The notes: generated by a model from the letters alone, not told the origin. Shown: positions 1 to 64,000, counted from the first letter of the stretch. The stretch: DNA of 64,000 nucleotides from an uncultured Chloroflexia bacterium (GCA_963746865.1 CAVVDB010000001.1:6432-70431), one strand, 5' to 3'. Numbers and translations: made by a program.

Positions 1-2
1 AG

Positions 3-497
3 GGGCTGGGTGCGAGCCTGGACCTGATCGGGCTGACCTTCGCGATGTTCGGCCTGCCGGTCCTGCTGCTGTCGCCGTACGCCGGGCGGATCGTCGATCG
101 ACGCGGGGCCCTGGCGTTCATCGTCATCGGTTCCATCCTGCCCGCGATCACGGGGATCCTCTACACACGGATGGTCGACCCGACGCTCGCCGTCCCGCTC
201 ATCCTGGTCGAGGCGACCGGCTTCGCGATGCTCAACCCGGCTCTCTACGCGGTGGTCGCCGCGAACTCGCCGCCTGGGAAGTCGTCGACCGCGCAAGGCC
301 TGTTCGGGGCGGCGGGGACGGTCGGCTTCATCGTGGCGTCGCTGCTGACCGGGGTCCTCGCGGAATCGAACATCCTGTACCCGATGTACGTGTTCAGCGC
401 CGTGCTGACGGCCACGCTCGTCATCGGGCTGATCGTCGGGCGAGGCCACCTGTCCGGCCGAAGTCCCGCTCCGGAGTCGATGACTGCGCCCATGTGA
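3..497 (+). CDS. MFS transporter, C-terminal part (5' end lies outside the window)
   Basis: Frame is open from base 3; hydrophobic helices, MFS loop motif GRIVDRRG and a GKSSTAQGLFG-type C-half motif. Confidence 0.85.
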   Translation, partial: GLGASLDLIGLTFAMFGLPVLLLSPYAGRIVDRRGALAFIVIGSILPAITGILYTRMVDPTLAVPLILVEATGFAMLNPALYAVVAANSPPGKSSTAQGLFGAAGTVGFIVASLLTGVLAESNILYPMYVFSAVLTATLVIGLIVGRGHLSGRSPAPESMTAPM

Positions 498-577
498 CGG
501 CCCCGAGCCACGCCATGCTGGGTCTCATCGTCAGCGTCACGGGCCCCCCTGTTCGATGGTCGCCTCCCGACGCCACA

Positions 578-757
578 TGGCCAGATGCACATGCGTGGAA
601 CGTAAGGACCGGCCTACGCCCTTGGACGCGCTGGTCCAATCACTTCTGGGGCCATCCGCACGCTGAGCCAAGCGTGAGGCGGACGGTTTCGGGTCGCATC
701 ACGCGTGCCGATCAATCCCGAATCGGACCCAACGTTCCGGGGGTGTGCATCTGGCCA
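578..757. repeat. Intergenic ~180 bp element bounded by 26-bp imperfect inverted repeats
   Basis: tggccagatgcaca-N5-ggaacgt (578-603) is the reverse complement of acgttcc-N5-tgtgcatctggcca (732-757). Confidence 0.7.
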
Positions 758-782
758 CGACGGCGACGGCGGCGGCCGTGGT

Positions 783-811
783 TTGACCGAATCGCCCCGG
801 ACCCCTAGAGT
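783..811 (+). promoter_or_regulatory. Sigma70-type promoter of the tRNA
   Basis: TTGACC (783-788), 17-nt spacer, TAGAGT (806-811). Confidence 0.75.
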
Positions 812-818
812 CTGAGGT

Positions 819-893
819 CGCGGGGTGGAGCAGCGGCAGCTCGTCGGGCTCATAACCCGAAGGTCAGGGGTTCGAATCCCCTCCCCGCAACCA
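819..893 (+). tRNA. tRNA-Met(CAT), initiator (fMet)
   Basis: CGCGGGG...CCCCGCA-A-CCA with C1:A72 mismatch, anticodon CAT at 851-853 in a stem with three consecutive G:C pairs, TTCGAAT T-loop. Confidence 0.98.
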
Positions 894-908
894 AGCCGCC
901 TACACCTT

Positions 909-942
909 GAACCCCGGGCCCGACCACCCGGGGTTCTTCCTT
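909..942 (+). terminator. Intrinsic terminator downstream of the tRNA (may also serve the convergent gene)
   Basis: gaaccccggg / cccggggttc 10-bp stem followed by ttcctt. Confidence 0.7.
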
Positions 943-949
943 GTCTGGG

Positions 950-2077
950 TCACGGCCCGGGTACGACCTCGGCGTGCCGGACGGACGGCGCCTCGGCCGG
1001 CGCGAAGACGCCCCGCAGCCGTGGCCGCCAGCGCGACGCGACCGCCGTGGCCACAAGGACCGTGACCATCGCGACCAGCACCGGGCCAAGATCCATGACC
1101 CGGAAGCCGACGATCGCGACACCCCACGCGACGATCAGCCAGTGGATGACGTACATCGAGGTCACTCGCGCGCCCCAGGCGTAGACGACCGGGAGGCCGA
1201 ACCGCCCGCCGGCGCCGCGCACGACGATATCGCAGACCCAGACCCACGCGACGACGAACCCAAGGATGGCCGGCACGAGCACCGGCGGGAGGCGCCAGTA
1301 GGTCCGGTCATCGAGCGTCGTCGACGTGGCGGCGATGAGGGCGACGCCCACAGCGCACGAGGCGAGTGCGACCACCCCGGCCTGGCGCAGCACCATCGGC
1401 CGGTCTCGCGCGCGCACCATCGCATCGCCGACGACGGCACCGACGAGTGGGAAGACGGCCCACGGGAAGACGGGGTAGTAGACGTTGTCGGCGGTTGCCC
1501 AGAGCATCCCGAGGACCGCGTCGACGATCGGGATGCCGGTCGCCACGCCCTGGAGCAGCGGCGCCACGAGCACGACCCCGGCCGCGACCAGTAGCCACGC
1601 GGGGCCCACCGGCACGACCACACGAAGCGCGGCCATCAGGATGAGCGAACAACCCGCCAGCTGGAGGATATCGACCATCCACAGCAGCGAGAGGGGCGTG
1701 AACGGCGCGACCTCCTCCGACGTCACGACGCCCGTCGCCAGCCCCGCCGATAACGGGAGCGTCCCGCGCACGACGTTGAGGAGGTAGCCGGCGGCGATCA
1801 GCCAGACGCCTCGGCTTGCCAGGGACCGGAACGACGTCCGTCTCGAGAACGCCACCGAGGCGCCCATCAGGCACATGAAGACGGGCGCGGCCGGTGGTCC
1901 GCCCAGGAAACTGACGACCGTCCCGATCGGCGTCGTCCATGTGGCCGGGTCGCCCCAATGGCGCATGACATGGATGAGGATCATGAACGCGACGGCCAGG
2001 CCCCGGGCGAGGTCGAAGGCGAGGATCCGGCCGCCCGGCTCCAGGGTCTCGCCACGAGCATCGCCGCGGGTCGCCAT
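950..2077 (-). CDS. Heparan-alpha-glucosaminide N-acetyltransferase-like (DUF1624/OpgC-like) membrane acyltransferase
   Basis: N-terminal R-x3-D-x2-RG-x-A-x3-MI-x2-H motif, AAPVFMCLMG and DILQLAG segments, many TM helices. Confidence 0.8.
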   Translation of the reverse strand: MATRGDARGETLEPGGRILAFDLARGLAVAFMILIHVMRHWGDPATWTTPIGTVVSFLGGPPAAPVFMCLMGASVAFSRRTSFRSLASRGVWLIAAGYLLNVVRGTLPLSAGLATGVVTSEEVAPFTPLSLLWMVDILQLAGCSLILMAALRVVVPVGPAWLLVAAGVVLVAPLLQGVATGIPIVDAVLGMLWATADNVYYPVFPWAVFPLVGAVVGDAMVRARDRPMVLRQAGVVALASCAVGVALIAATSTTLDDRTYWRLPPVLVPAILGFVVAWVWVCDIVVRGAGGRFGLPVVYAWGARVTSMYVIHWLIVAWGVAIVGFRVMDLGPVLVAMVTVLVATAVASRWRPRLRGVFAPAEAPSVRHAEVVPGP

Positions 2078-2125
2078 TGGCGCGGAGTGTAGGGGCGACC
2101 CGCGGCGGTGGGAAGTGGTCGTTGG

Positions 2126-3404
2126 TCAGCGGGCCGTACGCTGCCAGCTCATCTCAGGATCGACGGTCGCGGGCAATTCGCGCCAGGTATTGGCCGCCAC
2201 ATCGATCACGATCGGCATGCCGGCATTGCCGGCCGGCAGCGACAGGAGCGACGTGCCGTCCGGTGACCACTCGAACCGGGACCCGTTGCTGGTCGGGACG
2301 GGGCCGACGCCGATCACCCTGCCGTCCTTGATCGAGATGATCCCGATCGAGCGGATCGTCTCCGCTTCCGTGGGAGCGTCAAGGAACCACCGATTGAAGG
2401 CGATCCGGGTCCCGTCCGGCGACACGGCAAGTTGGCCCTCGAACCAGGGGCCGGGCTCCAGCGATAGCTGCCGTGCACCGGTGCCGTCCGCATTGACGAC
2501 GTGGATCCGGTACTGCCTGGGATCAGCTGGCAGATGCTGGCCATAGACGACCATCGACCCATCGGGCGAGAACTGCCAATCGCCGATCCCAGGCCCGCCG
2601 TCGATGGAGATCTCGGCCTTGATCAGCGGCGTGACGTTCGATCCGTCGGCATCCATCAGGTACAGGCCGGCGTCGGACGTGGCTTCGCGAGAGAACAGGA
2701 TCCGCCTGCCGTCGGGTGGCTGGAAGGCGATCCCGGTCTGGAACGTGAGGACGTGCTTCACGTCGACCCGGTCGCTGTCATAGCGATCGAGCCCCTCCGG
2801 GCTCATGTTGTACACGAAACGGCTATCGGGGCTCCAGAGCAGGTCGCCCTTCTCACCGGGCAGCGGCTTGTCGGAGACGACCATCGGGTTCGATCCGTCG
2901 GCGTTGGCGACCATGACGTCGTACGCCTCCGAGCCGCCGGTGTCGTTGCAGGCGCAGGAACTCGATCCGTTGCCCGTTCGGTGAGAAGACCGGCGACGAG
3001 TCGATGCCGGGACCGGCGACGATCGTCCTGACCTCCCCGGTCACCGGATCGACCGTCATGATGTCGCTGCCCGACGTCAACGCGAGCAATCCGTTCCCGG
3101 CGACGCCGAACGGCGACGGGACGCTCTTCTGGCGGGAACCGACGAGGGCGACGGCTGCCGCGACCAGCAGGGCGATGATGACCAGCGCCACCGCGATCGA
3201 CCGGATCGGCAGGCGCGGGATGAACGTGGGTCGGCTTGCGATATCAGCCATGGGGATCCACCTTCCTGGGATGGCCCAGGCCGGCCGCTGTCGCGAGCGA
3301 GTCGCGGTGGCCAGGACCTCATCTCGATAGTCGGGGGTCGGTCCCAGGTAGAGGTCCTCGAGGATGTCGGGCAGCTGACGCTCGAAGCGAGCCGAGGTGG
3401 TCAT
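2126..3404 (-). CDS. Putative anti-sigma factor 1: cytoplasmic N-domain, TM helix, TolB/PD40 beta-propeller (one frameshift near 2950)
   Basis: ATG at 3404 overlaps the sigma stop (ATGA); MTTSARFERQLPDILEDL..RQRPAW N-terminus, TM IAVALVIIALLVAAAVALVG, repeated FSPNG/WSPDS/FSPDG/WSPDG motifs across two frames. Confidence 0.8.
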
Positions 3405-3965
3405 GCGACCTGCCCTCCGGGGACCGGCTCCGGGGCCGGGTCGGGCTCGGCCGTCACCGTCAGGCGCATCGCGGCGAGCGCGTAGTGCAGACGGGACTTG
3501 GCCGTGCCGAGCGGGATGCCGAGGGACGCCGCCACTTCCTGCAGCGGCATCCCGAGGAGGTAGTACATCGCGACGACCGCACGATGACCGGGGTCGAGAC
3601 GCCGAAGCGCCCCATCGACCAGGTCGCGGTCGGCCAGCGCGCCCGACAGGTCGGATTGCACCGGCGAGTCGATGCGGCGTGATCTCGACCTCGACCGGGC
3701 GCCGTCGTCGGCGTCGGGCCAGATCGAGACAGGCGTTGACGGTCAGTCGGCGCAGCCAGGCATCGAACCGCTCGGGGTCGCGGAGACCCGGCAGGTCGCG
3801 CCAGGCGCGGATGAGGGCTTCCTGGACCGCGTCGCGCGCGAGCTCCGGGTCCCGGAGGATGAGGCGGGCGGCCGCGTCCAGCCGCGCGAGGGCAGGGTCG
3901 ACCAGTCCGGCGAAGGCGTCATGATCGCCTCGCCTCGCGCGGTCGACAAGCTCTCGCTGGTCCAC
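3401..3965 (-). CDS. ECF RNA polymerase sigma factor 1 (frameshift near 3670)
   Basis: Region 2 (ARDAVQEALIRAWR..FDAWLRRLTVNACLD) in ORF 2853..3965; region 4 (LQEVAASLGIPLGTAKSRLHYA) in ORF 3401..3661. Confidence 0.9.
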
Positions 3966-4010
3966 GGTCGCCTCGACTGTGCCACGACCTGGGCGGTCGT
4001 GTTCGACAGG

Positions 4011-4040
4011 GTATGGCGTCGCCGTCAGGCGAAAGGTTCA
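4011..4040 (-). promoter_or_regulatory. Putative ECF-type (autoregulatory) promoter of cassette 1
   Basis: TGAACC-N16-CGCCATAC upstream of the sigma gene; similar motif upstream of the other two ECF genes. Confidence 0.55.
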
Positions 4041-4074
4041 CTGACGCCCGCCGTCACCCGCCCTGACTCGTCGA

Positions 4075-4249
4075 ATATCGACACCATCGCTCGCTGCGGG
4101 GGTTGGGAGCCGATAGTGCAGGGTCCGTACCGCCGCGTACGAGCGGCCATGCACGGATCGCGCTTGTCAGACTCGGGAGGTCACCCGAAACGGGCTGCGT
4201 GAACACCGTGACGGACCCACAGCCGCCCGGATAGCGATGGCGTCGATAT
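4075..4249. repeat. Intergenic ~175 bp element bounded by inverted repeats
   Basis: atatcgacaccatcgct (4075-4091) versus agcgatggcgtcgatat (4233-4249), 16/17 complementary. Confidence 0.7.
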
Positions 4250-4268
4250 CGGCAGGCGGAGGGCCTAC

Positions 4269-5906
4269 CTAGACTTTGGCGCGATCCTTGAGGATCCGCT
4301 CGGCCGCCAGCTTGCCCGGCGCGCCCATCACGCAGCCACCCGGGTGCGTTCCAGAACCGCACTGGTAGTAGCCGTCGATCGGGGTGCGGTACTGGCTCCA
4401 GCCCGGCGCCGGCCGGAAGAAGTACATCTGCGGGGCCAGGAACTCGCCGGCAAAGATGTTGCCTTCCGACAGGCCGACCGTCCGCTCGATGTCGAGCGGG
4501 GTCCGGATCTCGCGCTGGAGGACCAGGTCGCCGAACCCAGGGAAGAACGACTCGAGCGTCGCCTGGACGGTGTCCCCGAACCCTTCCTTCTCGGTGTCCC
4601 AGTCGCTCCCGCGCAGGTGATACGGGGCGTACTGGATGAAACAGCTGAGGACCGCCTTGCCGGGCGGCGCCATGTCCGGGTCGACCATCGACTGGACGGC
4701 GCAGTCGATGTACGGCCGCTTCGAATACCAGCCGTATTTCCCGTCGTCGTACGCGCGCTCGAGGTACTCCATCGACGGCCCGATGTTGGTGAACCCGCGG
4801 TACTGGTCGGTCCGATCGCCGAGCGCCGGGAACCGTGGTGGCGCGTCGAGGGCGAAGTTGACCTTGGCCGATGTGCCCTGGAAGCGGAAGCGCTCGATCG
4901 TGTCGACCAGGTCGGTCGGGAGCTCGCGCGGTTCGACGAGCTCGAGGAATGTCCGCCGCGGGTCGAGCGCCGAAACGACGACAGGGGCGTAGAACTCCGT
5001 GCCGTCGTCGAGGGCCACGCCGGTCGCCCGGCCGTTCTTGGTGATGACGTTGGCGACCGGCGACTCGAGCCGGATCTCGGCGCCAAGGGCCCGCGCGGCC
5101 CGGGCCAGGACCTGGGTGAACCCGCCGTTGCCGCCCTTGTGGAACGACCAGGCCCCGAACTCGCCGTCGTGCTCGCCGAGGATGTGGTACAGCAGGACGA
5201 GCCCGGAGCCCTGTGAGTACGGCCCGACCTTGGTGCCGATGATCGCCGACGAGGCCAGGTACCCCTTGAGGATGTCCGACTCGAAGTAGTCGTCGAGGAA
5301 GTCCGCGACCGACCCGGTCAGCAAGCGCACGGCGTCGTGGAGGACCTTCTTGTCGAGCTTGCGGAAGCGCTGGCCGAGCATCGCCAGGGCGACGAGCTCC
5401 TCGGGGTCGTCGCTGAAGAGGTCGGGCGGCGCCTGGTCGAGGAGCGGCTTGATCGCCTGGAGCACCTTGTTGACGTCGTGGTTGAAGGCGTCGTAGGCGT
5501 CCGCGTCATGCGGACTGTGGCGGGCGATCTCCTTGAGGTTTTCGCCATGATCCTGCCCGAGGAGCAGGTAGTCGCCGTCCTCCTTCGGGCAGAAGGTGGT
5601 CGGCATCAGGATCGGCATGAAACCGTGCTTGACGAGATCGAGGTCCTGGACGATCTCCGGCCGAAGCAGGCTGAGCGCGTACGAGAAGGTCGTGAACCAG
5701 AACCCCGGCCGCAGCTCCTCGGTGATGGCCGCTCCGCCGACGAGGTGTCGTCGCTCGAGCACGAGCGTGCGCAGGCCGGCCCGGGCGAGGTAGGCGCCGT
5801 TGGTCAGGCCGTTGTGGCCGCCGCCGATGACGATCGCGTCGTAGGTGCGATCGGCCTTGGTGGACCGCGGGGCCGGCTTCTTCGGGGGCTTCGGAGTCTT
5901 CGGCAT
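4269..5906 (-). CDS. Phytoene dehydrogenase-like NAD(P)/FAD-dependent oxidoreductase
   Basis: YDAIVIGGGHNGL dinucleotide fold, LERR..GGAA, C-terminal YRTPIDGYYQCGSGTHPGG. Confidence 0.88.
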   Translation of the reverse strand: MPKTPKPPKKPAPRSTKADRTYDAIVIGGGHNGLTNGAYLARAGLRTLVLERRHLVGGAAITEELRPGFWFTTFSYALSLLRPEIVQDLDLVKHGFMPILMPTTFCPKEDGDYLLLGQDHGENLKEIARHSPHDADAYDAFNHDVNKVLQAIKPLLDQAPPDLFSDDPEELVALAMLGQRFRKLDKKVLHDAVRLLTGSVADFLDDYFESDILKGYLASSAIIGTKVGPYSQGSGLVLLYHILGEHDGEFGAWSFHKGGNGGFTQVLARAARALGAEIRLESPVANVITKNGRATGVALDDGTEFYAPVVVSALDPRRTFLELVEPRELPTDLVDTIERFRFQGTSAKVNFALDAPPRFPALGDRTDQYRGFTNIGPSMEYLERAYDDGKYGWYSKRPYIDCAVQSMVDPDMAPPGKAVLSCFIQYAPYHLRGSDWDTEKEGFGDTVQATLESFFPGFGDLVLQREIRTPLDIERTVGLSEGNIFAGEFLAPQMYFFRPAPGWSQYRTPIDGYYQCGSGTHPGGCVMGAPGKLAAERILKDRAKV

Positions 5907-5907
5907 G

Positions 5908-7110
5908 TCAGGCGGTCCTTCGCTCGGGGTTGAACAGGGGTGTCCGGGCCACCACGGCATCGAAGTACTCGTAGCGGTGATTGACCGCCATCTCGAGCTT
6001 CACGCGTGACCCCGGCGCCGCCCGGTCCAACGGCACGCGGGCGAGCGCGATGTGGCGTTGGAGCATCGGCGAGTACATCTGGCTGGTCGCGTAGCCGAGC
6101 TGGTTCAGGTCGTCGTCGTAGATGTAGTACTCGTCCTGGATCGGGGTGTGGTCCTTGGGCGGGATGAGCCCGGCTTCGTCGTAGATCCGGTCGTACTCGC
6201 GCCAGTCCACGACGAGGCCACTGAGCTTCCACCGCGACGTCCGGTGCTTGAGCTCACGCCGGATCGCGTCGCGACCGATGAACTGGCGGTCGCCGGCGTC
6301 GATGTCGCGGACCATCCAGCCGAGCCCGAGTTCGATCGGCGTCGTCCGGTCGGCGTCGGTCCACGCGAATCGACTGTTGTGGAAGTCGACGTCGAGGAGG
6401 ACGAGTCCGGCCTCGATGCGGGCCATGTACAGGGCGGTCAGGCCGATCGGCACGACCCCCTGGCCGCGGCTGGCGGCCCAGACCGCGTCCCAGACCGCGA
6501 GCGCGTTGCGCGCCGGGATCCAGAGCTCGAAGCCGAGGTCGCCGGTGAAGCCGGTCCGCGAGACGTGGACCGGGACCTTGCCGACCATGGCCTCGGCCGA
6601 CGCCGAAGTAGGGCAGGTCGCGTGACGACCGGGGTCAGGCGTGGCGAGGATCGCGCGCGAGCGGGGGCCCTGCACGGCGAGGACGGCCCACGCATCGGAG
6701 ACATCCTCGATGGCGACATCGAGCCGACCGACGAGACCCTCGAAGTAGGCGAGGTTCGGCTCCGCCGCGGTGAGCACGAACTCGTCGGGCCCGAACCGGA
6801 GGACGACGCCGTCCTCGACGATGAACCCGCGGTCGTCGCACCAGACCGTGTACTGAGCGTGGCCCGGGGCGCACGTCCGGATGTCGCGGGTCAGGACGCC
6901 GGCCAGGAAGCGCTCGGCGTCCGGGCCGGCGATCCGGTACTTGTACAGCGGCGACGAGTCGAACAGGCCGGCGCTGTTGCGGATCGCGAAGTACTCGAAC
7001 TTCTCGGACATCTGGTAGCGGGTCGCCGCCAGCGTGTTCGACCAGTGCTCCCAGAGGCCCGTCTCGTTGAGCGCGGTCAGGCGCTTGTGGAAGGGCGACG
7101 TTCGGATCAT
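5908..7110 (-). CDS. Aminomethyltransferase (GcvT-family, THF-dependent) protein
   Basis: IRNSAGLFDSS, AVQGPRS, SRTGFTGDLGFEL and ARIEAG motifs; short out-of-frame patch near 6600-6640. Confidence 0.88.
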   Translation of the reverse strand: MIRTSPFHKRLTALNETGLWEHWSNTLAATRYQMSEKFEYFAIRNSAGLFDSSPLYKYRIAGPDAERFLAGVLTRDIRTCAPGHAQYTVWCDDRGFIVEDGVVLRFGPDEFVLTAAEPNLAYFEGLVGRLDVAIEDVSDAWAVLAVQGPRSRAILATPDPGRHATCPTSASAEAMVGKVPVHVSRTGFTGDLGFELWIPARNALAVWDAVWAASRGQGVVPIGLTALYMARIEAGLVLLDVDFHNSRFAWTDADRTTPIELGLGWMVRDIDAGDRQFIGRDAIRRELKHRTSRWKLSGLVVDWREYDRIYDEAGLIPPKDHTPIQDEYYIYDDDLNQLGYATSQMYSPMLQRHIALARVPLDRAAPGSRVKLEMAVNHRYEYFDAVVARTPLFNPERRTA

Positions 7111-7230
7111 GGCCGAGACGATACGGGAGCCGCGCCGGCGCGGAGCGGGTGGCGTCTCGCCGGGCGAGCCAGCCGACGTGAACGGCTCAGTGTCGAGTCC
7201 CGGCGGCAGGACGCCGCCGGAACGTCGGAC

Positions 7231-8523
7231 TCAGGGTGCGAGACGCTGCCAGGCGGGACTGCTGCTCGTGGTCCAGGGCATGGTCCTGGACTTGCCGGTC
7301 AGTGGGTCCAGGAGCACCTGCGGCATGGCCCGCCCGGAGGCGTCCGCGGGATTTCCCAGGACGGAGGTGTCATCGGGCGCCCATTCCCAGGATGTGCAGC
7401 ATCCGCCATCGATGGCGCCCGGGACGTCGGTCTCGACTCCGAGGCTGCTCCCGTCCGCGGGGACGATGACGACCCGGACATCCTCGAAATCGTCCGTGTA
7501 GCCGCGACGGCTGATCAGCCACGACCCGTCGTTGGACCAGGCGTCCGGCGCTTCCCACACGGCACCGGGATGCGTCGGGGACGGTCGATCGCCGCTCCCG
7601 TCGGCTGCGACGACATGGCTGATCGGCCGTCCCGAGCCCGACTCGACCCATTCGTAGTAGGCGATGTGCGATCCGTCCGGCGACCACAGCGCTTCGGTGG
7701 GATGTCGCCCGGGAGCGGGCTCGCGGATCGTTCGGACGGTGCCGCTGTCGACATCGACCGCGTACAGGCCCTGGCTCACATCGTCCAACAGGAGGCCGCC
7801 GCGGAACAGGATCTCGGCACCGTCAGGCGGTCGCCATGAGGCCAAAGAAACCGGGAGACCCGGGTCGAGCCGGCGGATGCCGCTGCCATCGACCTTCGCG
7901 ATGAACAGTTCCCCGATCGGCTCGGGCCCCACCACGAGGATCTCCGTTCCGTCCGGGGAGAAGGCGTAGCCTGCGATGCCTGCGATCGGCTCCGGGGTCA
8001 CCGTCGTGAGCCGAGTCCCATCCGCGTTGGCGACAACGAGCTGCCCGGGACTGGCCTCGTCGTCCAGCTGCTTTCGCTCGAACACGAACCGCGTGCCGTC
8101 ACGCGACCAGACGGGCCGCAGGTCGATGGCTGGCCCGGTCACGACCGCCACGGACGTGCCGGTGGCGGGATCGGCCGTGTAGATGTCTCCATCCTTGACG
8201 TAGGCCACGAGGCCGTTCCGGGCTTGCCCGAACGGCGCCGGGACGCGACGCTGCGAGCCGATCACGAAGGCCAGACTCGCGATGAGGAGCAGGAGGATCA
8301 GGGTCGCCGCCGCGATCGGTCGCCACGGCACCTGCCGGACGAACGCGGGCTGACGGGCGATGTCAACCACGGGGAGCCACCTTTCAAGGAGGGTCCAGGC
8401 CGGCCGCTGGCGGGTGCGAGCGGTCAGCCCGAGAAGGTCGTCGAAGTAGTCGGGCGTGTGGGGCTGCGAGATCTCGTCGAGGATCGCCGGGAGGTGCCGT
8501 TCGAAGCGATCGGTCGGCATCAT
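7231..8523 (-). CDS. Putative anti-sigma factor 2: N-domain, TM helix, TolB/PD40 beta-propeller
   Basis: ATG at 8523 overlaps the sigma stop; MMPTDRFERHLPAILDEI..RQRPAW, TM helix, WSRDG/FSPDG/WSPDG/WSNDG repeats; paralog of 2126..3404. Confidence 0.85.
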   Translation of the reverse strand: MMPTDRFERHLPAILDEISQPHTPDYFDDLLGLTARTRQRPAWTLLERWLPVVDIARQPAFVRQVPWRPIAAATLILLLLIASLAFVIGSQRRVPAPFGQARNGLVAYVKDGDIYTADPATGTSVAVVTGPAIDLRPVWSRDGTRFVFERKQLDDEASPGQLVVANADGTRLTTVTPEPIAGIAGYAFSPDGTEILVVGPEPIGELFIAKVDGSGIRRLDPGLPVSLASWRPPDGAEILFRGGLLLDDVSQGLYAVDVDSGTVRTIREPAPGRHPTEALWSPDGSHIAYYEWVESGSGRPISHVVAADGSGDRPSPTHPGAVWEAPDAWSNDGSWLISRRGYTDDFEDVRVVIVPADGSSLGVETDVPGAIDGGCCTSWEWAPDDTSVLGNPADASGRAMPQVLLDPLTGKSRTMPWTTSSSPAWQRLAP

Positions 8524-9084
8524 GCGAGCTGCCCTCCCGGGATCGCGGCCGTCGTCCTTGTCTCGTCGACCAGGATCGCGGCGCGCATCGTGCTCAGCGA
8601 TCGATGCAGGCGGGATTTGGCCGTCCCCAGTGGGATCCCCAGGGTGGCGGCCACGTCGGGCAGTGGCATCCCGAGGAAGTAATGCATCACCACGATGGCG
8701 CGCCATTCGGGGTCGAGGTGCCGGAGCGCCTTGTCTACGACGTCACGGTCGACGATCAACGACGCGAAATCGGCGACGGCCGGACCGTCGATCGGGGTCA
8801 GTTCGACCTCGATCGCCCGGTGCCGGCGGCGACGCAGCGATGTCGATGCAGGAGTCGACCACGAGCCGGCGCAGCCAGGCGTCGAACCGGTCCGGGTCGC
8901 GAAGCGCCGGCAGGGTCCGCCAGGCGCGGACGAATCCATCCTGGACCGCGTCGCGCGCGAGCTCCGGGTCCCGGAGGATCAGTCGAGCCGCCGCGTCCAG
9001 CCGCGCGATGGCCGCGCCGGCAAGCGTCGCGAAGGCGTCATGATCGCCTCGCTTGGCCCGCTCGACGAGGTCTCGCTGGTCCAC
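8520..9084 (-). CDS. ECF RNA polymerase sigma factor 2 (frameshift near 8840)
   Basis: Region 2 in ORF 8743..9084 and region 4 (LPDVAATLGIPLGTAKSRLHRS) in ORF 8520..8939; close paralog of sigma 1. Confidence 0.9.
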
Positions 9085-9128
9085 GACAGCCCCAGGTCTC
9101 GGCGCGGCCGTCTGGTCGCGCTCTGATG

Positions 9129-9158
9129 GTATGCCGTCCTTCCGCGATGAATCGTTCC
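9129..9158 (-). promoter_or_regulatory. Putative ECF-type promoter of cassette 2
   Basis: GGAACG-N16-CGGCATAC. Confidence 0.55.
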
Positions 9159-9360
9159 CGGGCAGGCCGGCGGCGGGGTCGGGAGCGACCGCCCTGGTGA
9201 AGCCCGCGCAACTGGCGCGGTCACATCCTATGAGTGGTCCGTTCGGCCCGAACGTTCATGCGTACTCCACATTGACGCGCCGCGCCCGCTACGCCTAGGC
9301 TCCCGCTGAGGGCGCCGCGCCACATGTGCGGGGTAGCCGAGGGATGGAGGGAACTCACCG

Positions 9361-9615
9361 ATGATTCGGCGGATCACAGGGATCATCCTTGGCGTGCTGG
9401 CATTCTTCCTCGTGTATTGGGTCACCGGCCTCGGGACGCCGTCCCAACCGAACTGGGCGCTTGCCGCTCTAATCGGGCTGGTGGTGGCACTCATCTGGCC
9501 GTGGCTCTTCGGGCTGTACGCGGTCCGGCGCGTTCGGAACAAGCGCCAGAACGAGATCGACGAAGAGGTCCAAAAGCAGCTCGCCGAGCAGCAGAACAAC
9601 CCACCAGCTTCCTGA
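9361..9615 (+). CDS. Small membrane protein (2 TM helices, charged C-tail)
   Basis: GGAGG RBS; possible TTGACG-N18-TAGGCT promoter at 9272-9301; two hydrophobic helices. Confidence 0.7.
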   Translation: MIRRITGIILGVLAFFLVYWVTGLGTPSQPNWALAALIGLVVALIWPWLFGLYAVRRVRNKRQNEIDEEVQKQLAEQQNNPPAS

Positions 9616-9651
9616 TCTTCCGGCCTCGCGTGCAGGAGGCCTGATCGGCGC

Positions 9652-10923
9652 GTGATCTCGCGCGCCGCAGGGCGGTTCGTTCCACGCCTCCTGGTCGACG
9701 CCCCTGATTTCCGCCGGCTCTGGCTCGGCCAGACCATCTCGGTCTTCGGCGACCAGGTCACCCAGCTCGGGTTGCCCCTGGTCGCCGTCCTGACCTTGGG
9801 CGCGAACCCCGCCCAGATGGGCACCCTCACCGCGGTCGGGCTCCTGCCGCACCTGCTCTTCTCCCTGCCGGCCGGCGTGTGGCTCGATCGTGTCCGATCC
9901 CGGCGGCGGCTGATGATCGCGGCCGACCTGGCTCGTGCGGCGTTGATCGCAAGCATCCCGATCGCGTTCCTGGCCGGCGCGCTGTCGATGCCGCAGCTGT
10001 ACGTGGTCGGCTTCCTCGCCGGCTCGCTGGCGGTCGTCTTCGACCTGTCATGGAACACGCTCTTCGTGACCGTCACGCAGCGCGACCAGTACGTCGCGGC
10101 GATGGCCCTGCTGAACGGGAGCCGGTCGCTCGCATCGGTCGGCGGCCCGACCGTCGGGGGGATCCTGGTCCAGGTCTTCGGAGCTCCGCTGGCGATGCTG
10201 GTCGACTCGGTGTCCTACCTCGGCTCCGTGTTCTTCCTGCGTCGGATCCGCTCGCCCGAACCCCCGGTCGAACCGGAGGAGGGCACGACGCGCGACCGCC
10301 TGCTGGCCGGTCTGTCGTTCGCGTTCAACGACTCGATCATGCGCCCGACCCTGCTGTCGGTCGCGATCGTCAACCTGTTCACGTTCGCGTCCGGGGCACT
10401 GTTCATCCTGTACGCCACGACCGAACTCGGGGTCTCGCCAGGAGCCCTCGGGCTGGCGCTGGGGACGGGGGCCATCGGCGCCGTCATCGGTGCCCTTGTC
10501 GCCACCAGGATCGGTCGGCGGATCGGGCTCGGGCCGGCGTATGCACTGGGCCTGATCATCTTCCCGGTCTCGCTGCTGTTGATCCCGCTCGCATCGCCGG
10601 GAATGCCGATGATCCTGATCCTGGCCCTTCTGTTCGGCTCCGAGTTCGGTGCCGGATTCGGAGTGATGATCCTCGACATCAACGTCGGGGCGATCATCTA
10701 CGCACGGACTCCGGATCGGATCCGGGCGCGTGCCACCGGGGCCTTTCGGTTCGTGAACTACGGCGTCCGTCCGGTCGGGGCGCTCCTCGGTGGCGTTCTC
10801 GGCACGGTCGTCGGCGTTCACGAAGCGATCTGGGTGTCGACGATCGTGGCCTGCGCCGGCGTCCTGTTCCTCGTCGGCTCACCGGTCCTTCGCCTGCGAG
10901 ACCTCCCGGAGGCACCCGAGTAG
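9652..10923 (+). CDS. MFS transporter (DHA3/macrolide-efflux-like)
   Basis: FRRLWLGQTISVFGDQV and GVWLDRVRSRRRLMIAADLARA motifs, ~12 TM. Confidence 0.9.
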   Translation: MISRAAGRFVPRLLVDAPDFRRLWLGQTISVFGDQVTQLGLPLVAVLTLGANPAQMGTLTAVGLLPHLLFSLPAGVWLDRVRSRRRLMIAADLARAALIASIPIAFLAGALSMPQLYVVGFLAGSLAVVFDLSWNTLFVTVTQRDQYVAAMALLNGSRSLASVGGPTVGGILVQVFGAPLAMLVDSVSYLGSVFFLRRIRSPEPPVEPEEGTTRDRLLAGLSFAFNDSIMRPTLLSVAIVNLFTFASGALFILYATTELGVSPGALGLALGTGAIGAVIGALVATRIGRRIGLGPAYALGLIIFPVSLLLIPLASPGMPMILILALLFGSEFGAGFGVMILDINVGAIIYARTPDRIRARATGAFRFVNYGVRPVGALLGGVLGTVVGVHEAIWVSTIVACAGVLFLVGSPVLRLRDLPEAPE

Positions 10924-10943
10924 GGCGGCCAGCGTCTGCGGGC

Positions 10944-11696
10944 CTACTCCCAGCGGAAGGTCCGGGCGGCCAGCACGGTCGTCGCGACGGCCCACACGGC
11001 CAGGACGATCAAGGGCGACGCAGCGCTCGTCGCCTCCGACCCGAGCGCCACACGGAATGCGTCGGACAGGGCCGCCGCCGGGAGGAGCGGGGCTAGCGCG
11101 GCCAGCGGACCTGGCAGGTGCGACACCGGCAGGACGATCCCGCCGAGCAGGAGGAACGCGATGAACAGGCCGTTGGCCAGGGCCAGTGTCGCCTCCGCTC
11201 GCAGCGCACCGGCCAGCAGCAGTCCGAGACCGGCGAATGCGACGCTGCCTAGCAACAAGGCGGCGACGAAGAAGACCGGCGAACCGCCCCCCTCGGGTCG
11301 CCAGCCAAGCGCGAGCGCGGCGACTGAGACGAGCAACACGACCTGACCGACTTCGACCACGAGGACCGCCGCCATCTTGGCGGCGAGCAGGCCACTGCGG
11401 GACAACGGCGACCCGCCGAGTCGCTTGAGGACGCCGTAGCTTCGCTCATAGGCGGTCGCGATCCCGAGGTTCACCAGGCTCGTCGCGATGACGGCCAAGG
11501 CCAGCGCCCCAGGGAGGAGGAAGTCGACCGGCGCGCCGTCGCCCGTGGGCAGGATGCTGACGCTGGCGAAGAACAACAGGACGACGATCGGGATGACGAC
11601 CGTGACCAGGACGTTCTCGCCGCGCCGGGACGTCAGGGTCAGTTCCATGCGGGTCTGCGCCAGCGTCGCGGCCACGGGCGAAGCGGGGCGGCTCAT
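10944..11696 (-). CDS. ABC-2 type transporter permease
   Basis: IATAYERSYGVLKRLGGSPL motif, ~6 TM, ends in FRWE. Confidence 0.9.
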   Translation of the reverse strand: MSRPASPVAATLAQTRMELTLTSRRGENVLVTVVIPIVVLLFFASVSILPTGDGAPVDFLLPGALALAVIATSLVNLGIATAYERSYGVLKRLGGSPLSRSGLLAAKMAAVLVVEVGQVVLLVSVAALALGWRPEGGGSPVFFVAALLLGSVAFAGLGLLLAGALRAEATLALANGLFIAFLLLGGIVLPVSHLPGPLAALAPLLPAAALSDAFRVALGSEATSAASPLIVLAVWAVATTVLAARTFRWE

Positions 11697-12649
11697 GGGA
11701 ACCCCTCGCGACCGCGCTCAACCAGGTCCAGGTAGACGTCCTCGAGGCTGCCCCCGCTCGTCCGCAACTCCACGATGAGCCGGCCGGAGGCGGCGCACCA
11801 GCCGGCGAGGGCATCGACCAGGACCGGATCCGGAGCGACGCCCTCGAGCCGGTACCGAGCGCCGCTCGCGTCCGGGACCACGGCCGCCTCCGGGGCTCGT
11901 TCGCGCAGGGTCGCCGACAGGCTCGCCACCTCGTCCCCGCCGAGCTCCAGGTCGAGCCGGAACCGAAGCTGCGGCGTCGAACCCGCCGCCAGCGCGGCGG
12001 GACTCCCGGACGCGACGATCCGGCCGCCGTCGATCACGCAGATCCGGTCGGCCAACCGCTCGACGTCGGTCAGATCGTGGCTCGTCATGAGGATCGCCGC
12101 GCCGGCGTCGCGCAGGTCGGCGACGATCTGGCGGGTCGCCGCCCGTCCCTCCGGGTCCATCCCGGCGGTCGGCTCGTCGAGGATCAGGACCTCCGGCCGC
12201 CCGACAAGCGCGAGGGCGAGCCCCAGCCGCTGGCGCTCGCCGCCGGACAGCCGGCGGTAACCGGTCCCGGCCACCGCCCGCAAGCCGACCAGCTCGAGGA
12301 GTTCATCCGGATCACGCGGGTCGACGTGGAAGCCGCCGTATTGCCGGAGGGTTTCCCGCGGGTGCGCGCGCGGATCGATCCCGCCGCCCTGGAGCATCAG
12401 CCCGACGCGCGCCCGCAGCGCCGGCCCACCCGTCGCGGGGTCGAGTCCCAGGACACGCGCCCGACCGTCATCAGGTCGGCGGTAGCCCTCGACGATCTCG
12501 ACCGTTGTGGTCTTGCCGGCGCCGTTCGGCCCGAGCAGGGCGACGAGTTCGCCCGGCGAGACCGTCAGGGAGATGCCGTCGAGCACGGTCCGCGGGCCGT
12601 ACCGCTTGACCAGCCCCTCGACGACGACCGGCGGGTCGCCGCCGGTCAC
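11693..12649 (-). CDS. ABC transporter ATP-binding protein
   Basis: GPNGAGKTT, LSGGERQR, ILDEPT, SLEDVYLDL. Confidence 0.93.
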   Translation of the reverse strand: MTGGDPPVVVEGLVKRYGPRTVLDGISLTVSPGELVALLGPNGAGKTTTVEIVEGYRRPDDGRARVLGLDPATGGPALRARVGLMLQGGGIDPRAHPRETLRQYGGFHVDPRDPDELLELVGLRAVAGTGYRRLSGGERQRLGLALALVGRPEVLILDEPTAGMDPEGRAATRQIVADLRDAGAAILMTSHDLTDVERLADRICVIDGGRIVASGSPAALAAGSTPQLRFRLDLELGGDEVASLSATLRERAPEAAVVPDASGARYRLEGVAPDPVLVDALAGWCAASGRLIVELRTSGGSLEDVYLDLVERGREGFP

Positions 12650-13164
12650 GACGCGATCCGGGCGTACTGGCGCTCGAACTCCGCGTCGGTCAGTTCACCG
12701 ATCTGGATCGACCGGATCACGCCCATGCGATCGACGAAGTAGGTCTGCGGCCGGCCGGCCACGCGATAGGCCGTCTTGATCGCCTTGTCCGGGTCGACGA
12801 TGGTCGGCCAGTCGGCGCCGTACTGCGTGACGAAATCGCGCGCCGGCTCGACCGGATCGTCGGTCAGCACGCCCACGATCGTCAGGCCGTCACCCGCGTG
12901 CTGCTGCAGCTTCGCCTCGAGGAGGGGGAACTCGTCCCGGCACGGGACGCAGCTCGGACCCCAGAAGTTGACGACGACCGGCTTGCCGGCCAGGGTCGAA
13001 AGATCGAACGCCGAGCCGTCGAGCGTTGACCCGACGATCGCGGGTGCCTGGGCCCCGACGGCCGCGTGCGACGCATCCCCCTGCCCGGATCGAACGAACC
13101 AGACGAATGCCGCGGTCGTCAAGCCGGCGACGACAAGGGCAGCCAGGATCGTCCGGCGCGGCAT
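12646..13164 (-). CDS. TlpA/ResA-family thiol-disulfide oxidoreductase
   Basis: N-terminal TM anchor, VVNFWGPSCVPC, PQTYFVD. Confidence 0.9.
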   Translation of the reverse strand: MPRRTILAALVVAGLTTAAFVWFVRSGQGDASHAAVGAQAPAIVGSTLDGSAFDLSTLAGKPVVVNFWGPSCVPCRDEFPLLEAKLQQHAGDGLTIVGVLTDDPVEPARDFVTQYGADWPTIVDPDKAIKTAYRVAGRPQTYFVDRMGVIRSIQIGELTDAEFERQYARIAS

Positions 13165-13176
13165 GATGCGGGAAGG

Positions 13177-14271
13177 CTACTTGAGGGTCGCCGTCCCCGT
13201 CATCGCCGGGTGGACGGTACATACGAACTTGTACTCGCCGGCGGGTTGTGCCGGGACGTTGTAGATGCGGGTCTCGATCCCCGGGAAGATGTCGCCCTTG
13301 AACACCTCGGTCCCGGACCCGGCGATCAGGGCGACGTTGTGGGGGGTCGCAGGGTCCTCGTTATCGAACGCGATCGTGAACGGCTTGCCGGCCGGTGCGG
13401 TCCACGTCTTCTCGACGAAGGCCACGCCCTTGGCCTGGACGTGGACGTCGGCCGCGGGACCGCTCGCCGGCGGCGGGGCCCCGCTCGCCCCGCCCGATGG
13501 GGCCGGCGCACCCGAACCGCCCGGCGTCCCGGTCCCGCCGTTGGCCTGCCCGGTGGCGAACACGCTCGACTGGAGGATCGCGGCGCCGACGGTCAGGACG
13601 ATGAGCGAGCCGAGGAGCCGGGACGGCACCCGAGAGGTCGGGATGTTCTCGAGGTGGCCGGTCGTGTCCGCTTCGACCGTCTTGCGGTACTCCCCGACGG
13701 CGTCGGTCAGCCAGCCGACGAGGGTCGAGATCAGGGCGATGACGCCGACGGCCAGCAGCCAGCCCTCGAAGACGAGGCCCAGGAAAAGCAGGAAGACCCC
13801 GAACGCCCCGAGGAACGGGCGCCACGACGGCCCCGGCATGTGGACGCCCGGCGGCGGTCCGTCCTCGACGACGGCCGGCAGCGCCGGGGCGGTCGCGCCG
13901 ATGTCGTGGTCGTAGATGCGCAGCCCCTCGGCGAGCCAGTAGAGCAGCGTCAGGGTCAGCGCGATCGCCCCGAGGACCAGGGCGACGCCGCCGAAGACCA
14001 GCCCGATCAGGATCAGGAAGGTCCCGGTCGCGGCGAACGCCGGGGCGAACGACGGCCCCGGCATGTGGATCCCGGGCGGTGTGCTGGGCTCGATCCGTTG
14101 CATCCCGCGCCGAGCCGGCGGCGCCTTGACGAGCCGGCGGAAGACGCCCATCAGGAGGGCGACGACGATGACCAGGAAGAGCACCGGCAGGACGCCGATG
14201 ATCGCGCTCCAGTCGGGTGACACGAACTGCGAGGTCAGTTCGAGGAGGTTGGTCCAGATCCGCTCGAGCAT
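13177..14271 (-). CDS. Membrane protein with two oxidase subunit IV (CtaF C-half)-like repeats fused to a C-terminal cupredoxin
   Basis: PPG(I/V)HMPGPS-hairpin occurs twice; C-terminal HNVAL...CTVHPAM type-1 copper ligands. Confidence 0.8.
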
Positions 14272-14309
14272 CGGTCGTCGTCAGGTCACGGGGCCGTCGG
14301 TGGACCCGC

Positions 14310-14516
14310 TCACTCGTCGGTCGATCCGGCGACAAGGACGTACGCCATGATCGCCATCGCGACGCCAAGGAAGAGCAGCATGGTCGTGCCCGCAGCGACG
14401 TCGTTGTACGGGACGGTCAGTCCCTCGATGGTCGGGATCGCGTAGAAGATCACGGCGATGACGATGAAGATGATGCCCGCCAGGGCGGCGTTCCTCGGGT
14501 GCTTGAGCGGGTGCAT
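14310..14516 (-). CDS. Small 2-TM protein, probably oxidase subunit IV N-half-like
   Basis: Position after ctaE; [18 protein letters not shown] resembles the CtaF N-terminal helices. Confidence 0.6.
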
Positions 14517-14522
14517 GGCGCG

Positions 14523-15170
14523 TTACACCGTCTTTCCGGGCAGCAGGTAGAGCAGCGAGAAGAGCAGGATCCAGACGACGTCGACGAAGTGCCAGTAGAG
14601 CGAGGCGCCCTCGACCGCGTCGTAGTGCCTGCTGCTGAACTGGCCGGCCATCCCACGGTAGAGGACGACGCAGAGCATCACCACGCCTCCGAAGACGTGT
14701 GCGCCATGGAAGCCGGTGAGCGTGTAGTAGGTCGTCCCATAGGTCCCGGACGAGAGGGTCAGCCCTTCTGAACCCAGGAGCACGTAGTCGGTCGCCTGCA
14801 TCAGCAGGAAGACGATGCCGAGGATGACGGTGACGGTCATCGTGCGGAGGAACGTGGTCCGCTGGTCGCGGCGGATCGCCCGGACCGCCATCTGGCAGGT
14901 CACCGAACTCAGGATCAGCAGGATCGTCGCCGGGCCGACGAACGGCATGATCTGCAGCGTGTCGTGGAACTCTTCGGGCGGCCACTGCGCCGAGTTGGCG
15001 CGGATGTTGAAGTAGGCCGCGAAGAGGCCGCCGAAGAACATCACCTCCGAGGTGATGAACAGGAGCATGCCCAGGACCGGGTTGCTGATCCCGCCGTGGC
15101 TGTCGTGCGGCATCACGGACATCGGGCTGTGCTGCTCGTACGGCACGAGTGCCTGGTTGTCGGTGGTCAT
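14523..15170 (-). CDS. ctaE: Cytochrome c oxidase subunit III
   Basis: [33 protein letters not shown]. Confidence 0.95.
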
Positions 15171-15183
15171 CGTCGTCGTCCGC

Positions 15184-16812
15184 TCAATGCTCGGCCGCGC
15201 GGCCGTAGCGCTGGTCGAACAATGGCCGTTCGGAGCGGATCTCCGGCAGTCGGTCGAAGTTGTAGGCGGGCGGCGGCGAGGTCGTCGCCCATTCGAGGGT
15301 ATTGGCCTCCCATGGGTCGTCGCCGGCCGGCGCTCCGCTGCGCAGCGAGAGGAAGATGTTCCAGAGGAGCAGCATCATGCTTGCCGCGATGGTGAACCCA
15401 CCGAATGTGGCCAGCACGTTCAGATCGGTCCAGCCCGCGCTCGACGCGTAGTTGGCGATCCGGCGCGGCATGCCCGCCAGCCCGAGTTCGTGCATCGGGA
15501 AGAAGGTCAGGTTGAAGCCGATGAACATCAGCACGAACTGCGCCTTGCCGACCGTCTCGTTCATCATCCGGCCGGTCATCTTGGGGAACCAGTAGTAGAG
15601 CGCCGCCATGACCCCGAAGACCGAGCCGCCGAACAGGACGTAGTGCAGGTGGGCGACCACCCAGTACGTGTCGTGCAGCGCGAAGTCGACCGGGACCGAG
15701 GCGCTGAACGCGCCGTTGATGCCGCCGATCAGGAACATCGTCAGGAAGCCGATGGCGAACAGGAGCGGCGTCTTGAGCATCAACTGGCCGCGCCACATGG
15801 TGAATACCCAGTTGAACATCTTGACCCCGGTCGGGATCGCGATGAGGAAGGTCATGATGCTGAAGAAGGGCAGGTAGACCGCCCCGGTCGTGAACATGTG
15901 GTGGGCCCAGACGGAGAACCCGAGGGCGCCGATCGCGGCGGTCGCGAAGATGAACGCCTTGTAGCCGAACAGCGGCTTGCGGCTGAAGACCGGCAGGATC
16001 TCGCTCACGAAGCCCATCGCCGGCAGGACCATGACGTAGACGGCCGGGTGCGAGTAGAACCAGAAGATGTTCTGGTACAGGATCGCGTCGCCGCCGCGTG
16101 AGGGGTCGAAGAAGGCGCCGCCGTAGTTGCGGTCGATGAACAGCATGATCAGGGCGCTGGTGATGACGGGGGTGGCCATCAGGACGAGGACCGAGGTGAC
16201 CAGCATCGTCCAGACCAGGATCGGCATCCGGAAGAGCGTCATCCCGGGCGCCCGCATCTTGAAGATCGTGACCAGGAAGTTGATCGCGCCGAGGATCGAG
16301 CTCGTGCCGATCAGGACGAGCGCGACGATCCACAGGTCCTGGCCGTAGCCGGTTGCCGCCAGCGCCCGGTCCTCCGAGAGCGGCGCGTAACTCGTCCAGC
16401 CGGCCGCCGCCGTTCCGCCGGTCACGAACCCGAGCAGGAGCAGGACGCCGGCCAGAGGCAGCATCCAGAACGACAGCGCGTTGATCCGCGGGAAGGCCAT
16501 GTCCGGCGCGCCGATCTGGAGCGGCACGACATAGTTGCCGAAGCCCGCCAGCATCGGGATCACGAACAGGAAGATCATGAATGTGGCGTGCATCGTGAAC
16601 AGCTCGTTGTAGGTCGAGTCGGTCACGAACTGGAGGCCGGGTTGGGCGAGTTCGGTCCGGACCACCAACGCGAGCAGCCCGCCGATGAAGAAGAAGACGA
16701 ACGAGTTGATCACGTACATGATCCCGATCTTCTTGTGATCGGTCGTCGTCAACCAGGCGTACAGCCCGCTGCGGTACGCGGAGGCGGCCGGCGTCAGCGT
16801 GGTCGTCGCCAT
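15184..16812 (-). CDS. ctaD: Cytochrome c oxidase subunit I (A2 type)
   Basis: DHKKIG, FWFYSHPAVY (A2 YSHPxV signature), WAHHMF, VAHLHYV, GMPRR. Confidence 0.97.
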   Translation of the reverse strand: MATTTLTPAASAYRSGLYAWLTTTDHKKIGIMYVINSFVFFFIGGLLALVVRTELAQPGLQFVTDSTYNELFTMHATFMIFLFVIPMLAGFGNYVVPLQIGAPDMAFPRINALSFWMLPLAGVLLLLGFVTGGTAAAGWTSYAPLSEDRALAATGYGQDLWIVALVLIGTSSILGAINFLVTIFKMRAPGMTLFRMPILVWTMLVTSVLVLMATPVITSALIMLFIDRNYGGAFFDPSRGGDAILYQNIFWFYSHPAVYVMVLPAMGFVSEILPVFSRKPLFGYKAFIFATAAIGALGFSVWAHHMFTTGAVYLPFFSIMTFLIAIPTGVKMFNWVFTMWRGQLMLKTPLLFAIGFLTMFLIGGINGAFSASVPVDFALHDTYWVVAHLHYVLFGGSVFGVMAALYYWFPKMTGRMMNETVGKAQFVLMFIGFNLTFFPMHELGLAGMPRRIANYASSAGWTDLNVLATFGGFTIAASMMLLLWNIFLSLRSGAPAGDDPWEANTLEWATTSPPPAYNFDRLPEIRSERPLFDQRYGRAAEH

Positions 16813-16822
16813 CGATGCCTCC

Positions 16823-17983
16823 CTACTGGACCGTGAGCGTGCCGGTCATCGTCGGATGCACGGTACAGATGAAAGCGTAGCCGCCGGCGGGCAGCGCGGG
16901 GACGTTGTAGACCTTGGTCGCGACACCGGGGAAGATCTCGCCCTTGAAGACCTCCTCGCCGGTCGGCGATCCCTTGTGGATGGCGACGTTGTGCGGGACG
17001 GCCGGATCCTTGTTCTCGAAGTCGATCTGCCACGGCACGGCGGCCGGCGCAGTGATCGCGGTTTGCTCGAACTTCAGGCCGATGGCACTGACCTTGACCG
17101 CGGATCCCGCCCCACCGCTCGGCGGCGGCGCGGGCGTGGCGCTGGCCTTCGCGACCTTGTCGGCCAGCCAGGCGTCGAATTGGGTCGCCGTCACGGCTTT
17201 CACGTCGAACAGCATCGTCGAGTGGCCGACGCCGCATAGCTCGGCGCACTGGCCGTGGAAGACCTGGCCCGCGTCAGACTCGTTCACGGTGAAGTCGAAG
17301 GCGGTGAGCCGCCCCGGGACGACGTCGCGCTTGAACAGGAACTGCGGCACGTAGAACGCGTGGATGACGTCCTTGGGACTGACGAAGAGCTGGAGCTGGA
17401 CCGTGCGACCGGCCGGCACGTACATCCCACCGACGGTCGCGTCCTTCTCGTCGACGCGGGGCGCGTACTCGGTGTACAGCACCTTGGAGCCGGTCTGGTC
17501 GAGATACTCGAACGTCCACTGGAACTGACCGGCGACGGCGCGGATCTTCGTCTGCGCCGACGGGTCGCTCGTGTCGACCTCGTTGAGGGTCTGCCACGAG
17601 ATGACGAACATGAACAGGACGAGGATCGTCGGCACGATCGTCCACACGAACTCGGCGACGTTGTTGCCGTGCGTCTGCGGCGGCAGATCGACATCGGTCG
17701 GCTTGCGCCGATAGCGGATGACGGTCCAGATGATCAGCCCTTCGACGACGATGAAGATCGCGACCGCGATCAGGAAGATGACGGTGTACAGATCGCGGAT
17801 CTGGGCGCCCTCGCTGGTCACCGCGATCGGCGGATACAGCCCGGTGATGAACTTCCCGCCTTCCTCGATGACGTCGATGTGGAAGAGGTAGACCAGGATC
17901 AGGCTCAGTCCGACGATGGCCGCGCCCACAGCGAGGGCGAAGACCGCGGTCTGGGAGGAGCGCGACCCGGGGGAGCTCGACAT
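16823..17983 (-). CDS. ctaC: Cytochrome c oxidase subunit II with a C-terminal cupredoxin domain
   Basis: GAGGA RBS and ATG at 17983; DVIHAF...CAELCGVGHSTM CuA site; extra domain HNVAI...CTVHPTM. Confidence 0.93.
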   Translation of the reverse strand: MSSSPGSRSSQTAVFALAVGAAIVGLSLILVYLFHIDVIEEGGKFITGLYPPIAVTSEGAQIRDLYTVIFLIAVAIFIVVEGLIIWTVIRYRRKPTDVDLPPQTHGNNVAEFVWTIVPTILVLFMFVISWQTLNEVDTSDPSAQTKIRAVAGQFQWTFEYLDQTGSKVLYTEYAPRVDEKDATVGGMYVPAGRTVQLQLFVSPKDVIHAFYVPQFLFKRDVVPGRLTAFDFTVNESDAGQVFHGQCAELCGVGHSTMLFDVKAVTATQFDAWLADKVAKASATPAPPPSGGAGSAVKVSAIGLKFEQTAITAPAAVPWQIDFENKDPAVPHNVAIHKGSPTGEEVFKGEIFPGVATKVYNVPALPAGGYAFICTVHPTMTGTLTVQ

Positions 17984-18172
17984 CAAGGTCCTCGAGGATG
18001 GACGACGCACCTGGACGGGGCACGACGACCGATGCGAACGGCAGGCGCGGTCGACCGCCCGAGGGTCGAACCGCGGCCATTCTACCCGGCGAGCGCGCCG
18101 CTCGCGCGTCACAGGCGGTCGTTTGCCGGCCTCGTGACGACCGGCCGACCGGTTCGTGCGACCATGCGGCCG

Positions 18173-19198
18173 ATGTCTCGACAGGGTCGGTTCCAGCGGG
18201 TCGTTGCCGTCGGTCTCGCGCTGGGCGGAGTCGTGGCGCTGGCCGGTCCCGTGGCGGCCCACGGGCCTGTCCCGACCGACCCGCCGACCGCCGGGTCGCT
18301 CTTCCTGTCGTGGACATTCGAGCCGCTGCCGACCCTCGGGATCGCGATCGGGGTCGGGTGGTGGTTGTGGGCGGTCCATCGGGTCAACGCGGCGCACCCC
18401 GGCAATCCGGTCCGGCGCCGACGGACGGTCGCCTTCCTGGCCGGGATGCTCGCCCTGGCCGTCGCCCTGCTGTCCGGGATCGACCGCTACGACACGTCGC
18501 TCTTCTCGGTGCACATGGTCCAGCACGTGCTGCTGATGCTGGTCGCCGCCCCGCTGCTGGCGCTGGCCGCCCCGATCACGCTCGTCCTTCGGGTGAGCTC
18601 GTCGACGACCCGCCAGCGCTGGCTGCTCCCGGTCCTCCATTCGCGGGTCGTCCGGTTCATGGGCCACCCGGTCACGGCATGGGTGATGTTCGCCGCGATG
18701 ATGTGGGCGGTCCACTTCTCGCCGCTGTTCGAGGCGTCGCTCGAGGACCCGCTGGTCCATGACATCGAGCACCTCCTGTTCCTGACCGGGGCACTCTTCT
18801 TCTGGTGGCCGGCGGTGGCGCTCGACCCGGCGCCGTGGCGGATGGGACATCCGGCGCGGATCGTCTACCTGTTCACCCAGATGACGCAGAACACGTTCGT
18901 GGCGGTCGTCATCCTCAACGCCACGGCGCCGCTCTATCCGCACTACGCCACGCTGGTGCGCCCGTGGGGGATGACCGCCATCGACGACCAGCGCCTGGCG
19001 GCCGGCATCATGTGGATCGCCGGCGACGCGATCTTCCTGACCGCGATCCTTGCCGTCCTGATCGGCTGGATGCGGGCTGAGGCGCGCGATACGGCCCGCG
19101 CCGACCGGCGGGCCGATGCGGAACTGGCCCAGATCCGGATCCGGGAGCGGCGTCTGGCCGATCGCCTGGCCGAGGAGCGCGGCGAGACCCAGGGGTAG
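18173..19198 (+). CDS. ctaG: Cytochrome c oxidase assembly factor (caa3 CtaG type)
   Basis: SVHMVQHVLLMLVAAPLL, FWWP, DQRLAAGIMW; divergent from ctaC. Confidence 0.9.
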   Translation: MSRQGRFQRVVAVGLALGGVVALAGPVAAHGPVPTDPPTAGSLFLSWTFEPLPTLGIAIGVGWWLWAVHRVNAAHPGNPVRRRRTVAFLAGMLALAVALLSGIDRYDTSLFSVHMVQHVLLMLVAAPLLALAAPITLVLRVSSSTTRQRWLLPVLHSRVVRFMGHPVTAWVMFAAMMWAVHFSPLFEASLEDPLVHDIEHLLFLTGALFFWWPAVALDPAPWRMGHPARIVYLFTQMTQNTFVAVVILNATAPLYPHYATLVRPWGMTAIDDQRLAAGIMWIAGDAIFLTAILAVLIGWMRAEARDTARADRRADAELAQIRIRERRLADRLAEERGETQG

Positions 19199-19203
19199 GC
19201 GCG

Positions 19204-20212
19204 TCAGCCCTCGGGTGGGATCGGGGCCGACAGGAACTCGCGGTAGCGGTCCGGGTCGACGTTGCCGCCGCTGACGACCGCGACGACGGGCCCAAGCAGG
19301 TCAGCGAGGCCGATCTCCGCCGCGTGGAACGCGAGCGCGGCGATCGACAGCGCTCCTGACGGCTCCACGACCAGCCGGCTGCGCTCCGCGGCGAGGCGGA
19401 CCGCCGCGGCGATCTCCGCCTCGCTCACGGTGACGATCGAATCGAGATGGGCGCGCAAGTGCGCGAAGGTCCGCGCCCCAAGCGCCTGGGTCCTGGTCCC
19501 GTCGGCGATCGTCCGCGAGACCTGCTCGGCCGTCCAGTGGACGATCTCGCCGCGGGCGAGCGAGTCGCGGGCATCGGCCGCCAGCTCGGGCTCCACGCCG
19601 ATGACCCGTACGGCCGGGCGCAGGGCCTTCACCGCGACGGCGATCCCGCTCGCCAGCCCACCGCCGCCGATCGGGATCAGGATCGCGGCAAGGTCCGGCA
19701 GCTCCTCCAGCACCTCCAACCCGATGGTTCCCTGGCCGGCGATGATCCGATCGTCGTCGTAGGGCGGGATGATGGCGAGCCCCCGCTCGCGCGCCATCTG
19801 CTCGGCGACCCGCTGGCGCTCGTCGCTGGCGGTCCCGACGATGACGATCTCCGCCCCGTCCGCGGCGACCCGCTCGCGCTTGATGGCCGGCGCATCGGAC
19901 GGCATGACGACGACGGCGGGCGCCCCGAGCAGGCGGGCCGACCTGGCCACGCCCTGGGCGTGGTTGCCCGGACGAGTAGGTGATGACGCCCCGCGCGAGC
20001 TCGACGGCGGACAGCGACGAGATCGCGTTGTAGGCGCCCCGGATCTTGAACGCGCCGATCGGCTGGAGCGACTCGGCCTTGAGGTAGCGCTGCTGATCCG
20101 GCGGGCCGAACGCGACGAGCGGCGTCCGGATGGCGACCCCACGAAGGCGGTCCGCAGCGGCCCGGATGTCGTCGAGACCGACGAGCGTGCCGACGGCCTC
20201 GGACACGGTCAA
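19204..20212 (-). CDS. PLP-dependent threonine/serine dehydratase (frameshift near 19970)
   Basis: [24 protein letters not shown] split across frames, PIGGGGL, SGGNVD. Confidence 0.88.
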
Positions 20213-20550
20213 CGCTCCCGGGCGGCGAGTCGCTGGCAATCGATGCAGCGCGCCGCCCACGGCAGGGCCTCGAGGCGCTCGGCGGGGATCTCGGCGCCGC
20301 ATCGAACGCACGTTCCGTAGGTCCCGGCGTCGAGCCGCTCGAGCGCCTCGTCGACCAGCACCAGCTGGTGATCGGCCCGGTCGCGCAGCGCCAGGTCGCG
20401 CTGCTGGGCGAAGACCTGGCTGGCCGCGGCGGCCTGCGAGCCGTAGGTCATCTGCTCGGGCGCGACGATCGTCTCCGCGCGCTCCCCGAGGACGCGGGCG
20501 CGCTCGGTCTCGAGGGCCGCGCGGGTGGCTTGGGGATCAGCGGTCGGCAT
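20209..20550 (-). CDS. TraR/DksA C4 zinc-finger protein
   Basis: [31 protein letters not shown]. Confidence 0.9.
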
Positions 20551-20572
20551 GGCTGGATGGTAGTCGAGGCTA

Positions 20573-20587
20573 TACTCCATGGGAGTA
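20573..20587. promoter_or_regulatory. CsoR-like operator overlapping a TATACT -10 box
   Basis: TACTCC-ATG-GGAGTA palindrome; identical arms upstream of copA. Confidence 0.7.
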
Positions 20588-20604
20588 CCCCCAAGGAGGG
20601 CGTC

Positions 20605-20781
20605 GTGGCCATCGAGATCGATCCTGTCTGCGGCATGGAGGTCGACACCTCGACCAGCCTGCTGTCGTTCGAGTACGACGGCAAGACCTACTGGTTCTGC
20701 GGTCGCGGCTGTCTGCTCGACTTCAAGGACGACCCGGCGGCGTTCCTGCCGGCCGATGAAGCCGGCGTAAGCGCCGGATAA
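20605..20781 (+). CDS. YHS domain protein
   Basis: AAGGAGG RBS, GTG start; DPVCGM...YWFCGRGC...FKDDP. Confidence 0.9.
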   Translation: MAIEIDPVCGMEVDTSTSLLSFEYDGKTYWFCGRGCLLDFKDDPAAFLPADEAGVSAG

Positions 20782-21015
20782 GTCGCAGATAAGCGCCGAC
20801 GGCGACAATCGACCCTGACGGCAGCGGGCCCGGGCACCCTTGAAGTGGTCCGACCGTCGATCCGCGACCGGCGGCGGCCGGCGGAGGTGCCCAGTGCGTC
20901 GGTTCGATAGTTGGTTCGCCCTGATCTCGTTCGTGGTGGTCACGACGACCGTCGGTCTGAAGTGGTAGGGCCGGACAGGGGCCAGCGCTGGGAGAGCTGA
21001 CGCCGCAACACCCGA

Positions 21016-21819
21016 TCAGCGAGCGACCCCGCCATCGCCGGCGCTGATGCGCTGGGCCAGGTAGACCGGGATGATCGACAGCACGAGGACGATGACGGCC
21101 GCCACGTTCACCAGCGGTACCTGACCGGGTCGCTGGTAGTTGCTGAAGATCCAGATCGGCAGGGTCTGCGTGCCGGCCCCCGAGGTGAATGTCGTCACGA
21201 TGATCTCGTCGAACGACAGCGCGAACGCGAGCAACCCACCGGCGACGAGGGCCGTCGCGATGTTGGGTAGGGTCACGTGTCGGAATGTCTGCCCGGTGTC
21301 GGCGCCGAGGTCCATCGATGCCTCCTCGGTCGATCGCGCCGTTCGTCGCAACCGGGCGATGGTGTTGTTGTAGACGACCACGATGCAGAACGTGGCGTGG
21401 CCGATGATGATCGTCATCAGGCTGAACTCGAGGCCGATCGTCCGGAAGGCGGTGTTGAGCGCGATGCCGGTCACGATGCCGGGGAGGGCGATCGGCAGGA
21501 TCACCAGGAAAGAGACCGTCTCGCGACCGAAGAAGCGGAAGCGATGGACGGCGAACGCGAGCAGCGACCCGAGCACGAGGGCGACCGCCGTCGCGCCAAG
21601 GGCGGCCTGGACCGACGACAGGAAGGACGACCGCACGCCCTCGTCGTTGAACGCCTTCACGTACCAGTCGACGGTCAGGCCCTCTGGCGGCCACTTCGGC
21701 ACCAGCCCCGCGTTGAACGAGGTCAGGACGATCACGCCGATCGGGATGTAGATGAACGCAAGCGTGACCGCGGTCGCGATCCGGAGTGCGATCCGCGAAG
21801 CACCAGCACCCATGGTCAC
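21016..21819 (-). CDS. potC: Spermidine/putrescine-type ABC permease (PotC-like)
   Basis: EEASMDLGA EAA loop, FALSFDEIIVT. Confidence 0.85.
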   Translation of the reverse strand: MTMGAGASRIALRIATAVTLAFIYIPIGVIVLTSFNAGLVPKWPPEGLTVDWYVKAFNDEGVRSSFLSSVQAALGATAVALVLGSLLAFAVHRFRFFGRETVSFLVILPIALPGIVTGIALNTAFRTIGLEFSLMTIIIGHATFCIVVVYNNTIARLRRTARSTEEASMDLGADTGQTFRHVTLPNIATALVAGGLLAFALSFDEIIVTTFTSGAGTQTLPIWIFSNYQRPGQVPLVNVAAVIVLVLSIIPVYLAQRISAGDGGVAR

Positions 21820-22667
21820 AGGGCCTCGAACGCGCCGAGCCGCCGGACGATGGCCAGGTACACGATCATGATCGCGACGGGGACGAGCGCGTAGGCGGCC
21901 GCGAGCGGCTGGTTGACCGAGATGTTGCTGTAGACGATGTTCCCGATGAACTGGCTGCTTGCCATGAGCGACGGAACGATGTAGTCGCCGAGCGTCAGCG
22001 AGAACGTGAAGATCGAGCCAGCCGCGACCGCCGGCAGGGCGAGCGGGAGCACGACCCGGCGAAAGGTATGAGCGCCCCTGGCTCCCAGGTCGGCCGACGC
22101 CTCAAGGAGTGAGCTTGGGATGCGCTCGAGGCCGGCATAGATCGGCAGGATCATGAACGGCAGCCACAGGTAGCTGAACACGAGCCACACCGCGATGTCG
22201 CCGAACCCGGGACCCTTGAGCCCGGCCGGACCGAGGATCCAGTTGAGGATCCCGCCTTCGCTCAGGATGATCCGCCAGGCGTACGCCTTCACCAGGTACC
22301 CCGACCAGAGCGGCAGGAGGATCGACACGACCAGGATCCCCCTTGTCCGCGGCGAGGCCACCCTGGCCATGTAGTAGGCGATCGGGAAGGCCAGCAGGAT
22401 GTCGGTCAGCGTGACCAGCGTGGCGAAGATCACCGTTCGCAAGGTGACGACCCGGTAGACGGGCGTGCTGACGATCGTCTGGAAGTTGTCGAGGGTCGGC
22501 GTCGTGACGATCTCCCCGCTGAACGGCTCGATCGACCAGAAGGCGGAGATGAACAACAGTGCCAGCGACCCGAGATAGGCGATGACGAGCCAGCCGAGGG
22601 GCGCGGCAAGGAGCGCGCCCAGCTGGACACGCGGGAAGCGATACAGGATCCGCCAGAAGCCGTGCAT
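21816..22667 (-). CDS. potB: Spermidine/putrescine-type ABC permease (PotB-like)
   Basis: LPFMILPIYAGLERI..LEASADLGA. Confidence 0.85.
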   Translation of the reverse strand: MHGFWRILYRFPRVQLGALLAAPLGWLVIAYLGSLALLFISAFWSIEPFSGEIVTTPTLDNFQTIVSTPVYRVVTLRTVIFATLVTLTDILLAFPIAYYMARVASPRTRGILVVSILLPLWSGYLVKAYAWRIILSEGGILNWILGPAGLKGPGFGDIAVWLVFSYLWLPFMILPIYAGLERIPSSLLEASADLGARGAHTFRRVVLPLALPAVAAGSIFTFSLTLGDYIVPSLMASSQFIGNIVYSNISVNQPLAAAYALVPVAIMIVYLAIVRRLGAFEAL

Positions 22668-22765
22668 CGGTGATCGGTTCGGGTTTGGACCAGCCGGGCG
22701 TCGCCGGGGTCGGCTTGGTCAGGGTCCGCCGCCCGAAGGCGACGGACCCTGACGGCCGGTCTCGC

Positions 22766-24049
22766 CTAGCCCTTGATCTCGGTCCAGGCCTTGGTCCACT
22801 CCGAGAAGTCGGTGCAGATCGGTCCTCGCCCGTCAAGGCACTCCTTGGATGGCGTGTTCCAGAGGTAGATCTTCTTCCAGTACTCCTCGTCGGTCGCGTG
22901 GTAGGTCGTGCAGTGCCCGGGGCTCTGCTTCTCGGCTTCGGCGCAGCCCTCCGCGCTGACCGGCGCCTCGCCGTAGTACACCGTCGCCGTCGCGTTCGTG
23001 AACGGCGAGATGATGTGCTCCATCCACATGTACATGCAGTTCGGGTGCTTGGCCTTCGACGAGATCATCCAGGTGTCAGACCAGCCCGTGCTCCCTTCCT
23101 TCGGCAGGATGGCCTTGACCGGGACCTTGGCCCCGACCAGGGTGTTGACGTTGACCTGCCAGGTGGTCCCGACGACCATGTCGCCCTTGGTGAACGCGTC
23201 GATCTGTGCCCCGGCGGCACTCCAGTAGGTCGTGATGTTCTTGCGCTGTTCCTTGAGCAATGCCACGGCGGCCGCGAACTGCGTCGCGTCAAGCGAATAC
23301 GGATCGGTGATCTTGAGCTCGGGCTTGGTGGTCATCAGGTAGACGGCCGCGTCTGCGATGTAGATCTCGTAGTCATAGGCGGTCACTTTGCCGACGTACT
23401 TGCTGCCGCCGTCCCACACGACGTTCCAGCTGTCCGGATCGGGCTGGACGACGTCGGTCCGCCACATGAGGACGTTGGCGCCACGGCCGTGGGGAACCCC
23501 ATAGGGAACCCCGTTGACCGTGTTGTGACTCTTGCCCTTGAGGCCCTCGAAGACGTTGGCGTAACTCGGGATGAGGGCGGTATTCACGGCCGCCACGTCG
23601 CCGGCGGCGATCATGCGCAGCGTGGCGTCGCCCGAAAACGCTCCGCCGTCGTACTGCCCGGTCTTCATCAGGGCAACCGCGTCGGACGAGCCCCCATAGA
23701 CCTTCACGTTGACCTTGCAGCCCGTCTTCTTTTCGAAGGGGGTGACCCAGTCGGGGGCGCCGGCGATCTGCTCTCCGCCGGTGCCGCCGATGACGTAGAA
23801 CGCCCAGGCGGCGAGGTCGAGTTGGCCCTCACCCGGACCGACGGCGGCCGGACCGATGCTCGGCGCCGCGCTCGCGGCGACACTCGCGGCGGCACTTGGA
23901 GCGGCCACGCTTGGGGCCGCAGCACTTGGGGCGGCGACACTTGGAGCGGCCGCGCTCGGCGACGCGGACCCTCCGCTCGAACACGCCGAGCCAACGAGTG
24001 CCACGGCGAACAGGACGCCTGGGACGCGAAGCGACCGTCTACGAACCAC
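22766..24049 (-). CDS. Polyamine-type ABC substrate-binding lipoprotein (PotD/YdcS-like)
   Basis: GGAGG RBS, GTG start, lipobox GSAC, Ala/Pro/Ser linker, [10 protein letters not shown] motif. Confidence 0.85.
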
Positions 24050-25157
24050 GTTGTCCTCCTCCTGGTTCCCCTCCACCCTGCGATCCCTCCGCAAGCTGGA
24101 GGCAATGCCGTCGCTTCCACATCAGGCGGACGGCCTTGCCTTGCTGGGCCAGCGCTTCGGTCGAAGTGCTGGCCAGGTTCTGCTGCGTGACCACGAGGAC
24201 GGCGCCCGCGTCGAGCGCCACGACGAAGCGCGTGTCCGGGCCGAGGTAGACGACCTCGCGGATCGTCCCGGGGGCGACGACGTCGTCCGCCTCCGCGTCG
24301 GCCTCGCCCCAGGCAAGATGGATCTTCTCGGGGCGGACGGTGAATGTCCCCACACGGCCGACGATCGCCTCGGCGACCGCGCCGGTCAACAGGTTCGACG
24401 TGCCGACGAAGCCCGCCACGAAGCCGGTGGCTGGATGTTCGTACACCTCGGCCGGGGCGCCGATCTGCTCGATCCGCCCGGCGTTGAAGACCGCAAGGCG
24501 GTCGCTCATGGTGAGCGCCTCCTCCTGGTCGTGGGTGACATAGATGAACGTGATGCCTACCTGCTGCTGGATGGCCTTGAGCTCGATCTGCATCTCCTCG
24601 CGGAGCTTCAGGTCGAGCGCGCCCAGCGGTTCGTCGAGGAGCAGGACGCGCGGTCGGTTGACGAGGGCGCGCGCCAGGGCGACCCGCTGCCGTTGTCCGC
24701 CGGACAACTGGCTTGGCTTGCGCTTCTCGTAACCCACCAGGCGGACCATCCGGAGCGCCTCGGTCACGCGCACGGCCCGGTCGGCCTTGGGGACCTTCCG
24801 GACCATCAGGCCGTACGCCACGTTGTCGCCGACCGTCATGTGCGGAAATAGGGCGTAGTCCTGGAAGACGGTGTTGACGTCCCGGTCGAACGGCGGGACC
24901 GAGGTCACGTCCTGGCCGTGCAGCAGGATGCGGCCGGCCGTCGGGAGTTCGAACCCGGCGATCATCCGCAGGGTCGTCGTCTTGCCCGATCCCGAGGGAC
25001 CCAGCATCGAGAAGAACTCGCCATCGAAGACCTCGAGGTCGACCCCATCGACCGCAACGACGTCACCGAACCGCTTCTCAACAGCCTCGAGACGGACCGC
25101 GACCGAGGGCGCGGCCGTGCCGGGAATCGCGACGGGACTCTCTGTCGGAATCGCCAA
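24039..25157 (-). CDS. potA: Polyamine-type ABC ATP-binding protein (PotA-like)
   Basis: [34 protein letters not shown] domain; TTG start after GAGGA. Confidence 0.9.
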
Positions 25158-25296
25158 GCGGGTCCTCGAAGACTTGGGTGGTCTGGTCGCGGTCGGCCTC
25201 AAGCAGCGCTCGGGTTCGCCGCACTGTGCCGTCCACCACGGGGCGTGTCAAGAGCGTTCCGGGGCCGTCCCGTTCGGTGCGTCATAGACTTCCGCG

Positions 25297-25816
25297 GTGA
25301 TCCCAGCTGCCCGGTCGCGGCGCGCCGCCGCCATCGTCGCCGTCACCTTCGCCCTGATCGCGTGCGAGTCGGGGTCGCCCCCCGCGACCCCGCCGATCGT
25401 GCCCGGCGGGTCGGGGTCGCCACGCGAGGTCAACATCATCACCCGGGACTACTCGTTCCAGCCGGCGGCGGTCGACCTGGCGCCCGGCGAGACCGTCCTG
25501 CTCCACGTCATCAATGGCGGGCTGGAGGTCCACGAGGCGGTCATCGGTGACGCCTCCGTCCAGGCGGCGTGGGAAGCGGCCGAGGCGGCCACCGTCGGGC
25601 GTCCTCCCGGCCCGACGCCCGTCGTCAGCGTCCCGCCCGACGTGTCCGGGGTTCGGATCGTCGTTCGTTCGGGCGAGCGGGTCGATCTCGTCTGGACCGC
25701 TCCCGACGTCGACGGCGACCATGCCGGCATGGGTCGTCGGGTGCCACATCCCCGGACACTGGGGACGAGGGATGCAGGTGCCGGTCCGCTGGGTCTCGAC
25801 AAACCCCGCCTCCTGA
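25297..25816 (+). CDS. Cupredoxin/plastocyanin-like lipoprotein (frameshift near 25715)
   Basis: Lipobox LIAC, NGGLEVHE, C-terminal GCHIPGHWGRGM in the second frame. Confidence 0.75.
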
Positions 25817-25887
25817 GCGCGGCGGATGGTACGCTCTCGCCCTGCGTCGGGCGGTTCCGTCGCGGCTGACCTCGAGGAGGATCCTGG

Positions 25888-26175
25888 ATGGCCTATGTGA
25901 TCGCCGAGCCGTGCATCGACGTGCTCGACGTGTCGTGCGTCTCCGTCTGCCCGGTCGACTGCATCCATTTCGATGAGGGCACGGATCGCAAGCTGTTCAT
26001 CGATCCGAACGAATGCATCGACTGTGGCGCGTGCGAACCGGAGTGCCCGGTCAACGCGATCTTCCCGGAAGAGTCGCTGCCGACCGAATGGGCGAACTAC
26101 ACCGCCATCGACGCGATCTGGTTCACCGACAAGGCCGCCGCCCGGGCAGCGGTCGACGAGCTGAAGCCGCGCTGA
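25888..26175 (+). CDS. fdxA: 7Fe-type ferredoxin
   Basis: MAYVIAEPC..CVSVCPVDCI..CIDCGACEPECPVNAI. Confidence 0.92.
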   Translation: MAYVIAEPCIDVLDVSCVSVCPVDCIHFDEGTDRKLFIDPNECIDCGACEPECPVNAIFPEESLPTEWANYTAIDAIWFTDKAAARAAVDELKPR

Positions 26176-26228
26176 CCGCGGACCGGAGCCGGGGGGATCC
26201 CGGCCGGTCGGCCTGATCCGGCCATCCG

Positions 26229-27158
26229 ATGCGCATCGTCTCGCTCCTGCCATCGGCGACCGAGATCGTCTGCGCCATCGGCCTCGGCGATGAACTCGTC
26301 GGCGTCACGCACGAGTGCGACTACCCGCCCGAGGTCATCGGCAAGCCGATCCTGACGCGCAGCGTCCACGACCTCAGTGGCGCGTCGTCACGCGATATCC
26401 ACCGGTTGGTCACCGCCTCGGTCCACGGCGGATCGTCGTTGTACGCGCTCGACGAGGCGGCGCTCGCTGCGGCAGAACCGGACCTCATCCTCACCCAGGA
26501 ACTGTGTCGCGTCTGCGCGGTGAGCTATCGCGAGGTCAACGAGGTCGCGCGGGCGATCGATGCAGAGATCACCGTGGTCTCGCTCGAACCGACCTCGATC
26601 GAGGGGATCCTGAACACGATCGCCACGGTCGGGGCGATGACCGAGGCCGAGGATGCCGCCCTCGACCTGGTCGAGGGCCTTCGTGAGCGGCTCGGCGCCG
26701 TCGGGGCAAAGGTCCAGGCCCGGCGCGATGGCGGCGGCCGGTCGCCGCGGGTGGTCGGGCTCGAGTGGCTCGATCCGCCGTTCGCATCCGGCCACTGGGT
26801 CCCGGAGCAGATCCAGCATGCCGGCGGATGGGAACTGCTCGGGTCGGCCGGCGACACGTCACGGCAGACGACGTGGGACGCCGTCTCCGAGGTCGACCCG
26901 GAGATGCTCCTCCTCATGCCGTGCGGCTTCCACCTCCAGGAGACGATCGAGGAATGGGCCGGCACGCGCCGCCCGCCCGGCTTCGACGACCTCACGGCCG
27001 CCCGCCGAGGCCAGGTCTTCGCCCTCGACGGGTCCGCCTACTTCAGCCGCCCCGGGCCGCGGGTGATCGACGGGATCGAACTCCTGGCCGAGATCTTCGA
27101 TCCGGACGCATTCGTCGACATCGCGCCATTCGGGTCCTGGACGCCGGTGGACTCGTGA
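26229..27158 (+). CDS. Cobalamin/Fe-siderophore-type substrate-binding (BtuF-like) protein, no signal peptide seen
   Basis: MRIVSLLPSATEI, THECDYP, FSRPGPR. Confidence 0.85.
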   Translation: MRIVSLLPSATEIVCAIGLGDELVGVTHECDYPPEVIGKPILTRSVHDLSGASSRDIHRLVTASVHGGSSLYALDEAALAAAEPDLILTQELCRVCAVSYREVNEVARAIDAEITVVSLEPTSIEGILNTIATVGAMTEAEDAALDLVEGLRERLGAVGAKVQARRDGGGRSPRVVGLEWLDPPFASGHWVPEQIQHAGGWELLGSAGDTSRQTTWDAVSEVDPEMLLLMPCGFHLQETIEEWAGTRRPPGFDDLTAARRGQVFALDGSAYFSRPGPRVIDGIELLAEIFDPDAFVDIAPFGSWTPVDS

Positions 27159-27188
27159 CGACCGGCGGGTTCGTGGCCGATCGGGCCG

Positions 27189-27371
27189 CTAGTCGCCGGG
27201 TGACTGTTACGACCGGCGGGGTGCGCTCTCTGGCTCAAGATCCGGACCGAATGGGACAATTCTGGACCGAATGGGACGATTCTGGACCGCCCGACGGTCA
27301 TTTCGTGCGTGGGGCGCATAGGATCGACGATCCTGGGCCGCCAGCGGTCCGTACAGTCGCCCCACGACTAG
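27189..27371. repeat. Intergenic ~183 bp element with 27-bp imperfect inverted ends and an internal 20-bp tandem repeat
   Basis: 27189-27215 versus 27345-27371, 21/27 complementary; tc(c/t)ggaccgaatgggac(a/g)at x2.5 at 27241-27289. Confidence 0.7.
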
Positions 27372-27414
27372 GGCGCCGATGACGCCTCGGCGATGCCCTC
27401 AGGGACAGCACTAG

Positions 27415-28341
27415 GTGCCGTTCCGGACGACGTTCGACTGCCTGTGGTGCGGCGCGCCGCACACCTGTCGCGGCCCCGACGACCTGGAGGGCTGGGCGCA
27501 GCTCTGCCCGGACTGCGTCGGCAAGGCGGGCGACAACGGGTTCCTGCGGTTCAGGTTGCACCAGGCGCTGACCGAGCGCGGGGCCACAACGGGCGCTGCG
27601 TCGGTTGCGACCCGTTCGGCGGCCCTTGCCCCGGCGCCGCCAGGCCTCGCCACACCCAAGGATCCCGATGCCGAGATGCTCGCCTACTACGAGGCCCGAG
27701 CCCCCGAGTACGACGATTGGTATCTGCGCCGCGGTCGGTACGAGCGCGGACCCGTCCACGATGCGGCCTGGAACGCCGAACTCGACATGGCCGGCCGGTG
27801 GCTCGATGCGCTGCCGATAGGTGGTGAGATCGTGGAACTCGCCGCCGGGACCGGTTGGTGGTCGCCATTGCTAGCTTCGAAAGGCGAACTCTCGCTCTAT
27901 GACGCGGCTCCGGCTCCCCTCGAACGTGCCCGCGAGCGACTCGTCGCGCACCAACTCCGGGCGCACCTGCACGTCCGCGACGCATGGTCGGAGCCGGACC
28001 GTGCGGTCGATGCTGTCTTCACCGGGTTCTGGCTGAGCCACGTCCCGCGCGCCCGCCTCGACGAATTTCTCGGGCTCGTCCGGCGCTGGCTCAAGCCCGG
28101 AGGGACATTCGCTTTCATCGATTCGCTCTTCGATCCCCAGTCGAGCGCCGCCGACCACCCGACACCCGCCGACGACACCTCCGTGCGCCGCCTTGACGAC
28201 GGCCGCGAATTCACGATCGTCAAGGTCTACTACGAACCGGGGGAGATTCAGGAAGCGCTCGTGCACGCCAGCTTTGAGGTCGCAACCGTCTCTACGACAG
28301 GACGATACTTCTTGCTCGGGGATGCCCGGTCTCGCGATTGA
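27415..28341 (+). CDS. Class I SAM methyltransferase with an N-terminal Cys4 zinc-ribbon-like domain
   Basis: CLWC...CPDC; VELAAGTGWW motif I, FWLSHVP, LKPGG. Confidence 0.85.
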   Translation: MPFRTTFDCLWCGAPHTCRGPDDLEGWAQLCPDCVGKAGDNGFLRFRLHQALTERGATTGAASVATRSAALAPAPPGLATPKDPDAEMLAYYEARAPEYDDWYLRRGRYERGPVHDAAWNAELDMAGRWLDALPIGGEIVELAAGTGWWSPLLASKGELSLYDAAPAPLERARERLVAHQLRAHLHVRDAWSEPDRAVDAVFTGFWLSHVPRARLDEFLGLVRRWLKPGGTFAFIDSLFDPQSSAADHPTPADDTSVRRLDDGREFTIVKVYYEPGEIQEALVHASFEVATVSTTGRYFLLGDARSRD

Positions 28342-28364
28342 TCGCATGGAGCAGGTACGCAGCG

Positions 28365-28865
28365 GTGAAGATCGCCACGGGGGACATCTTCCTGGTCGGG
28401 CTCGGTGACACAAGGTCTGCCGTTGGGCAGATCGTCGGGTCGACACCGCCGTCACGGAGCGTCTGGGTGGCCATCTTCTGGCCGCCACTCGATCACGCAC
28501 AGATCGATGAAAGGGTTCCAGTCCTGATCGCGACTCCACCCGTCCTGCTCACGCAGACGCTCGACCTGTTCCTGAAGAACGGGCGTTGGCGCCGTCATTC
28601 GACCGCCGAGGTGATCGCGGCCATCCGTTGGCCGGCGTTCAAGGTCGCGACGGGTCCTGGAGTCTTTCAAGTCACTGACCATCAGGGTGCGGTGTATCGG
28701 CTGGCGTCGTCGGAGGAGATCGAGACACTCCCTTACAGTTCATCGTTCTCGCCCGCGGCGGTCGAACATGCGACGGAAGCGCTTGCCGGCCTCGGCGAAT
28801 GGGACGAGTTCTTCAACCCGATGCGACCCGGCGCAAACACTGAGGACTCTGTCCTCGAACGCTGA
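28365..28865 (+). CDS. Hypothetical protein, Imm26-like immunity protein
   Basis: KIATGDIFLVGL...AVGQIV N-terminus typical of Imm26; atypical codon usage. Confidence 0.5.
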   Translation: MKIATGDIFLVGLGDTRSAVGQIVGSTPPSRSVWVAIFWPPLDHAQIDERVPVLIATPPVLLTQTLDLFLKNGRWRRHSTAEVIAAIRWPAFKVATGPGVFQVTDHQGAVYRLASSEEIETLPYSSSFSPAAVEHATEALAGLGEWDEFFNPMRPGANTEDSVLER

Positions 28866-28876
28866 CGGGAGGGGTG

Positions 28877-29020
28877 CCCGGCGGTCGTCGCGCCCATCAG
28901 GCGCGGATATCCGACAGCTGAGCGCGGCCCGGGTCGATTTCGTACGATCCCTGCACGAAACGGTCGGTGATCACGCTCGAACATCCCGGATCTGCGCCTG
29001 ACAAGCGCACGACTGCTGGG
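28877..29020. repeat. Intergenic ~144 bp element with ~31-bp imperfect inverted ends
   Basis: cccggcggtcgtcgcgcccatcaggcgcggat (28877-28908) versus atctgcgcctgacaagcgcacgactgctggg (28990-29020). Confidence 0.65.
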
Positions 29021-29055
29021 TCTCGGCGCCGGGCCTCGCGGCTATACTCCGCGCG

Positions 29056-29925
29056 ATGTCCCCCCTGGCGAAGACCTCGATCGCGACCGTCGGCTCCGGC
29101 GTCATGGCCGAGGCGATGATCGCCGGCCTGCTCCGGGGCAAGCTGGTCAAGCCGGCCCAGGTCGTCGCCAGCCACCCTCGGCAGGAGCGCCGCGAGCACC
29201 TCGCCCGGGAGTATGGGATCCGGACCGTCGCGTCCAATGTCGAGGCCGTCGAGGGCGCGGACGTCATCCTGTTCGGGATCAAGCCGCAGATGCTCGCCCG
29301 GGTGGGACGGGAGATCGGCCCGCAACTGCGTCGCGGCCAGCTTGTCCTGAGCGTCCTCGCCGGCGCGACGACCTCCGCGCTGACCGGCATCCTCGGCCAC
29401 GACCAGGTCGTCCGGAGCATGCCCAACACACCGGCTCGCCTCGGCAAGGGGATGACCGTCTGGTACGCGACCCCCGAGACGACCGATGCGCAACGTGCCC
29501 AGGCGGCCGCCCTCCTCGGCGCGCTCGGCCATCAGCTCGAGGTCGATGACGAGAAGATGGTCGCCATGGCGACGGCGGTATCGGGCACGGGCCCGACCTA
29601 TGTCTTCCTGGTCATGGAGGCGCTCATCGACGCGGCCGTCCACCTCGGCTTCCCGCGCCACATCGCGCACGACCTGGTGATCGAGACGCTGGAGGGCTCG
29701 ACGCTCTTCGCCAAGCAGTCCGGGATGCATCCGGCCGAGCTCCGCAACATGGTCACCTCCCCGGGCGGGACCTCGGCCGCGGCGCTCCACGAGCTGGAGT
29801 CGGGGCGCCTTCGGACGGTCCTGTCCGAGGCCGTCTGGGCCGCCTACCGCCGGACCGTGGAACTCGGCGACCAGCTCGAGGCCTCCGTCGTCCCCGACGC
29901 GAAACCGCGGTCCGGGGGTCGGTGA
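29056..29925 (+). CDS. proC: Pyrroline-5-carboxylate reductase
   Basis: GSGVMAEA, VRSMPNTP, SGTGPTY, VTSPGGTS. Confidence 0.96.
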   Translation: MSPLAKTSIATVGSGVMAEAMIAGLLRGKLVKPAQVVASHPRQERREHLAREYGIRTVASNVEAVEGADVILFGIKPQMLARVGREIGPQLRRGQLVLSVLAGATTSALTGILGHDQVVRSMPNTPARLGKGMTVWYATPETTDAQRAQAAALLGALGHQLEVDDEKMVAMATAVSGTGPTYVFLVMEALIDAAVHLGFPRHIAHDLVIETLEGSTLFAKQSGMHPAELRNMVTSPGGTSAAALHELESGRLRTVLSEAVWAAYRRTVELGDQLEASVVPDAKPRSGGR

Positions 29926-31004
29926 CGGCCGCCGACGCCACATCGCGAGCCGATCCGACGGACGGGGCCGTCGATCTGCGACATGCGTCGCTGGCCGATG
30001 TCCGTGCCGTCGACTTGCGGGCCCCCGACCGTGACCTGTGGGCGGACGAGTCGGCACTGTTCGACCGGATGACGCTCACCTGGGCCGGGCTCGACGACGC
30101 GGCGTGGCACCTGCCCGGCGCCGCCCCGTCCGACGCCGGTGGCCCCGACTGGTCGCTGGCCGAGCACGTCGGCCACGTCGTCGACTGGCAGGAGCTGGCG
30201 ATCGTCTATACGGCCCACGCGCTCGAGACCGGCGAGTGGCCGGCCGACACCGACTACGACGGCGGGAACTTCGATAGCTACAACGAGCGGCGCCGTGAGC
30301 CGTGGACCACCATGCCGCGAGACGAGATCCTCGACCGCCTGGACGCCGCCCGGCCGAGCCTGTTGTCACTCGCCCACCGCCTCACGCCGGACACGATCCG
30401 GACCCACGACCCGTGGGGCTGGGTCTACAACACGCTCCACGGCCACTACCTCGACCATCAGGCCGTCGTCGAGCCGTGGACCACCGAGCTGCGCCTGCGG
30501 CAGACCGACGGCGACCCGTTCGTCGCCGATCCACGCGCCGCGGATCACGCGGCGTTCGCGGCACAGGAGGCCGCCATCTCGGCCGACCTCGGCCGGATCG
30601 TCCTCGCGGTCCCCGCCGACCGCTGGACCACCGCCGAACTGACGCCCGACTGGGTCCTCGCCGACCACATCTCGCACCTAGCGGACTGGGCCGAGGAGGG
30701 TCTTCGCGCGGTCGAGGTCTTCGGCCGACTCGGCTACTGGATGTCGGATCCGGACGAGGGCATCGACGACTGGAACGAGCGGATGGTCGCGAGGTCGAGG
30801 GGCGCCTCGGTCGAGTCGGTCGTCGCCCGCTATGACCGGGCCCGCCTCGAGCTGCTCGATGCCGTCGCCCGGCTCTCGGTCGAGGACCTGCGCTCGCCCG
30901 ATGGCTGGAGCTGGGCCTACGACTGCCTGCACGGGCATGTCCGCAAGCACCTCGCGATGATCGCCCCGTGGTGCGTCGAGCACTCCCGGGGTGACGACGC
31001 CTGA
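29922..31004 (+). CDS. Tandem DinB/maleylpyruvate-isomerase-N-like protein
   Basis: Two repeats of W-x3-H-x2-H-x2-DW ... N ... W-x-W-x-Y-x2-LHGH-x3-H. Confidence 0.75.
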   Translation: MTAADATSRADPTDGAVDLRHASLADVRAVDLRAPDRDLWADESALFDRMTLTWAGLDDAAWHLPGAAPSDAGGPDWSLAEHVGHVVDWQELAIVYTAHALETGEWPADTDYDGGNFDSYNERRREPWTTMPRDEILDRLDAARPSLLSLAHRLTPDTIRTHDPWGWVYNTLHGHYLDHQAVVEPWTTELRLRQTDGDPFVADPRAADHAAFAAQEAAISADLGRIVLAVPADRWTTAELTPDWVLADHISHLADWAEEGLRAVEVFGRLGYWMSDPDEGIDDWNERMVARSRGASVESVVARYDRARLELLDAVARLSVEDLRSPDGWSWAYDCLHGHVRKHLAMIAPWCVEHSRGDDA

Positions 31005-32962
31005 TGCCGACGGCACCCATCACGCCGTCGCCCAACCTGTCGATCGAGGCGATCGTCGCGGTCGACGCGCCCCGCGAATTCCGGCTCCATCCGCGGGACC
31101 GGGTCGTGGCGTACACCGCCGAGGCGGCCGGCGCCCGGCAACTGTTCACGTTGTCCCTGCGCGGCGGCTATCCGGCGCAACTGACCGGCTCGGAGAAGTC
31201 GGTCTCCGACCCACAGTGGTCACCCGACGGGAAGCGCCTGGCGTTCGTTCGGGATGACGAGATCTGGGTCGTCGAGGCGGACGGCTCGCGGCTGACCCAG
31301 GTCGTCGCCAAGCCGGGCGCCGGGCGCGATCCGCGCTGGTCGCCCGATGGCCACCGACTCGCCTTCATCTCACGTCGACGCGGCTGGGCGCAGGTGTGGC
31401 TGATCGACGCGCCGGTGCCGCGGCGCGGCCGCCCGGCCACGGAACCGAAACCACCCCGCCCGACGGCCCTGACGGCGACCGGGTTCGATGTCGATGCCTT
31501 CGAGTGGGCGCCCGACGGCGCGAGGATGGCGGTCATGGCGCGTCGCCCCGACCTCGCAGAAGCCGCGCAGATCTCCATCGTCGACGTCAAGACCGGCGCG
31601 GCGCGTGTGGTCGCGGGCGAGCGGAGCGTCGATGTCGGTGCCCGCTGGCTTCCCGACGGCTCGCTCTTGTTCATCTCCGACATCGACGGCTGGTTCCAGG
31701 TGGTCCGCCTGACGGCCGATGGCCACGACCGGATCGTCCTGACGTCCGGGGCTCGCGAGCACGGTGAGCCGCTCGGCACATTCGGGAATGTGCCACTGCC
31801 CTCGCCGGATGGCCGGCGGTTCGTCCATGTCGAGGTCCACGACGGCCTGCAGGACCTGCTCGTGGGCGAACTTGGCGCTTCAGCGCCGCCGAAGCGTGGA
31901 CGCGGGCGCCCGCCAAAGGTCCCGCGCGTGCTCGAGGCCGCCTCGGCCGGCAGCCGGATCAATCCATGGGACGGTGTCTGGCGCTCCGTCGGATGGTCGC
32001 CCGACGGCGCGTGGGTCGCGGCCATCGGTGAGCGCGAGATGTCACCACAAGACCTGTGGCTGCTCCCCGTGCCGGGCGTGGCACCCGACGGTTCGCGACC
32101 CCGCCAGGTCACCGATTCGATGCCGGGCGTCCTCAGGGCGGCCATGTCGTCGGCGCGGATCCCCAGCGCGCAACGTGTCGCGGTCAAGGCGCGCGACGGG
32201 CTGCGGATCGAGGGCAACCTGTGGCGCCCACAGACGGCCACGGGCAAGCGCGGTGGGACCCGCGCACCGACGGTCGTCTACCCGCATGGCGGGCCGTCGG
32301 CGCAGGCGTTCCGCGCCTTTCTCCCGTTCAAGCAGTTGCTCGTGGCCGAGGGGTTCGCCGTCCTCGACGTCGACTTCCGTGGATCGACCGGGTACGGCCG
32401 CGAGTTCCGCCTCGCGAATCGCGACGAATGGGGTCACGCGGATCTCCACGACGTCATCGACATGGCGCGCTGGGCGACCGAGCAGCCGTGGTCCGATGGG
32501 CGGTTGGCCATCTATGGCGGCTCCTACGGCGGATACCTGGTCCTGTGCGCGCTGGTCGAGGAGCCTGGGATGTGGCGAGCCGGCGTGGACCTGTTCGGCG
32601 ATTCGGAGATCGCGGAGAGCTACCGGCACGGTGACCGGCTCGGCCGGCTCGATCTCCACAAGATGATGGGCTCGCCCGACGATCCTTCGCGGGCGGAGAC
32701 GTTCCGCCGCGGCTCCCCGGTCTACCGCGCGGAGCGGATCGAGGCGCCGCTCCTCATCCTCCACGGCCGCAAGGACAAGCGGGTCGTGCCGTTGATGACG
32801 GAGCGGATGGTCGAGGCCCTCGAGATCGAAGGGAAGCGGCACGAGGTCCATTGGTACGACGACGAGGGCCACGGCTGGGAACGCCGCGAGAACCGCCGCG
32901 ACGCGTTCACCCGGACGCTGGCCTTCCTCAAGACCCACGTCATGGACGAGCCGCCGGACTAG
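31004..32962 (+). CDS. S9 family (prolyl oligopeptidase/acylaminoacyl) peptidase
   Basis: PD40 propeller, HGGP, GGSYGG nucleophile, D (KDKRV), H (EGHG). Confidence 0.93.
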   Translation: MPTAPITPSPNLSIEAIVAVDAPREFRLHPRDRVVAYTAEAAGARQLFTLSLRGGYPAQLTGSEKSVSDPQWSPDGKRLAFVRDDEIWVVEADGSRLTQVVAKPGAGRDPRWSPDGHRLAFISRRRGWAQVWLIDAPVPRRGRPATEPKPPRPTALTATGFDVDAFEWAPDGARMAVMARRPDLAEAAQISIVDVKTGAARVVAGERSVDVGARWLPDGSLLFISDIDGWFQVVRLTADGHDRIVLTSGAREHGEPLGTFGNVPLPSPDGRRFVHVEVHDGLQDLLVGELGASAPPKRGRGRPPKVPRVLEAASAGSRINPWDGVWRSVGWSPDGAWVAAIGEREMSPQDLWLLPVPGVAPDGSRPRQVTDSMPGVLRAAMSSARIPSAQRVAVKARDGLRIEGNLWRPQTATGKRGGTRAPTVVYPHGGPSAQAFRAFLPFKQLLVAEGFAVLDVDFRGSTGYGREFRLANRDEWGHADLHDVIDMARWATEQPWSDGRLAIYGGSYGGYLVLCALVEEPGMWRAGVDLFGDSEIAESYRHGDRLGRLDLHKMMGSPDDPSRAETFRRGSPVYRAERIEAPLLILHGRKDKRVVPLMTERMVEALEIEGKRHEVHWYDDEGHGWERRENRRDAFTRTLAFLKTHVMDEPPD

Positions 32963-33498
32963 TCGTCGGCTGTGACCGCGGAACGGGGTCGCATCGCCAG
33001 CGCGATCGTGGCCGCGATCCCGATGCCGATGAGGACGTCACCGACGCTGAACACGTTCGCGAACGGCAGCCACGACGGTAGCGCGAAGATATCCGTGAGC
33101 GGGCGGAGCGCCGGATCCGCCAGGACGATGCCGTTCGACGGCCCCGATCCGCCGCCGCCGATCGAGGCCAGGGCCGCCGGGTCACTCGGCATCCAGCCGC
33201 CGTTGGCGACGATCGCAGCGAGATTACAGGCAGCTCCGACGGCCACGATCGCGACGCCCGGGACTCTGGCGTTGCGTAGGACCGCGACGAGGACGACCGC
33301 CGTCGACGCCACGTACAACGCCGGGGTCCAGGCCTCCACCTGACCGGCGATCGGGTCCATGAAGATCGCGAGCTGGACGACCAGACCGAGGAGCATCAGG
33401 GGCACCCAGCGCAGGCGCAGGTCACCCACGCGCTCCAGCCGTCCGCCGGCGAGCCGCCCGATGACGATCCCGATCGGGATCGCGTACAGGATGAACAC
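32959..33498 (-). CDS. DUF5317-like membrane protein
   Basis: NLAAIVANGGWMP...LTDIF..FSVGDVL. Confidence 0.8.
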   Translation of the reverse strand: MFILYAIPIGIVIGRLAGGRLERVGDLRLRWVPLMLLGLVVQLAIFMDPIAGQVEAWTPALYVASTAVVLVAVLRNARVPGVAIVAVGAACNLAAIVANGGWMPSDPAALASIGGGGSGPSNGIVLADPALRPLTDIFALPSWLPFANVFSVGDVLIGIGIAATIALAMRPRSAVTADD

Positions 33499-33504
33499 GC
33501 CGGG

Positions 33505-34007
33505 TCAGGAGCCCTTCGCGGGACCGTCCAGGATGGCTTGGATCTGGACGACGTGTTCGGCGAGGTGGCCGATGATGAACCGGTCGGGCATGGCCCCCAC
33601 CGTCATCTCACCGAGTCGGGGATGGAGGCCGCGTCGCCCGAGGTCGGCCGGGGTCAGGGTCAGCCAGCGCCGCTCGAACCGCTCGAGGCCGCTGAAGGTA
33701 CGGTCGTACAGCTCGCGGACCGGCAACGTCCGGTCGCGTTCCAGGATCCCGATCCGAAGCGTATCGGTCGCGATCCGGCCGAACGGGACGGGTTCCGGGC
33801 TGCCGGCCAGGACCCGCTCGATCTCGCCCAGCCAGAAGGGCGCCATCTCGCTGAGATGGGCGAGCACCTCGGCGGGCCCCAATGGGCCTCGTCGGAGTGG
33901 TCGAAGGTCGCGGCCAATGGCCACGGCGCGCCGTCCTCGACAGGGCCGCGGGTCGCCTGAAGCCCGGCCGTGGCGGCGCGGAGCCGTCCGAGAAGGTCGT
34001 CGTCCAT
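33505..34007 (-). CDS. DinB-family protein (frameshift near 33875)
   Basis: WG..EVLAHLSEM, HPRLGEM, HLAEH; divergent from hppD. Confidence 0.8.
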
Positions 34008-34065
34008 GGCGGTCAGTGTGGCACGACCGGCGTAGCATTGGCGGCCACAGCAGGGGAGACCCGCG

Positions 34066-35235
34066 ATGGCCCAGATCATCTCGCGCGGCGCCGCCAACCA
34101 GGCCGGCGCGCACATCGACGCGGACGCCTACGACAAGGCCGCCGACTTCCTGCCGCTCAAGGGCATCGACCACGTCGAGTTCTGGGTGGGCAACGCCCGT
34201 CAGGCCGCCGCCTACTACCGGGCGCTGTGGGGGTTCACGCCGGTCGCCTTCAGCGGCCTCGAGACCAAGGTGCGCGATCGGGCGAGCTACGTCATGGTCC
34301 AGCACGACATCCGCTTCGTGTTCACCGCGCCGCTGACACCCGACGGCGAGATCGCGGAGCACGTCCGGGCCCATGGCGACGGCGTCCACGACATCGCCTT
34401 CGCGGTCGACGACGTCGAGTCGGCCTGGCGCGAGACGACCTCGCGCGGCGCGATCTCCGCGCTCGCCCCGACGGAGCTCGACGGCGGCGAGGACGGGACG
34501 CTTCGCCGCGCCTCGATCCACACCTACGGCGAGGTCCTCCACTCGTTCGTCGACCGGCGCGACTATCACGGCGCCTTCGCGCCCGGCTTCCGCAAGGTCA
34601 AGGCGCCCGCCCGGGCGGCCGCCGGGCTGTCGCTGCTCGAGGTCGATCACTGCGTCGGCAACGTCGGGCTCGGCGAGATGGACACCTTCGTCGACTTCTA
34701 CCGCGACGTGATGGGCTTCGCCCAGTTGATCCACTACGACGACAAGGTCATCCACACCGACTACTCGGCGCTGATGTCCAAGGTCATGACCAACGGCAAC
34801 GGCCGGATCAAGTTCCCGATCAACGAGCCGGCCACCGGCAAGAAGAAGAGCCAGATCCAGGAGTATCTCGACTGGTATCGGTCACCCGGCTGCCAGCACA
34901 TCGCGCTGCGGACCGAGGACATCGTGGGGACCGTCCGGCAGCTGCGTGAGAACGGGGTCGAATTCCTGGGCCTCCCGCACGAGTACTACGCGTCGCTCGC
35001 CGAGCGCGTCGGCGACGTCGGCGTCCCGATCGAGACACTCGAGGAACTCGGCATCGAGGCCGACCGTGACGAGGAGGGCTACCTCCTCCAGATCTTCACC
35101 CGACCGGTCCAGGATCGCCCGACCTTCTTCTTCGAGATCATCGAGCGCCACGGCTCGCGCGGCTTCGGGGTCGGCAACTTCAAGGCCCTGTTCGAGGCCA
35201 TCGAGCGCGAGCAGGAGAAGCGCGGGAACCTCTAG
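34066..35235 (+). CDS. hppD: 4-hydroxyphenylpyruvate dioxygenase
   Basis: DHVEFWVGNA, DHCVGNV, QHIAL, GFGVGNFKALFEAIE. Confidence 0.97.
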   Translation: MAQIISRGAANQAGAHIDADAYDKAADFLPLKGIDHVEFWVGNARQAAAYYRALWGFTPVAFSGLETKVRDRASYVMVQHDIRFVFTAPLTPDGEIAEHVRAHGDGVHDIAFAVDDVESAWRETTSRGAISALAPTELDGGEDGTLRRASIHTYGEVLHSFVDRRDYHGAFAPGFRKVKAPARAAAGLSLLEVDHCVGNVGLGEMDTFVDFYRDVMGFAQLIHYDDKVIHTDYSALMSKVMTNGNGRIKFPINEPATGKKKSQIQEYLDWYRSPGCQHIALRTEDIVGTVRQLRENGVEFLGLPHEYYASLAERVGDVGVPIETLEELGIEADRDEEGYLLQIFTRPVQDRPTFFFEIIERHGSRGFGVGNFKALFEAIEREQEKRGNL

Positions 35236-35363
35236 CGAGGCTGCCGCTGGGCTGGACCTACTTCGAGATCTTGATCGAGTCGATGCGTGACGACGCATCG
35301 TTCATTCTTCGGTTCGGTATCCTCTCTCGACGGTCGGGTTCGGGACCACAGGGAGGGCGTCTC

Positions 35364-35858
35364 GTGCAGTTCTATCCGTGGATCGTGCTGGCCCATGTCG
35401 TCGTGGTGATCGTGGCGTTCGGGGCGCACGGCGTCTCGGCCTACTCGATGTTCGCGGCTCGGAGCGAGCCGGATCGGGTCCGGCTCGGCGCCGTGCTGGA
35501 CCTGTCGAGCAGGTCGCTCAACCTGGCCGGCTGGGGTCTCCTGGCCGCGGTCGTGCTCGGGATCGTCGCGTCGATCATGGGCGGTCATTTCGGGCGGCTG
35601 TGGCCGTGGGCCTCGATCATCGTCGTCGTGCTGATCTTCCTGACGATGACGCCCATGGCCGCCAACCCGATGGGCGGGGTCCGCAAGGCCCTGGGCCAGC
35701 CCGTCCGGGGTGACAAGGCGGGCGATCCGCCTCGCCAGCCGGCGAGCGACGCCGACCTCGCCGCTGCGCAGGCCCGGCTCCGCCCGGAACTCGTGGCCAC
35801 CATCGGGGTCGTCGGGCTGGTGATCCTCGTCTGGCTGATGGAGTTCAAGCCCTTCTGA
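35364..35858 (+). CDS. DUF2269-like membrane protein
   Basis: GGAGG RBS, 4 TM helices, ends in WLMEFKPF. Confidence 0.7.
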   Translation: MQFYPWIVLAHVVVVIVAFGAHGVSAYSMFAARSEPDRVRLGAVLDLSSRSLNLAGWGLLAAVVLGIVASIMGGHFGRLWPWASIIVVVLIFLTMTPMAANPMGGVRKALGQPVRGDKAGDPPRQPASDADLAAAQARLRPELVATIGVVGLVILVWLMEFKPF

Positions 35859-35886
35859 CAGGTCGCGCGCGGCTAGACTCGACGTC

Positions 35887-36907
35887 GTGAGGCTCGCCCA
35901 CGTCCGCGAGCGACACGCGCCGGCAGGTTCGCCGTGGCGGTCGGCAGCGGCGCTCGACCAGGAGAGTCCCCCGGGCGGTGGCTCGACCTCGAGGTCGCCA
36001 GGCGACGCGCGGTCGCCGGCGCAGCCCGCCCTCGCCCACGATTCGGCGCTGCACCGGCAGCCGGTGACGACGCTCGACGACCACATGGCGCGCGGCCTCC
36101 GCGTCGAGGCGCTGCGCGACCTCGTCGACGACTTCGAACCTCGAAGCGCCCGACGACGACGCCGTCCTGGCGGCGTCGGACCTCGCCTTCGGCCCGCCCG
36201 ATCCTCCGCCCGCCGTCGGTGCGCGACTTCTACGCGTTCGAGGGGCACGTCCGGACGATGTGGGAGCGACGCGGCGGGGAGGTGCCCGAGGCCTGGTACC
36301 GCCTGCCGATCTTCTACTTCAGCAACGTCTCGGAGATCCGGGGGCCGGACGAGCCGGTCTGGTCGCCGGCGGCGTCGCACGAGCTCGACTACGAGCTGGA
36401 GGTGGCGGCCCTGGTGGACACGCCGTGCGTCGACCTCACCGCGGACCGCGCCGAGGAGGCGATCGGCGGCTACATGATCTTCGACGACTGGTCGGCGCGC
36501 GACCTCCAGCGCGACGAGACGACGGTCCGCCTGGGACCCGCCAAGGGCAAGGACTTCGCGAGTTCGTTCGGACCGTGGCTGGTGACACCCGACGAGCTGG
36601 CCGATGCGCGACAGGGGACCGGCTACGACCTGGCGATGACCGCCGAGGTGAACGGCGTCGAGACGAGCCGCGGACGATGGTCGGATGCGCAGTTCTCGTT
36701 CGGCGAGATGCTCGCCCGGGCGTCCGCCGACGCCCGCCTTCGCGCCGGGCGACCTGATCGGGAGCGGGACGGTCGGGACCGGCTGCCTGCTCGAGGTCCG
36801 CGAGGCGACGCTCGGGCGGTACCTCGAACCCGGCGACGAGGTGGTCCTCCGCGATCGAGCGCCTCGGGGCATTGCGCACACCCGTCATCGCGCGGTCCAC
36901 CGGATGA
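35887..36907 (+). CDS. Fumarylacetoacetate hydrolase family protein (several frameshifts)
   Basis: RDFYAFEGHV, LDYELEVAA, DDWSARD, AKGKDF, GDLIGSGTVGTGC across three frames. Confidence 0.85.
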
Positions 36908-37405
36908 TCACGATCGAGCCGATGACGGCCGACGACTGGCCGGCGGTCCGCCGCATCTACGCCGAGGGGATCGCGACCGGCGACGCCACGCTCGAGCGCG
37001 AGGCGCCCGACTGGAGCCATTTCGATCATTCCCACCCGCCCGAGTGCCGGCTCGTTGCCTTGCGACGGGACGAGCCGGCTGGTGGTCGGTTGGACGGCTC
37101 TCGGGCACTACTCGGCCCGGAAGGTCTACAGCGGCGTCGCCTGGGAAAGCGTGTACGTGGCCGACGGCGCCCGCGGGCGTGGGGTCGGTCGGGCGCTCCT
37201 GGAGGCCCTCATCCCGGCGGCCGAGGCGGCGGGCTTCTGGACCCTCCTCGCCGGCGTCCTCGTCGACAACGCCCCGAGCCTCGCCCTCCATCGGGCGGTC
37301 GGCTTCCGCCGAGTCGGCATCCAGCGGGCGATGGGCCAGGACGCCAGCGGCCGCTGGCGCGACGTCGTCCTCCTCGAACGCCGGAGCCCGATCGTCGGTC
37401 GTTGA
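36904..37405 (+). CDS. GNAT N-acetyltransferase, phosphinothricin/MnaT-like (frameshift near 37070)
   Basis: IYAEGIATGDATLE, ESVYV...RGRGVGRALL, NAPSLALH. Confidence 0.85.
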
Positions 37406-38199
37406 TCAGGCCGTCGGTCGGAGGACGACGACGTCGATGGTCGCCTCCCGCCCGCGGATGTCGAGCGTCCGGCGTTCCGCGTCGGGTTCGAGCCGGTCGG
37501 CCGCTTCGGCCGCGGCCACGCTGACCAGCAATTCGCCGGCCGCCGCCGCCGACGCCAGACGGGCCGTCGTGTTGACCGCGTCGCCGATGGCCGTGAAGTC
37601 GTCGACCGCCCCACCCGGCCCGGTGGGCCCGACGTACGCCTCACCGGTGTGGACGGCGGCGCCGATCGGGATCGGCCCCATCGGCGTGGCATCGGAGCGA
37701 CCGGCTCGGGCGACCAATTCGGTCGCGGCATCGATCGCGGCTGCCGCGTGCGCGGGTCCCGACACGCCGCCGAAGAACAGGCCGATGACCTCGTCGCCGA
37801 CGTACTTGTCGACCAGCCCGTCGTGATCGAGGATCGCCTTCGACCCGATCTCGTAGAACCGAACGAGGAAGTCGTGGAACTCCTTGGGTCGCAGCCGCTC
37901 CGCCGATGGCGTCGATCCGCGAACGTCGGTGAACAGCATCGTGACCGGGATCTCGGAACCGGTCTGGCCGATCTTCTGATACGCCCGGATACAGGTCATG
38001 CACATGGCCGGGTTGCCCGGATAACGGGCGAACCCGAGATGGCGCAGGACCGCGCCGCCAGGACCGCTGAATGGCGCCGCGCACATCTTGCAGCGCGGGG
38101 CCGATGGGACGTGCTTCATCCGGTTGCGGAACCTGGCGAACCCGGGGTCCTCGCCGGTCAGGACGGCCCGCAGGGCGCGTCCGGCGGTTGCGTCGACAT
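37406..38199 (-). CDS. Class III adenylate cyclase with an N-terminal Cys4 domain (frameshift near 38175)
   Basis: FTDVRGST, DKYVGDEV, DFTAIGDAVNTTARL; CKMC...CMTC. Confidence 0.88.
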
Positions 38200-38255
38200 G
38201 GCACGACTCTACGCCCGGCGCCTAGAATCGTGGCCTCGCAGGGAGAACGCGCCCG

Positions 38256-39480
38256 ATGTTCTACGCCGCACACGGGAGCATCCCACCCAAGCGCCACACC
38301 CAGCACCGCGCCCCCGACGGCTCGCTCTACGCCGAGGAGCTGTTCGGGGTCGAGGGGTTCACGGGGCGCTCGTCACTGCTCTACCACCTCGTCCCGCCGA
38401 CTCGGACGCATCGGATCGAACCGGTCGCCGATCATCGTCATCGAGGAGGCCGACGACGGCTATCACCACCATCGGCTGATCGACGCCGCGGGCGTCGAGC
38501 CGCACGGCGACGCGGTCACCGGACGGATCCCGCTCTTCTTCAACAGCGACATCGTGATGGGCGTCGTCCGACCGGCCGACGCGATGCCCGAGACCGTCTT
38601 CTATCGCAACGGCGAGGCCGATGAGCTGCTCTATGTCCACGAGGGCGACGGTCTCCTGGACACCAACTTCGGGCCGATCCGCTACGGCCCCGGTGACTAC
38701 CTCGTGATCCCCATCGGGACGACGTGGAGCCTTGCTCCGGACGCCGGCTCCGTCCAGCGGATGCTCTACCTCGAGTGCCCGTCGGAGATCGAGGCGCCCA
38801 AGCGCTACCGCAACGACTACGGGCAGCTCCTGGAGCATTCGCCCTTCTCCCAGCGCGACATCCGCCTCCCAAGCGACGTCCCCGCCCGCACGGACGAGGG
38901 CGACTTCCGCGTCCACGTCAAGATGCGGAACCGGCTGACCGCGTACCACTACACCCACCACCCGTTCGACGTCGTGGGCTGGGACGGGTACCTCTGGCCG
39001 TTCGCGTTCAATATCGGCGACTTCGAACCGATCACCGGACGCGTCCACCAGCCGCCACCGGTCCACCAGACGTTCGCGGCGCGGAACTTCGTGGTGTGCT
39101 CGTTCGTGCCGCGCAAGTTCGACTATCACCCGCTGGCGATCCCGGCGCCGTACAACCACTCGAACATCAACAGCGACGAGGTCATCTACTACGTAGCCGG
39201 CAACTTCATGAGTCGCCGCGGGGTGGGGATCAGCTCCTTCACGCTCCACCCGGCGGGCATCCCGCACGGGCCGCATCCGGGCACGGCCGAGGCGTCGATC
39301 GGCAAGGAGGCGACCGAGGAACTGGCGGTCATGGTCGACACCTTCCATCCGCTCAAGATCACCCGGCAGGCGGCCGCCCTCGAAGACGCGCGCTACCCGT
39401 ATTCCTGGCTGCCGGCCGAGGACGCCTCCGGCGAGGCCCGCGAACTCAGCGAACGCGGCCCGGAGGCGTTCCCGGACTAG
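38256..39480 (+). CDS. hmgA: Homogentisate 1,2-dioxygenase (frameshift near 38430)
   Basis: IPPKRHTQ, GRVHQPPPVH, PYNHSNINSDEV, LHPAGIPHGP. Confidence 0.93.
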
Positions 39481-39496
39481 ATCCCGAAGCGCTGCG

Positions 39497-40324
39497 TCAG
39501 GACGGACTCGGGCTGGACCTCGGCGACGGCGACACGGTGACGGCATCCTGCGGGCGGAGATCGACCGTGGCCAGGATCTGCTTGAACCAGTCCTTGTCGT
39601 CGACGTCGTACAGCACGATGAGGTAGCCGCGGCCATCGACCCAGGTCAGGGCCGTCAAGCCCCCCTCCGGGCAGAGGACGGCGATCATGCCCGGAGCGCC
39701 GTCGATCGAGACCGGCTCGGTCGCCGGAGGACAACTGGCACCGAATGCCGGTTCGTTCAGGGTCTTGGTCGCCCATTGCTCGCCGGTCTGGCCACCGAGC
39801 GGCTGGGAGGCAAGATTGAGGAACGGCGAGCCGGACACCACAGCGGCGATCTGGTCCCCGCACGACGTGGGCTCACATTCATTCGGGAGCCGGGACGTCC
39901 AAGGCTGTGTCGCGATGTTTTCGACCGTCCAGCCGGCCGGATATGAGACCGAGATCCCGTGGATGGTGGATGTGAATGACCCCGTAAGGGCAGGCGGAGC
40001 CGCGGCCGACGGGCTCGGCGATGGACTCGGGGTCGGCGATTGCGTCGGCGAGGCCGATGGCCCACCGCCGACCCCACCTTGTGGGGCCGGGTTGAGTAGG
40101 TACAGCCCTCCGAGCCCGACGGCCACGACGGCCACCGCGGCGAGGGCGAATCGAGACGTTCCATTCATGGTCGGATACCTCCACGGCACCCACCTCGGGC
40201 GCCGTGTCTGATGGGTCGTTCGGGTGGTGACCGCGATCGCCCGGCTCGTGGCGTCGGGGAGCCTTGCAGGGCCCTCATCGAGCCACGCGGCGAGGATCGC
40301 GTCGGGATCGCGCTGGACGTTCAT
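39497..40324 (-). CDS. Putative anti-sigma factor 3: N-domain, TM helix, Pro/Ser linker, PsbP-like extracellular domain
   Basis: ATGA overlap with the sigma gene; AWLDEGP..LPD N-terminus; TM ALAAVAVVAVGLGGLYLL; SVSYPAGW. Confidence 0.75.
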   Translation of the reverse strand: MNVQRDPDAILAAWLDEGPARLPDATSRAIAVTTRTTHQTRRPRWVPWRYPTMNGTSRFALAAVAVVAVGLGGLYLLNPAPQGGVGGGPSASPTQSPTPSPSPSPSAAAPPALTGSFTSTIHGISVSYPAGWTVENIATQPWTSRLPNECEPTSCGDQIAAVVSGSPFLNLASQPLGGQTGEQWATKTLNEPAFGASCPPATEPVSIDGAPGMIAVLCPEGGLTALTWVDGRGYLIVLYDVDDKDWFKQILATVDLRPQDAVTVSPSPRSSPSPS

Positions 40325-40872
40325 GCCGGTCGTGCCTCCGTGGATTCGACCTGGCTGTCAGCGACGATCGCCGTGCGCAGGGTGCGAGTGGCGTAGTGCA
40401 GCCGGGATTTCACGGTCCCGACGGGGACGCCGACGATCTCGGCGACCTCCGTCAACGGATGCCCGGCGTAGTGGTGCAACACGAAGACCGCGCGGTGCTG
40501 CGCCGTCAGGCGCTCGAAGGCGCGGTCGAGGGCGTCCCGGTCGTCGACCGAGATCATCGGGTCGGGGCCGCTCGGTCCGTCGACCGGCAGCTCCCGGATC
40601 CGCGTGCTCCAGCGTCGATAACGACGCAGCTCCTCGTAACAGGCATTGACCAGGAGCCGATGGAGCCATGGGCCGAAGCGTTCAGGATCGCGCAGCCGCG
40701 GGAGTTCGCGCCAGGCGAGGAGGAATGCCTGCTGGACGGCGTCCTGCGCCCGCTCGGAATCGCGAAGGATCCGATACGCGATCGCATAACACAGGTCGCC
40801 GTCGAGGTCGACCAGTTCCGTGAAGGCGACATCGTCGCCATCGCGGGCCTGTTCGACCAGCCTCGTCCGCAT
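40321..40872 (-). CDS. ECF RNA polymerase sigma factor 3 (intact)
   Basis: AQDAVQQAFLLAWR, FGPWLHRLLVNAC, EVAEIVGVPVGTVKSRLHYA. Confidence 0.93.
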   Translation of the reverse strand: MRTRLVEQARDGDDVAFTELVDLDGDLCYAIAYRILRDSERAQDAVQQAFLLAWRELPRLRDPERFGPWLHRLLVNACYEELRRYRRWSTRIRELPVDGPSGPDPMISVDDRDALDRAFERLTAQHRAVFVLHHYAGHPLTEVAEIVGVPVGTVKSRLHYATRTLRTAIVADSQVESTEARPA

Positions 40873-40915
40873 GGGCGGTACTCCAGCGGCGCCCGTTCGG
40901 GCGCTTCACCCACAA

Positions 40916-40943
40916 CAGATGGTCGCACCCGTGAAAAGGTTCA
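40916..40943 (-). promoter_or_regulatory. Putative ECF-type promoter of cassette 3
   Basis: TGAACCTTT -35-like box identical to cassette 1; -10 assignment uncertain. Confidence 0.5.
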
Positions 40944-41057
40944 CCAACCTGGACCGGCCCATGTGGCGCGGTGCGTCCCGGAACCGGACCACGGAGTCGG
41001 TCGTGACGGGACGACCGAGGCATTCTCGGGACGCGGCGACGGTCGCACCATGCCCGC

Positions 41058-42491
41058 ATGGATCGACCCGGGCTTCGGCGCGCGTGGCTGGCGGCTCCCG
41101 CCCTGTTGCTGGCCGCCAGCCTGATCGTGCCCGCGGCCGCGACCGCCGCGACCGACACGGACAAGGACAAGCTGCCCGACACGTGGGAGACGTCGACCTC
41201 GAAGACCGATCCGCGCAAGGCCGACACCGACGGCGACGGGCTGCTCGACCGGAGCGAGGACTTCGATCGCGACGGCCTGATCAACCTGCAGGAGTACATC
41301 GTCGGGACCAACCCGTACAAGGCCGACACCGACGGCGACGGCCTCGCCGACGGCCGCGAGGACCCCGACAAGGACGGCCTTCGGAACTACTTCGAGTTCC
41401 TGGCCAGCACGTCTCCCAAGAAGGCCGACACCGACGGCGACGGAACCCGCGACGGCGGCGAGAGCCCCGACAACGACGGCCTCGCCAACACCTACGAGCA
41501 GCAGCTCGGGACGAACCCGAAGGTCGCCGACACCGACGGCGACGGCTGGTCCGACGGCGCCGAATGGAAGGCCGGGACCGACCCGCGCAAGTTCTCGAGC
41601 CATCCCACGGCGCCCCCGCCGCCGCCGCCCCCGCCGCCGCCCGGCAGCGCCCCGACGCTCCCCGGCGCGCCCGGCTGCCCGGTCTTCCCGGCCACCAACG
41701 TCTGGAACGTCCGGATCGACGGACGGGCGAAGGCGTCGAACTCGGCCACGATGATCTCGGCGATCGGTCTCGACCGCGGGCTGCACATGGACTTCGGTTC
41801 GTATGCCGGCTACGGGATCCCGTGGCAGGTCGTGACCGCCTCGACGCCGCGCTCGACGGTCACGTTCGACTATGACGAGGACTCCGACCACGTCGGCTAC
41901 CCGATCCCGGCGAGTCCGTTGATCGAGGGCGGTTCGGACGCGCACATCCTCCTCGTCGACAAGGACGCCTGCCGGCTCTACGAGCTGTTCGCGGCGCGCA
42001 AGGTCGGAAGCTCCTGGGAAGCCGGCAGCGGCGCGACCTGGGACCTGCGCTCGAATGCCCTGCGGCCGGAGACCTGGACCAGCGCCGACGCGGCCGGGCT
42101 GCCGATCCTGCCGGGCCTCGTCCGCTACGACGAGGTCGCCGCGGGGGTCATCGCGCACGCGCTCCGGTTCACCACGAACCACACCCGGACCAGCTACATC
42201 TACCCGGCCCGCCACCAGGCCGGCGAATCGTCGTCGACCACGCTGCCGCCGATGGGCCTGCGCGTTCGCCTGGCGTCCACCTACGACACGAGCCGCTTCT
42301 CCCCGCAGGCGCGCGTCATCGCGGAGGCGCTCAAGCGCTACGGCATGATCCTCGCCGACAACGGGTCGCCCTGGTACATCACCGGCGCCAGCCATCCGTC
42401 GTTCGACGACGACGTCCTCCACGAGCTCGACATCATCACCGGGCGCGACCTCGAGGTCGTCGACACGAGCGGGTTGGTGAACGGCCCCTGA
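41058..42491 (+). CDS. Secreted protein with thrombospondin type-3-like Ca-binding repeats, a polyproline linker and an uncharacterised C-terminal domain
   Basis: Signal peptide; multiple DTDGDG/DxDxDG repeats; PPPPPPPPPP. Confidence 0.85.
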   Translation: MDRPGLRRAWLAAPALLLAASLIVPAAATAATDTDKDKLPDTWETSTSKTDPRKADTDGDGLLDRSEDFDRDGLINLQEYIVGTNPYKADTDGDGLADGREDPDKDGLRNYFEFLASTSPKKADTDGDGTRDGGESPDNDGLANTYEQQLGTNPKVADTDGDGWSDGAEWKAGTDPRKFSSHPTAPPPPPPPPPPGSAPTLPGAPGCPVFPATNVWNVRIDGRAKASNSATMISAIGLDRGLHMDFGSYAGYGIPWQVVTASTPRSTVTFDYDEDSDHVGYPIPASPLIEGGSDAHILLVDKDACRLYELFAARKVGSSWEAGSGATWDLRSNALRPETWTSADAAGLPILPGLVRYDEVAAGVIAHALRFTTNHTRTSYIYPARHQAGESSSTTLPPMGLRVRLASTYDTSRFSPQARVIAEALKRYGMILADNGSPWYITGASHPSFDDDVLHELDIITGRDLEVVDTSGLVNGP

Positions 42492-42533
42492 TCGGGCACC
42501 CGGCGGCGGTCGCGACCGGGCATCATGTGGGCC

Positions 42534-43293
42534 ATGACCGACCTCAAGACCCGGATCCACGCCGGCGAGACCCTCATCGGCACCTTCTCCGATCTGGCCT
42601 CGCCGCTCGCCGCCGAGTTGTGCGGTCAGGCCGGGTTCGACTGGACGGTGCTCGACCTCGAGCATGGCTCGGCGACCGAAGCCGACCTTCTCGCGCTCCT
42701 GTACGCCGTCGGCACGACATCGATGACCCCGATCGTCCGGGTGCCGTCCGCCGAGCGACTCCGCGTCGGACGAGCGCTCGACCTCGGCGCGGCCGGGATC
42801 ATGCTCCCGCAGCTCAAGTCGATCGCCGACGTCCGCGAGGCCGCGACGTACTTGCGCTACCCGCCGGTCGGCCAGCGCGGCGTCGCCCTCAGGACCCGCG
42901 GCGCCTCGCATGGGGGCGATCGGCCACGGCGACCTGGCGCGGGTCGTCAACGACCGGATCATCGGTGTCGTCCAGATCGAGTCGGCCGGAACCGTCAACG
43001 ACGCGGACGAGATCGCGTCCCTCCCCGAGGTCGACGTCCTGTTCGTCGGTCCGGCCGATCTGACGCACAACCTCGGGATTCCCGGGCGGTTCGCCGACCC
43101 GACGTACCAGGAGGCCCTCCGAACGGTGATCGCCGCCTGCCAGCGACACGGCAAGGCCGCCGGCATCCTCATCTACGACGCTGTGGGGCTGCCGCCGCTC
43201 CTCGACCTCGGCTTCCGGTTCGTCGGCCTTGGGTCGGAAGGGTCATACGTCAGCGCCGGTGCACGGGCGATGCTCGCCGCCGCGGGCCGCTGA
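42534..43293 (+). CDS. HpcH/HpaI aldolase family protein (frameshift near 42905)
   Basis: LDLEHG, RALDLGAAGIMLP, QIES, FVGPADL. Confidence 0.88.
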
Positions 43294-43299
43294 CCCGGA

Positions 43300-44269
43300 T
43301 CACTCGTCGGCGACGCGGAGGGTCAGCGCGGGGCTCCGCTCGTCGGCCGGTCCGGTCTGTGCCACGAGCACGCCCACGATGATGAACACGCCGCCCAGGA
43401 GCTGGACCGGCGTGAGGACGATCGAGAACAGGATCGACGCGAGGGCGATCGTCCAGATCGGCTCGGCGGTGCTGATCAAGGCGGCATGCGCGGCGCCCAC
43501 CCGACGCGCCCCCGAGTAGAAGGTCTGGATGGCGATGAAGGTCGCGCCGACGCCGACCCCGATGAGCCCGATCCAGGCCGACGACGGGATCTGCGCCGGG
43601 AGCACCGGACGGCCGGTCCCGAGCGCCATCACCCAGTAGACGACCGCGGTCGCGCTGATGATGAGGGCGACCGAGGCGGTGGCCGACCCGCTGTCGTCGA
43701 CATCGACCGCGACGGCCTCGCGTCGCTCGCCCGACAGCCGCGCGGCCAGGATGACCCACACGGCGTAGATCAACGACGAGGCCACCGCGAGCAGCAGCCC
43801 GGTCACCGGCGGGCTGACCGCGGGATCGATACCGCCGACTGCGAGCACGACCCCGACGAGCGAGATGGCGAGCGCGAGCCACGCCCGTCGACCGCTCAAT
43901 CGCCGCCCGAAGCGGAGCGACAGGACCGCCACGATGGCCGGGTAGCAGTACACGACGAGCGCCGCGAGCGACGGCGAGACGGTCTCGAGCGCCGCGTAGT
44001 AGGTCCCGGAGTTGCCCACGTAGAGCACCCCGAGCCCGATCGCCGCGAGGATCGCCCGTCGATCCATCCCGCGAAACCCACGCCGGCGCTTGCGCGGAGA
44101 TGAGCAGGAAGATCCAGGTCAGGCTTGCCCCGAACAGGAAGCGCCAGGCCGACAACGTCATCCAGTCGACGCCCGCCGCATAGACCGGCTGGGCGAACAG
44201 CGACCCCGATCCGAAGGCGGCCGCGGAAACGAGGACGAGCGCGATCCCGGTGGCGCGACGGCGATCCAT
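43300..44269 (-). CDS. EamA/DMT transporter (frameshift near 44090)
   Basis: VSAAAFG, LSAWRF, AALISTAEP; ~10 TM. Confidence 0.85.
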
Positions 44270-44297
44270 CACCGCTGCCGCGCCATCGGAGCGCGGC

Positions 44298-45479
44298 CTA
44301 CTTGGTGGTGAATTCGAAGGTCGCGACGAACTGGTCGAAGACCGCGACGTCGTCCTGGCCCCCTCTGGTCAGGAGGAACACCTCCCAGCCGATCCCTTCG
44401 CGGCTGATGACGTCATCGGCCAGCGTGACCTCCTGCTTCTTGGCGTTCGTGAATTCGTACAGGAGGCGGATCGCCGGCTGACCGCCGAGGCGGGTCGGCG
44501 TTTCGGAGATCGGATCACCGAAGTCCGCCTTGTAGGTCTTCTTCAGGGCGGTCACGAACGCATCGGTCGGCCGGTTGTAGCGCGTCAGGGTCACGAAGAT
44601 ATACGGCTGGTCCCCGAGCAGGTAGCGATCCTTGTTCTTGGCGCCCTTGACCGTCCAGTCGGCGGGATGCGCCATCGTGTAGCCGTTGTCCTTCGAGGTG
44701 TAGCGGACCCAGACGTCCGTCGGGGGCTGGACGGTGTGGGGCTTGCCGATGGCGGTGAAGGTGTACTCGATCTCGACGGCGTTCTTGACCGCGGTATCGC
44801 CGCTCCCCTGGGTCCAGGTCCCGGCCAGGGCGATGACCGCCGGCGTGCCGTCCTCGGTCACGTAGAAATCCATGCTGAACCGGCCGTCAGTCGCGGTCCC
44901 GGTGTCGAACCCGGCTTGCTCGGACGTCAATGCGTCGCCGCCCTTGGGCTGCAGGTGATGGAGTTGCTTTCCGCCGTGCGACACGACGCCGAGGTCGGAC
45001 ACCGGGCTCAACCCACGCAGCGTATCGGCGAGTGACTTGTTCGCGCCACCCGGCGTGGGCAGGTCCTCCAGCCACGGCCCGGGCGAGACCCGCGTCCAGC
45101 GCGTGCCTCCGGTGCTGATCTTGTCGGTCACCTGCTTGAACGAGCCGGCACTGACGGTCAGCGTCGAGTCCGAGCTGTCGCCGTCGCCCGCATAGGTGCC
45201 CGACACGGTGCCCGGGGTGGTTCCGACCATCAGCGTTCCGGTCACCGTCGCGGCGCCGCTGAAGTCCTTGTCGCCGATGATCTCGAGGAACGCCGCGGAG
45301 GCATCGATCGGCGTCGGGCTGGGCGTCGGCGCGGGTGTCGGCGTCGGCGCCACGGTCGGCTCGACGCTGGGTGCCACCGACGCGGTCGCACCGCTGCACG
45401 CACCGAGCACGAGCGAGATGGCGATTGCCACGATCAGACCCTGCAGGATCCGACCCTGGCGTCGTCGGTCGCTGGTCAC
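44298..45479 (-). CDS. Hypothetical lipoprotein (LolA/LppX-like N-domain plus PsbP-like C-domain)
   Basis: GAGGA RBS, lipobox LGAC, Pro/Thr linker, YTMAHPADW. Confidence 0.7.
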   Translation of the reverse strand: MTSDRRRQGRILQGLIVAIAISLVLGACSGATASVAPSVEPTVAPTPTPAPTPSPTPIDASAAFLEIIGDKDFSGAATVTGTLMVGTTPGTVSGTYAGDGDSSDSTLTVSAGSFKQVTDKISTGGTRWTRVSPGPWLEDLPTPGGANKSLADTLRGLSPVSDLGVVSHGGKQLHHLQPKGGDALTSEQAGFDTGTATDGRFSMDFYVTEDGTPAVIALAGTWTQGSGDTAVKNAVEIEYTFTAIGKPHTVQPPTDVWVRYTSKDNGYTMAHPADWTVKGAKNKDRYLLGDQPYIFVTLTRYNRPTDAFVTALKKTYKADFGDPISETPTRLGGQPAIRLLYEFTNAKKQEVTLADDVISREGIGWEVFLLTRGGQDDVAVFDQFVATFEFTTK

Positions 45480-45581
45480 GTTCGTGTCCTCGATCTGGTG
45501 GTTCGGGCCCCGGACGCGCGCATCATCGCAGGTCCGTCCGGCGCAGGCTCGGGTCGGAGCATGACCCACTACACTTGGGAC

Positions 45582-46082
45582 GTGAGCGACCTCACGGAAA
45601 CCGCCGTCGAACGTCGAGTCCCGTCCCTGGCCGAGGAACGGTTGCGCGTCCTCAGCCGCCGCCAACCCGTCACCGTCGCGCCGGGCACCAGCCTGGCCGA
45701 CTGCCTGCGTGCCATCCAGCGGAGCGGGACCGGCGACTCGGTCTTCGTCTGCGACCCCGCAGGAATGCTCGTCGGCGTGCTGACCGAGCGGGACATCTTC
45801 GGTCGGATCGTCGGTGGCGACATCGACCTGCGCGAGCCGGTGGAGCGCCTGATGACGACGGATCCGCGTACGCTCGACCTCGACGACACGATCCGCGACG
45901 CGATCGTCCTGATGCAGACGGGACGCTACCGGAACGTGCCGATGGTCGATCCCGACGGCCGACTCGCGGGTGTCGTCCGCCAGTCGGACATCATCAAGTA
46001 CCTGGCCGAATCGTTCCCCGAAGAGCTGCTCAATCTCCCGCCACGGCTGCACCAGCGCGCGAAGCAGTCGGAGGGCGCGTGA
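45582..46082 (+). CDS. CBS domain pair protein
   Basis: GVLTERDI, LMTTDP, RNVPMVD..GVVRQSDI. Confidence 0.88.
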   Translation: MSDLTETAVERRVPSLAEERLRVLSRRQPVTVAPGTSLADCLRAIQRSGTGDSVFVCDPAGMLVGVLTERDIFGRIVGGDIDLREPVERLMTTDPRTLDLDDTIRDAIVLMQTGRYRNVPMVDPDGRLAGVVRQSDIIKYLAESFPEELLNLPPRLHQRAKQSEGA

Positions 46083-47939
46083 CCGCCACCCGGGACGTCG
46101 AGCCAGACATCCAGGAGCTCGAACGGGTCACCATCCGGTTCGCGGGCGATTCCGGCGACGGGATGCAACTGACGGGCACCCAGTTCACTCGTACGGCCGC
46201 GGTCTTCGGCAACGACATCAGCACGCTGCCCGATTTCCCGGCCGAGATCCGGGCCCCGGCCGGCTCGCTCCCGGGCGTGTCCGGCTTCCAGATCAGCTTC
46301 TCGTCGTCGGAGATCCACACGCCGGGCGACCAGCCCGACGTGCTGGTGGCGATGAACCCGGCCGCGCTCAAGACGAACATCGGCGACCTGCCGCCCGGTG
46401 GCGCGCTGATCGTCAATCGGGACGCCTTCACCCAGCAGAACCTGAACAAGGCCGCCTATGCCAGCAACCCGTTGACCGACGGCTCGCTCAAGGCATTCAC
46501 CGTCTTCGAGGTCCCGATCTCGACCCTCAACGAGAGCTCGCTCGACGGGCTGGACATGACCAGCAAGCAGAAGGACCTGACCAAGAACTTCTTCGCGCTG
46601 GGGCTCATGTTCTGGCTGTACGAGCGGAGCATGGATCCGACGATCCACTGGATCGACTCGAAGTTCGGCGCACGCCCAGTCGTCGCCGACGCGAACAAGC
46701 GCGCGCTCAAGGCCGGCTACGCGTTCGGCGAGACGACCGAGGCGTTCCACACCCACTACCGGGTCAAGCCCGCCCGACTCGACCCGGGCGTCTACCGGAA
46801 CATCACCGGCAACGAGGCGACCGCGCTCGGGTTCCTGGCCGCCTCGAAGCTCGCCGACCGGCAGCTGTTCTACGGCAGCTACCCGATCACGCCCGCGTCG
46901 GACATCCTCCATCAGCTGTCCGGCTACAAGGCGTTCGGGGTCAAGACCTTCCAGGCGGAGGACGAGATCGCGGCCATCGGGGCGGCCATCGGAGCGTCGT
47001 ACGGCGGGGCACTGGCGCTGACTGCCTCGTCGGGTCCTGGGATCGCGCTGAAGTCGGAGGCGATGGGGCTCGCGGTCATGGTCGAGCTGCCGCTCGTCGT
47101 CATCGACGTCCAGCGCGCCGGCCCGTCGACAGGGATGCCGACCAAGAACGAGCAGGCGGACCTGCTCCAGGTCATGTTCGGGCGCAACTCGGACTCGCCC
47201 TTGCCGATCGTGGCGCCGGCGACGCCGGGCGAGTGTTTCGATCTGGCGATCGAGGCGTGTCGACTCGCGCTCAAGTACATGACCCCGGTGGTCTACCTGT
47301 CGGATGCGTTCCTGGCGACCGGCTCGGAACCGTGGCGGATCCCGTCGATCGCCGACCTGCCCGGGATCGGGGTCGAGCAATGCGACCGATCCCGTGACCT
47401 TCCGCCCGTACCAGCGCGATCCCGACACGCTCGCCCGGCCCTGGGCGGTCCCCGGCACGCCGGGCCTCGAACACCGGATCGGCGGCCTCGAAAAGGCCGA
47501 CATCACCGGCAACGTCAGCTACGACCCCGACAATCATCATCGGATGCAGCTCTTCCGGCAGGCCAAGGTGGCCGGGATCGCCCGCGACATCGGCCCGCTC
47601 GAGGTCTTCGGTCCAGACAGCGGCGAGCTCCTGATCCTGGGCTGGGGCTCCACCTACGGCGCCATCCGCTCGGCCGTCGAACGGCTGACCGCCGAAGGCA
47701 AGTCGGTCGCCCATGCGCATCTCCGCCACCTCAATCCGTTCCCGGCCAACACCGAGACGGTCCTGCGCAGCTACCGACGGGTGCTCATCCCGGAGGTCAA
47801 CCTCGGTCAACTCCTGATGCTGATCCGGGCGCGGTTCCTCATCGACGCGGTCGGCTACGACAAGGTGCGCGGGAAGCCGTTCCGCATCGCCGAGATCGTC
47901 GACGAAGCCGAGCGCCTGCTCGCGGAAGGGACGTCATGA
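46079..47939 (+). CDS. korA: 2-oxoacid:acceptor oxidoreductase alpha subunit (frameshift near 47375)
   Basis: RFAGDSGDGMQLTG, YPITPAS, QAEDEIAA, QRAGPSTGMPT, GWGSTYG. Confidence 0.93.
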
Positions 47940-49016
47940 CCGAGACCAACGGCCGCGACGCGGCGGCCGTCCCCGCGCAACCGGCCCTCAGCGCGGAGCA
48001 ATGCCGCGGTCATCCAACTCACCCGGAAGGATTTCGTCTCGGACCAGGAGGTCCGTTGGTGCCCGGGGTGCGGCGACTACTCGATCCTGGCCCAGACCCA
48101 GAAGGTCATGCCGGACTTCGGCTATGCCCGCGAGAACATCGTGTTCATCTCCGGGATCGGCTGCTCCGGCCGGCTCCCGTACTACATGAACACCTACGGG
48201 TTCCACACCATCCACGGTCGGGCGCCGACCCTGGCCACCGGCCTGAAAGCCGCCCGCCCGGACCTCATGGTCTGGGTCATCACCGGCGACGGCGACGCGC
48301 TGTCGATCGGCGGCAACCATGTCATCCACTCGATGCGCCGCAACGTCGATATCAACATGGTCATGTTCAACAACCGGATCTACGGGCTCACGAAAGGCCA
48401 GGCGTCGCCCACCTCCGAGTTCGGGAAGCGCACGAAGTCGACGCCGGCCGGGACCATCGACACCCCGATCATGCCGCTGACGATCGCCCTCGCCGCCGAG
48501 GCGAGCTTCGTGGCCCGGTCGGTCGATACCCACACCGAGCACCTCCAGGGGACGCTCGAACGGAGCGGCCGGCACAAGGGTTCGTCGTTCGTCGAGGTCC
48601 TCCAGAACTGCAACATCTTCAATGACGGAGCGTGGCGGGACTTCACCGACCGTGAGGTCCGCGAGGACCGGATGCTCGTGCTGGAGCACGGCAAGCCGAT
48701 GATCTTCGGCAAGGACCGCGACAAGGGGATCCGACTCGACGGGCTCCATCCCGAGGTCGTGACCATCGGCCAGGACGGCGTCACCGAAGCGGATCTGCTC
48801 GTCCATGACGAGACCGCCGAGGAGCCGTACCTGGCGCTGATGCTGTCGCGCATGTTCTGGCCCGCCTTCCCGGTCCCGGTCGGGGTCCTGCGCGCGGTCG
48901 CGCGCCCGACCCACGACCGGCTGATCGAGGACCAGCTCGCAGCGGCCGTCGCCAAGAGCGGGGTCGGCGACCTGGAGGCCGTCCTCAACGGCGGCGAGAC
49001 CTGGACGGTCGAGTAG
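47936..49016 (+). CDS. korB: 2-oxoacid:ferredoxin oxidoreductase beta subunit (frameshift near 48000)
   Basis: SGIGCS, HGRAP, GDGD TPP motif, NNRIYGLTKGQ; WCPGCGD in the upstream part. Confidence 0.93.
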
Positions 49017-49025
49017 GGGAGTGAC

Positions 49026-49526
49026 ATGAAGTGTCCCGCCTGCGCCACGGACAACCTGACGGGGATGGAGGTCTGCGACAACTGCGGCGCCGACCTGGCC
49101 GGCCAGGATGTGCCGCAGCCGGCACTCACGTTCCGTGGGCGGCTGCTCGGCGAGCACCTCGACGAGCTCGGGTCGCCACCACCGCTGACCGTCGGCCCGG
49201 AGACACCGGTCGAGACGGTGATCGCCCGGATGCACGACGCCGAGGCGGACTGTGTCCTGGTCGTGGCCGACGATCGCCTGGTCGGCATCTTCACCGACCG
49301 CGACGCTGTCGTGAAGGTCGCCGGCAAGCGGCTCGACGGCCTGCAGGTCCGCGATCTCATGTCGCCCGATCCGGTCGTGCTCCGCCACGACGACCCGATC
49401 GCGCTGGCCATCCACAGGATGGCCGTCGGGGGCTTCCGCCATATCCCCATCGTCGAGCATGGCCGGCCGACCGGAGTCGTCACCGCGCGCGACGTGTTCC
49501 ACCATCTAGCGGAGATGCTCGACTGA
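49026..49526 (+). CDS. Zinc-ribbon plus CBS pair protein
   Basis: MKCPAC...CDNCG; GIFTDRD, FRHIPIV. Confidence 0.88.
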   Translation: MKCPACATDNLTGMEVCDNCGADLAGQDVPQPALTFRGRLLGEHLDELGSPPPLTVGPETPVETVIARMHDAEADCVLVVADDRLVGIFTDRDAVVKVAGKRLDGLQVRDLMSPDPVVLRHDDPIALAIHRMAVGGFRHIPIVEHGRPTGVVTARDVFHHLAEMLD

Positions 49527-49898
49527 CCGCGCGCGTCGCGATCCTGGCCGACGACCTCATCTGGGCCACCCGACTCGCCGATCTCGTCCGCGGCGCGGAC
49601 GCGATCGCGGTCCCGGTCCGATCGATCGCCGGGCTGGAGGCCGCCCTGCCCGAGGTGGACCACGTCATCGTCGACCTGACGGCCCGGGCCTATGACGGCG
49701 TGGCCGCCATCGAGCTGGCACACGCCTCGGGACGGCCCGTCCTCGCGGTCGGTCAGCACGACGACGCTCCGCTGCGACGCCGAGCCCTTGCGGCCGGGGC
49801 GAGTCGGGTGCACCCATATCGGCTCATGTACGAGGACGGCCCTCGCAGGCTCGAGGCATGGTTGACCGACGACGAGGCCGGTGGAGGCGCCGGCATGA
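49523..49898 (+). CDS. Receiver-like hypothetical protein
   Basis: VAILADDLIW, VIVDL, RRALAAGA; probably ends at the ATGA overlap at 49895-49898 after a 1-nt indel. Confidence 0.6.
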
Positions 49899-51070
49899 TC
49901 TCGTCTCGCCCGACCATCCCCGCGACGCGCTATCGCGGTCGGATGGCGGCGGCCCGTTCGCAGGCGGCCGACGCGGGGTACGCGGCGATCCTGGTCGGCG
50001 TCGGCGCCGACATGCGCTACCTCGCCGGCTACCCGGCGATGGCCCTCGAACGCCTGACGATGCTGGTGATCCCGGCCGTCGGCGGCCCATCGCTGGTGGC
50101 GCCCGCGGCTCGAGGCGACCCCTGCGCGGCTGTGCCCGCCGGCGGCGGCCGGCGACCTCCCGGTGGTCACCTGGGAGGAGGCGGACGATCCGCACGCGCT
50201 CGTGGCCGGGATGGTCCGCGACGTCGCGTCGGCCGGGTCCGCCGCCGCCCCGCTTCGGATCGCCGTCTCGGACGACCTCCCGGCGCGCCACCTGCTGCGC
50301 CTCCAGGAGCGCCTGCCCGGCGTCTCTTCGACCTGGGATCGCCGCTTCTCGGCCGGTTGCGGATCGTCAAGGACGCCGATGAGATCGCGCTCCTGACCGA
50401 GGCCGCCCACGCGGCCGATCGCGTCGTCGCCCAGATCGCCGCGGGACGGCTCGTCGGCCGGACCGAGGCCGAGGTCGCGCGCGAGGTCCGCGAGCGGCTG
50501 CTGGCCGAGGGTCATGACGAGGCCCATTTCGCGATCGTCGGCTCCGGGCCGAATTCCGCCTCGCCGCACCACGAAGCGTCGGATCGGGTCATCGCGGCCG
50601 GCGAACCGATCGTGCTCGACATCGGCGGCACCATCGAGGGCTACGGGTCGGACATCACGCGGACCCTGTGGGTGACCGGGGGCGATCCCGCGAACGGCCC
50701 GGACGAGCGGTTCCGGCACCTGTTCGGCGTCCTGCTGGGGGCGCAGGCGGCGGCCACGCGCGCTGCGGGGCCGGGCGTGACCCCCGAGGCGGTCGACGCC
50801 GCGGCCCGCCGGCCGATCGAAGCCGAGGGGTACGGCGACGCCTTCTTCCACCGGACCGGGCACGGGATCGGCCTCCAGGGCCACGAGGACCCGTACATCA
50901 TCGCCGGCAACACGGAGCCCCTCCGCGAGGGGATGGCCTTCTCGGTCGAACCGGGGATCTACCTCGTCGGCGAGTACGGGGCGCGGATCGAGGACATCGT
51001 GGTCTGCGGCCCGGACGGCCCGATCGCGCTCAACGAAGCCCCGCGCGAGCTGTACGTCGTCGACGGCTGA
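49895..51070 (+). CDS. Xaa-Pro aminopeptidase (M24) (compensating frameshifts ~50105-50335)
   Basis: GGAGG RBS; DIGG..GYGSDITRT, HRTGHGIG, SVEPGIY, RIEDIV. Confidence 0.9.
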   Translation: MISSRPTIPATRYRGRMAAARSQAADAGYAAILVGVGADMRYLAGYPAMALERLTMLVIPAVGGPSLVAPAARGDPCAAVPAGGGRRPPGGHLGGGGRSARARGRDGPRRRVGRVRRRPASDRRLGRPPGAPPAAPPGAPARRLFDLGSPLLGRLRIVKDADEIALLTEAAHAADRVVAQIAAGRLVGRTEAEVAREVRERLLAEGHDEAHFAIVGSGPNSASPHHEASDRVIAAGEPIVLDIGGTIEGYGSDITRTLWVTGGDPANGPDERFRHLFGVLLGAQAAATRAAGPGVTPEAVDAAARRPIEAEGYGDAFFHRTGHGIGLQGHEDPYIIAGNTEPLREGMAFSVEPGIYLVGEYGARIEDIVVCGPDGPIALNEAPRELYVVDG

Positions 51071-51082
51071 CGCCGTGTCTGC

Positions 51083-51850
51083 CTACTTCGTGGCGCGCAC
51101 CCCGCCGTCGACGAAGAGGCCGCTGCCGAGCACGAACGACGACTCGTCCGACGCCAGGTAGAGGGCCGCGGCGGCCACGTCCTCCGGCCGGCCGAGTTCA
51201 CCGGTCAACTGACGCATCCTGAGGGTCTCCATCCCGGCGACCGGATCGTCGTACTGCTCGGCCAGGTAGCGGTCGACGAACGGCGTGTGGATCGTGCCCG
51301 GCAGGAGGGCGTTGACCCGGATGCCGTACGGCGCGTAGTCGGCCTGCATCTGGCGCGTCAGCGACAGGACCGCCCCCTTCGACGCGGCATACGAGGCGCG
51401 ATTCGCAAGGCCGATCTCGGCGATCGTCGAGGACATGTTGATGATCGACCCTCGACCGGCCTCGATCATGAACGGCAGGACGGCACGGGCGACAAGGAAG
51501 ACGCCACGGACGTTGACCGCCATCACCCGGTCCCACAGCTCGATCGACGTCTCGTGAAGCACGCCGACACCGGCGATCCCGGCGTTGTTGAACAGGACGT
51601 CGATCCGGCCGAAGTCCCCGCGACCTGCGCGCGCAAGGGCCTCGGTCGAGGCGGGATCGACGACGTCGACCCGGTAGGTCCGCCCGCGACCGCCGCCGCC
51701 CTCCAGGGCCGCCGTCGTCTCGGCCGCCGCGGCGCGATCGACATCTGCGACGGCGACGATGGCGCCCTCGGCGGCGAACAGGAGCGCCGACGCCCGGCCG
51801 ATCCCCGAGCCCGCACCGGTGATGAGGCAGACCTTGTCGGGAAGACGCAC
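51083..51850 (-). CDS. SDR family oxidoreductase
   Basis: TGAGSGIG, NNAG, YAASK. Confidence 0.93.
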   Translation of the reverse strand: MRLPDKVCLITGAGSGIGRASALLFAAEGAIVAVADVDRAAAAETTAALEGGGGRGRTYRVDVVDPASTEALARAGRGDFGRIDVLFNNAGIAGVGVLHETSIELWDRVMAVNVRGVFLVARAVLPFMIEAGRGSIINMSSTIAEIGLANRASYAASKGAVLSLTRQMQADYAPYGIRVNALLPGTIHTPFVDRYLAEQYDDPVAGMETLRMRQLTGELGRPEDVAAAALYLASDESSFVLGSGLFVDGGVRATK

Positions 51851-52051
51851 GATCCGACCCTCTTGCGGCCGCAGGGGCCCGAACGACGGCGTGTTCGGGT
51901 TGGCGGGAGACGGCCTGCGGTATCATCGCCGAACGGGAGGCGCCCGATGCGTCCCGCAGCAGGTTCCGAGACACCGCATGACCACCACTCGACGGGGCCG
52001 ATCCGGCACCGACGTCCCGGTCCGGGGCAAGAGCCTCGGATCAAGCGGCCG

Positions 52052-52681
52052 ATGAGCCGCCGGCATCAGGGTCGATCGCACCACCATGCCCAGCGCGGCC
52101 CCAATGGCGCGCGGCCCGTCACCGGCGTGAGCCCCGGTCCGAACACGAATGGCGCCCCGAGCGCGGCGGGATCGGGCGGGGCCGCCCCCGCTCCACGGCC
52201 GCAGGCGTCCGCCGCCGGCGCCGACGAGGCGCAGGCGCAGGATGCGGTCACGACCGCTCGGCTGGGATCGCCGGGGGCAGCCCCGGTCGCACCGCCTCCC
52301 GACAACGCCCGACCCGGCTTCGTGCCGCACGCCGACGCCCGTCCGCCGTCGAACGGATCCCCCGGCGCCATCCCGCCCGGAGCCGCCGGCCAGGACCGCA
52401 ACGGGCAATGCACCGCGCCCCAGCTTCGGCGCTTCATCAAGAGTCGGCCGTACGTGCCGATGCATGAGCTCCGACGCCGGTTCGGGATCGACGGCGGCGA
52501 TGACGACGTGACACCCGTCCGACTCGAGCCGAGTTGGGTCTATGTCGGTCTGCCGAACCGCGAAGGGCTGCTCCTCGGGGAGTTGCTCAGGTCCGGGGAG
52601 ATCGGGTATGAGCTCTCGCTCGACCCGCGGACGCCGATCGTCATCGGCGTCTACCCGATGCGCCCGATCCCCAGGTCATAG
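52052..52681 (+). CDS. Hypothetical protein: disordered N-half plus compact C-terminal domain
   Basis: Low-complexity Pro/Ala/Gly half followed by QLRRFIKSRPYVPMHELRRRF...GVYPMRP. Confidence 0.7.
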   Translation: MSRRHQGRSHHHAQRGPNGARPVTGVSPGPNTNGAPSAAGSGGAAPAPRPQASAAGADEAQAQDAVTTARLGSPGAAPVAPPPDNARPGFVPHADARPPSNGSPGAIPPGAAGQDRNGQCTAPQLRRFIKSRPYVPMHELRRRFGIDGGDDDVTPVRLEPSWVYVGLPNREGLLLGELLRSGEIGYELSLDPRTPIVIGVYPMRPIPRS

Positions 52682-53245
52682 CGCGGGGATCTCGATCCCC
52701 TCGCGGGCCAGCAACCCGCGTTTGATCGCCAGGCGTTCCTCGCGACTTCCCCAGCCGTCACCGCCGTAGCCGCCGATCGTGCCGTCCGCGGCGATGACCC
52801 GGTGACATGGGATCAGCAGGCTGATCGGGTTGCGACCGAGCGCGCCACCGACGGCGCGGGCGGCTCGCGGCGCCCCGATCCGGCGGGCGATCTCCCCGTA
52901 ACTCGCGGTCCGGCCCCAGGGCACCGCGGCGACGGCGTCGAGGACGCGCTGGTCCCAGGTCGGACGGTCGGTCAGGTCGAATGGCACGACGGGCCGGGTC
53001 GGTACCCCGGCGAGGAGCGACTCGAGGGCCCGTATCGCGGCGTCGAGATGGACCCGGCGCGAGTCGTCCGGGGCGGCCTCCGTGGCCGGCTCGACATGGG
53101 CGCCGAGCCGCCGGGCGAGGCCGGTCGTGAACGCCTCCTCGGTCGTCAGCCACTCGATCGCGACCACACCGCGCGCCGTGGCGGCCACGTGGAACGGACC
53201 CCACGGCCCCGGGATCGTGGTGCGGATCGCGGAACGATCGGGCAT
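52676..53245 (-). CDS. ogt: Methylated-DNA--protein-cysteine methyltransferase
   Basis: [22 protein letters not shown]. Confidence 0.93.
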
Positions 53246-53277
53246 CGGGAAGAGTCTCGCATAGCGATCGGCGTGCT

Positions 53278-53294
53278 ATACTCCCAGGGAGTAT
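53278..53294. promoter_or_regulatory. CsoR-like operator covering the -10 box and start codon of copA
   Basis: ATACTCC-CAG-GGAGTAT palindrome; TATACT at 53277-53282. Confidence 0.75.
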
Positions 53295-55629
53295 GACAGA
53301 CACCCCGACGACCGCCGAGATCGCGCTTCCGATCGAGGGGATGACCTGCGCGTCCTGCGTCAACCGCATCGAGCGGTTCCTGCGCAAGACGCCCGGCGTC
53401 GAGACCGCGACGGTCAACCTCGCGACCGAGGTCGCCACCATCCGCTACCTGCCCGACACCGCGGACCGGGCGGCGCTGGTCGGCGCCATCGAAGCCGCCG
53501 GCTACGACGTCCGGACGGCGTCGCCGACCGGGTCGGGCGCTGCCCCGATCTCGATGATGGAGGAGCTTTCGCAGGAGGACCGTGACCGGGCACGCGAGGC
53601 GCGGCGCCTGCTCATCAAGGCGTCGGTCTCGATCGCGACGGCCGTGGCGATCATGATCGTCATGTTCGCGCCGCAGACGACGATCCCGATGGAGGACCTC
53701 AACCGGCTGGTCCTGCTCCCCGCCACCTTCATCCAGGTCTGGGGCGGCGGCCGGTTCTATCGTGCCGCATGGCGGGCTGCCCGTCACCGCACGACGAACA
53801 TGGACACGCTTGTGGCCGTCGGCACGTCCGCGGCGTGGGGCTACAGCGTCGCGGTGACCCTCTGGCCCGCGGCGATCATCGCGGCCGGACTCGAACCGGT
53901 CAGCTACTTCGACTCGTCGACGATCATCATCGGCCTGGTCCTGCTCGGACGCTGGCTGGAAGCGCGGGCCAAGGTCCGCACGACCGGGGCGATCCGCCAC
54001 CTGGTCGGGCTGAACCCCACGACGGCACGCGTGGTCGAGGCCGACGGAGACCGGGACGTCGCGCTGGAGACCGTCCAGGTCGGCGATCTGCTGCGCGTCC
54101 GCCCCGGTGAGAAGGTCCCGGTCGACGGGGTCATCGTCGAGGGCAGCTCCGCGATCGATGCGTCGATGCTCACCGGGGAGCCCGTGCCGGTGGCGGTCGG
54201 ACTCGGCAACGAGGTCATCGGCGCGACCCTCAACACGACCGGCACGTTCGTCATGCGCGCGACCCGCGTCGGCCGGGACACCGCGCTGGCCCGGATCGTC
54301 GAGCTCGTGCAGCGCGCTCAGGGCTCCAAGGCGCCGATCCAGCGACTGGCCGACCGGATCGCGGAGGTCTTCGTCCCGGTCGTCCTCGTCATCGCGGCCG
54401 CGACCTTCGCCATCTGGTTCGCCGCGGGTCCGGAGCCACGCCTGACCCTCGCCCTGACCGCGTTCATCAGCGTCCTGGTGATCGCCTGTCCCTGCGCGAT
54501 GGGCCTGGCCACGCCGACCGCGATCATGGTCGGGACCGGCCGCGGCGCGGAGGCGGGGATCCTCATCCGCGGTGGCGAGGCGCTCGAGACCGCCCAGCGC
54601 GTGTCGGCGGCCGTGCTCGACAAGACGGGGACCCTGACCCTCGGCCGTCCGGTCGTCGTCGATGTCGTCCCGGCGCCGGGCTACACCGTCGAGGATGTCC
54701 TCGATGCCGCCGGCGCCCTCGAGAAGGGCAGCGAGCACCCGCTCGCCACGGCGATCCTCGCCCGTGCCCGTGAGCACGAGCTCGGCTTCGGCACGGTCAC
54801 CGGGTTCGGGGCCATCCCGGGTGGCGGGATCGAGGGCATCGTCGCGACGGAACGCGCGACGCGCGCCGTCCTGATCGGCAGTGGGCGCCTGTTGCGCGAA
54901 CGCTCGATCGACACCGACCCGCTGGCCTCGGCCTGGACCGCGGCATCGGCCGCCGGAAACACGGTCGCCTTCGTGGCGATCGACGGGCAGGCCGCCGGCG
55001 TGATCTCGCTCGGCGACCCGGTCAAGGCGACGGCCGCGGAGGGGGTCCGGACGCTGGCCGCCTCGGGCGCCGAGGTGTGGCTCGTGACGGGCGACGGCCG
55101 GGCCACGGCAGAGGCCGTCGCGCGGCGGGTCGGGATCCCGCTCGACCACGTCGTGGCCGATGCCCGGCCCGAGGACAAGGCGGCCGCGATCGAAGCCCTC
55201 CAGGCACGCGGGCTCGTCGTCGCGATGGTCGGCGATGGGATCAACGACGCACTGGCGATCGCCCATGCCGACCTCGGGATCGCCATCGGTGGCGGCGCCG
55301 ACGTGGCCGTCGAGGCATCCGATGTCACGCTGGTCGGTGGCGACCCACGGTCGGTGGCCGAGGCGCTCCGCCTGTCGCGCGCGACGATGTCGGTCATCCG
55401 CCAGAACCTGTTCTGGGCATTCGCCTACAACATCATCCTCATCCCGGTCGCGATGGGCGTCCTCTATCCCGCGTTCGGGATCGTCCTGAACCCGGCCCTG
55501 GCGGCCGGCGCGATGGCGCTCTCGTCGGTGTCCGTGGTCCTCAATTCGCTCCGGCTGCGCGGCTTCGATGTCCGTCGGCCCGTACACTCGGACCATGCAC
55601 CCGAGCCCACGACCGGGGTCGCCGGCTGA
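53293..55629 (+). CDS. copA: Copper-translocating P1B-1 ATPase
   Basis: GMTCASC, TGE, CPC, DKTGT, SEHP, GDGIND, YN and MALSS. Confidence 0.95.
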
Positions 55630-56062
55630 CCCGCGCGACCTGTCCGGTCCGTTCGCCCATGAGATATCGATCGAGGTCCGGTTCGCCGACACCGACGCGA
55701 TGGGGCACGTCAACAACGCGACGTACCTGACCTACTGCGAGAGCGCCCGGATCCGGTATTGGACCGACCTGACCGGCAAGCTCACCGAGAGCCTCATCCT
55801 GGCGGAGGCACGGATCACCTACCGGGCGCAGCTGTATTACGGCGAGACCGTGACCGTGCAGACCCGCGCGACGCGCATCGGACGGTCGTCGTTCACGCTG
55901 GAGCATCGGCTGGTCTCGGCACTGCCGGGCGATGCGCCACGGCTGGTCGCGGTCAGCGATTCGGTGCTCGTTCGGTTCGACTACGAGACAGGGCGCCCGA
56001 CCCCGCTATCGGACGAGGAGGTCGCCGCGATGGAGGCGTTCGAGGGTCGCCCGCTCAGGTGA
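55595..56062 (+). CDS. Acyl-CoA thioesterase (4HBT/YbgC family)
   Basis: [18 protein letters not shown]. Confidence 0.9.
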
Positions 56063-57317
56063 CGGCGCGGAAGATCGTGACGGCGTTCTGGCCGCCGAAT
56101 CCGAAGCCGTTCACCGCGACCGTCTCGACCTTCGCCTTGCGCGCCGTGAGCGGGACGTAGTCGAGGTCGCAGGCCGGGTCCGGTGTGTGCAGGTTGGCGG
56201 TCGGCGGGATGATCCCGTCGCGGATGGCGCCGATCCCGGCGAGCGCGGAGGCGATCCCCGCGGCGCCGACGAGATGCCCGATCATCGACTTCGGTGAGCT
56301 GATCGCCACCTTGTACGCGTGGGCTCCATAGGCGCCCTTGATCGCGGTGGTCTCGGTCGAATCGTTGAGCTGCGTGGCCGTCCCGTGGGCCACGATGTAG
56401 TCGATCTCGTCGGGCGCCACACCCGAGTTGCGCAGGGCCGAGGTCATCGCCCGGGTCTGGCCGCGCCCGGTCGGGTCGGGGGCGCTGATATGGAAGGCAT
56501 CGGCCGTCAGCGCCCCACCGATGATCTCGGCGATCGGCGTCGCGCCGCGCGCCTGCGCGTGAGCCAGCGACTCCACGACCACGACCCCGGCGCCCTCGCC
56601 GAGGACGAACCCGTCACGCGTCTCGTCGAACGGCCGCGAGGCCGTCGCCGGGTCGTCGTTGCGCTTCGAGAGGGCGGTCATGTTGGACAGGGCGGCCAGG
56701 CCCATCGGCCAGATCGGCGCCTCCGAGCCGCCGGTCAGGACGACGTCGCAGTCGCCGGACCGGATGAGCCGCAGCGCGTCGTGGAAGGCGATGACCGAAG
56801 TCGCGCAGGCGGCGACCTGGGTGATCACCGGACCCGTCAGGCCGTACTCCATCGACAGCATGCAGGCCGCCATCGAGCCCGACAGGGCCGGCACCGCGAA
56901 CGGGCTCACGAAGCGCGGGCCCTTCTCGTCGTGGATGTGCGTCCCGTCGATGATCTGCTCGATCCCGCCGCCGCCGGTGTTGACCACCACGCCGACCCGG
57001 TCGCGCTGGTCCTGGTCCATCGCGGCGAAGTCGATCCCGGAGTCGCGGACGGCCTCCATCCCGGCACCCATCGCGAGCTGGATGAAGCGGCTCATCCGCC
57101 GAGCCATCTTCGGGTCCATCACGGTCGACGGGTCGAAGTCGAGGACCTCGGCGGCGATGCGGACCTCGAACGCCGAGGCATCGAACCGCTTGACGGTCCG
57201 TGTCCCGGTGACGCCGGCTTGAAGGTTCGACCAATAGGTCGGGAAATCGTTGCCGATCGGCATGACGGCCCCGAGACCGGTCACCACCGCCCGGCGCGAC
57301 GGATCCTGTTCAGGCAA
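56055..57317 (-). CDS. fabF: Beta-ketoacyl-ACP synthase II
   Basis: ACATS, HGTAT, GHLVG, NGFGFGG. Confidence 0.9.
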   Translation of the reverse strand: MPEQDPSRRAVVTGLGAVMPIGNDFPTYWSNLQAGVTGTRTVKRFDASAFEVRIAAEVLDFDPSTVMDPKMARRMSRFIQLAMGAGMEAVRDSGIDFAAMDQDQRDRVGVVVNTGGGGIEQIIDGTHIHDEKGPRFVSPFAVPALSGSMAACMLSMEYGLTGPVITQVAACATSVIAFHDALRLIRSGDCDVVLTGGSEAPIWPMGLAALSNMTALSKRNDDPATASRPFDETRDGFVLGEGAGVVVVESLAHAQARGATPIAEIIGGALTADAFHISAPDPTGRGQTRAMTSALRNSGVAPDEIDYIVAHGTATQLNDSTETTAIKGAYGAHAYKVAISSPKSMIGHLVGAAGIASALAGIGAIRDGIIPPTANLHTPDPACDLDYVPLTARKAKVETVAVNGFGFGGQNAVTIFRAVT

Positions 57318-57369
57318 GAGGGCTCCTCATGGGGACGGCTGCCTGGTGATTGTAGGGCCGACCACCCGG

Positions 57370-58644
57370 TCAGTCGCCGTCGTAGCGCTTGAAGATGACC
57401 GCGCCGTTGTGGCCGCCGAGGCCGATGTTGTTGGAGAGCGCGTAGCGGATCGGCATCGCCTGCGTCTCGTCGGTGACCCAGACGTCGCACTCGGGGTCGA
57501 CGTCGCGGAAGTTGAGCGTCCCGGGGGCGCACTGCTCAGCGACCGACATCACCGTGGCGAACGCCTCGAAGGCGCCCGCGGCGCCCATCATGTGGCCGGT
57601 CATCGACTTGGTCGCACTCACGATGAGCGAGCGCTCGGCGCGGGCAGAACGCGGACCGAAGGTCGCCCAGATGGCTTCGGCCTCACGCTTGTCGCCGAGC
57701 GGCGTGGAGGTCCCATGCGGGTTGATCAGGTCGACCTCGTCGGCCGGCACGCCGCGCCGCTCGAGCGCCATCTTCATCGCCCGCGCCGAACCGGCGCCGG
57801 CCTCGATCGGCTGGATCATGTCCCAGCCGTCGGCGGCCGAACCGTAGCCGACGACCTCGGCATAGATCTTGGCGCCGCGGGCCTTGGCCAGCTCCAGGTC
57901 CTCGAGGAAGAGCGATCCCGAGCCCTCGCCGAGGACGAACCCGTCGCGCGTCGCGTCGAACGGTCGGGAGACCGTCGCGGGGCCCTCGCCCGGTCGGGGC
58001 ATCCCCATCCCGCGCATGTTCGAGAAGCCGGCGTGCCCGACCTCGAGCAGCGGGGCCTCGGTCGAGCCGCTGATGACCGCGATGCAGTCGCCGCGGCGGA
58101 TCGCCTCGGCCGCCTCGCCGACGTTGTGGGTCCCGGTCGCGCAGGCGGACACCACGCACATGTTGTGGCCGATCGCGCCGGTCTCGATGGCGATCATCCC
58201 GGAGCAGCTGTCGGTCAGGGCGTTGGCGATGAAGGTCGGGGCGACCGTTCGCGGCCCTCGCTCCGTCATCGCGATGTAGTTGTCGATCATCAGCGATTGC
58301 CCGCCGGCGCCCGATCCGAAGATGACCCCGACCTCGGTCCGATTCTCGTCGGTGACCTCGAAGCCGGAATCGGCGAGGGCCTGCTTCGCAGCGGCGACGC
58401 CGAAGTGCATGCTCGACTCGCTGCGACGAGCGGCCTTGGCGTCCATCCAATCGGACGGGACGAAGTCGTGGACCTCCCCGCCGAGGACGGCCTCGTACGG
58501 GGTCGTGTCGAACCGGGTGATCTGGCCCAGGCCGGAGACCCCGTTGACGAGGCTCCCCCAGGCGGTCGCCACGTCGTTCCCGACAGAGCTGATCACCCCG
58601 AGTCCGGTGACGACCACACGGCGATCGTAGTCGGGTCTGCGCAC
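57370..58644 (-). CDS. fabF: Beta-ketoacyl-ACP synthase II (second paralog)
   Basis: ACATG, HGTST, GHMMG, NNIGLGG. Confidence 0.9.
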   Translation of the reverse strand: MRRPDYDRRVVVTGLGVISSVGNDVATAWGSLVNGVSGLGQITRFDTTPYEAVLGGEVHDFVPSDWMDAKAARRSESSMHFGVAAAKQALADSGFEVTDENRTEVGVIFGSGAGGQSLMIDNYIAMTERGPRTVAPTFIANALTDSCSGMIAIETGAIGHNMCVVSACATGTHNVGEAAEAIRRGDCIAVISGSTEAPLLEVGHAGFSNMRGMGMPRPGEGPATVSRPFDATRDGFVLGEGSGSLFLEDLELAKARGAKIYAEVVGYGSAADGWDMIQPIEAGAGSARAMKMALERRGVPADEVDLINPHGTSTPLGDKREAEAIWATFGPRSARAERSLIVSATKSMTGHMMGAAGAFEAFATVMSVAEQCAPGTLNFRDVDPECDVWVTDETQAMPIRYALSNNIGLGGHNGAVIFKRYDGD

Positions 58645-58684
58645 GTTGGCTTCCTCCTTGTCTTGGGTCGTTGTGGGCGTTCGG

Positions 58685-59647
58685 TCAGGCGGGAACGGTG
58701 GCTAGGGCCGTGAGACGGTCCGCCGAGGCTGGGTCGTCCGCGGCGATGACCTCCGCATCGGGGGCGATCCGCTTGATCAGCCCACTGAGGACGCGGCCCG
58801 GGCCGATCTCGACGAAGGTCGTGACGCCGGCGGCCACCATCCGCTCGACGATCGTGATCCAGTCGACCCCGGCGGTCAGGTGCTCGACGAGTTCGGCGCG
58901 TCCGGCCTCCGCGCTGGCGATCGGGCGACCGTCCGCGTTGGCCAGCAGCGGGACGTCCGGATCGTGGAACGTGACGCCGGCGAGGGCGACCCGCATCCCG
59001 TCGGCGGCTTCGGCCATCAACGGCGAATGAGCGGCGACCGATACCGGAAGGACGATCGCCCGTCTCGCGCCGAGTTCCTTGGCGAGTTCGGCACCGGCCT
59101 CGATGGCGGCCCGTTCGCCCGACACGACGACCTGACCCGGGGCATTACGGTTGGCGACGACGAACGTGCCGTGGGTCGAGGCGGCGGCGACGAGTTCCGG
59201 GAGCCGGCTGTCGTCGAGGCCGATCAGCGCGGCCATCGCTCCATCGCGACCTTGGCCGGACGCCTGCATCAGGCGACCGCGCTCGCGCACGAGTCGGACG
59301 CCATCGTCGAGGGCCAGCGCGCCACTCGCGACCAACGCCGAGTACTGGCCCATGGAGTGTCCGGCCGCGAAGGCCGGAAGTGGTCCCTCCAGCCCCTCTG
59401 CCGTCCATCGCTCGTGCAGGCCCGCGAGGATCGCGATCGATGTCGCCAGGATCGCCGGCTGGGCATGTTCGGTCAGGTCGAGGCGCTCCGCGGGCCCGTC
59501 CCAGGCGACGCCGCTGACCGACTCCCCGAGCGCCTCGTCCGCGGCCGCGAAGACGGCGGCGGCGGCCGGCGAGCGTTCGGCGAGATCGCGGCCCATCCCA
59601 ACGGACTGCGAGCCCTGGCCCGGGAAGACATAGGCAAGCTGGTGCAT
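58685..59647 (-). CDS. fabD: Malonyl-CoA:ACP transacylase
   Basis: FPGQGSQ, GHSMG, VAAHS, EIGPG. Confidence 0.95.
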   Translation of the reverse strand: MHQLAYVFPGQGSQSVGMGRDLAERSPAAAAVFAAADEALGESVSGVAWDGPAERLDLTEHAQPAILATSIAILAGLHERWTAEGLEGPLPAFAAGHSMGQYSALVASGALALDDGVRLVRERGRLMQASGQGRDGAMAALIGLDDSRLPELVAAASTHGTFVVANRNAPGQVVVSGERAAIEAGAELAKELGARRAIVLPVSVAAHSPLMAEAADGMRVALAGVTFHDPDVPLLANADGRPIASAEAGRAELVEHLTAGVDWITIVERMVAAGVTTFVEIGPGRVLSGLIKRIAPDAEVIAADDPASADRLTALATVPA

Positions 59648-59688
59648 GCCGGCAGGGTAGGGGGTCGAACGGCTGTCCACGCACGACG

Positions 59689-59705
59689 ACCATGCATGGT
59701 TGCAT
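59689..59705. promoter_or_regulatory. Palindromic operator candidate between fabD and the marR-like gene
   Basis: ACCATGCATGGT (59689-59700) overlapping ATGCA-tggt-TGCAT (59692-59705) and a TTGCAT -35-like box. Confidence 0.55.
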
Positions 59706-59736
59706 AGGTTCCCCTCGTGGCCGTACCCTTCGCGTC

Positions 59737-60312
59737 GTGTCCGACGTCCGACCCGCGCGCTCTTCGACGCGTCCAGCCCCGAGGCGGGCGATCGCCCGCC
59801 AGTTCGAGGCGGACCTCTCCGCGCCCGTGCTCGCCGCCGGGAACCGGCTGCCCAATGTGCGCCAGATCAGCGAACGCGTGGCGATGGGTCGCGCCCTCTG
59901 GCGGGAACTGGTCATCGGCTTTGCCGGTCAACTCGGGGAGTTGCGGCTCGGCTTCACCCAGCTCGCCGCCCTGTACGTGCTGGCCGACGGCAGCACGCTG
60001 ACGATCGGTGAGCTCGCCGAGTCGATCGGACGCTCGCCGTCGGCGACCAGCCGTCTCGTGGACGGCCTCGTTCGCCGTCGCCTCGTCGAGCGCCACCAGG
60101 AGCCGGAGGACCGACGACAGCGGACGCTGCGGTTGACCCAGCGCGGTCACGCCGTGCTGCGGGTCGTCGACCGGGCTCGGGCCGATCAGTTCCTGTCGGC
60201 GGTGCGGCCGCTGCCGACCGCCGAGCGGGCGATCGTGGCGATGGGCGTGGCGGCCCTGGCGACTCACGCCATCAGCCGCAGAGGCCGACTCATCCGGACA
60301 TCTCGCGAGTAG
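59737..60312 (+). CDS. MarR family transcriptional regulator
   Basis: TIGELAESIGRSPSATSRLVDGLVRRRLVER..EDRR..LTQRG. Confidence 0.9.
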   Translation: MSDVRPARSSTRPAPRRAIARQFEADLSAPVLAAGNRLPNVRQISERVAMGRALWRELVIGFAGQLGELRLGFTQLAALYVLADGSTLTIGELAESIGRSPSATSRLVDGLVRRRLVERHQEPEDRRQRTLRLTQRGHAVLRVVDRARADQFLSAVRPLPTAERAIVAMGVAALATHAISRRGRLIRTSRE

Positions 60313-60336
60313 GATTGTCGGACAGGAGGCTGCCAG

Positions 60337-60549
60337 ATGGACTTTCGTCTCGATCAGCTGTCGCTTCGGGTCCGGCATCGCCACTCGGACGGCAGCTGGG
60401 GTGCGTTGGACCCAGGGCCGTCGCACCACGATCCGGCCGATCACGACCCCGAGCGCGACTGGGCGAACGGCACGATCTATGTCTGCCAGACCTGCGATGA
60501 GGAGGTCCTGATCGGTCCGCTCGACGATCCGGGAGCTCCGGGCGCCTGA
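60337..60549 (+). CDS. Small hypothetical protein with HxH and CxxC motifs
   Basis: AGGAGG RBS; HRHSDG...HHD...CQTC. Confidence 0.7.
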   Translation: MDFRLDQLSLRVRHRHSDGSWGALDPGPSHHDPADHDPERDWANGTIYVCQTCDEEVLIGPLDDPGAPGA

Positions 60550-60558
60550 CCGGCGCCG

Positions 60559-61992
60559 TCAGCCGCAGAAGCGGCGGACGACGTCGTAGAGGACCGGCAA
60601 CCCCCAGCGGATCGCGTCGACCGAGACGCGCTCGTCGACCCCGTGGAAGCGCTCGAGGAACCGCTCGTCCGGGTCGAGCCGAAGCGGTGAGAAGCCGTAC
60701 GTCGGCGTGCCGACCGAATCGGTGTGCTTGGCGTCGGTTGCGAACGGCGCCATGATCGGGAGGGGGATCCCCTCGGGATCGTGATCGCGGATGGTCGCCA
60801 CGAGCAGGTCGAAGAGCAGGCCCTCGGCGGGCGCCTCCACCGGCGCGCCATACACGATCAGCTCGATCTCGCAGGCGGCCGCCAGCTCCGGCCCGAGTCG
60901 CTCGACCAGGTCGGCCCGCATGTCGGGCTCGGTCGTGCCTGGCAGCACCCGGCAGTCGACCTCGATCGTGGCGTCGCCCGGGATGACGTTGTACTTGATC
61001 CCGGCGTGCACGACGTCCGGGCTGACGGTGTCGCGCAGGAGGGCGCGCAGCGCACGCGCGTACATCGGATCGCAGGCGAGGGCGAGCGCCGCCTCGGCGC
61101 GCTCGGGGTCGTCCCCGGCGATGGCCCGCAGGATCGCGGCGGCGTCCGGCGGCAACTCCGCGGCCGCGAGGTCGATGAACCTGGCCATGACCGGGGTCAA
61201 GCGGGTCGGTCCGGGGACCGCCAGCCGGGCGATGACGGCCGCGGCCAGGACCGCCGCGTTGTCCTCGCGCGGCATCGACCCATGGCCCCATGTCCCGGTG
61301 ATCGCGATCCGGTAGGCGGCAAAGCCCTTCTCGGAGACCTGGATCGGATAGAAGCGCCGGCCGGCCACCGTGACCGAGACGCCGCCGCACTCATTGACGG
61401 CGCCGGCGCCCGTCAGCCACTCCGGACGATGCTCCGCCACCCACTTCGCGCCGGCCAGGCCGCCCGCCTCCTCGTCGGCGGTGCAGGTGAACAGGATGTC
61501 GCGGCGGAGGCCGGGGACCGGGTCGCGCGCGGGGTCCAGGCCGGCCGCGCGCGTCTCGGCCGCGAGGAGTCGCACGACGCCGAGCTCCATGGCGACCATG
61601 GCCTTCATGTCGACCGCGCCGCGGCCGTACACGTACCCGTCGACGAGGTCGGCGGCGAACGGATCGTGGCTCCATCGGGCAGCCGGTGCCGGGACGACGT
61701 CGAGATGCGACAGGAGCAGCAGCGGCGCCCCGCCGGTCCCGTCGCCGCGCAGGCGAGCGTGGACCGAGCCGCGGCCCGGCTCGGGTTCGACGATCTCGGG
61801 TTCGAGGCCGGCCGCCGCGAGGAGCGCCGCGATCCGGCGCGCCGCCAGCAGCTCGCCATCGGGCGCCTCGGGTGGCGGCGGATTGACCGACGGGATCCGG
61901 ATGAGGTCGCGCATCGTCTCGACGACGTCGTCGACCGCCGTCGCCCACGTCGCCTCGTCGAGTCGTGTGGATGGAGCCCCCGCGCCGATCAT
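60559..61992 (-). CDS. M20/M25/M40 family metallo-hydrolase
   Basis: SHLDVVP, GRGAVDMK, DEEAG, HGSMP, HGVDER. Confidence 0.92.
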   Translation of the reverse strand: MIGAGAPSTRLDEATWATAVDDVVETMRDLIRIPSVNPPPPEAPDGELLAARRIAALLAAAGLEPEIVEPEPGRGSVHARLRGDGTGGAPLLLLSHLDVVPAPAARWSHDPFAADLVDGYVYGRGAVDMKAMVAMELGVVRLLAAETRAAGLDPARDPVPGLRRDILFTCTADEEAGGLAGAKWVAEHRPEWLTGAGAVNECGGVSVTVAGRRFYPIQVSEKGFAAYRIAITGTWGHGSMPREDNAAVLAAAVIARLAVPGPTRLTPVMARFIDLAAAELPPDAAAILRAIAGDDPERAEAALALACDPMYARALRALLRDTVSPDVVHAGIKYNVIPGDATIEVDCRVLPGTTEPDMRADLVERLGPELAAACEIELIVYGAPVEAPAEGLLFDLLVATIRDHDPEGIPLPIMAPFATDAKHTDSVGTPTYGFSPLRLDPDERFLERFHGVDERVSVDAIRWGLPVLYDVVRRFCG

Positions 61993-62249
61993 CGCGGCGG
62001 GCTCCCGGTCGCGATGGCCAGCGCGATCCCGAGCACGAAGCCGGCCAGGATGAGGGTCACGACCATCGCCACCAGCCACTTGCCGTAGTAGCGCTCCTCG
62101 CGGAGCCCGGGCTCCGGGTCCGGATCGCGACCGCCGGCGATATACGGCGCCTCGAGGCCCTTGGACCGCGCGATCTGGGCGCGCGCCGAGTCGTACTCGA
62201 CCGGGTCGGGCGGCAGGGTGGACGGTCGGGCGTCGGTCTCGTTCGTCAC
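61989..62249 (-). CDS. Small membrane protein
   Basis: Overlapping starts/stops at both ends; ARSKGLEAPYIAGG followed by a TM helix. Confidence 0.7.
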   Translation of the reverse strand: MTNETDARPSTLPPDPVEYDSARAQIARSKGLEAPYIAGGRDPDPEPGLREERYYGKWLVAMVVTLILAGFVLGIALAIATGSPPR

Positions 62250-63210
62250 GCGTCCATGATGCCGCCGAACAGCGGACCACGCAGGACCAGGCGATCCGCC
62301 GCCGGTGCGTACCCCAGTCGGGCGTTCACCGCGCGCATCGCCGCATTGTCCACGTCGTTGCCCGTCTCGAGGGTCTCAAGGCCGTTGGCGATCGCCCAGC
62401 CGATGGTGGCGCGCTTGAGCGCCCCGGCCAGGCCGCGTCCGCGCCATGCCCGCAGGACCGCCGTCATGTCGTGCCACGCGACGCGGGTCGACCCGGGCAG
62501 CAGGATGAGGCTGGCGTAGCCGATCACGTCGCCGGTGGCGGCGTCGGTCGCGATCATGAACGCACCTGGCGGGATCGACGGCCGGTCGACGTCGCGCGCC
62601 CGGAATTCGGCGAGGGTGCCGGCCGCGGTCGGCTCGTCGCCACCGGGGATGTCGAGGAAGGTCTCGACCGCGACCGCGTGGACCCCCTCGATGAGATCGG
62701 GCCGCTCGGCCAGCGTGGTCAAGGCGACCCCGGCGGGGAGATCGACCGACGGGATGGCGAGACCCGCCAGGTCGAGGCGGACGATCTTGGACCGCTCGTA
62801 CTCCCGGAAGCCACGGTGGCGTGAGGAAGTCGATAGAGGCGTCGCTCCGCCGCCGAGACCGGGATCAACAGCGTCGTCTTGCCGACGGTCCGCGCGTGGC
62901 CGGAGACGGCCGCCAGCAAGGCGCCTCCGATCCCCCGGCGGCGCGACCCGGCGAGGACGTTGACGTGGGCCCACAACCCGTCGAACTCGGGCGGATGCAT
63001 GTAGATGCGCCCGACCGAGGCGGCGCCGACCGGGCTCCCGTCGCGCTCGGCCAGGAATCGCACCGCGCCTGGGTAGGTCGCGTCCTCCCAGCGCAGGTTC
63101 TCGATCGAGTCGGGTTCGTCCGGGGTCGTCTCGTTGACGATCGCGACGAACGCGCCGAGATCCGCCTCGCCGCCGTCGGCCGCCCGGATCGTGAAGGCCG
63201 CCTCGGTCAC
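62246..63210 (-). CDS. Tandem GNAT acetyltransferase (frameshift near 62840)
   Basis: [10 protein letters not shown] and [10 protein letters not shown] acetyl-CoA motifs; [13 protein letters not shown]. Confidence 0.82.
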
Positions 63211-64000
63211 GGCTTGGGCAGGTTCGCCGCCATCCGCGCCCCGGTGGTCACCGCCCCCTCCGCCGCGGATCCGACCAGCGCCGCGTACTTGGCCATCACC
63301 CCGGTCCGGTAGCGGACCGGCGGCGGCGACCAGCGTGGCGAACCGCCGGGCGACCTCGTCGGCCGGGACATCGAGATCGAGCGCCCCGCGGTCGACGTCG
63401 ATGACGACCTCGTCGCCCTCCTCGACGATGGCGATCGGGCCGCCGAGGGCCGCTTCAGGCGCGACGTGGCCGATCATCAGCCCGTGCGTCCCGCCCGAGA
63501 ACCGGCCATCGGTCAGCAAGGCGACCGAATCGCCGAGGCCTTCGCCGACCAGCGCGGCCGTGACCTGGAGCATCTCCTGCATGCCGGGTCCCCCGACCGG
63601 GCCCTCGTAGCGGATGACGACGACGTCGCCCGCCTTGATCCGCTGGGCGCGGACCGCGTCGTAGCAGGCCGACTCGGAGTCGAAGACGCGGGCCGGGCCG
63701 CGGTGCTGGCGTCGCTCGTGACCGGCGAGCTTCACGACGCAGCCCTCGGGCGCCAGCGACCCGTGCAGGATGGCGAGACCGCCGTTCGGCTTGAGCGGCG
63801 TCTCGATCGGCACGACGACCGCCTGGCCGGGCGTCTCGACGACGTCCGCCGCGATCTGCGCGATGGTCCGGCCGTCGACGGTCGGCGCGTCGCCGTGGAG
63901 CAGGCCGGGGCGCTTGAGTAGTTCGCGCATGACGAGGGCCACGCCGCCGGCCTCGTACATGTCGAGCGCCGTGTAGCGGCCACCCGGGCGCATGTCGCCG
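63207..64000 (-). CDS. ilvD: Dihydroxy-acid dehydratase, C-terminal part (5' end outside the window; frameshift near 63330)
   Basis: [41 protein letters not shown]. Confidence 0.95.

Follow-up and report, generated by a model that had tools for sequence, protein, structure and literature searches.

A predicted second translation start inside the ECF-coupled anti-sigma-like genes of Limnocylindria

A large family of soil-bacterial membrane-protein genes coupled to ECF sigma factors probably specifies two proteins per gene, one of them without the part that holds the sigma factor, because a strong ribosome-binding site and a start codon are kept inside the gene. We think it likely that in-frame initiation at this internal site gives a short, membrane-anchored ectodomain isoform devoid of the sigma-binding module. 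Three members of the family lie on the minus strand of the window, that is, the whole stretch of 64,000 nucleotides analyzed here, which comes from an uncultured Chloroflexia bacterium (Table 1).

The cassettes and their family

The window genes belong to a paralogous family of ECF-sigma-coupled, single-pass membrane proteins that we found by HMM almost only in the class Limnocylindria (Chloroflexota), with up to ~20 copies per genome and with tandem arrays of ~1.6-kb cassettes that have no other genes in between. Among 160 unique family genes, 155 have a start codon overlapping the sigma stop codon as ATGA, and a hydropathy window detects a TM segment in 154. A single N-module precedes unrelated ectodomains (PD40, Kelch, SBP_bac_3 and others), and public sources name these proteins Tol component, dipeptidyl peptidase, WD40 or hypothetical. 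Amino-acid identity between paralogues over the N-terminal region is only 15-55%.

Table 1. Features of the three ECF cassettes in the window, with positions counted from its first nucleotide.
Feature	Position	Strand	Details
ECF sigma gene 1	3401..3965	-	GTG 3965; stop TGA 3403-3401
Anti-sigma-like gene 1	2126..3404	-	N-domain, TM helix ~3212-3144, PD40 beta-propeller
Internal initiation region, gene 1 (putative)	3249..3266	-	SD-like GGAAGGTGG 3266-3258, spacer ATCCCC, ATG 3251-3249 = codon 52
ECF sigma gene 2	8520..9084	-	GTG 9084; stop 8522-8520
Anti-sigma-like gene 2 (430 aa)	7231..8523	-	N-domain, TM helix ~8325-8260, PD40 beta-propeller
Internal initiation region, gene 2 (putative)	8368..8385	-	SD-like GAAAGGTGG 8385-8377, spacer CTCCCC, GTG 8370-8368 = codon 52
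ECF sigma gene 3 (183 aa, intact)	40321..40872	-	Sigma70_r2 + r4
Anti-sigma-like gene 3 (275 aa)	39497..40324	-	N-domain, TM helix ~40156-40097, Pro/Ser-rich linker, ectodomain
Internal initiation region, gene 3 (putative)	40166..40182	-	GGAGGT 40182-40177, spacer ATCCGACC, ATG 40168-40166 = codon 53
First (annotated) start, gene 3	40322..40339	-	GGAGG 40339-40335 within the end of sigma 3; ATG 40324-40322 overlaps the sigma stop (ATGA)
ECF-type promoter-like motif upstream of sigma 1	4011..4040	-	TGAACC ... CGCCATAC; recognised by eye and a crude pattern
Candidate similar promoter motif upstream of sigma 3	~40943-40915	-	~71 nt upstream; recognised by eye and a crude pattern

An earlier sequence-only reading of the window had described an ATGA coupling in each cassette and had quoted three internal sites. 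All three ORFs indeed begin in an ATGA overlap with the ECF sigma stop, and the quoted sites are exact in sequence, coordinates, strand and codon number (52, 52 and 53). The first starts of genes 1 (3418-3402) and 2 (ATG 8523-8521) have the same layout as that of gene 3, and the initiation block of gene 2 is invariant in 30 of 30 aligned sequences. The ectodomain of gene 3 matches no known family.

Sigma gene 1 is frame-broken near 3673, where it has one extra base with respect to a paralogue on another contig (C5) and where tblastn gives two frames. Likewise, anti-sigma-like gene 1 is broken near 2948 by one extra base relative to its paralogue, and sigma gene 2 near 8833 by one extra base, the orthologous locus L042 being a single frame. 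Given these one-base insertions, the first two cassettes may be disrupted, or they may contain assembly errors; the third is intact. The base at 2948 is absent from one short-read contig.

Nucleotide-level selection at the internal site

We scored an internal site when an in-frame ATG, GTG or TTG in the stretch just before the TM helix followed an SD whose duplex energy was -9 kcal/mol or lower; the 16S rRNA of this genome ends in ...GGATCACCTCCTTTCT, the canonical anti-SD. Such a site is present in 69 of the 84 HMM-found homologues that have a TM helix, versus 75 of 876 control windows of equal length taken further down the same genes. Genome-wide, a duplex of this strength accompanies 6.6% of internal ATG codons (n=2456). 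The median duplex energy is -11.4 kcal/mol at the internal site, compared with -10.4 kcal/mol at the sigma-coupled first starts, and 9 nt separate AGG from the start codon in 64 of 69 cases, the mode at annotated first starts being 9-10 nt. The internal start falls at residue 52 in 56 of these 69 genes and at residue 53 in 8, with the SD-like block 2-15 codons ahead of the TM helix. The feature holds across ectodomain types and is also seen in family f4, which belongs to another order of the class. The strong SD, the start codon or both are missing from the other 15 of the 84 members; one locus (L156) retains AGG but has ACG (Thr) at the start site.

These counts overstate independence because the sequences are kin: in single-linkage clusters of the N-terminal 110 residues, the feature occurs in 30 of the 46 clusters formed at 60% identity and in only 8 of the 21 formed at 45%. 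The mean duplex energy is -10.2 as observed and -5.4 after within-gene synonymous resampling. Per-gene permutation tests are weak singly (22 of 80 at p <= 0.05), since the codons drawn on include the AGG of the gene itself.

Codon choice was followed in HMM-found homologues. The sequence-only reading had named CGC/CGG for the motif arginine and non-start codons at position 52 as outcomes that would speak against it, and the homologues came out in its favour on both counts. The arginine is encoded by AGG or AGA in 30 of 30 genes of subfamily A (29 AGG, 1 AGA) and in 37 of 41 of subfamily B (36 AGG), while all 60 codons for the two conserved arginines of an RQR motif five codons upstream are CGN. 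AGG is as rare as the sequence-only reading had supposed, with 3.8% of Arg codons in 1552 long ORFs of the genome (AGA, 0.7%). The motif Glu is always GAA (25/25; 18.5% of Glu codons genome-wide) and the motif Gly always GGA (5/5; 7% of Gly codons); in the spacer, CTG is never used for Leu, and CCC serves for Pro in 24 of 30. Over codons -6 to -2, Arg is AGR in 78 of 96 instances versus 181 of 2021 in the remainder of these genes, and Glu is GAA in 27 of 27 versus 248 of 1007. Neighbouring synonymous sites vary freely.

At the start site itself we found ATG in 25 and GTG in 5 of the 30 subfamily A genes, and ATG in 35 of 41 in subfamily B. Among 78 HMM-found cases, 63 have ATG and 5 have GTG at 9 nt past AGG, and a start-capable codon (ATG, GTG or TTG only) occupies the site in 67 to 69 of the 84 homologues. 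Furthermore, Val at this position is always GTG (9/9) and Leu always TTG (2/2), codons that supply 25% of Val and 4.7% of Leu genome-wide, in agreement with the earlier proposal that a start-capable codon is kept here rather than an amino acid. A set of 80 loci came from a peptide pattern that includes the Met and is informative on codons only. The A/T-ending codons said to follow the start are real, but the effect is modest (GC3 at codon +1 is 0.54, versus 0.80 at control Met codons), and the suggested lack of local mRNA structure is weak (mean MFE -18.7 versus -19.9 kcal/mol at control Met codons). Synonymous-site conservation is locally enhanced at the site, in counts uncorrected for phylogeny; from sequence comparison, we regard nucleotide-level selection for the SD, its spacing and a start-capable codon as shown.

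The sigma-binding module and competing explanations

Residues 1-100, which comprise the N-domain, have no Pfam or NCBIfam match, and the N-domain has no relative among solved chains; it thus appears to lie outside the recognised anti-sigma domain families (zf-HC2/RsiW-like, RskA-like, etc.). In a model of the complex, which may draw on solved sigma/anti-sigma pairs generally, this domain of only ~45 residues is placed between sigma regions 2 and 4, anti-sigma residues 7-43 contacting residues 12-59 and 106-173 of the sigma factor. The ipSAE is 0.82, compared with 0.01 for the best of three controls, the partner pLDDT is at least 76, and runs share at least 79% of contacts. Of 80 solved complexes 58 attained the mark applied here, as did 2 of 110 mismatched pairs, counts that hold only roughly because our own alignments were used. 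The model favours sigma binding through residues 7-43, every one of which precedes the internal start. The site lies past the modelled sigma interface and ahead of the TM helix, between cytoplasmic domain and membrane segment as first proposed.

The following scheme may be envisaged. One mRNA, whose transcription probably starts from an ECF-type promoter ahead of the sigma gene, would give the sigma factor and then, through the ATGA overlap and an SD of its own, a full-length single-pass membrane protein whose first ~45 residues would hold the sigma factor. A second and equally strong putative SD inside the gene, written in rare synonymous codons (GAA/GGA-AGG-TGG or TGG/CGG-AGG), would act 9 nt ahead of the conserved ATG, sometimes GTG or TTG, at codon 52 or 53. 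Ribosomes loading there would make a short isoform that begins a few residues before the TM helix and shares with the full-length protein its anchor and its ectodomain, whether a PD40 or Kelch propeller, a solute-binding domain or another type, but has no predicted sigma-contacting residue. We infer initiation at the internal site, and production of both forms from one mRNA, from the evidence above.

May the same sequence pattern have another cause? The SD-like block could be a programmed elongation pause, due to anti-SD pairing or to the rare AGG, that times sigma binding or membrane targeting with no second protein. A rare codon with a strong anti-SD match 2-15 codons before the TM helix is what such a pause would look like, and co-translational assembly is conceivable for translationally coupled sigma and anti-sigma proteins. 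However, a pause needs no start codon, yet ATG, GTG or TTG is kept at a fixed 9 nt (64/69), with Val and Leu restricted to GTG and TTG; a rare-codon pause would call for no GAA or GGA ahead of the Arg and no TGG behind it. The ribosome tunnel is 30-40 residues long, and at codon ~50 neither the predicted sigma-binding residues 7-43 nor the TM helix would have emerged from it. We consider a pause quite improbable. An initiation that serves only as a fail-safe, or follows as a by-product of a strong SD, its short product being turned over with no role of its own, is unlikely for another reason. All evidence for a working initiation region applies to it equally, but conservation of SD, spacer, start codon and domain-boundary position across two orders and unrelated ectodomains would be costly for a by-product, and intragenic SD-like sequences are otherwise uncommon (6.6-8.6%).

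History or protein sequence alone may also be invoked. The site might be a fossil: an ancestral gene for a membrane protein, on joining a small anti-sigma module, would have brought along its own ribosome-binding site and start, which were then kept by descent rather than selection; one N-module before unrelated ectodomains fits a fusion history, and the short form resembles an ordinary signal-anchored protein. AGG persists, however, in 29/30 and 36/41 genes among paralogues that are 15-55% identical and whose synonymous neighbours are free to vary, where neutral decay would have turned it into CGN as at the two nearby arginines, and this makes a fossil very improbable. Finally, the amino acids R, W, P and M are themselves conserved, so that a purely protein-level constraint (R-W or W-R ... 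M at the membrane interface), with codons following local codon-pair preference, must be weighed. Replacement of M by V or L uses start-capable codons only, and codon-pair bias as the cause is close to refuted: genome-wide, Arg is AGG in 19 of 827 RW and 27 of 833 WR pairs, and ER is GAA-AGG in 10 of 3801. We give this last explanation hardly any credence.

Known dual-start genes and a possible role

The sigma partner finds its best sequence match in PDB 5wuq (SigW/RsiW). Like RsiW, the family gene follows and overlaps an ECF sigma gene and encodes a protein in which a single TM helix separates a short cytoplasmic N-domain from an extracytoplasmic domain; unlike RsiW-type proteins, the family protein has an N-domain of only ~45 residues with neither a domain-family match nor a solved relative. 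The sequence-only reading raised a likeness to holin/antiholin pairs, and what the two cases have in common is a membrane-protein gene with a pair of in-frame starts, whose products could act against or modulate one another. In phage lambda S105/S107, however, the starts are two codons apart and the products differ by two residues. Here the starts are 51-52 codons apart, the products would differ by the whole predicted sigma-binding domain, and the proteins, 275-430 aa with large ectodomains, are not holins and do not have the holin motif of two starts a few codons apart.

A closer parallel is E. coli arcB, in which ArcB-C arises from an internal SD-like sequence and a GUG start at a domain boundary, conserved in 26 species and demonstrated by Ribo-RET and western blot with start-site mutants (Meydan et al., bioRxiv 10.1101/520783). 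As reported there for ArcB-C, the family has an SD-like sequence and a start codon inside a signalling gene at a domain boundary, with an N-terminally truncated isoform from the same mRNA, here predicted from sequence. Whereas ArcB-C is a soluble C-terminal domain released from a membrane protein, the predicted short form would remain a membrane-anchored ectodomain that lacks the cytoplasmic module for partner binding; also unlike ArcB-C, the feature spans a whole paralogous family. N-terminal proteoform pairs such as CheA-L/CheA-S, the long and short forms of SsaQ/SpaO, IF2, ClpB and SafA (PMC13515050) likewise consist of two in-frame products of one gene that differ by an N-terminal functional module, as predicted here; none of those named is an anti-sigma factor. 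The term 'anti-sigma' is absent from the main text of that 2026 review, and literature searches returned no description of an internal start in known ECF anti-sigma families, which is consistent, within those sources, with the earlier statement that a dual start is undescribed for anti-sigma factors.

As to function, for which the sequence-only reading had offered a decoy, a co-receptor or the actual effector, our preferred reading of the short form is a surplus working or sensing ectodomain uncoupled from sigma. A more elaborate version is possible, if doubtful: the short isoform would be the exo-protein that does the work, for example as a beta-propeller or solute-binding protein anchored in the membrane, and the full-length protein, made 1:1 with sigma through ATGA, would be a sigma-tethered sentinel copy. 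Damage to the ectodomain, ligand load or proteolysis would then free sigma to act on its own operon promoter and replenish the short form. This would explain the many cassettes per genome, their tandem ~1.6-kb arrays and the free exchange of ectodomains downstream of a common N-module. The putative initiation site is a family-wide trait of these anti-sigma genes that extends well beyond the window. If the homeostatic version is true, each sigma/anti-sigma pair would be a self-contained two-gene homeostat, in which the anti-sigma gene encodes its own output.

Sites in the window

All three anti-sigma genes of the window carry, in-frame at codon 52 or 53, an SD-like block followed by a start codon, and the sequences and minus-strand coordinates quoted for these sites in the sequence-only reading all match. 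Each ORF also has its own first ATG, which shares an ATGA with the TGA stop of the ECF sigma gene and is preceded by GGAGG inside the 3' end of that gene. Sigma 3 contains the Sigma70_r2 and r4 domains. Anti-sigma genes 1 and 2 encode PD40 beta-propeller repeats, and a scan of Pfam and NCBIfam matched no known family in the ectodomain of anti-sigma gene 3. The first ~100 residues of the anti-sigma proteins match no Pfam or NCBIfam model and no solved chain. Copy 3 has a further AGG TGG four codons upstream of its main SD, placing two rare AGG codons inside six codons; this extra block is unlikely to serve a start because no spacer separates it from the GTG.

Cassette 3 is intact. In the other two cassettes, an extra single base disrupts the frame of sigma 1, anti-sigma 1 and sigma 2, the reference being either the paralogue on contig C5 of the same genome (G000) or an orthologue, L042. 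The paralogues lie in a diverged duplicate on C5, inverted and at least 14 kb long (84-93% nucleotide identity), which includes cassettes 1 and 2 plus the genes between them; its sigma 2 copy has an extra base of its own, a different one. Contigs of four DNA runs, compared with window positions 2000-9300, gave sparse cover that was informative at 2948 only, where the base is missing from one short-read contig (run X5). The extra bases may be assembly errors or indels, or may reflect real decay of the copies. Cassette 2 is followed on its own strand by GCV_T aminomethyltransferase-like and flavin amine oxidase-like genes, and cassette 1 by a gene for an acyltransferase-3 membrane protein.

Positions of the features discussed (window coordinates unless a genome is named)
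Feature	Position	Strand	Sequence or remark
Internal site, copy 1	3266-3258; start 3251	minus	GGAAGGTGG, spacer ATCCCC, ATG
Internal site, copy 2	8385-8377; start 8370	minus	GAAAGGTGG, spacer CTCCCC, GTG
Internal site, copy 3	40182-40177; start 40168	minus	GGAGGT, spacer ATCCGACC, ATG
Further AGG TGG, copy 3	40195-40187		GTG directly after
Promoter-like motif	about 4040-4011; about 40943-40915		precedes the sigma genes at most loci
Extra base, sigma 1	near 3673
Extra base, anti-sigma 1	near 2948
Extra base, sigma 2	near 8833
Downstream neighbour genes	5908-7110; 4269-5960; 950-2077	minus
Inverted duplicate	4-14000		G000:C5:10162-23601
Tandem family members	G054:C2:303978-311053; G109:C1:447121-450706; G080:C31:419-3932; G051:C1:78947-82503		steps of about 1.5-2.3 kb

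Enrichment and codon choice at the internal site

G000 comprises 3.46 Mb in 9 contigs, with 70% G+C and a 16S rRNA 3' end reading ...GGATCACCTCCTTTCT. In its 1552 long ORFs, AGG makes up 3.8% and AGA 0.7% of Arg codons, GAA 18.5% of Glu and GGA 7% of Gly; the start-capable GTG and TTG account for 25% of Val and 4.7% of Leu codons, respectively. The HMM gave 185 matches over all loci and the genome. Removal of rows that had identical first 300 nt, lacked a start codon around model position 1 or contained an N left 160 unique genes, 155 of which start in ATGA. Set 1 consists of 87 genes found by the HMM, a search that takes account of neither codons nor the Met. Set 2 consists of 73 genes found by a peptide pattern with Met built in (a scan that used a narrower subfamily alignment; 80 loci); it served solely to assess codon choice and was not pooled with set 1.

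A TM helix is present in 84 of the 87 HMM-found genes, and 80 of these 84 have an in-frame ATG, GTG or TTG between codon 35 and the helix. In 69 of the 84, the internal start comes with an SD duplex of -9 kcal/mol or stronger, a level reached in 75 of 876 control windows of equal length further down the same genes, by 6.6% of 2456 internal ATG codons genome-wide and by 8.3% of 1539 other ATG/GTG codons in family genes. The internal SD is comparable in strength to that of the sigma-coupled first start (median duplex -11.4 vs -10.4 kcal/mol), and the distance from AGG to start is 9 nt in 64 of the 69 cases, the mode at first starts being 9-10 nt. The strong SD, the start or both are missing in 15 of the 84 genes, including G000 paralogues with neither Met nor AGG. 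As these sequences are kin, we gauged independence by single-linkage clustering of the first 110 residues: with identity cut-offs of 80%, 60% and 45%, the feature occurs in 62 of 79, 30 of 46 and 8 of 21 clusters, respectively. It thus marks two or three big subfamilies rather than every divergent member. It is found in both family-carrying orders of the class.

Two large subfamilies show how the site is written. In subfamily A (RQR..W....RW.P., 30 HMM-found genes), both Arg residues of RQR are CGN in 60 of 60 cases, and the Arg of RW five codons on is AGG in 29 genes and AGA in one. The residue preceding this Arg is Glu encoded by GAA (25/25) or Gly encoded by GGA (5/5); spacer Leu is always CTT or CTC, with CTG (43% genome-wide) never used; spacer Pro is CCC in 24 of 30 genes (24% genome-wide); and the last position is ATG in 25 genes and GTG in 5. 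The pattern-found set is concordant (AGG 57/58; GAA in 53 of 55 Glu). In the 41 genes of subfamily B ([WR]R...M), Arg is AGG in 36 and AGA in one, and the start is ATG in 35. The enrichment of AGG at the RW/WR position that the sequence-only reading had proposed to look for among homologues is thus borne out, with AGG or AGA in 30/30 genes of A and 37/41 of B. A 30-sequence DNA alignment shows an invariant 9-nt block between variable flanks. Across all HMM-found genes, AGR encodes 78 of the 96 Arg residues at codons -6 to -2 vs 181 of 2021 in the rest of these genes, and GAA encodes 27 of 27 Glu residues there vs 248 of 1007. The observed mean duplex is -10.2 kcal/mol, vs -5.4 kcal/mol when synonymous codons are resampled within each gene. 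Codon-pair bias was rejected as the source of AGG: over the whole genome, AGG encodes the Arg in just 19 of 827 RW pairs and 27 of 833 WR pairs, and 10 of 3801 ER pairs read GAA-AGG. Codon usage at the site indicates that selection is acting on nucleotides, not on residues alone.

The start position points the same way as the sequence-only reading, according to which the site keeps a start-capable codon rather than an amino acid. Where Val replaces Met it is always GTG (9/9), and where Leu does so it is always TTG (2/2: the copy 3 orthologue L162 and, from another order, L171). Among 78 HMM-found cases, the codon 9 nt past AGR is ATG in 63, GTG in 5 and another codon in 10. Off-pattern sites include L156, with AGG kept and ACG at the start position, and L154, with GTC there and an ATG two codons further along. 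The codon following the internal start has a GC3 of 0.54 vs 0.80 at control Met codons, and codons +1 to +5 together have 0.72 vs 0.81. The low local mRNA structure also anticipated from the first reading is not supported, the difference from control Met codons (-18.7 vs -19.9 kcal/mol) being too small to count. A conserved RNA structure that would mask the internal SD was rejected: the consensus reaches -4.9 kcal/mol, with zero covariation.

A short form could instead arise from a transcript of its own. The sigma genes are preceded, at about 70 nt, by a conserved promoter-like motif of ECF type (TGAACC, then about 17 nt, then CGCCATAC), which suggests autoregulation. A crude pattern for this motif matches upstream of sigma in 52 of 126 loci and inside the sigma gene and N-domain in 0 of 126, giving no sign of an internal ECF-type promoter as far as so crude a pattern can tell. 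We infer that a single mRNA carries both starts. Judged from sequence, the internal site is real, far beyond chance and conserved by RNA-level selection. In-frame internal initiation is the only reading that jointly covers the SD, spacing, start-capable codon and position, and is put forward as a prediction.

Predicted products and spread of the family

Sigma 3 was modelled in complex with anti-sigma 3 residues 1-52, using our own alignments of 26 rows each; the model scored 0.82 (ipSAE) vs 0.01 for the best control. Of 80 solved complexes, 58 attain the score mark, as do 2 of 110 mismatched pairs; with own alignments these counts are only rough. Partner pLDDT is at least 76 and at least 79% of contacts are common to runs; partner residues 7-43 contact sigma residues 12-59 and 106-173. 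The model supports binding of sigma by the N-domain of anti-sigma 3. Its score may owe something to solved sigma/anti-sigma pairs at large; no relative of the N-domain itself was found among solved chains. The internal start, at residue 52 in 56 of 69 genes and 53 in 8, falls just beyond the modelled interface, and the putative short form would carry a median of 6 residues ahead of the TM helix. No Cys fit for a lipobox was found in the short form (0/69), so this product would be a signal-anchored ectodomain with the topology of the long form.

The shared unit is an N-module of ~100 residues, comprising the predicted sigma-binding part, putative internal start and TM helix, placed before unrelated ectodomains. 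In a scan of 38 of 64 complete proteins these were PD40 (many loci), Kelch propellers (L150, L017, L047, L154, L163), a family-3 solute-binding domain (SBP_bac_3; L151), DUF4232 (L039), or none recognisable. Public names for these proteins are Tol component, dipeptidyl peptidase, WD40 or hypothetical, and never anti-sigma; related public records come from Chloroflexota, Candidatus Limnocylindrales-type MAGs.

In G000, about 45 ECF sigma matches were found, and 21 downstream genes encode this N-terminal module. HMM matches occur in 24 of 24 other genomes of the genus and in 161 of 301 class genomes, a tally that takes in four unpublished genomes (G156, G189, G274, G319), which enter into no other result. 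By family, they occur in 67 of 91 genomes of f1, 0 of 12 of f2, 3 of 92 of f3 and 90 of 103 of f4, which belongs to another order. In a phylum sample of 401 genomes, G000 included, 31 have a match and only three, all weak, lie outside the class; these three, from other Chloroflexota families (L174-L176), have neither Met nor SD at the site. The N-module was also not found in any of the 16 searched genomes of sister family f2 (G025-G040, 1.0-1.4 Mb). This fits a published remark that this streamlined freshwater family has fewer sigma factors (PMC13212565); that article, the only one located on Limnocylindria and sigma factors, gives sigma factor counts only. In several genomes, family members occur in tandem at steps close to the length of one sigma plus one anti-sigma gene, which points to several cassettes in direct succession.

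Implications

In-frame internal initiation is of an established kind, with examples such as CheA, SsaQ, IF2, ClpB and SafA (PMC13515050); the term 'anti-sigma' is absent from the main text of that review. As far as the accessible part of the report on E. coli arcB/ArcB-C goes, that gene and the anti-sigma genes are alike in placing an SD and start codon at a domain boundary, the arcB site being a conserved SD with GUG (bioRxiv 10.1101/520783). Our search of full-text literature found no description of an internal start in anti-sigma factors, a site that Ribo-seq supplements could list.

ECF sigma/anti-sigma pairs are taken as one-gene, one-protein switches, with translational coupling setting their stoichiometry. 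A two-gene operon would gain a third product from a conserved second start at the junction of the predicted sigma-binding module with the membrane anchor; this product is predicted to be the same sensor domain freed of sigma coupling, and models of thresholds, decoys and outputs in such ECF systems would change. For annotation, proteins labelled Tol component or peptidase would contain about 45 residues of an unrecognised anti-sigma domain. Furthermore, given a large family and strong codon bias, synonymous codon choice alone can reveal internal starts in uncultured lineages.
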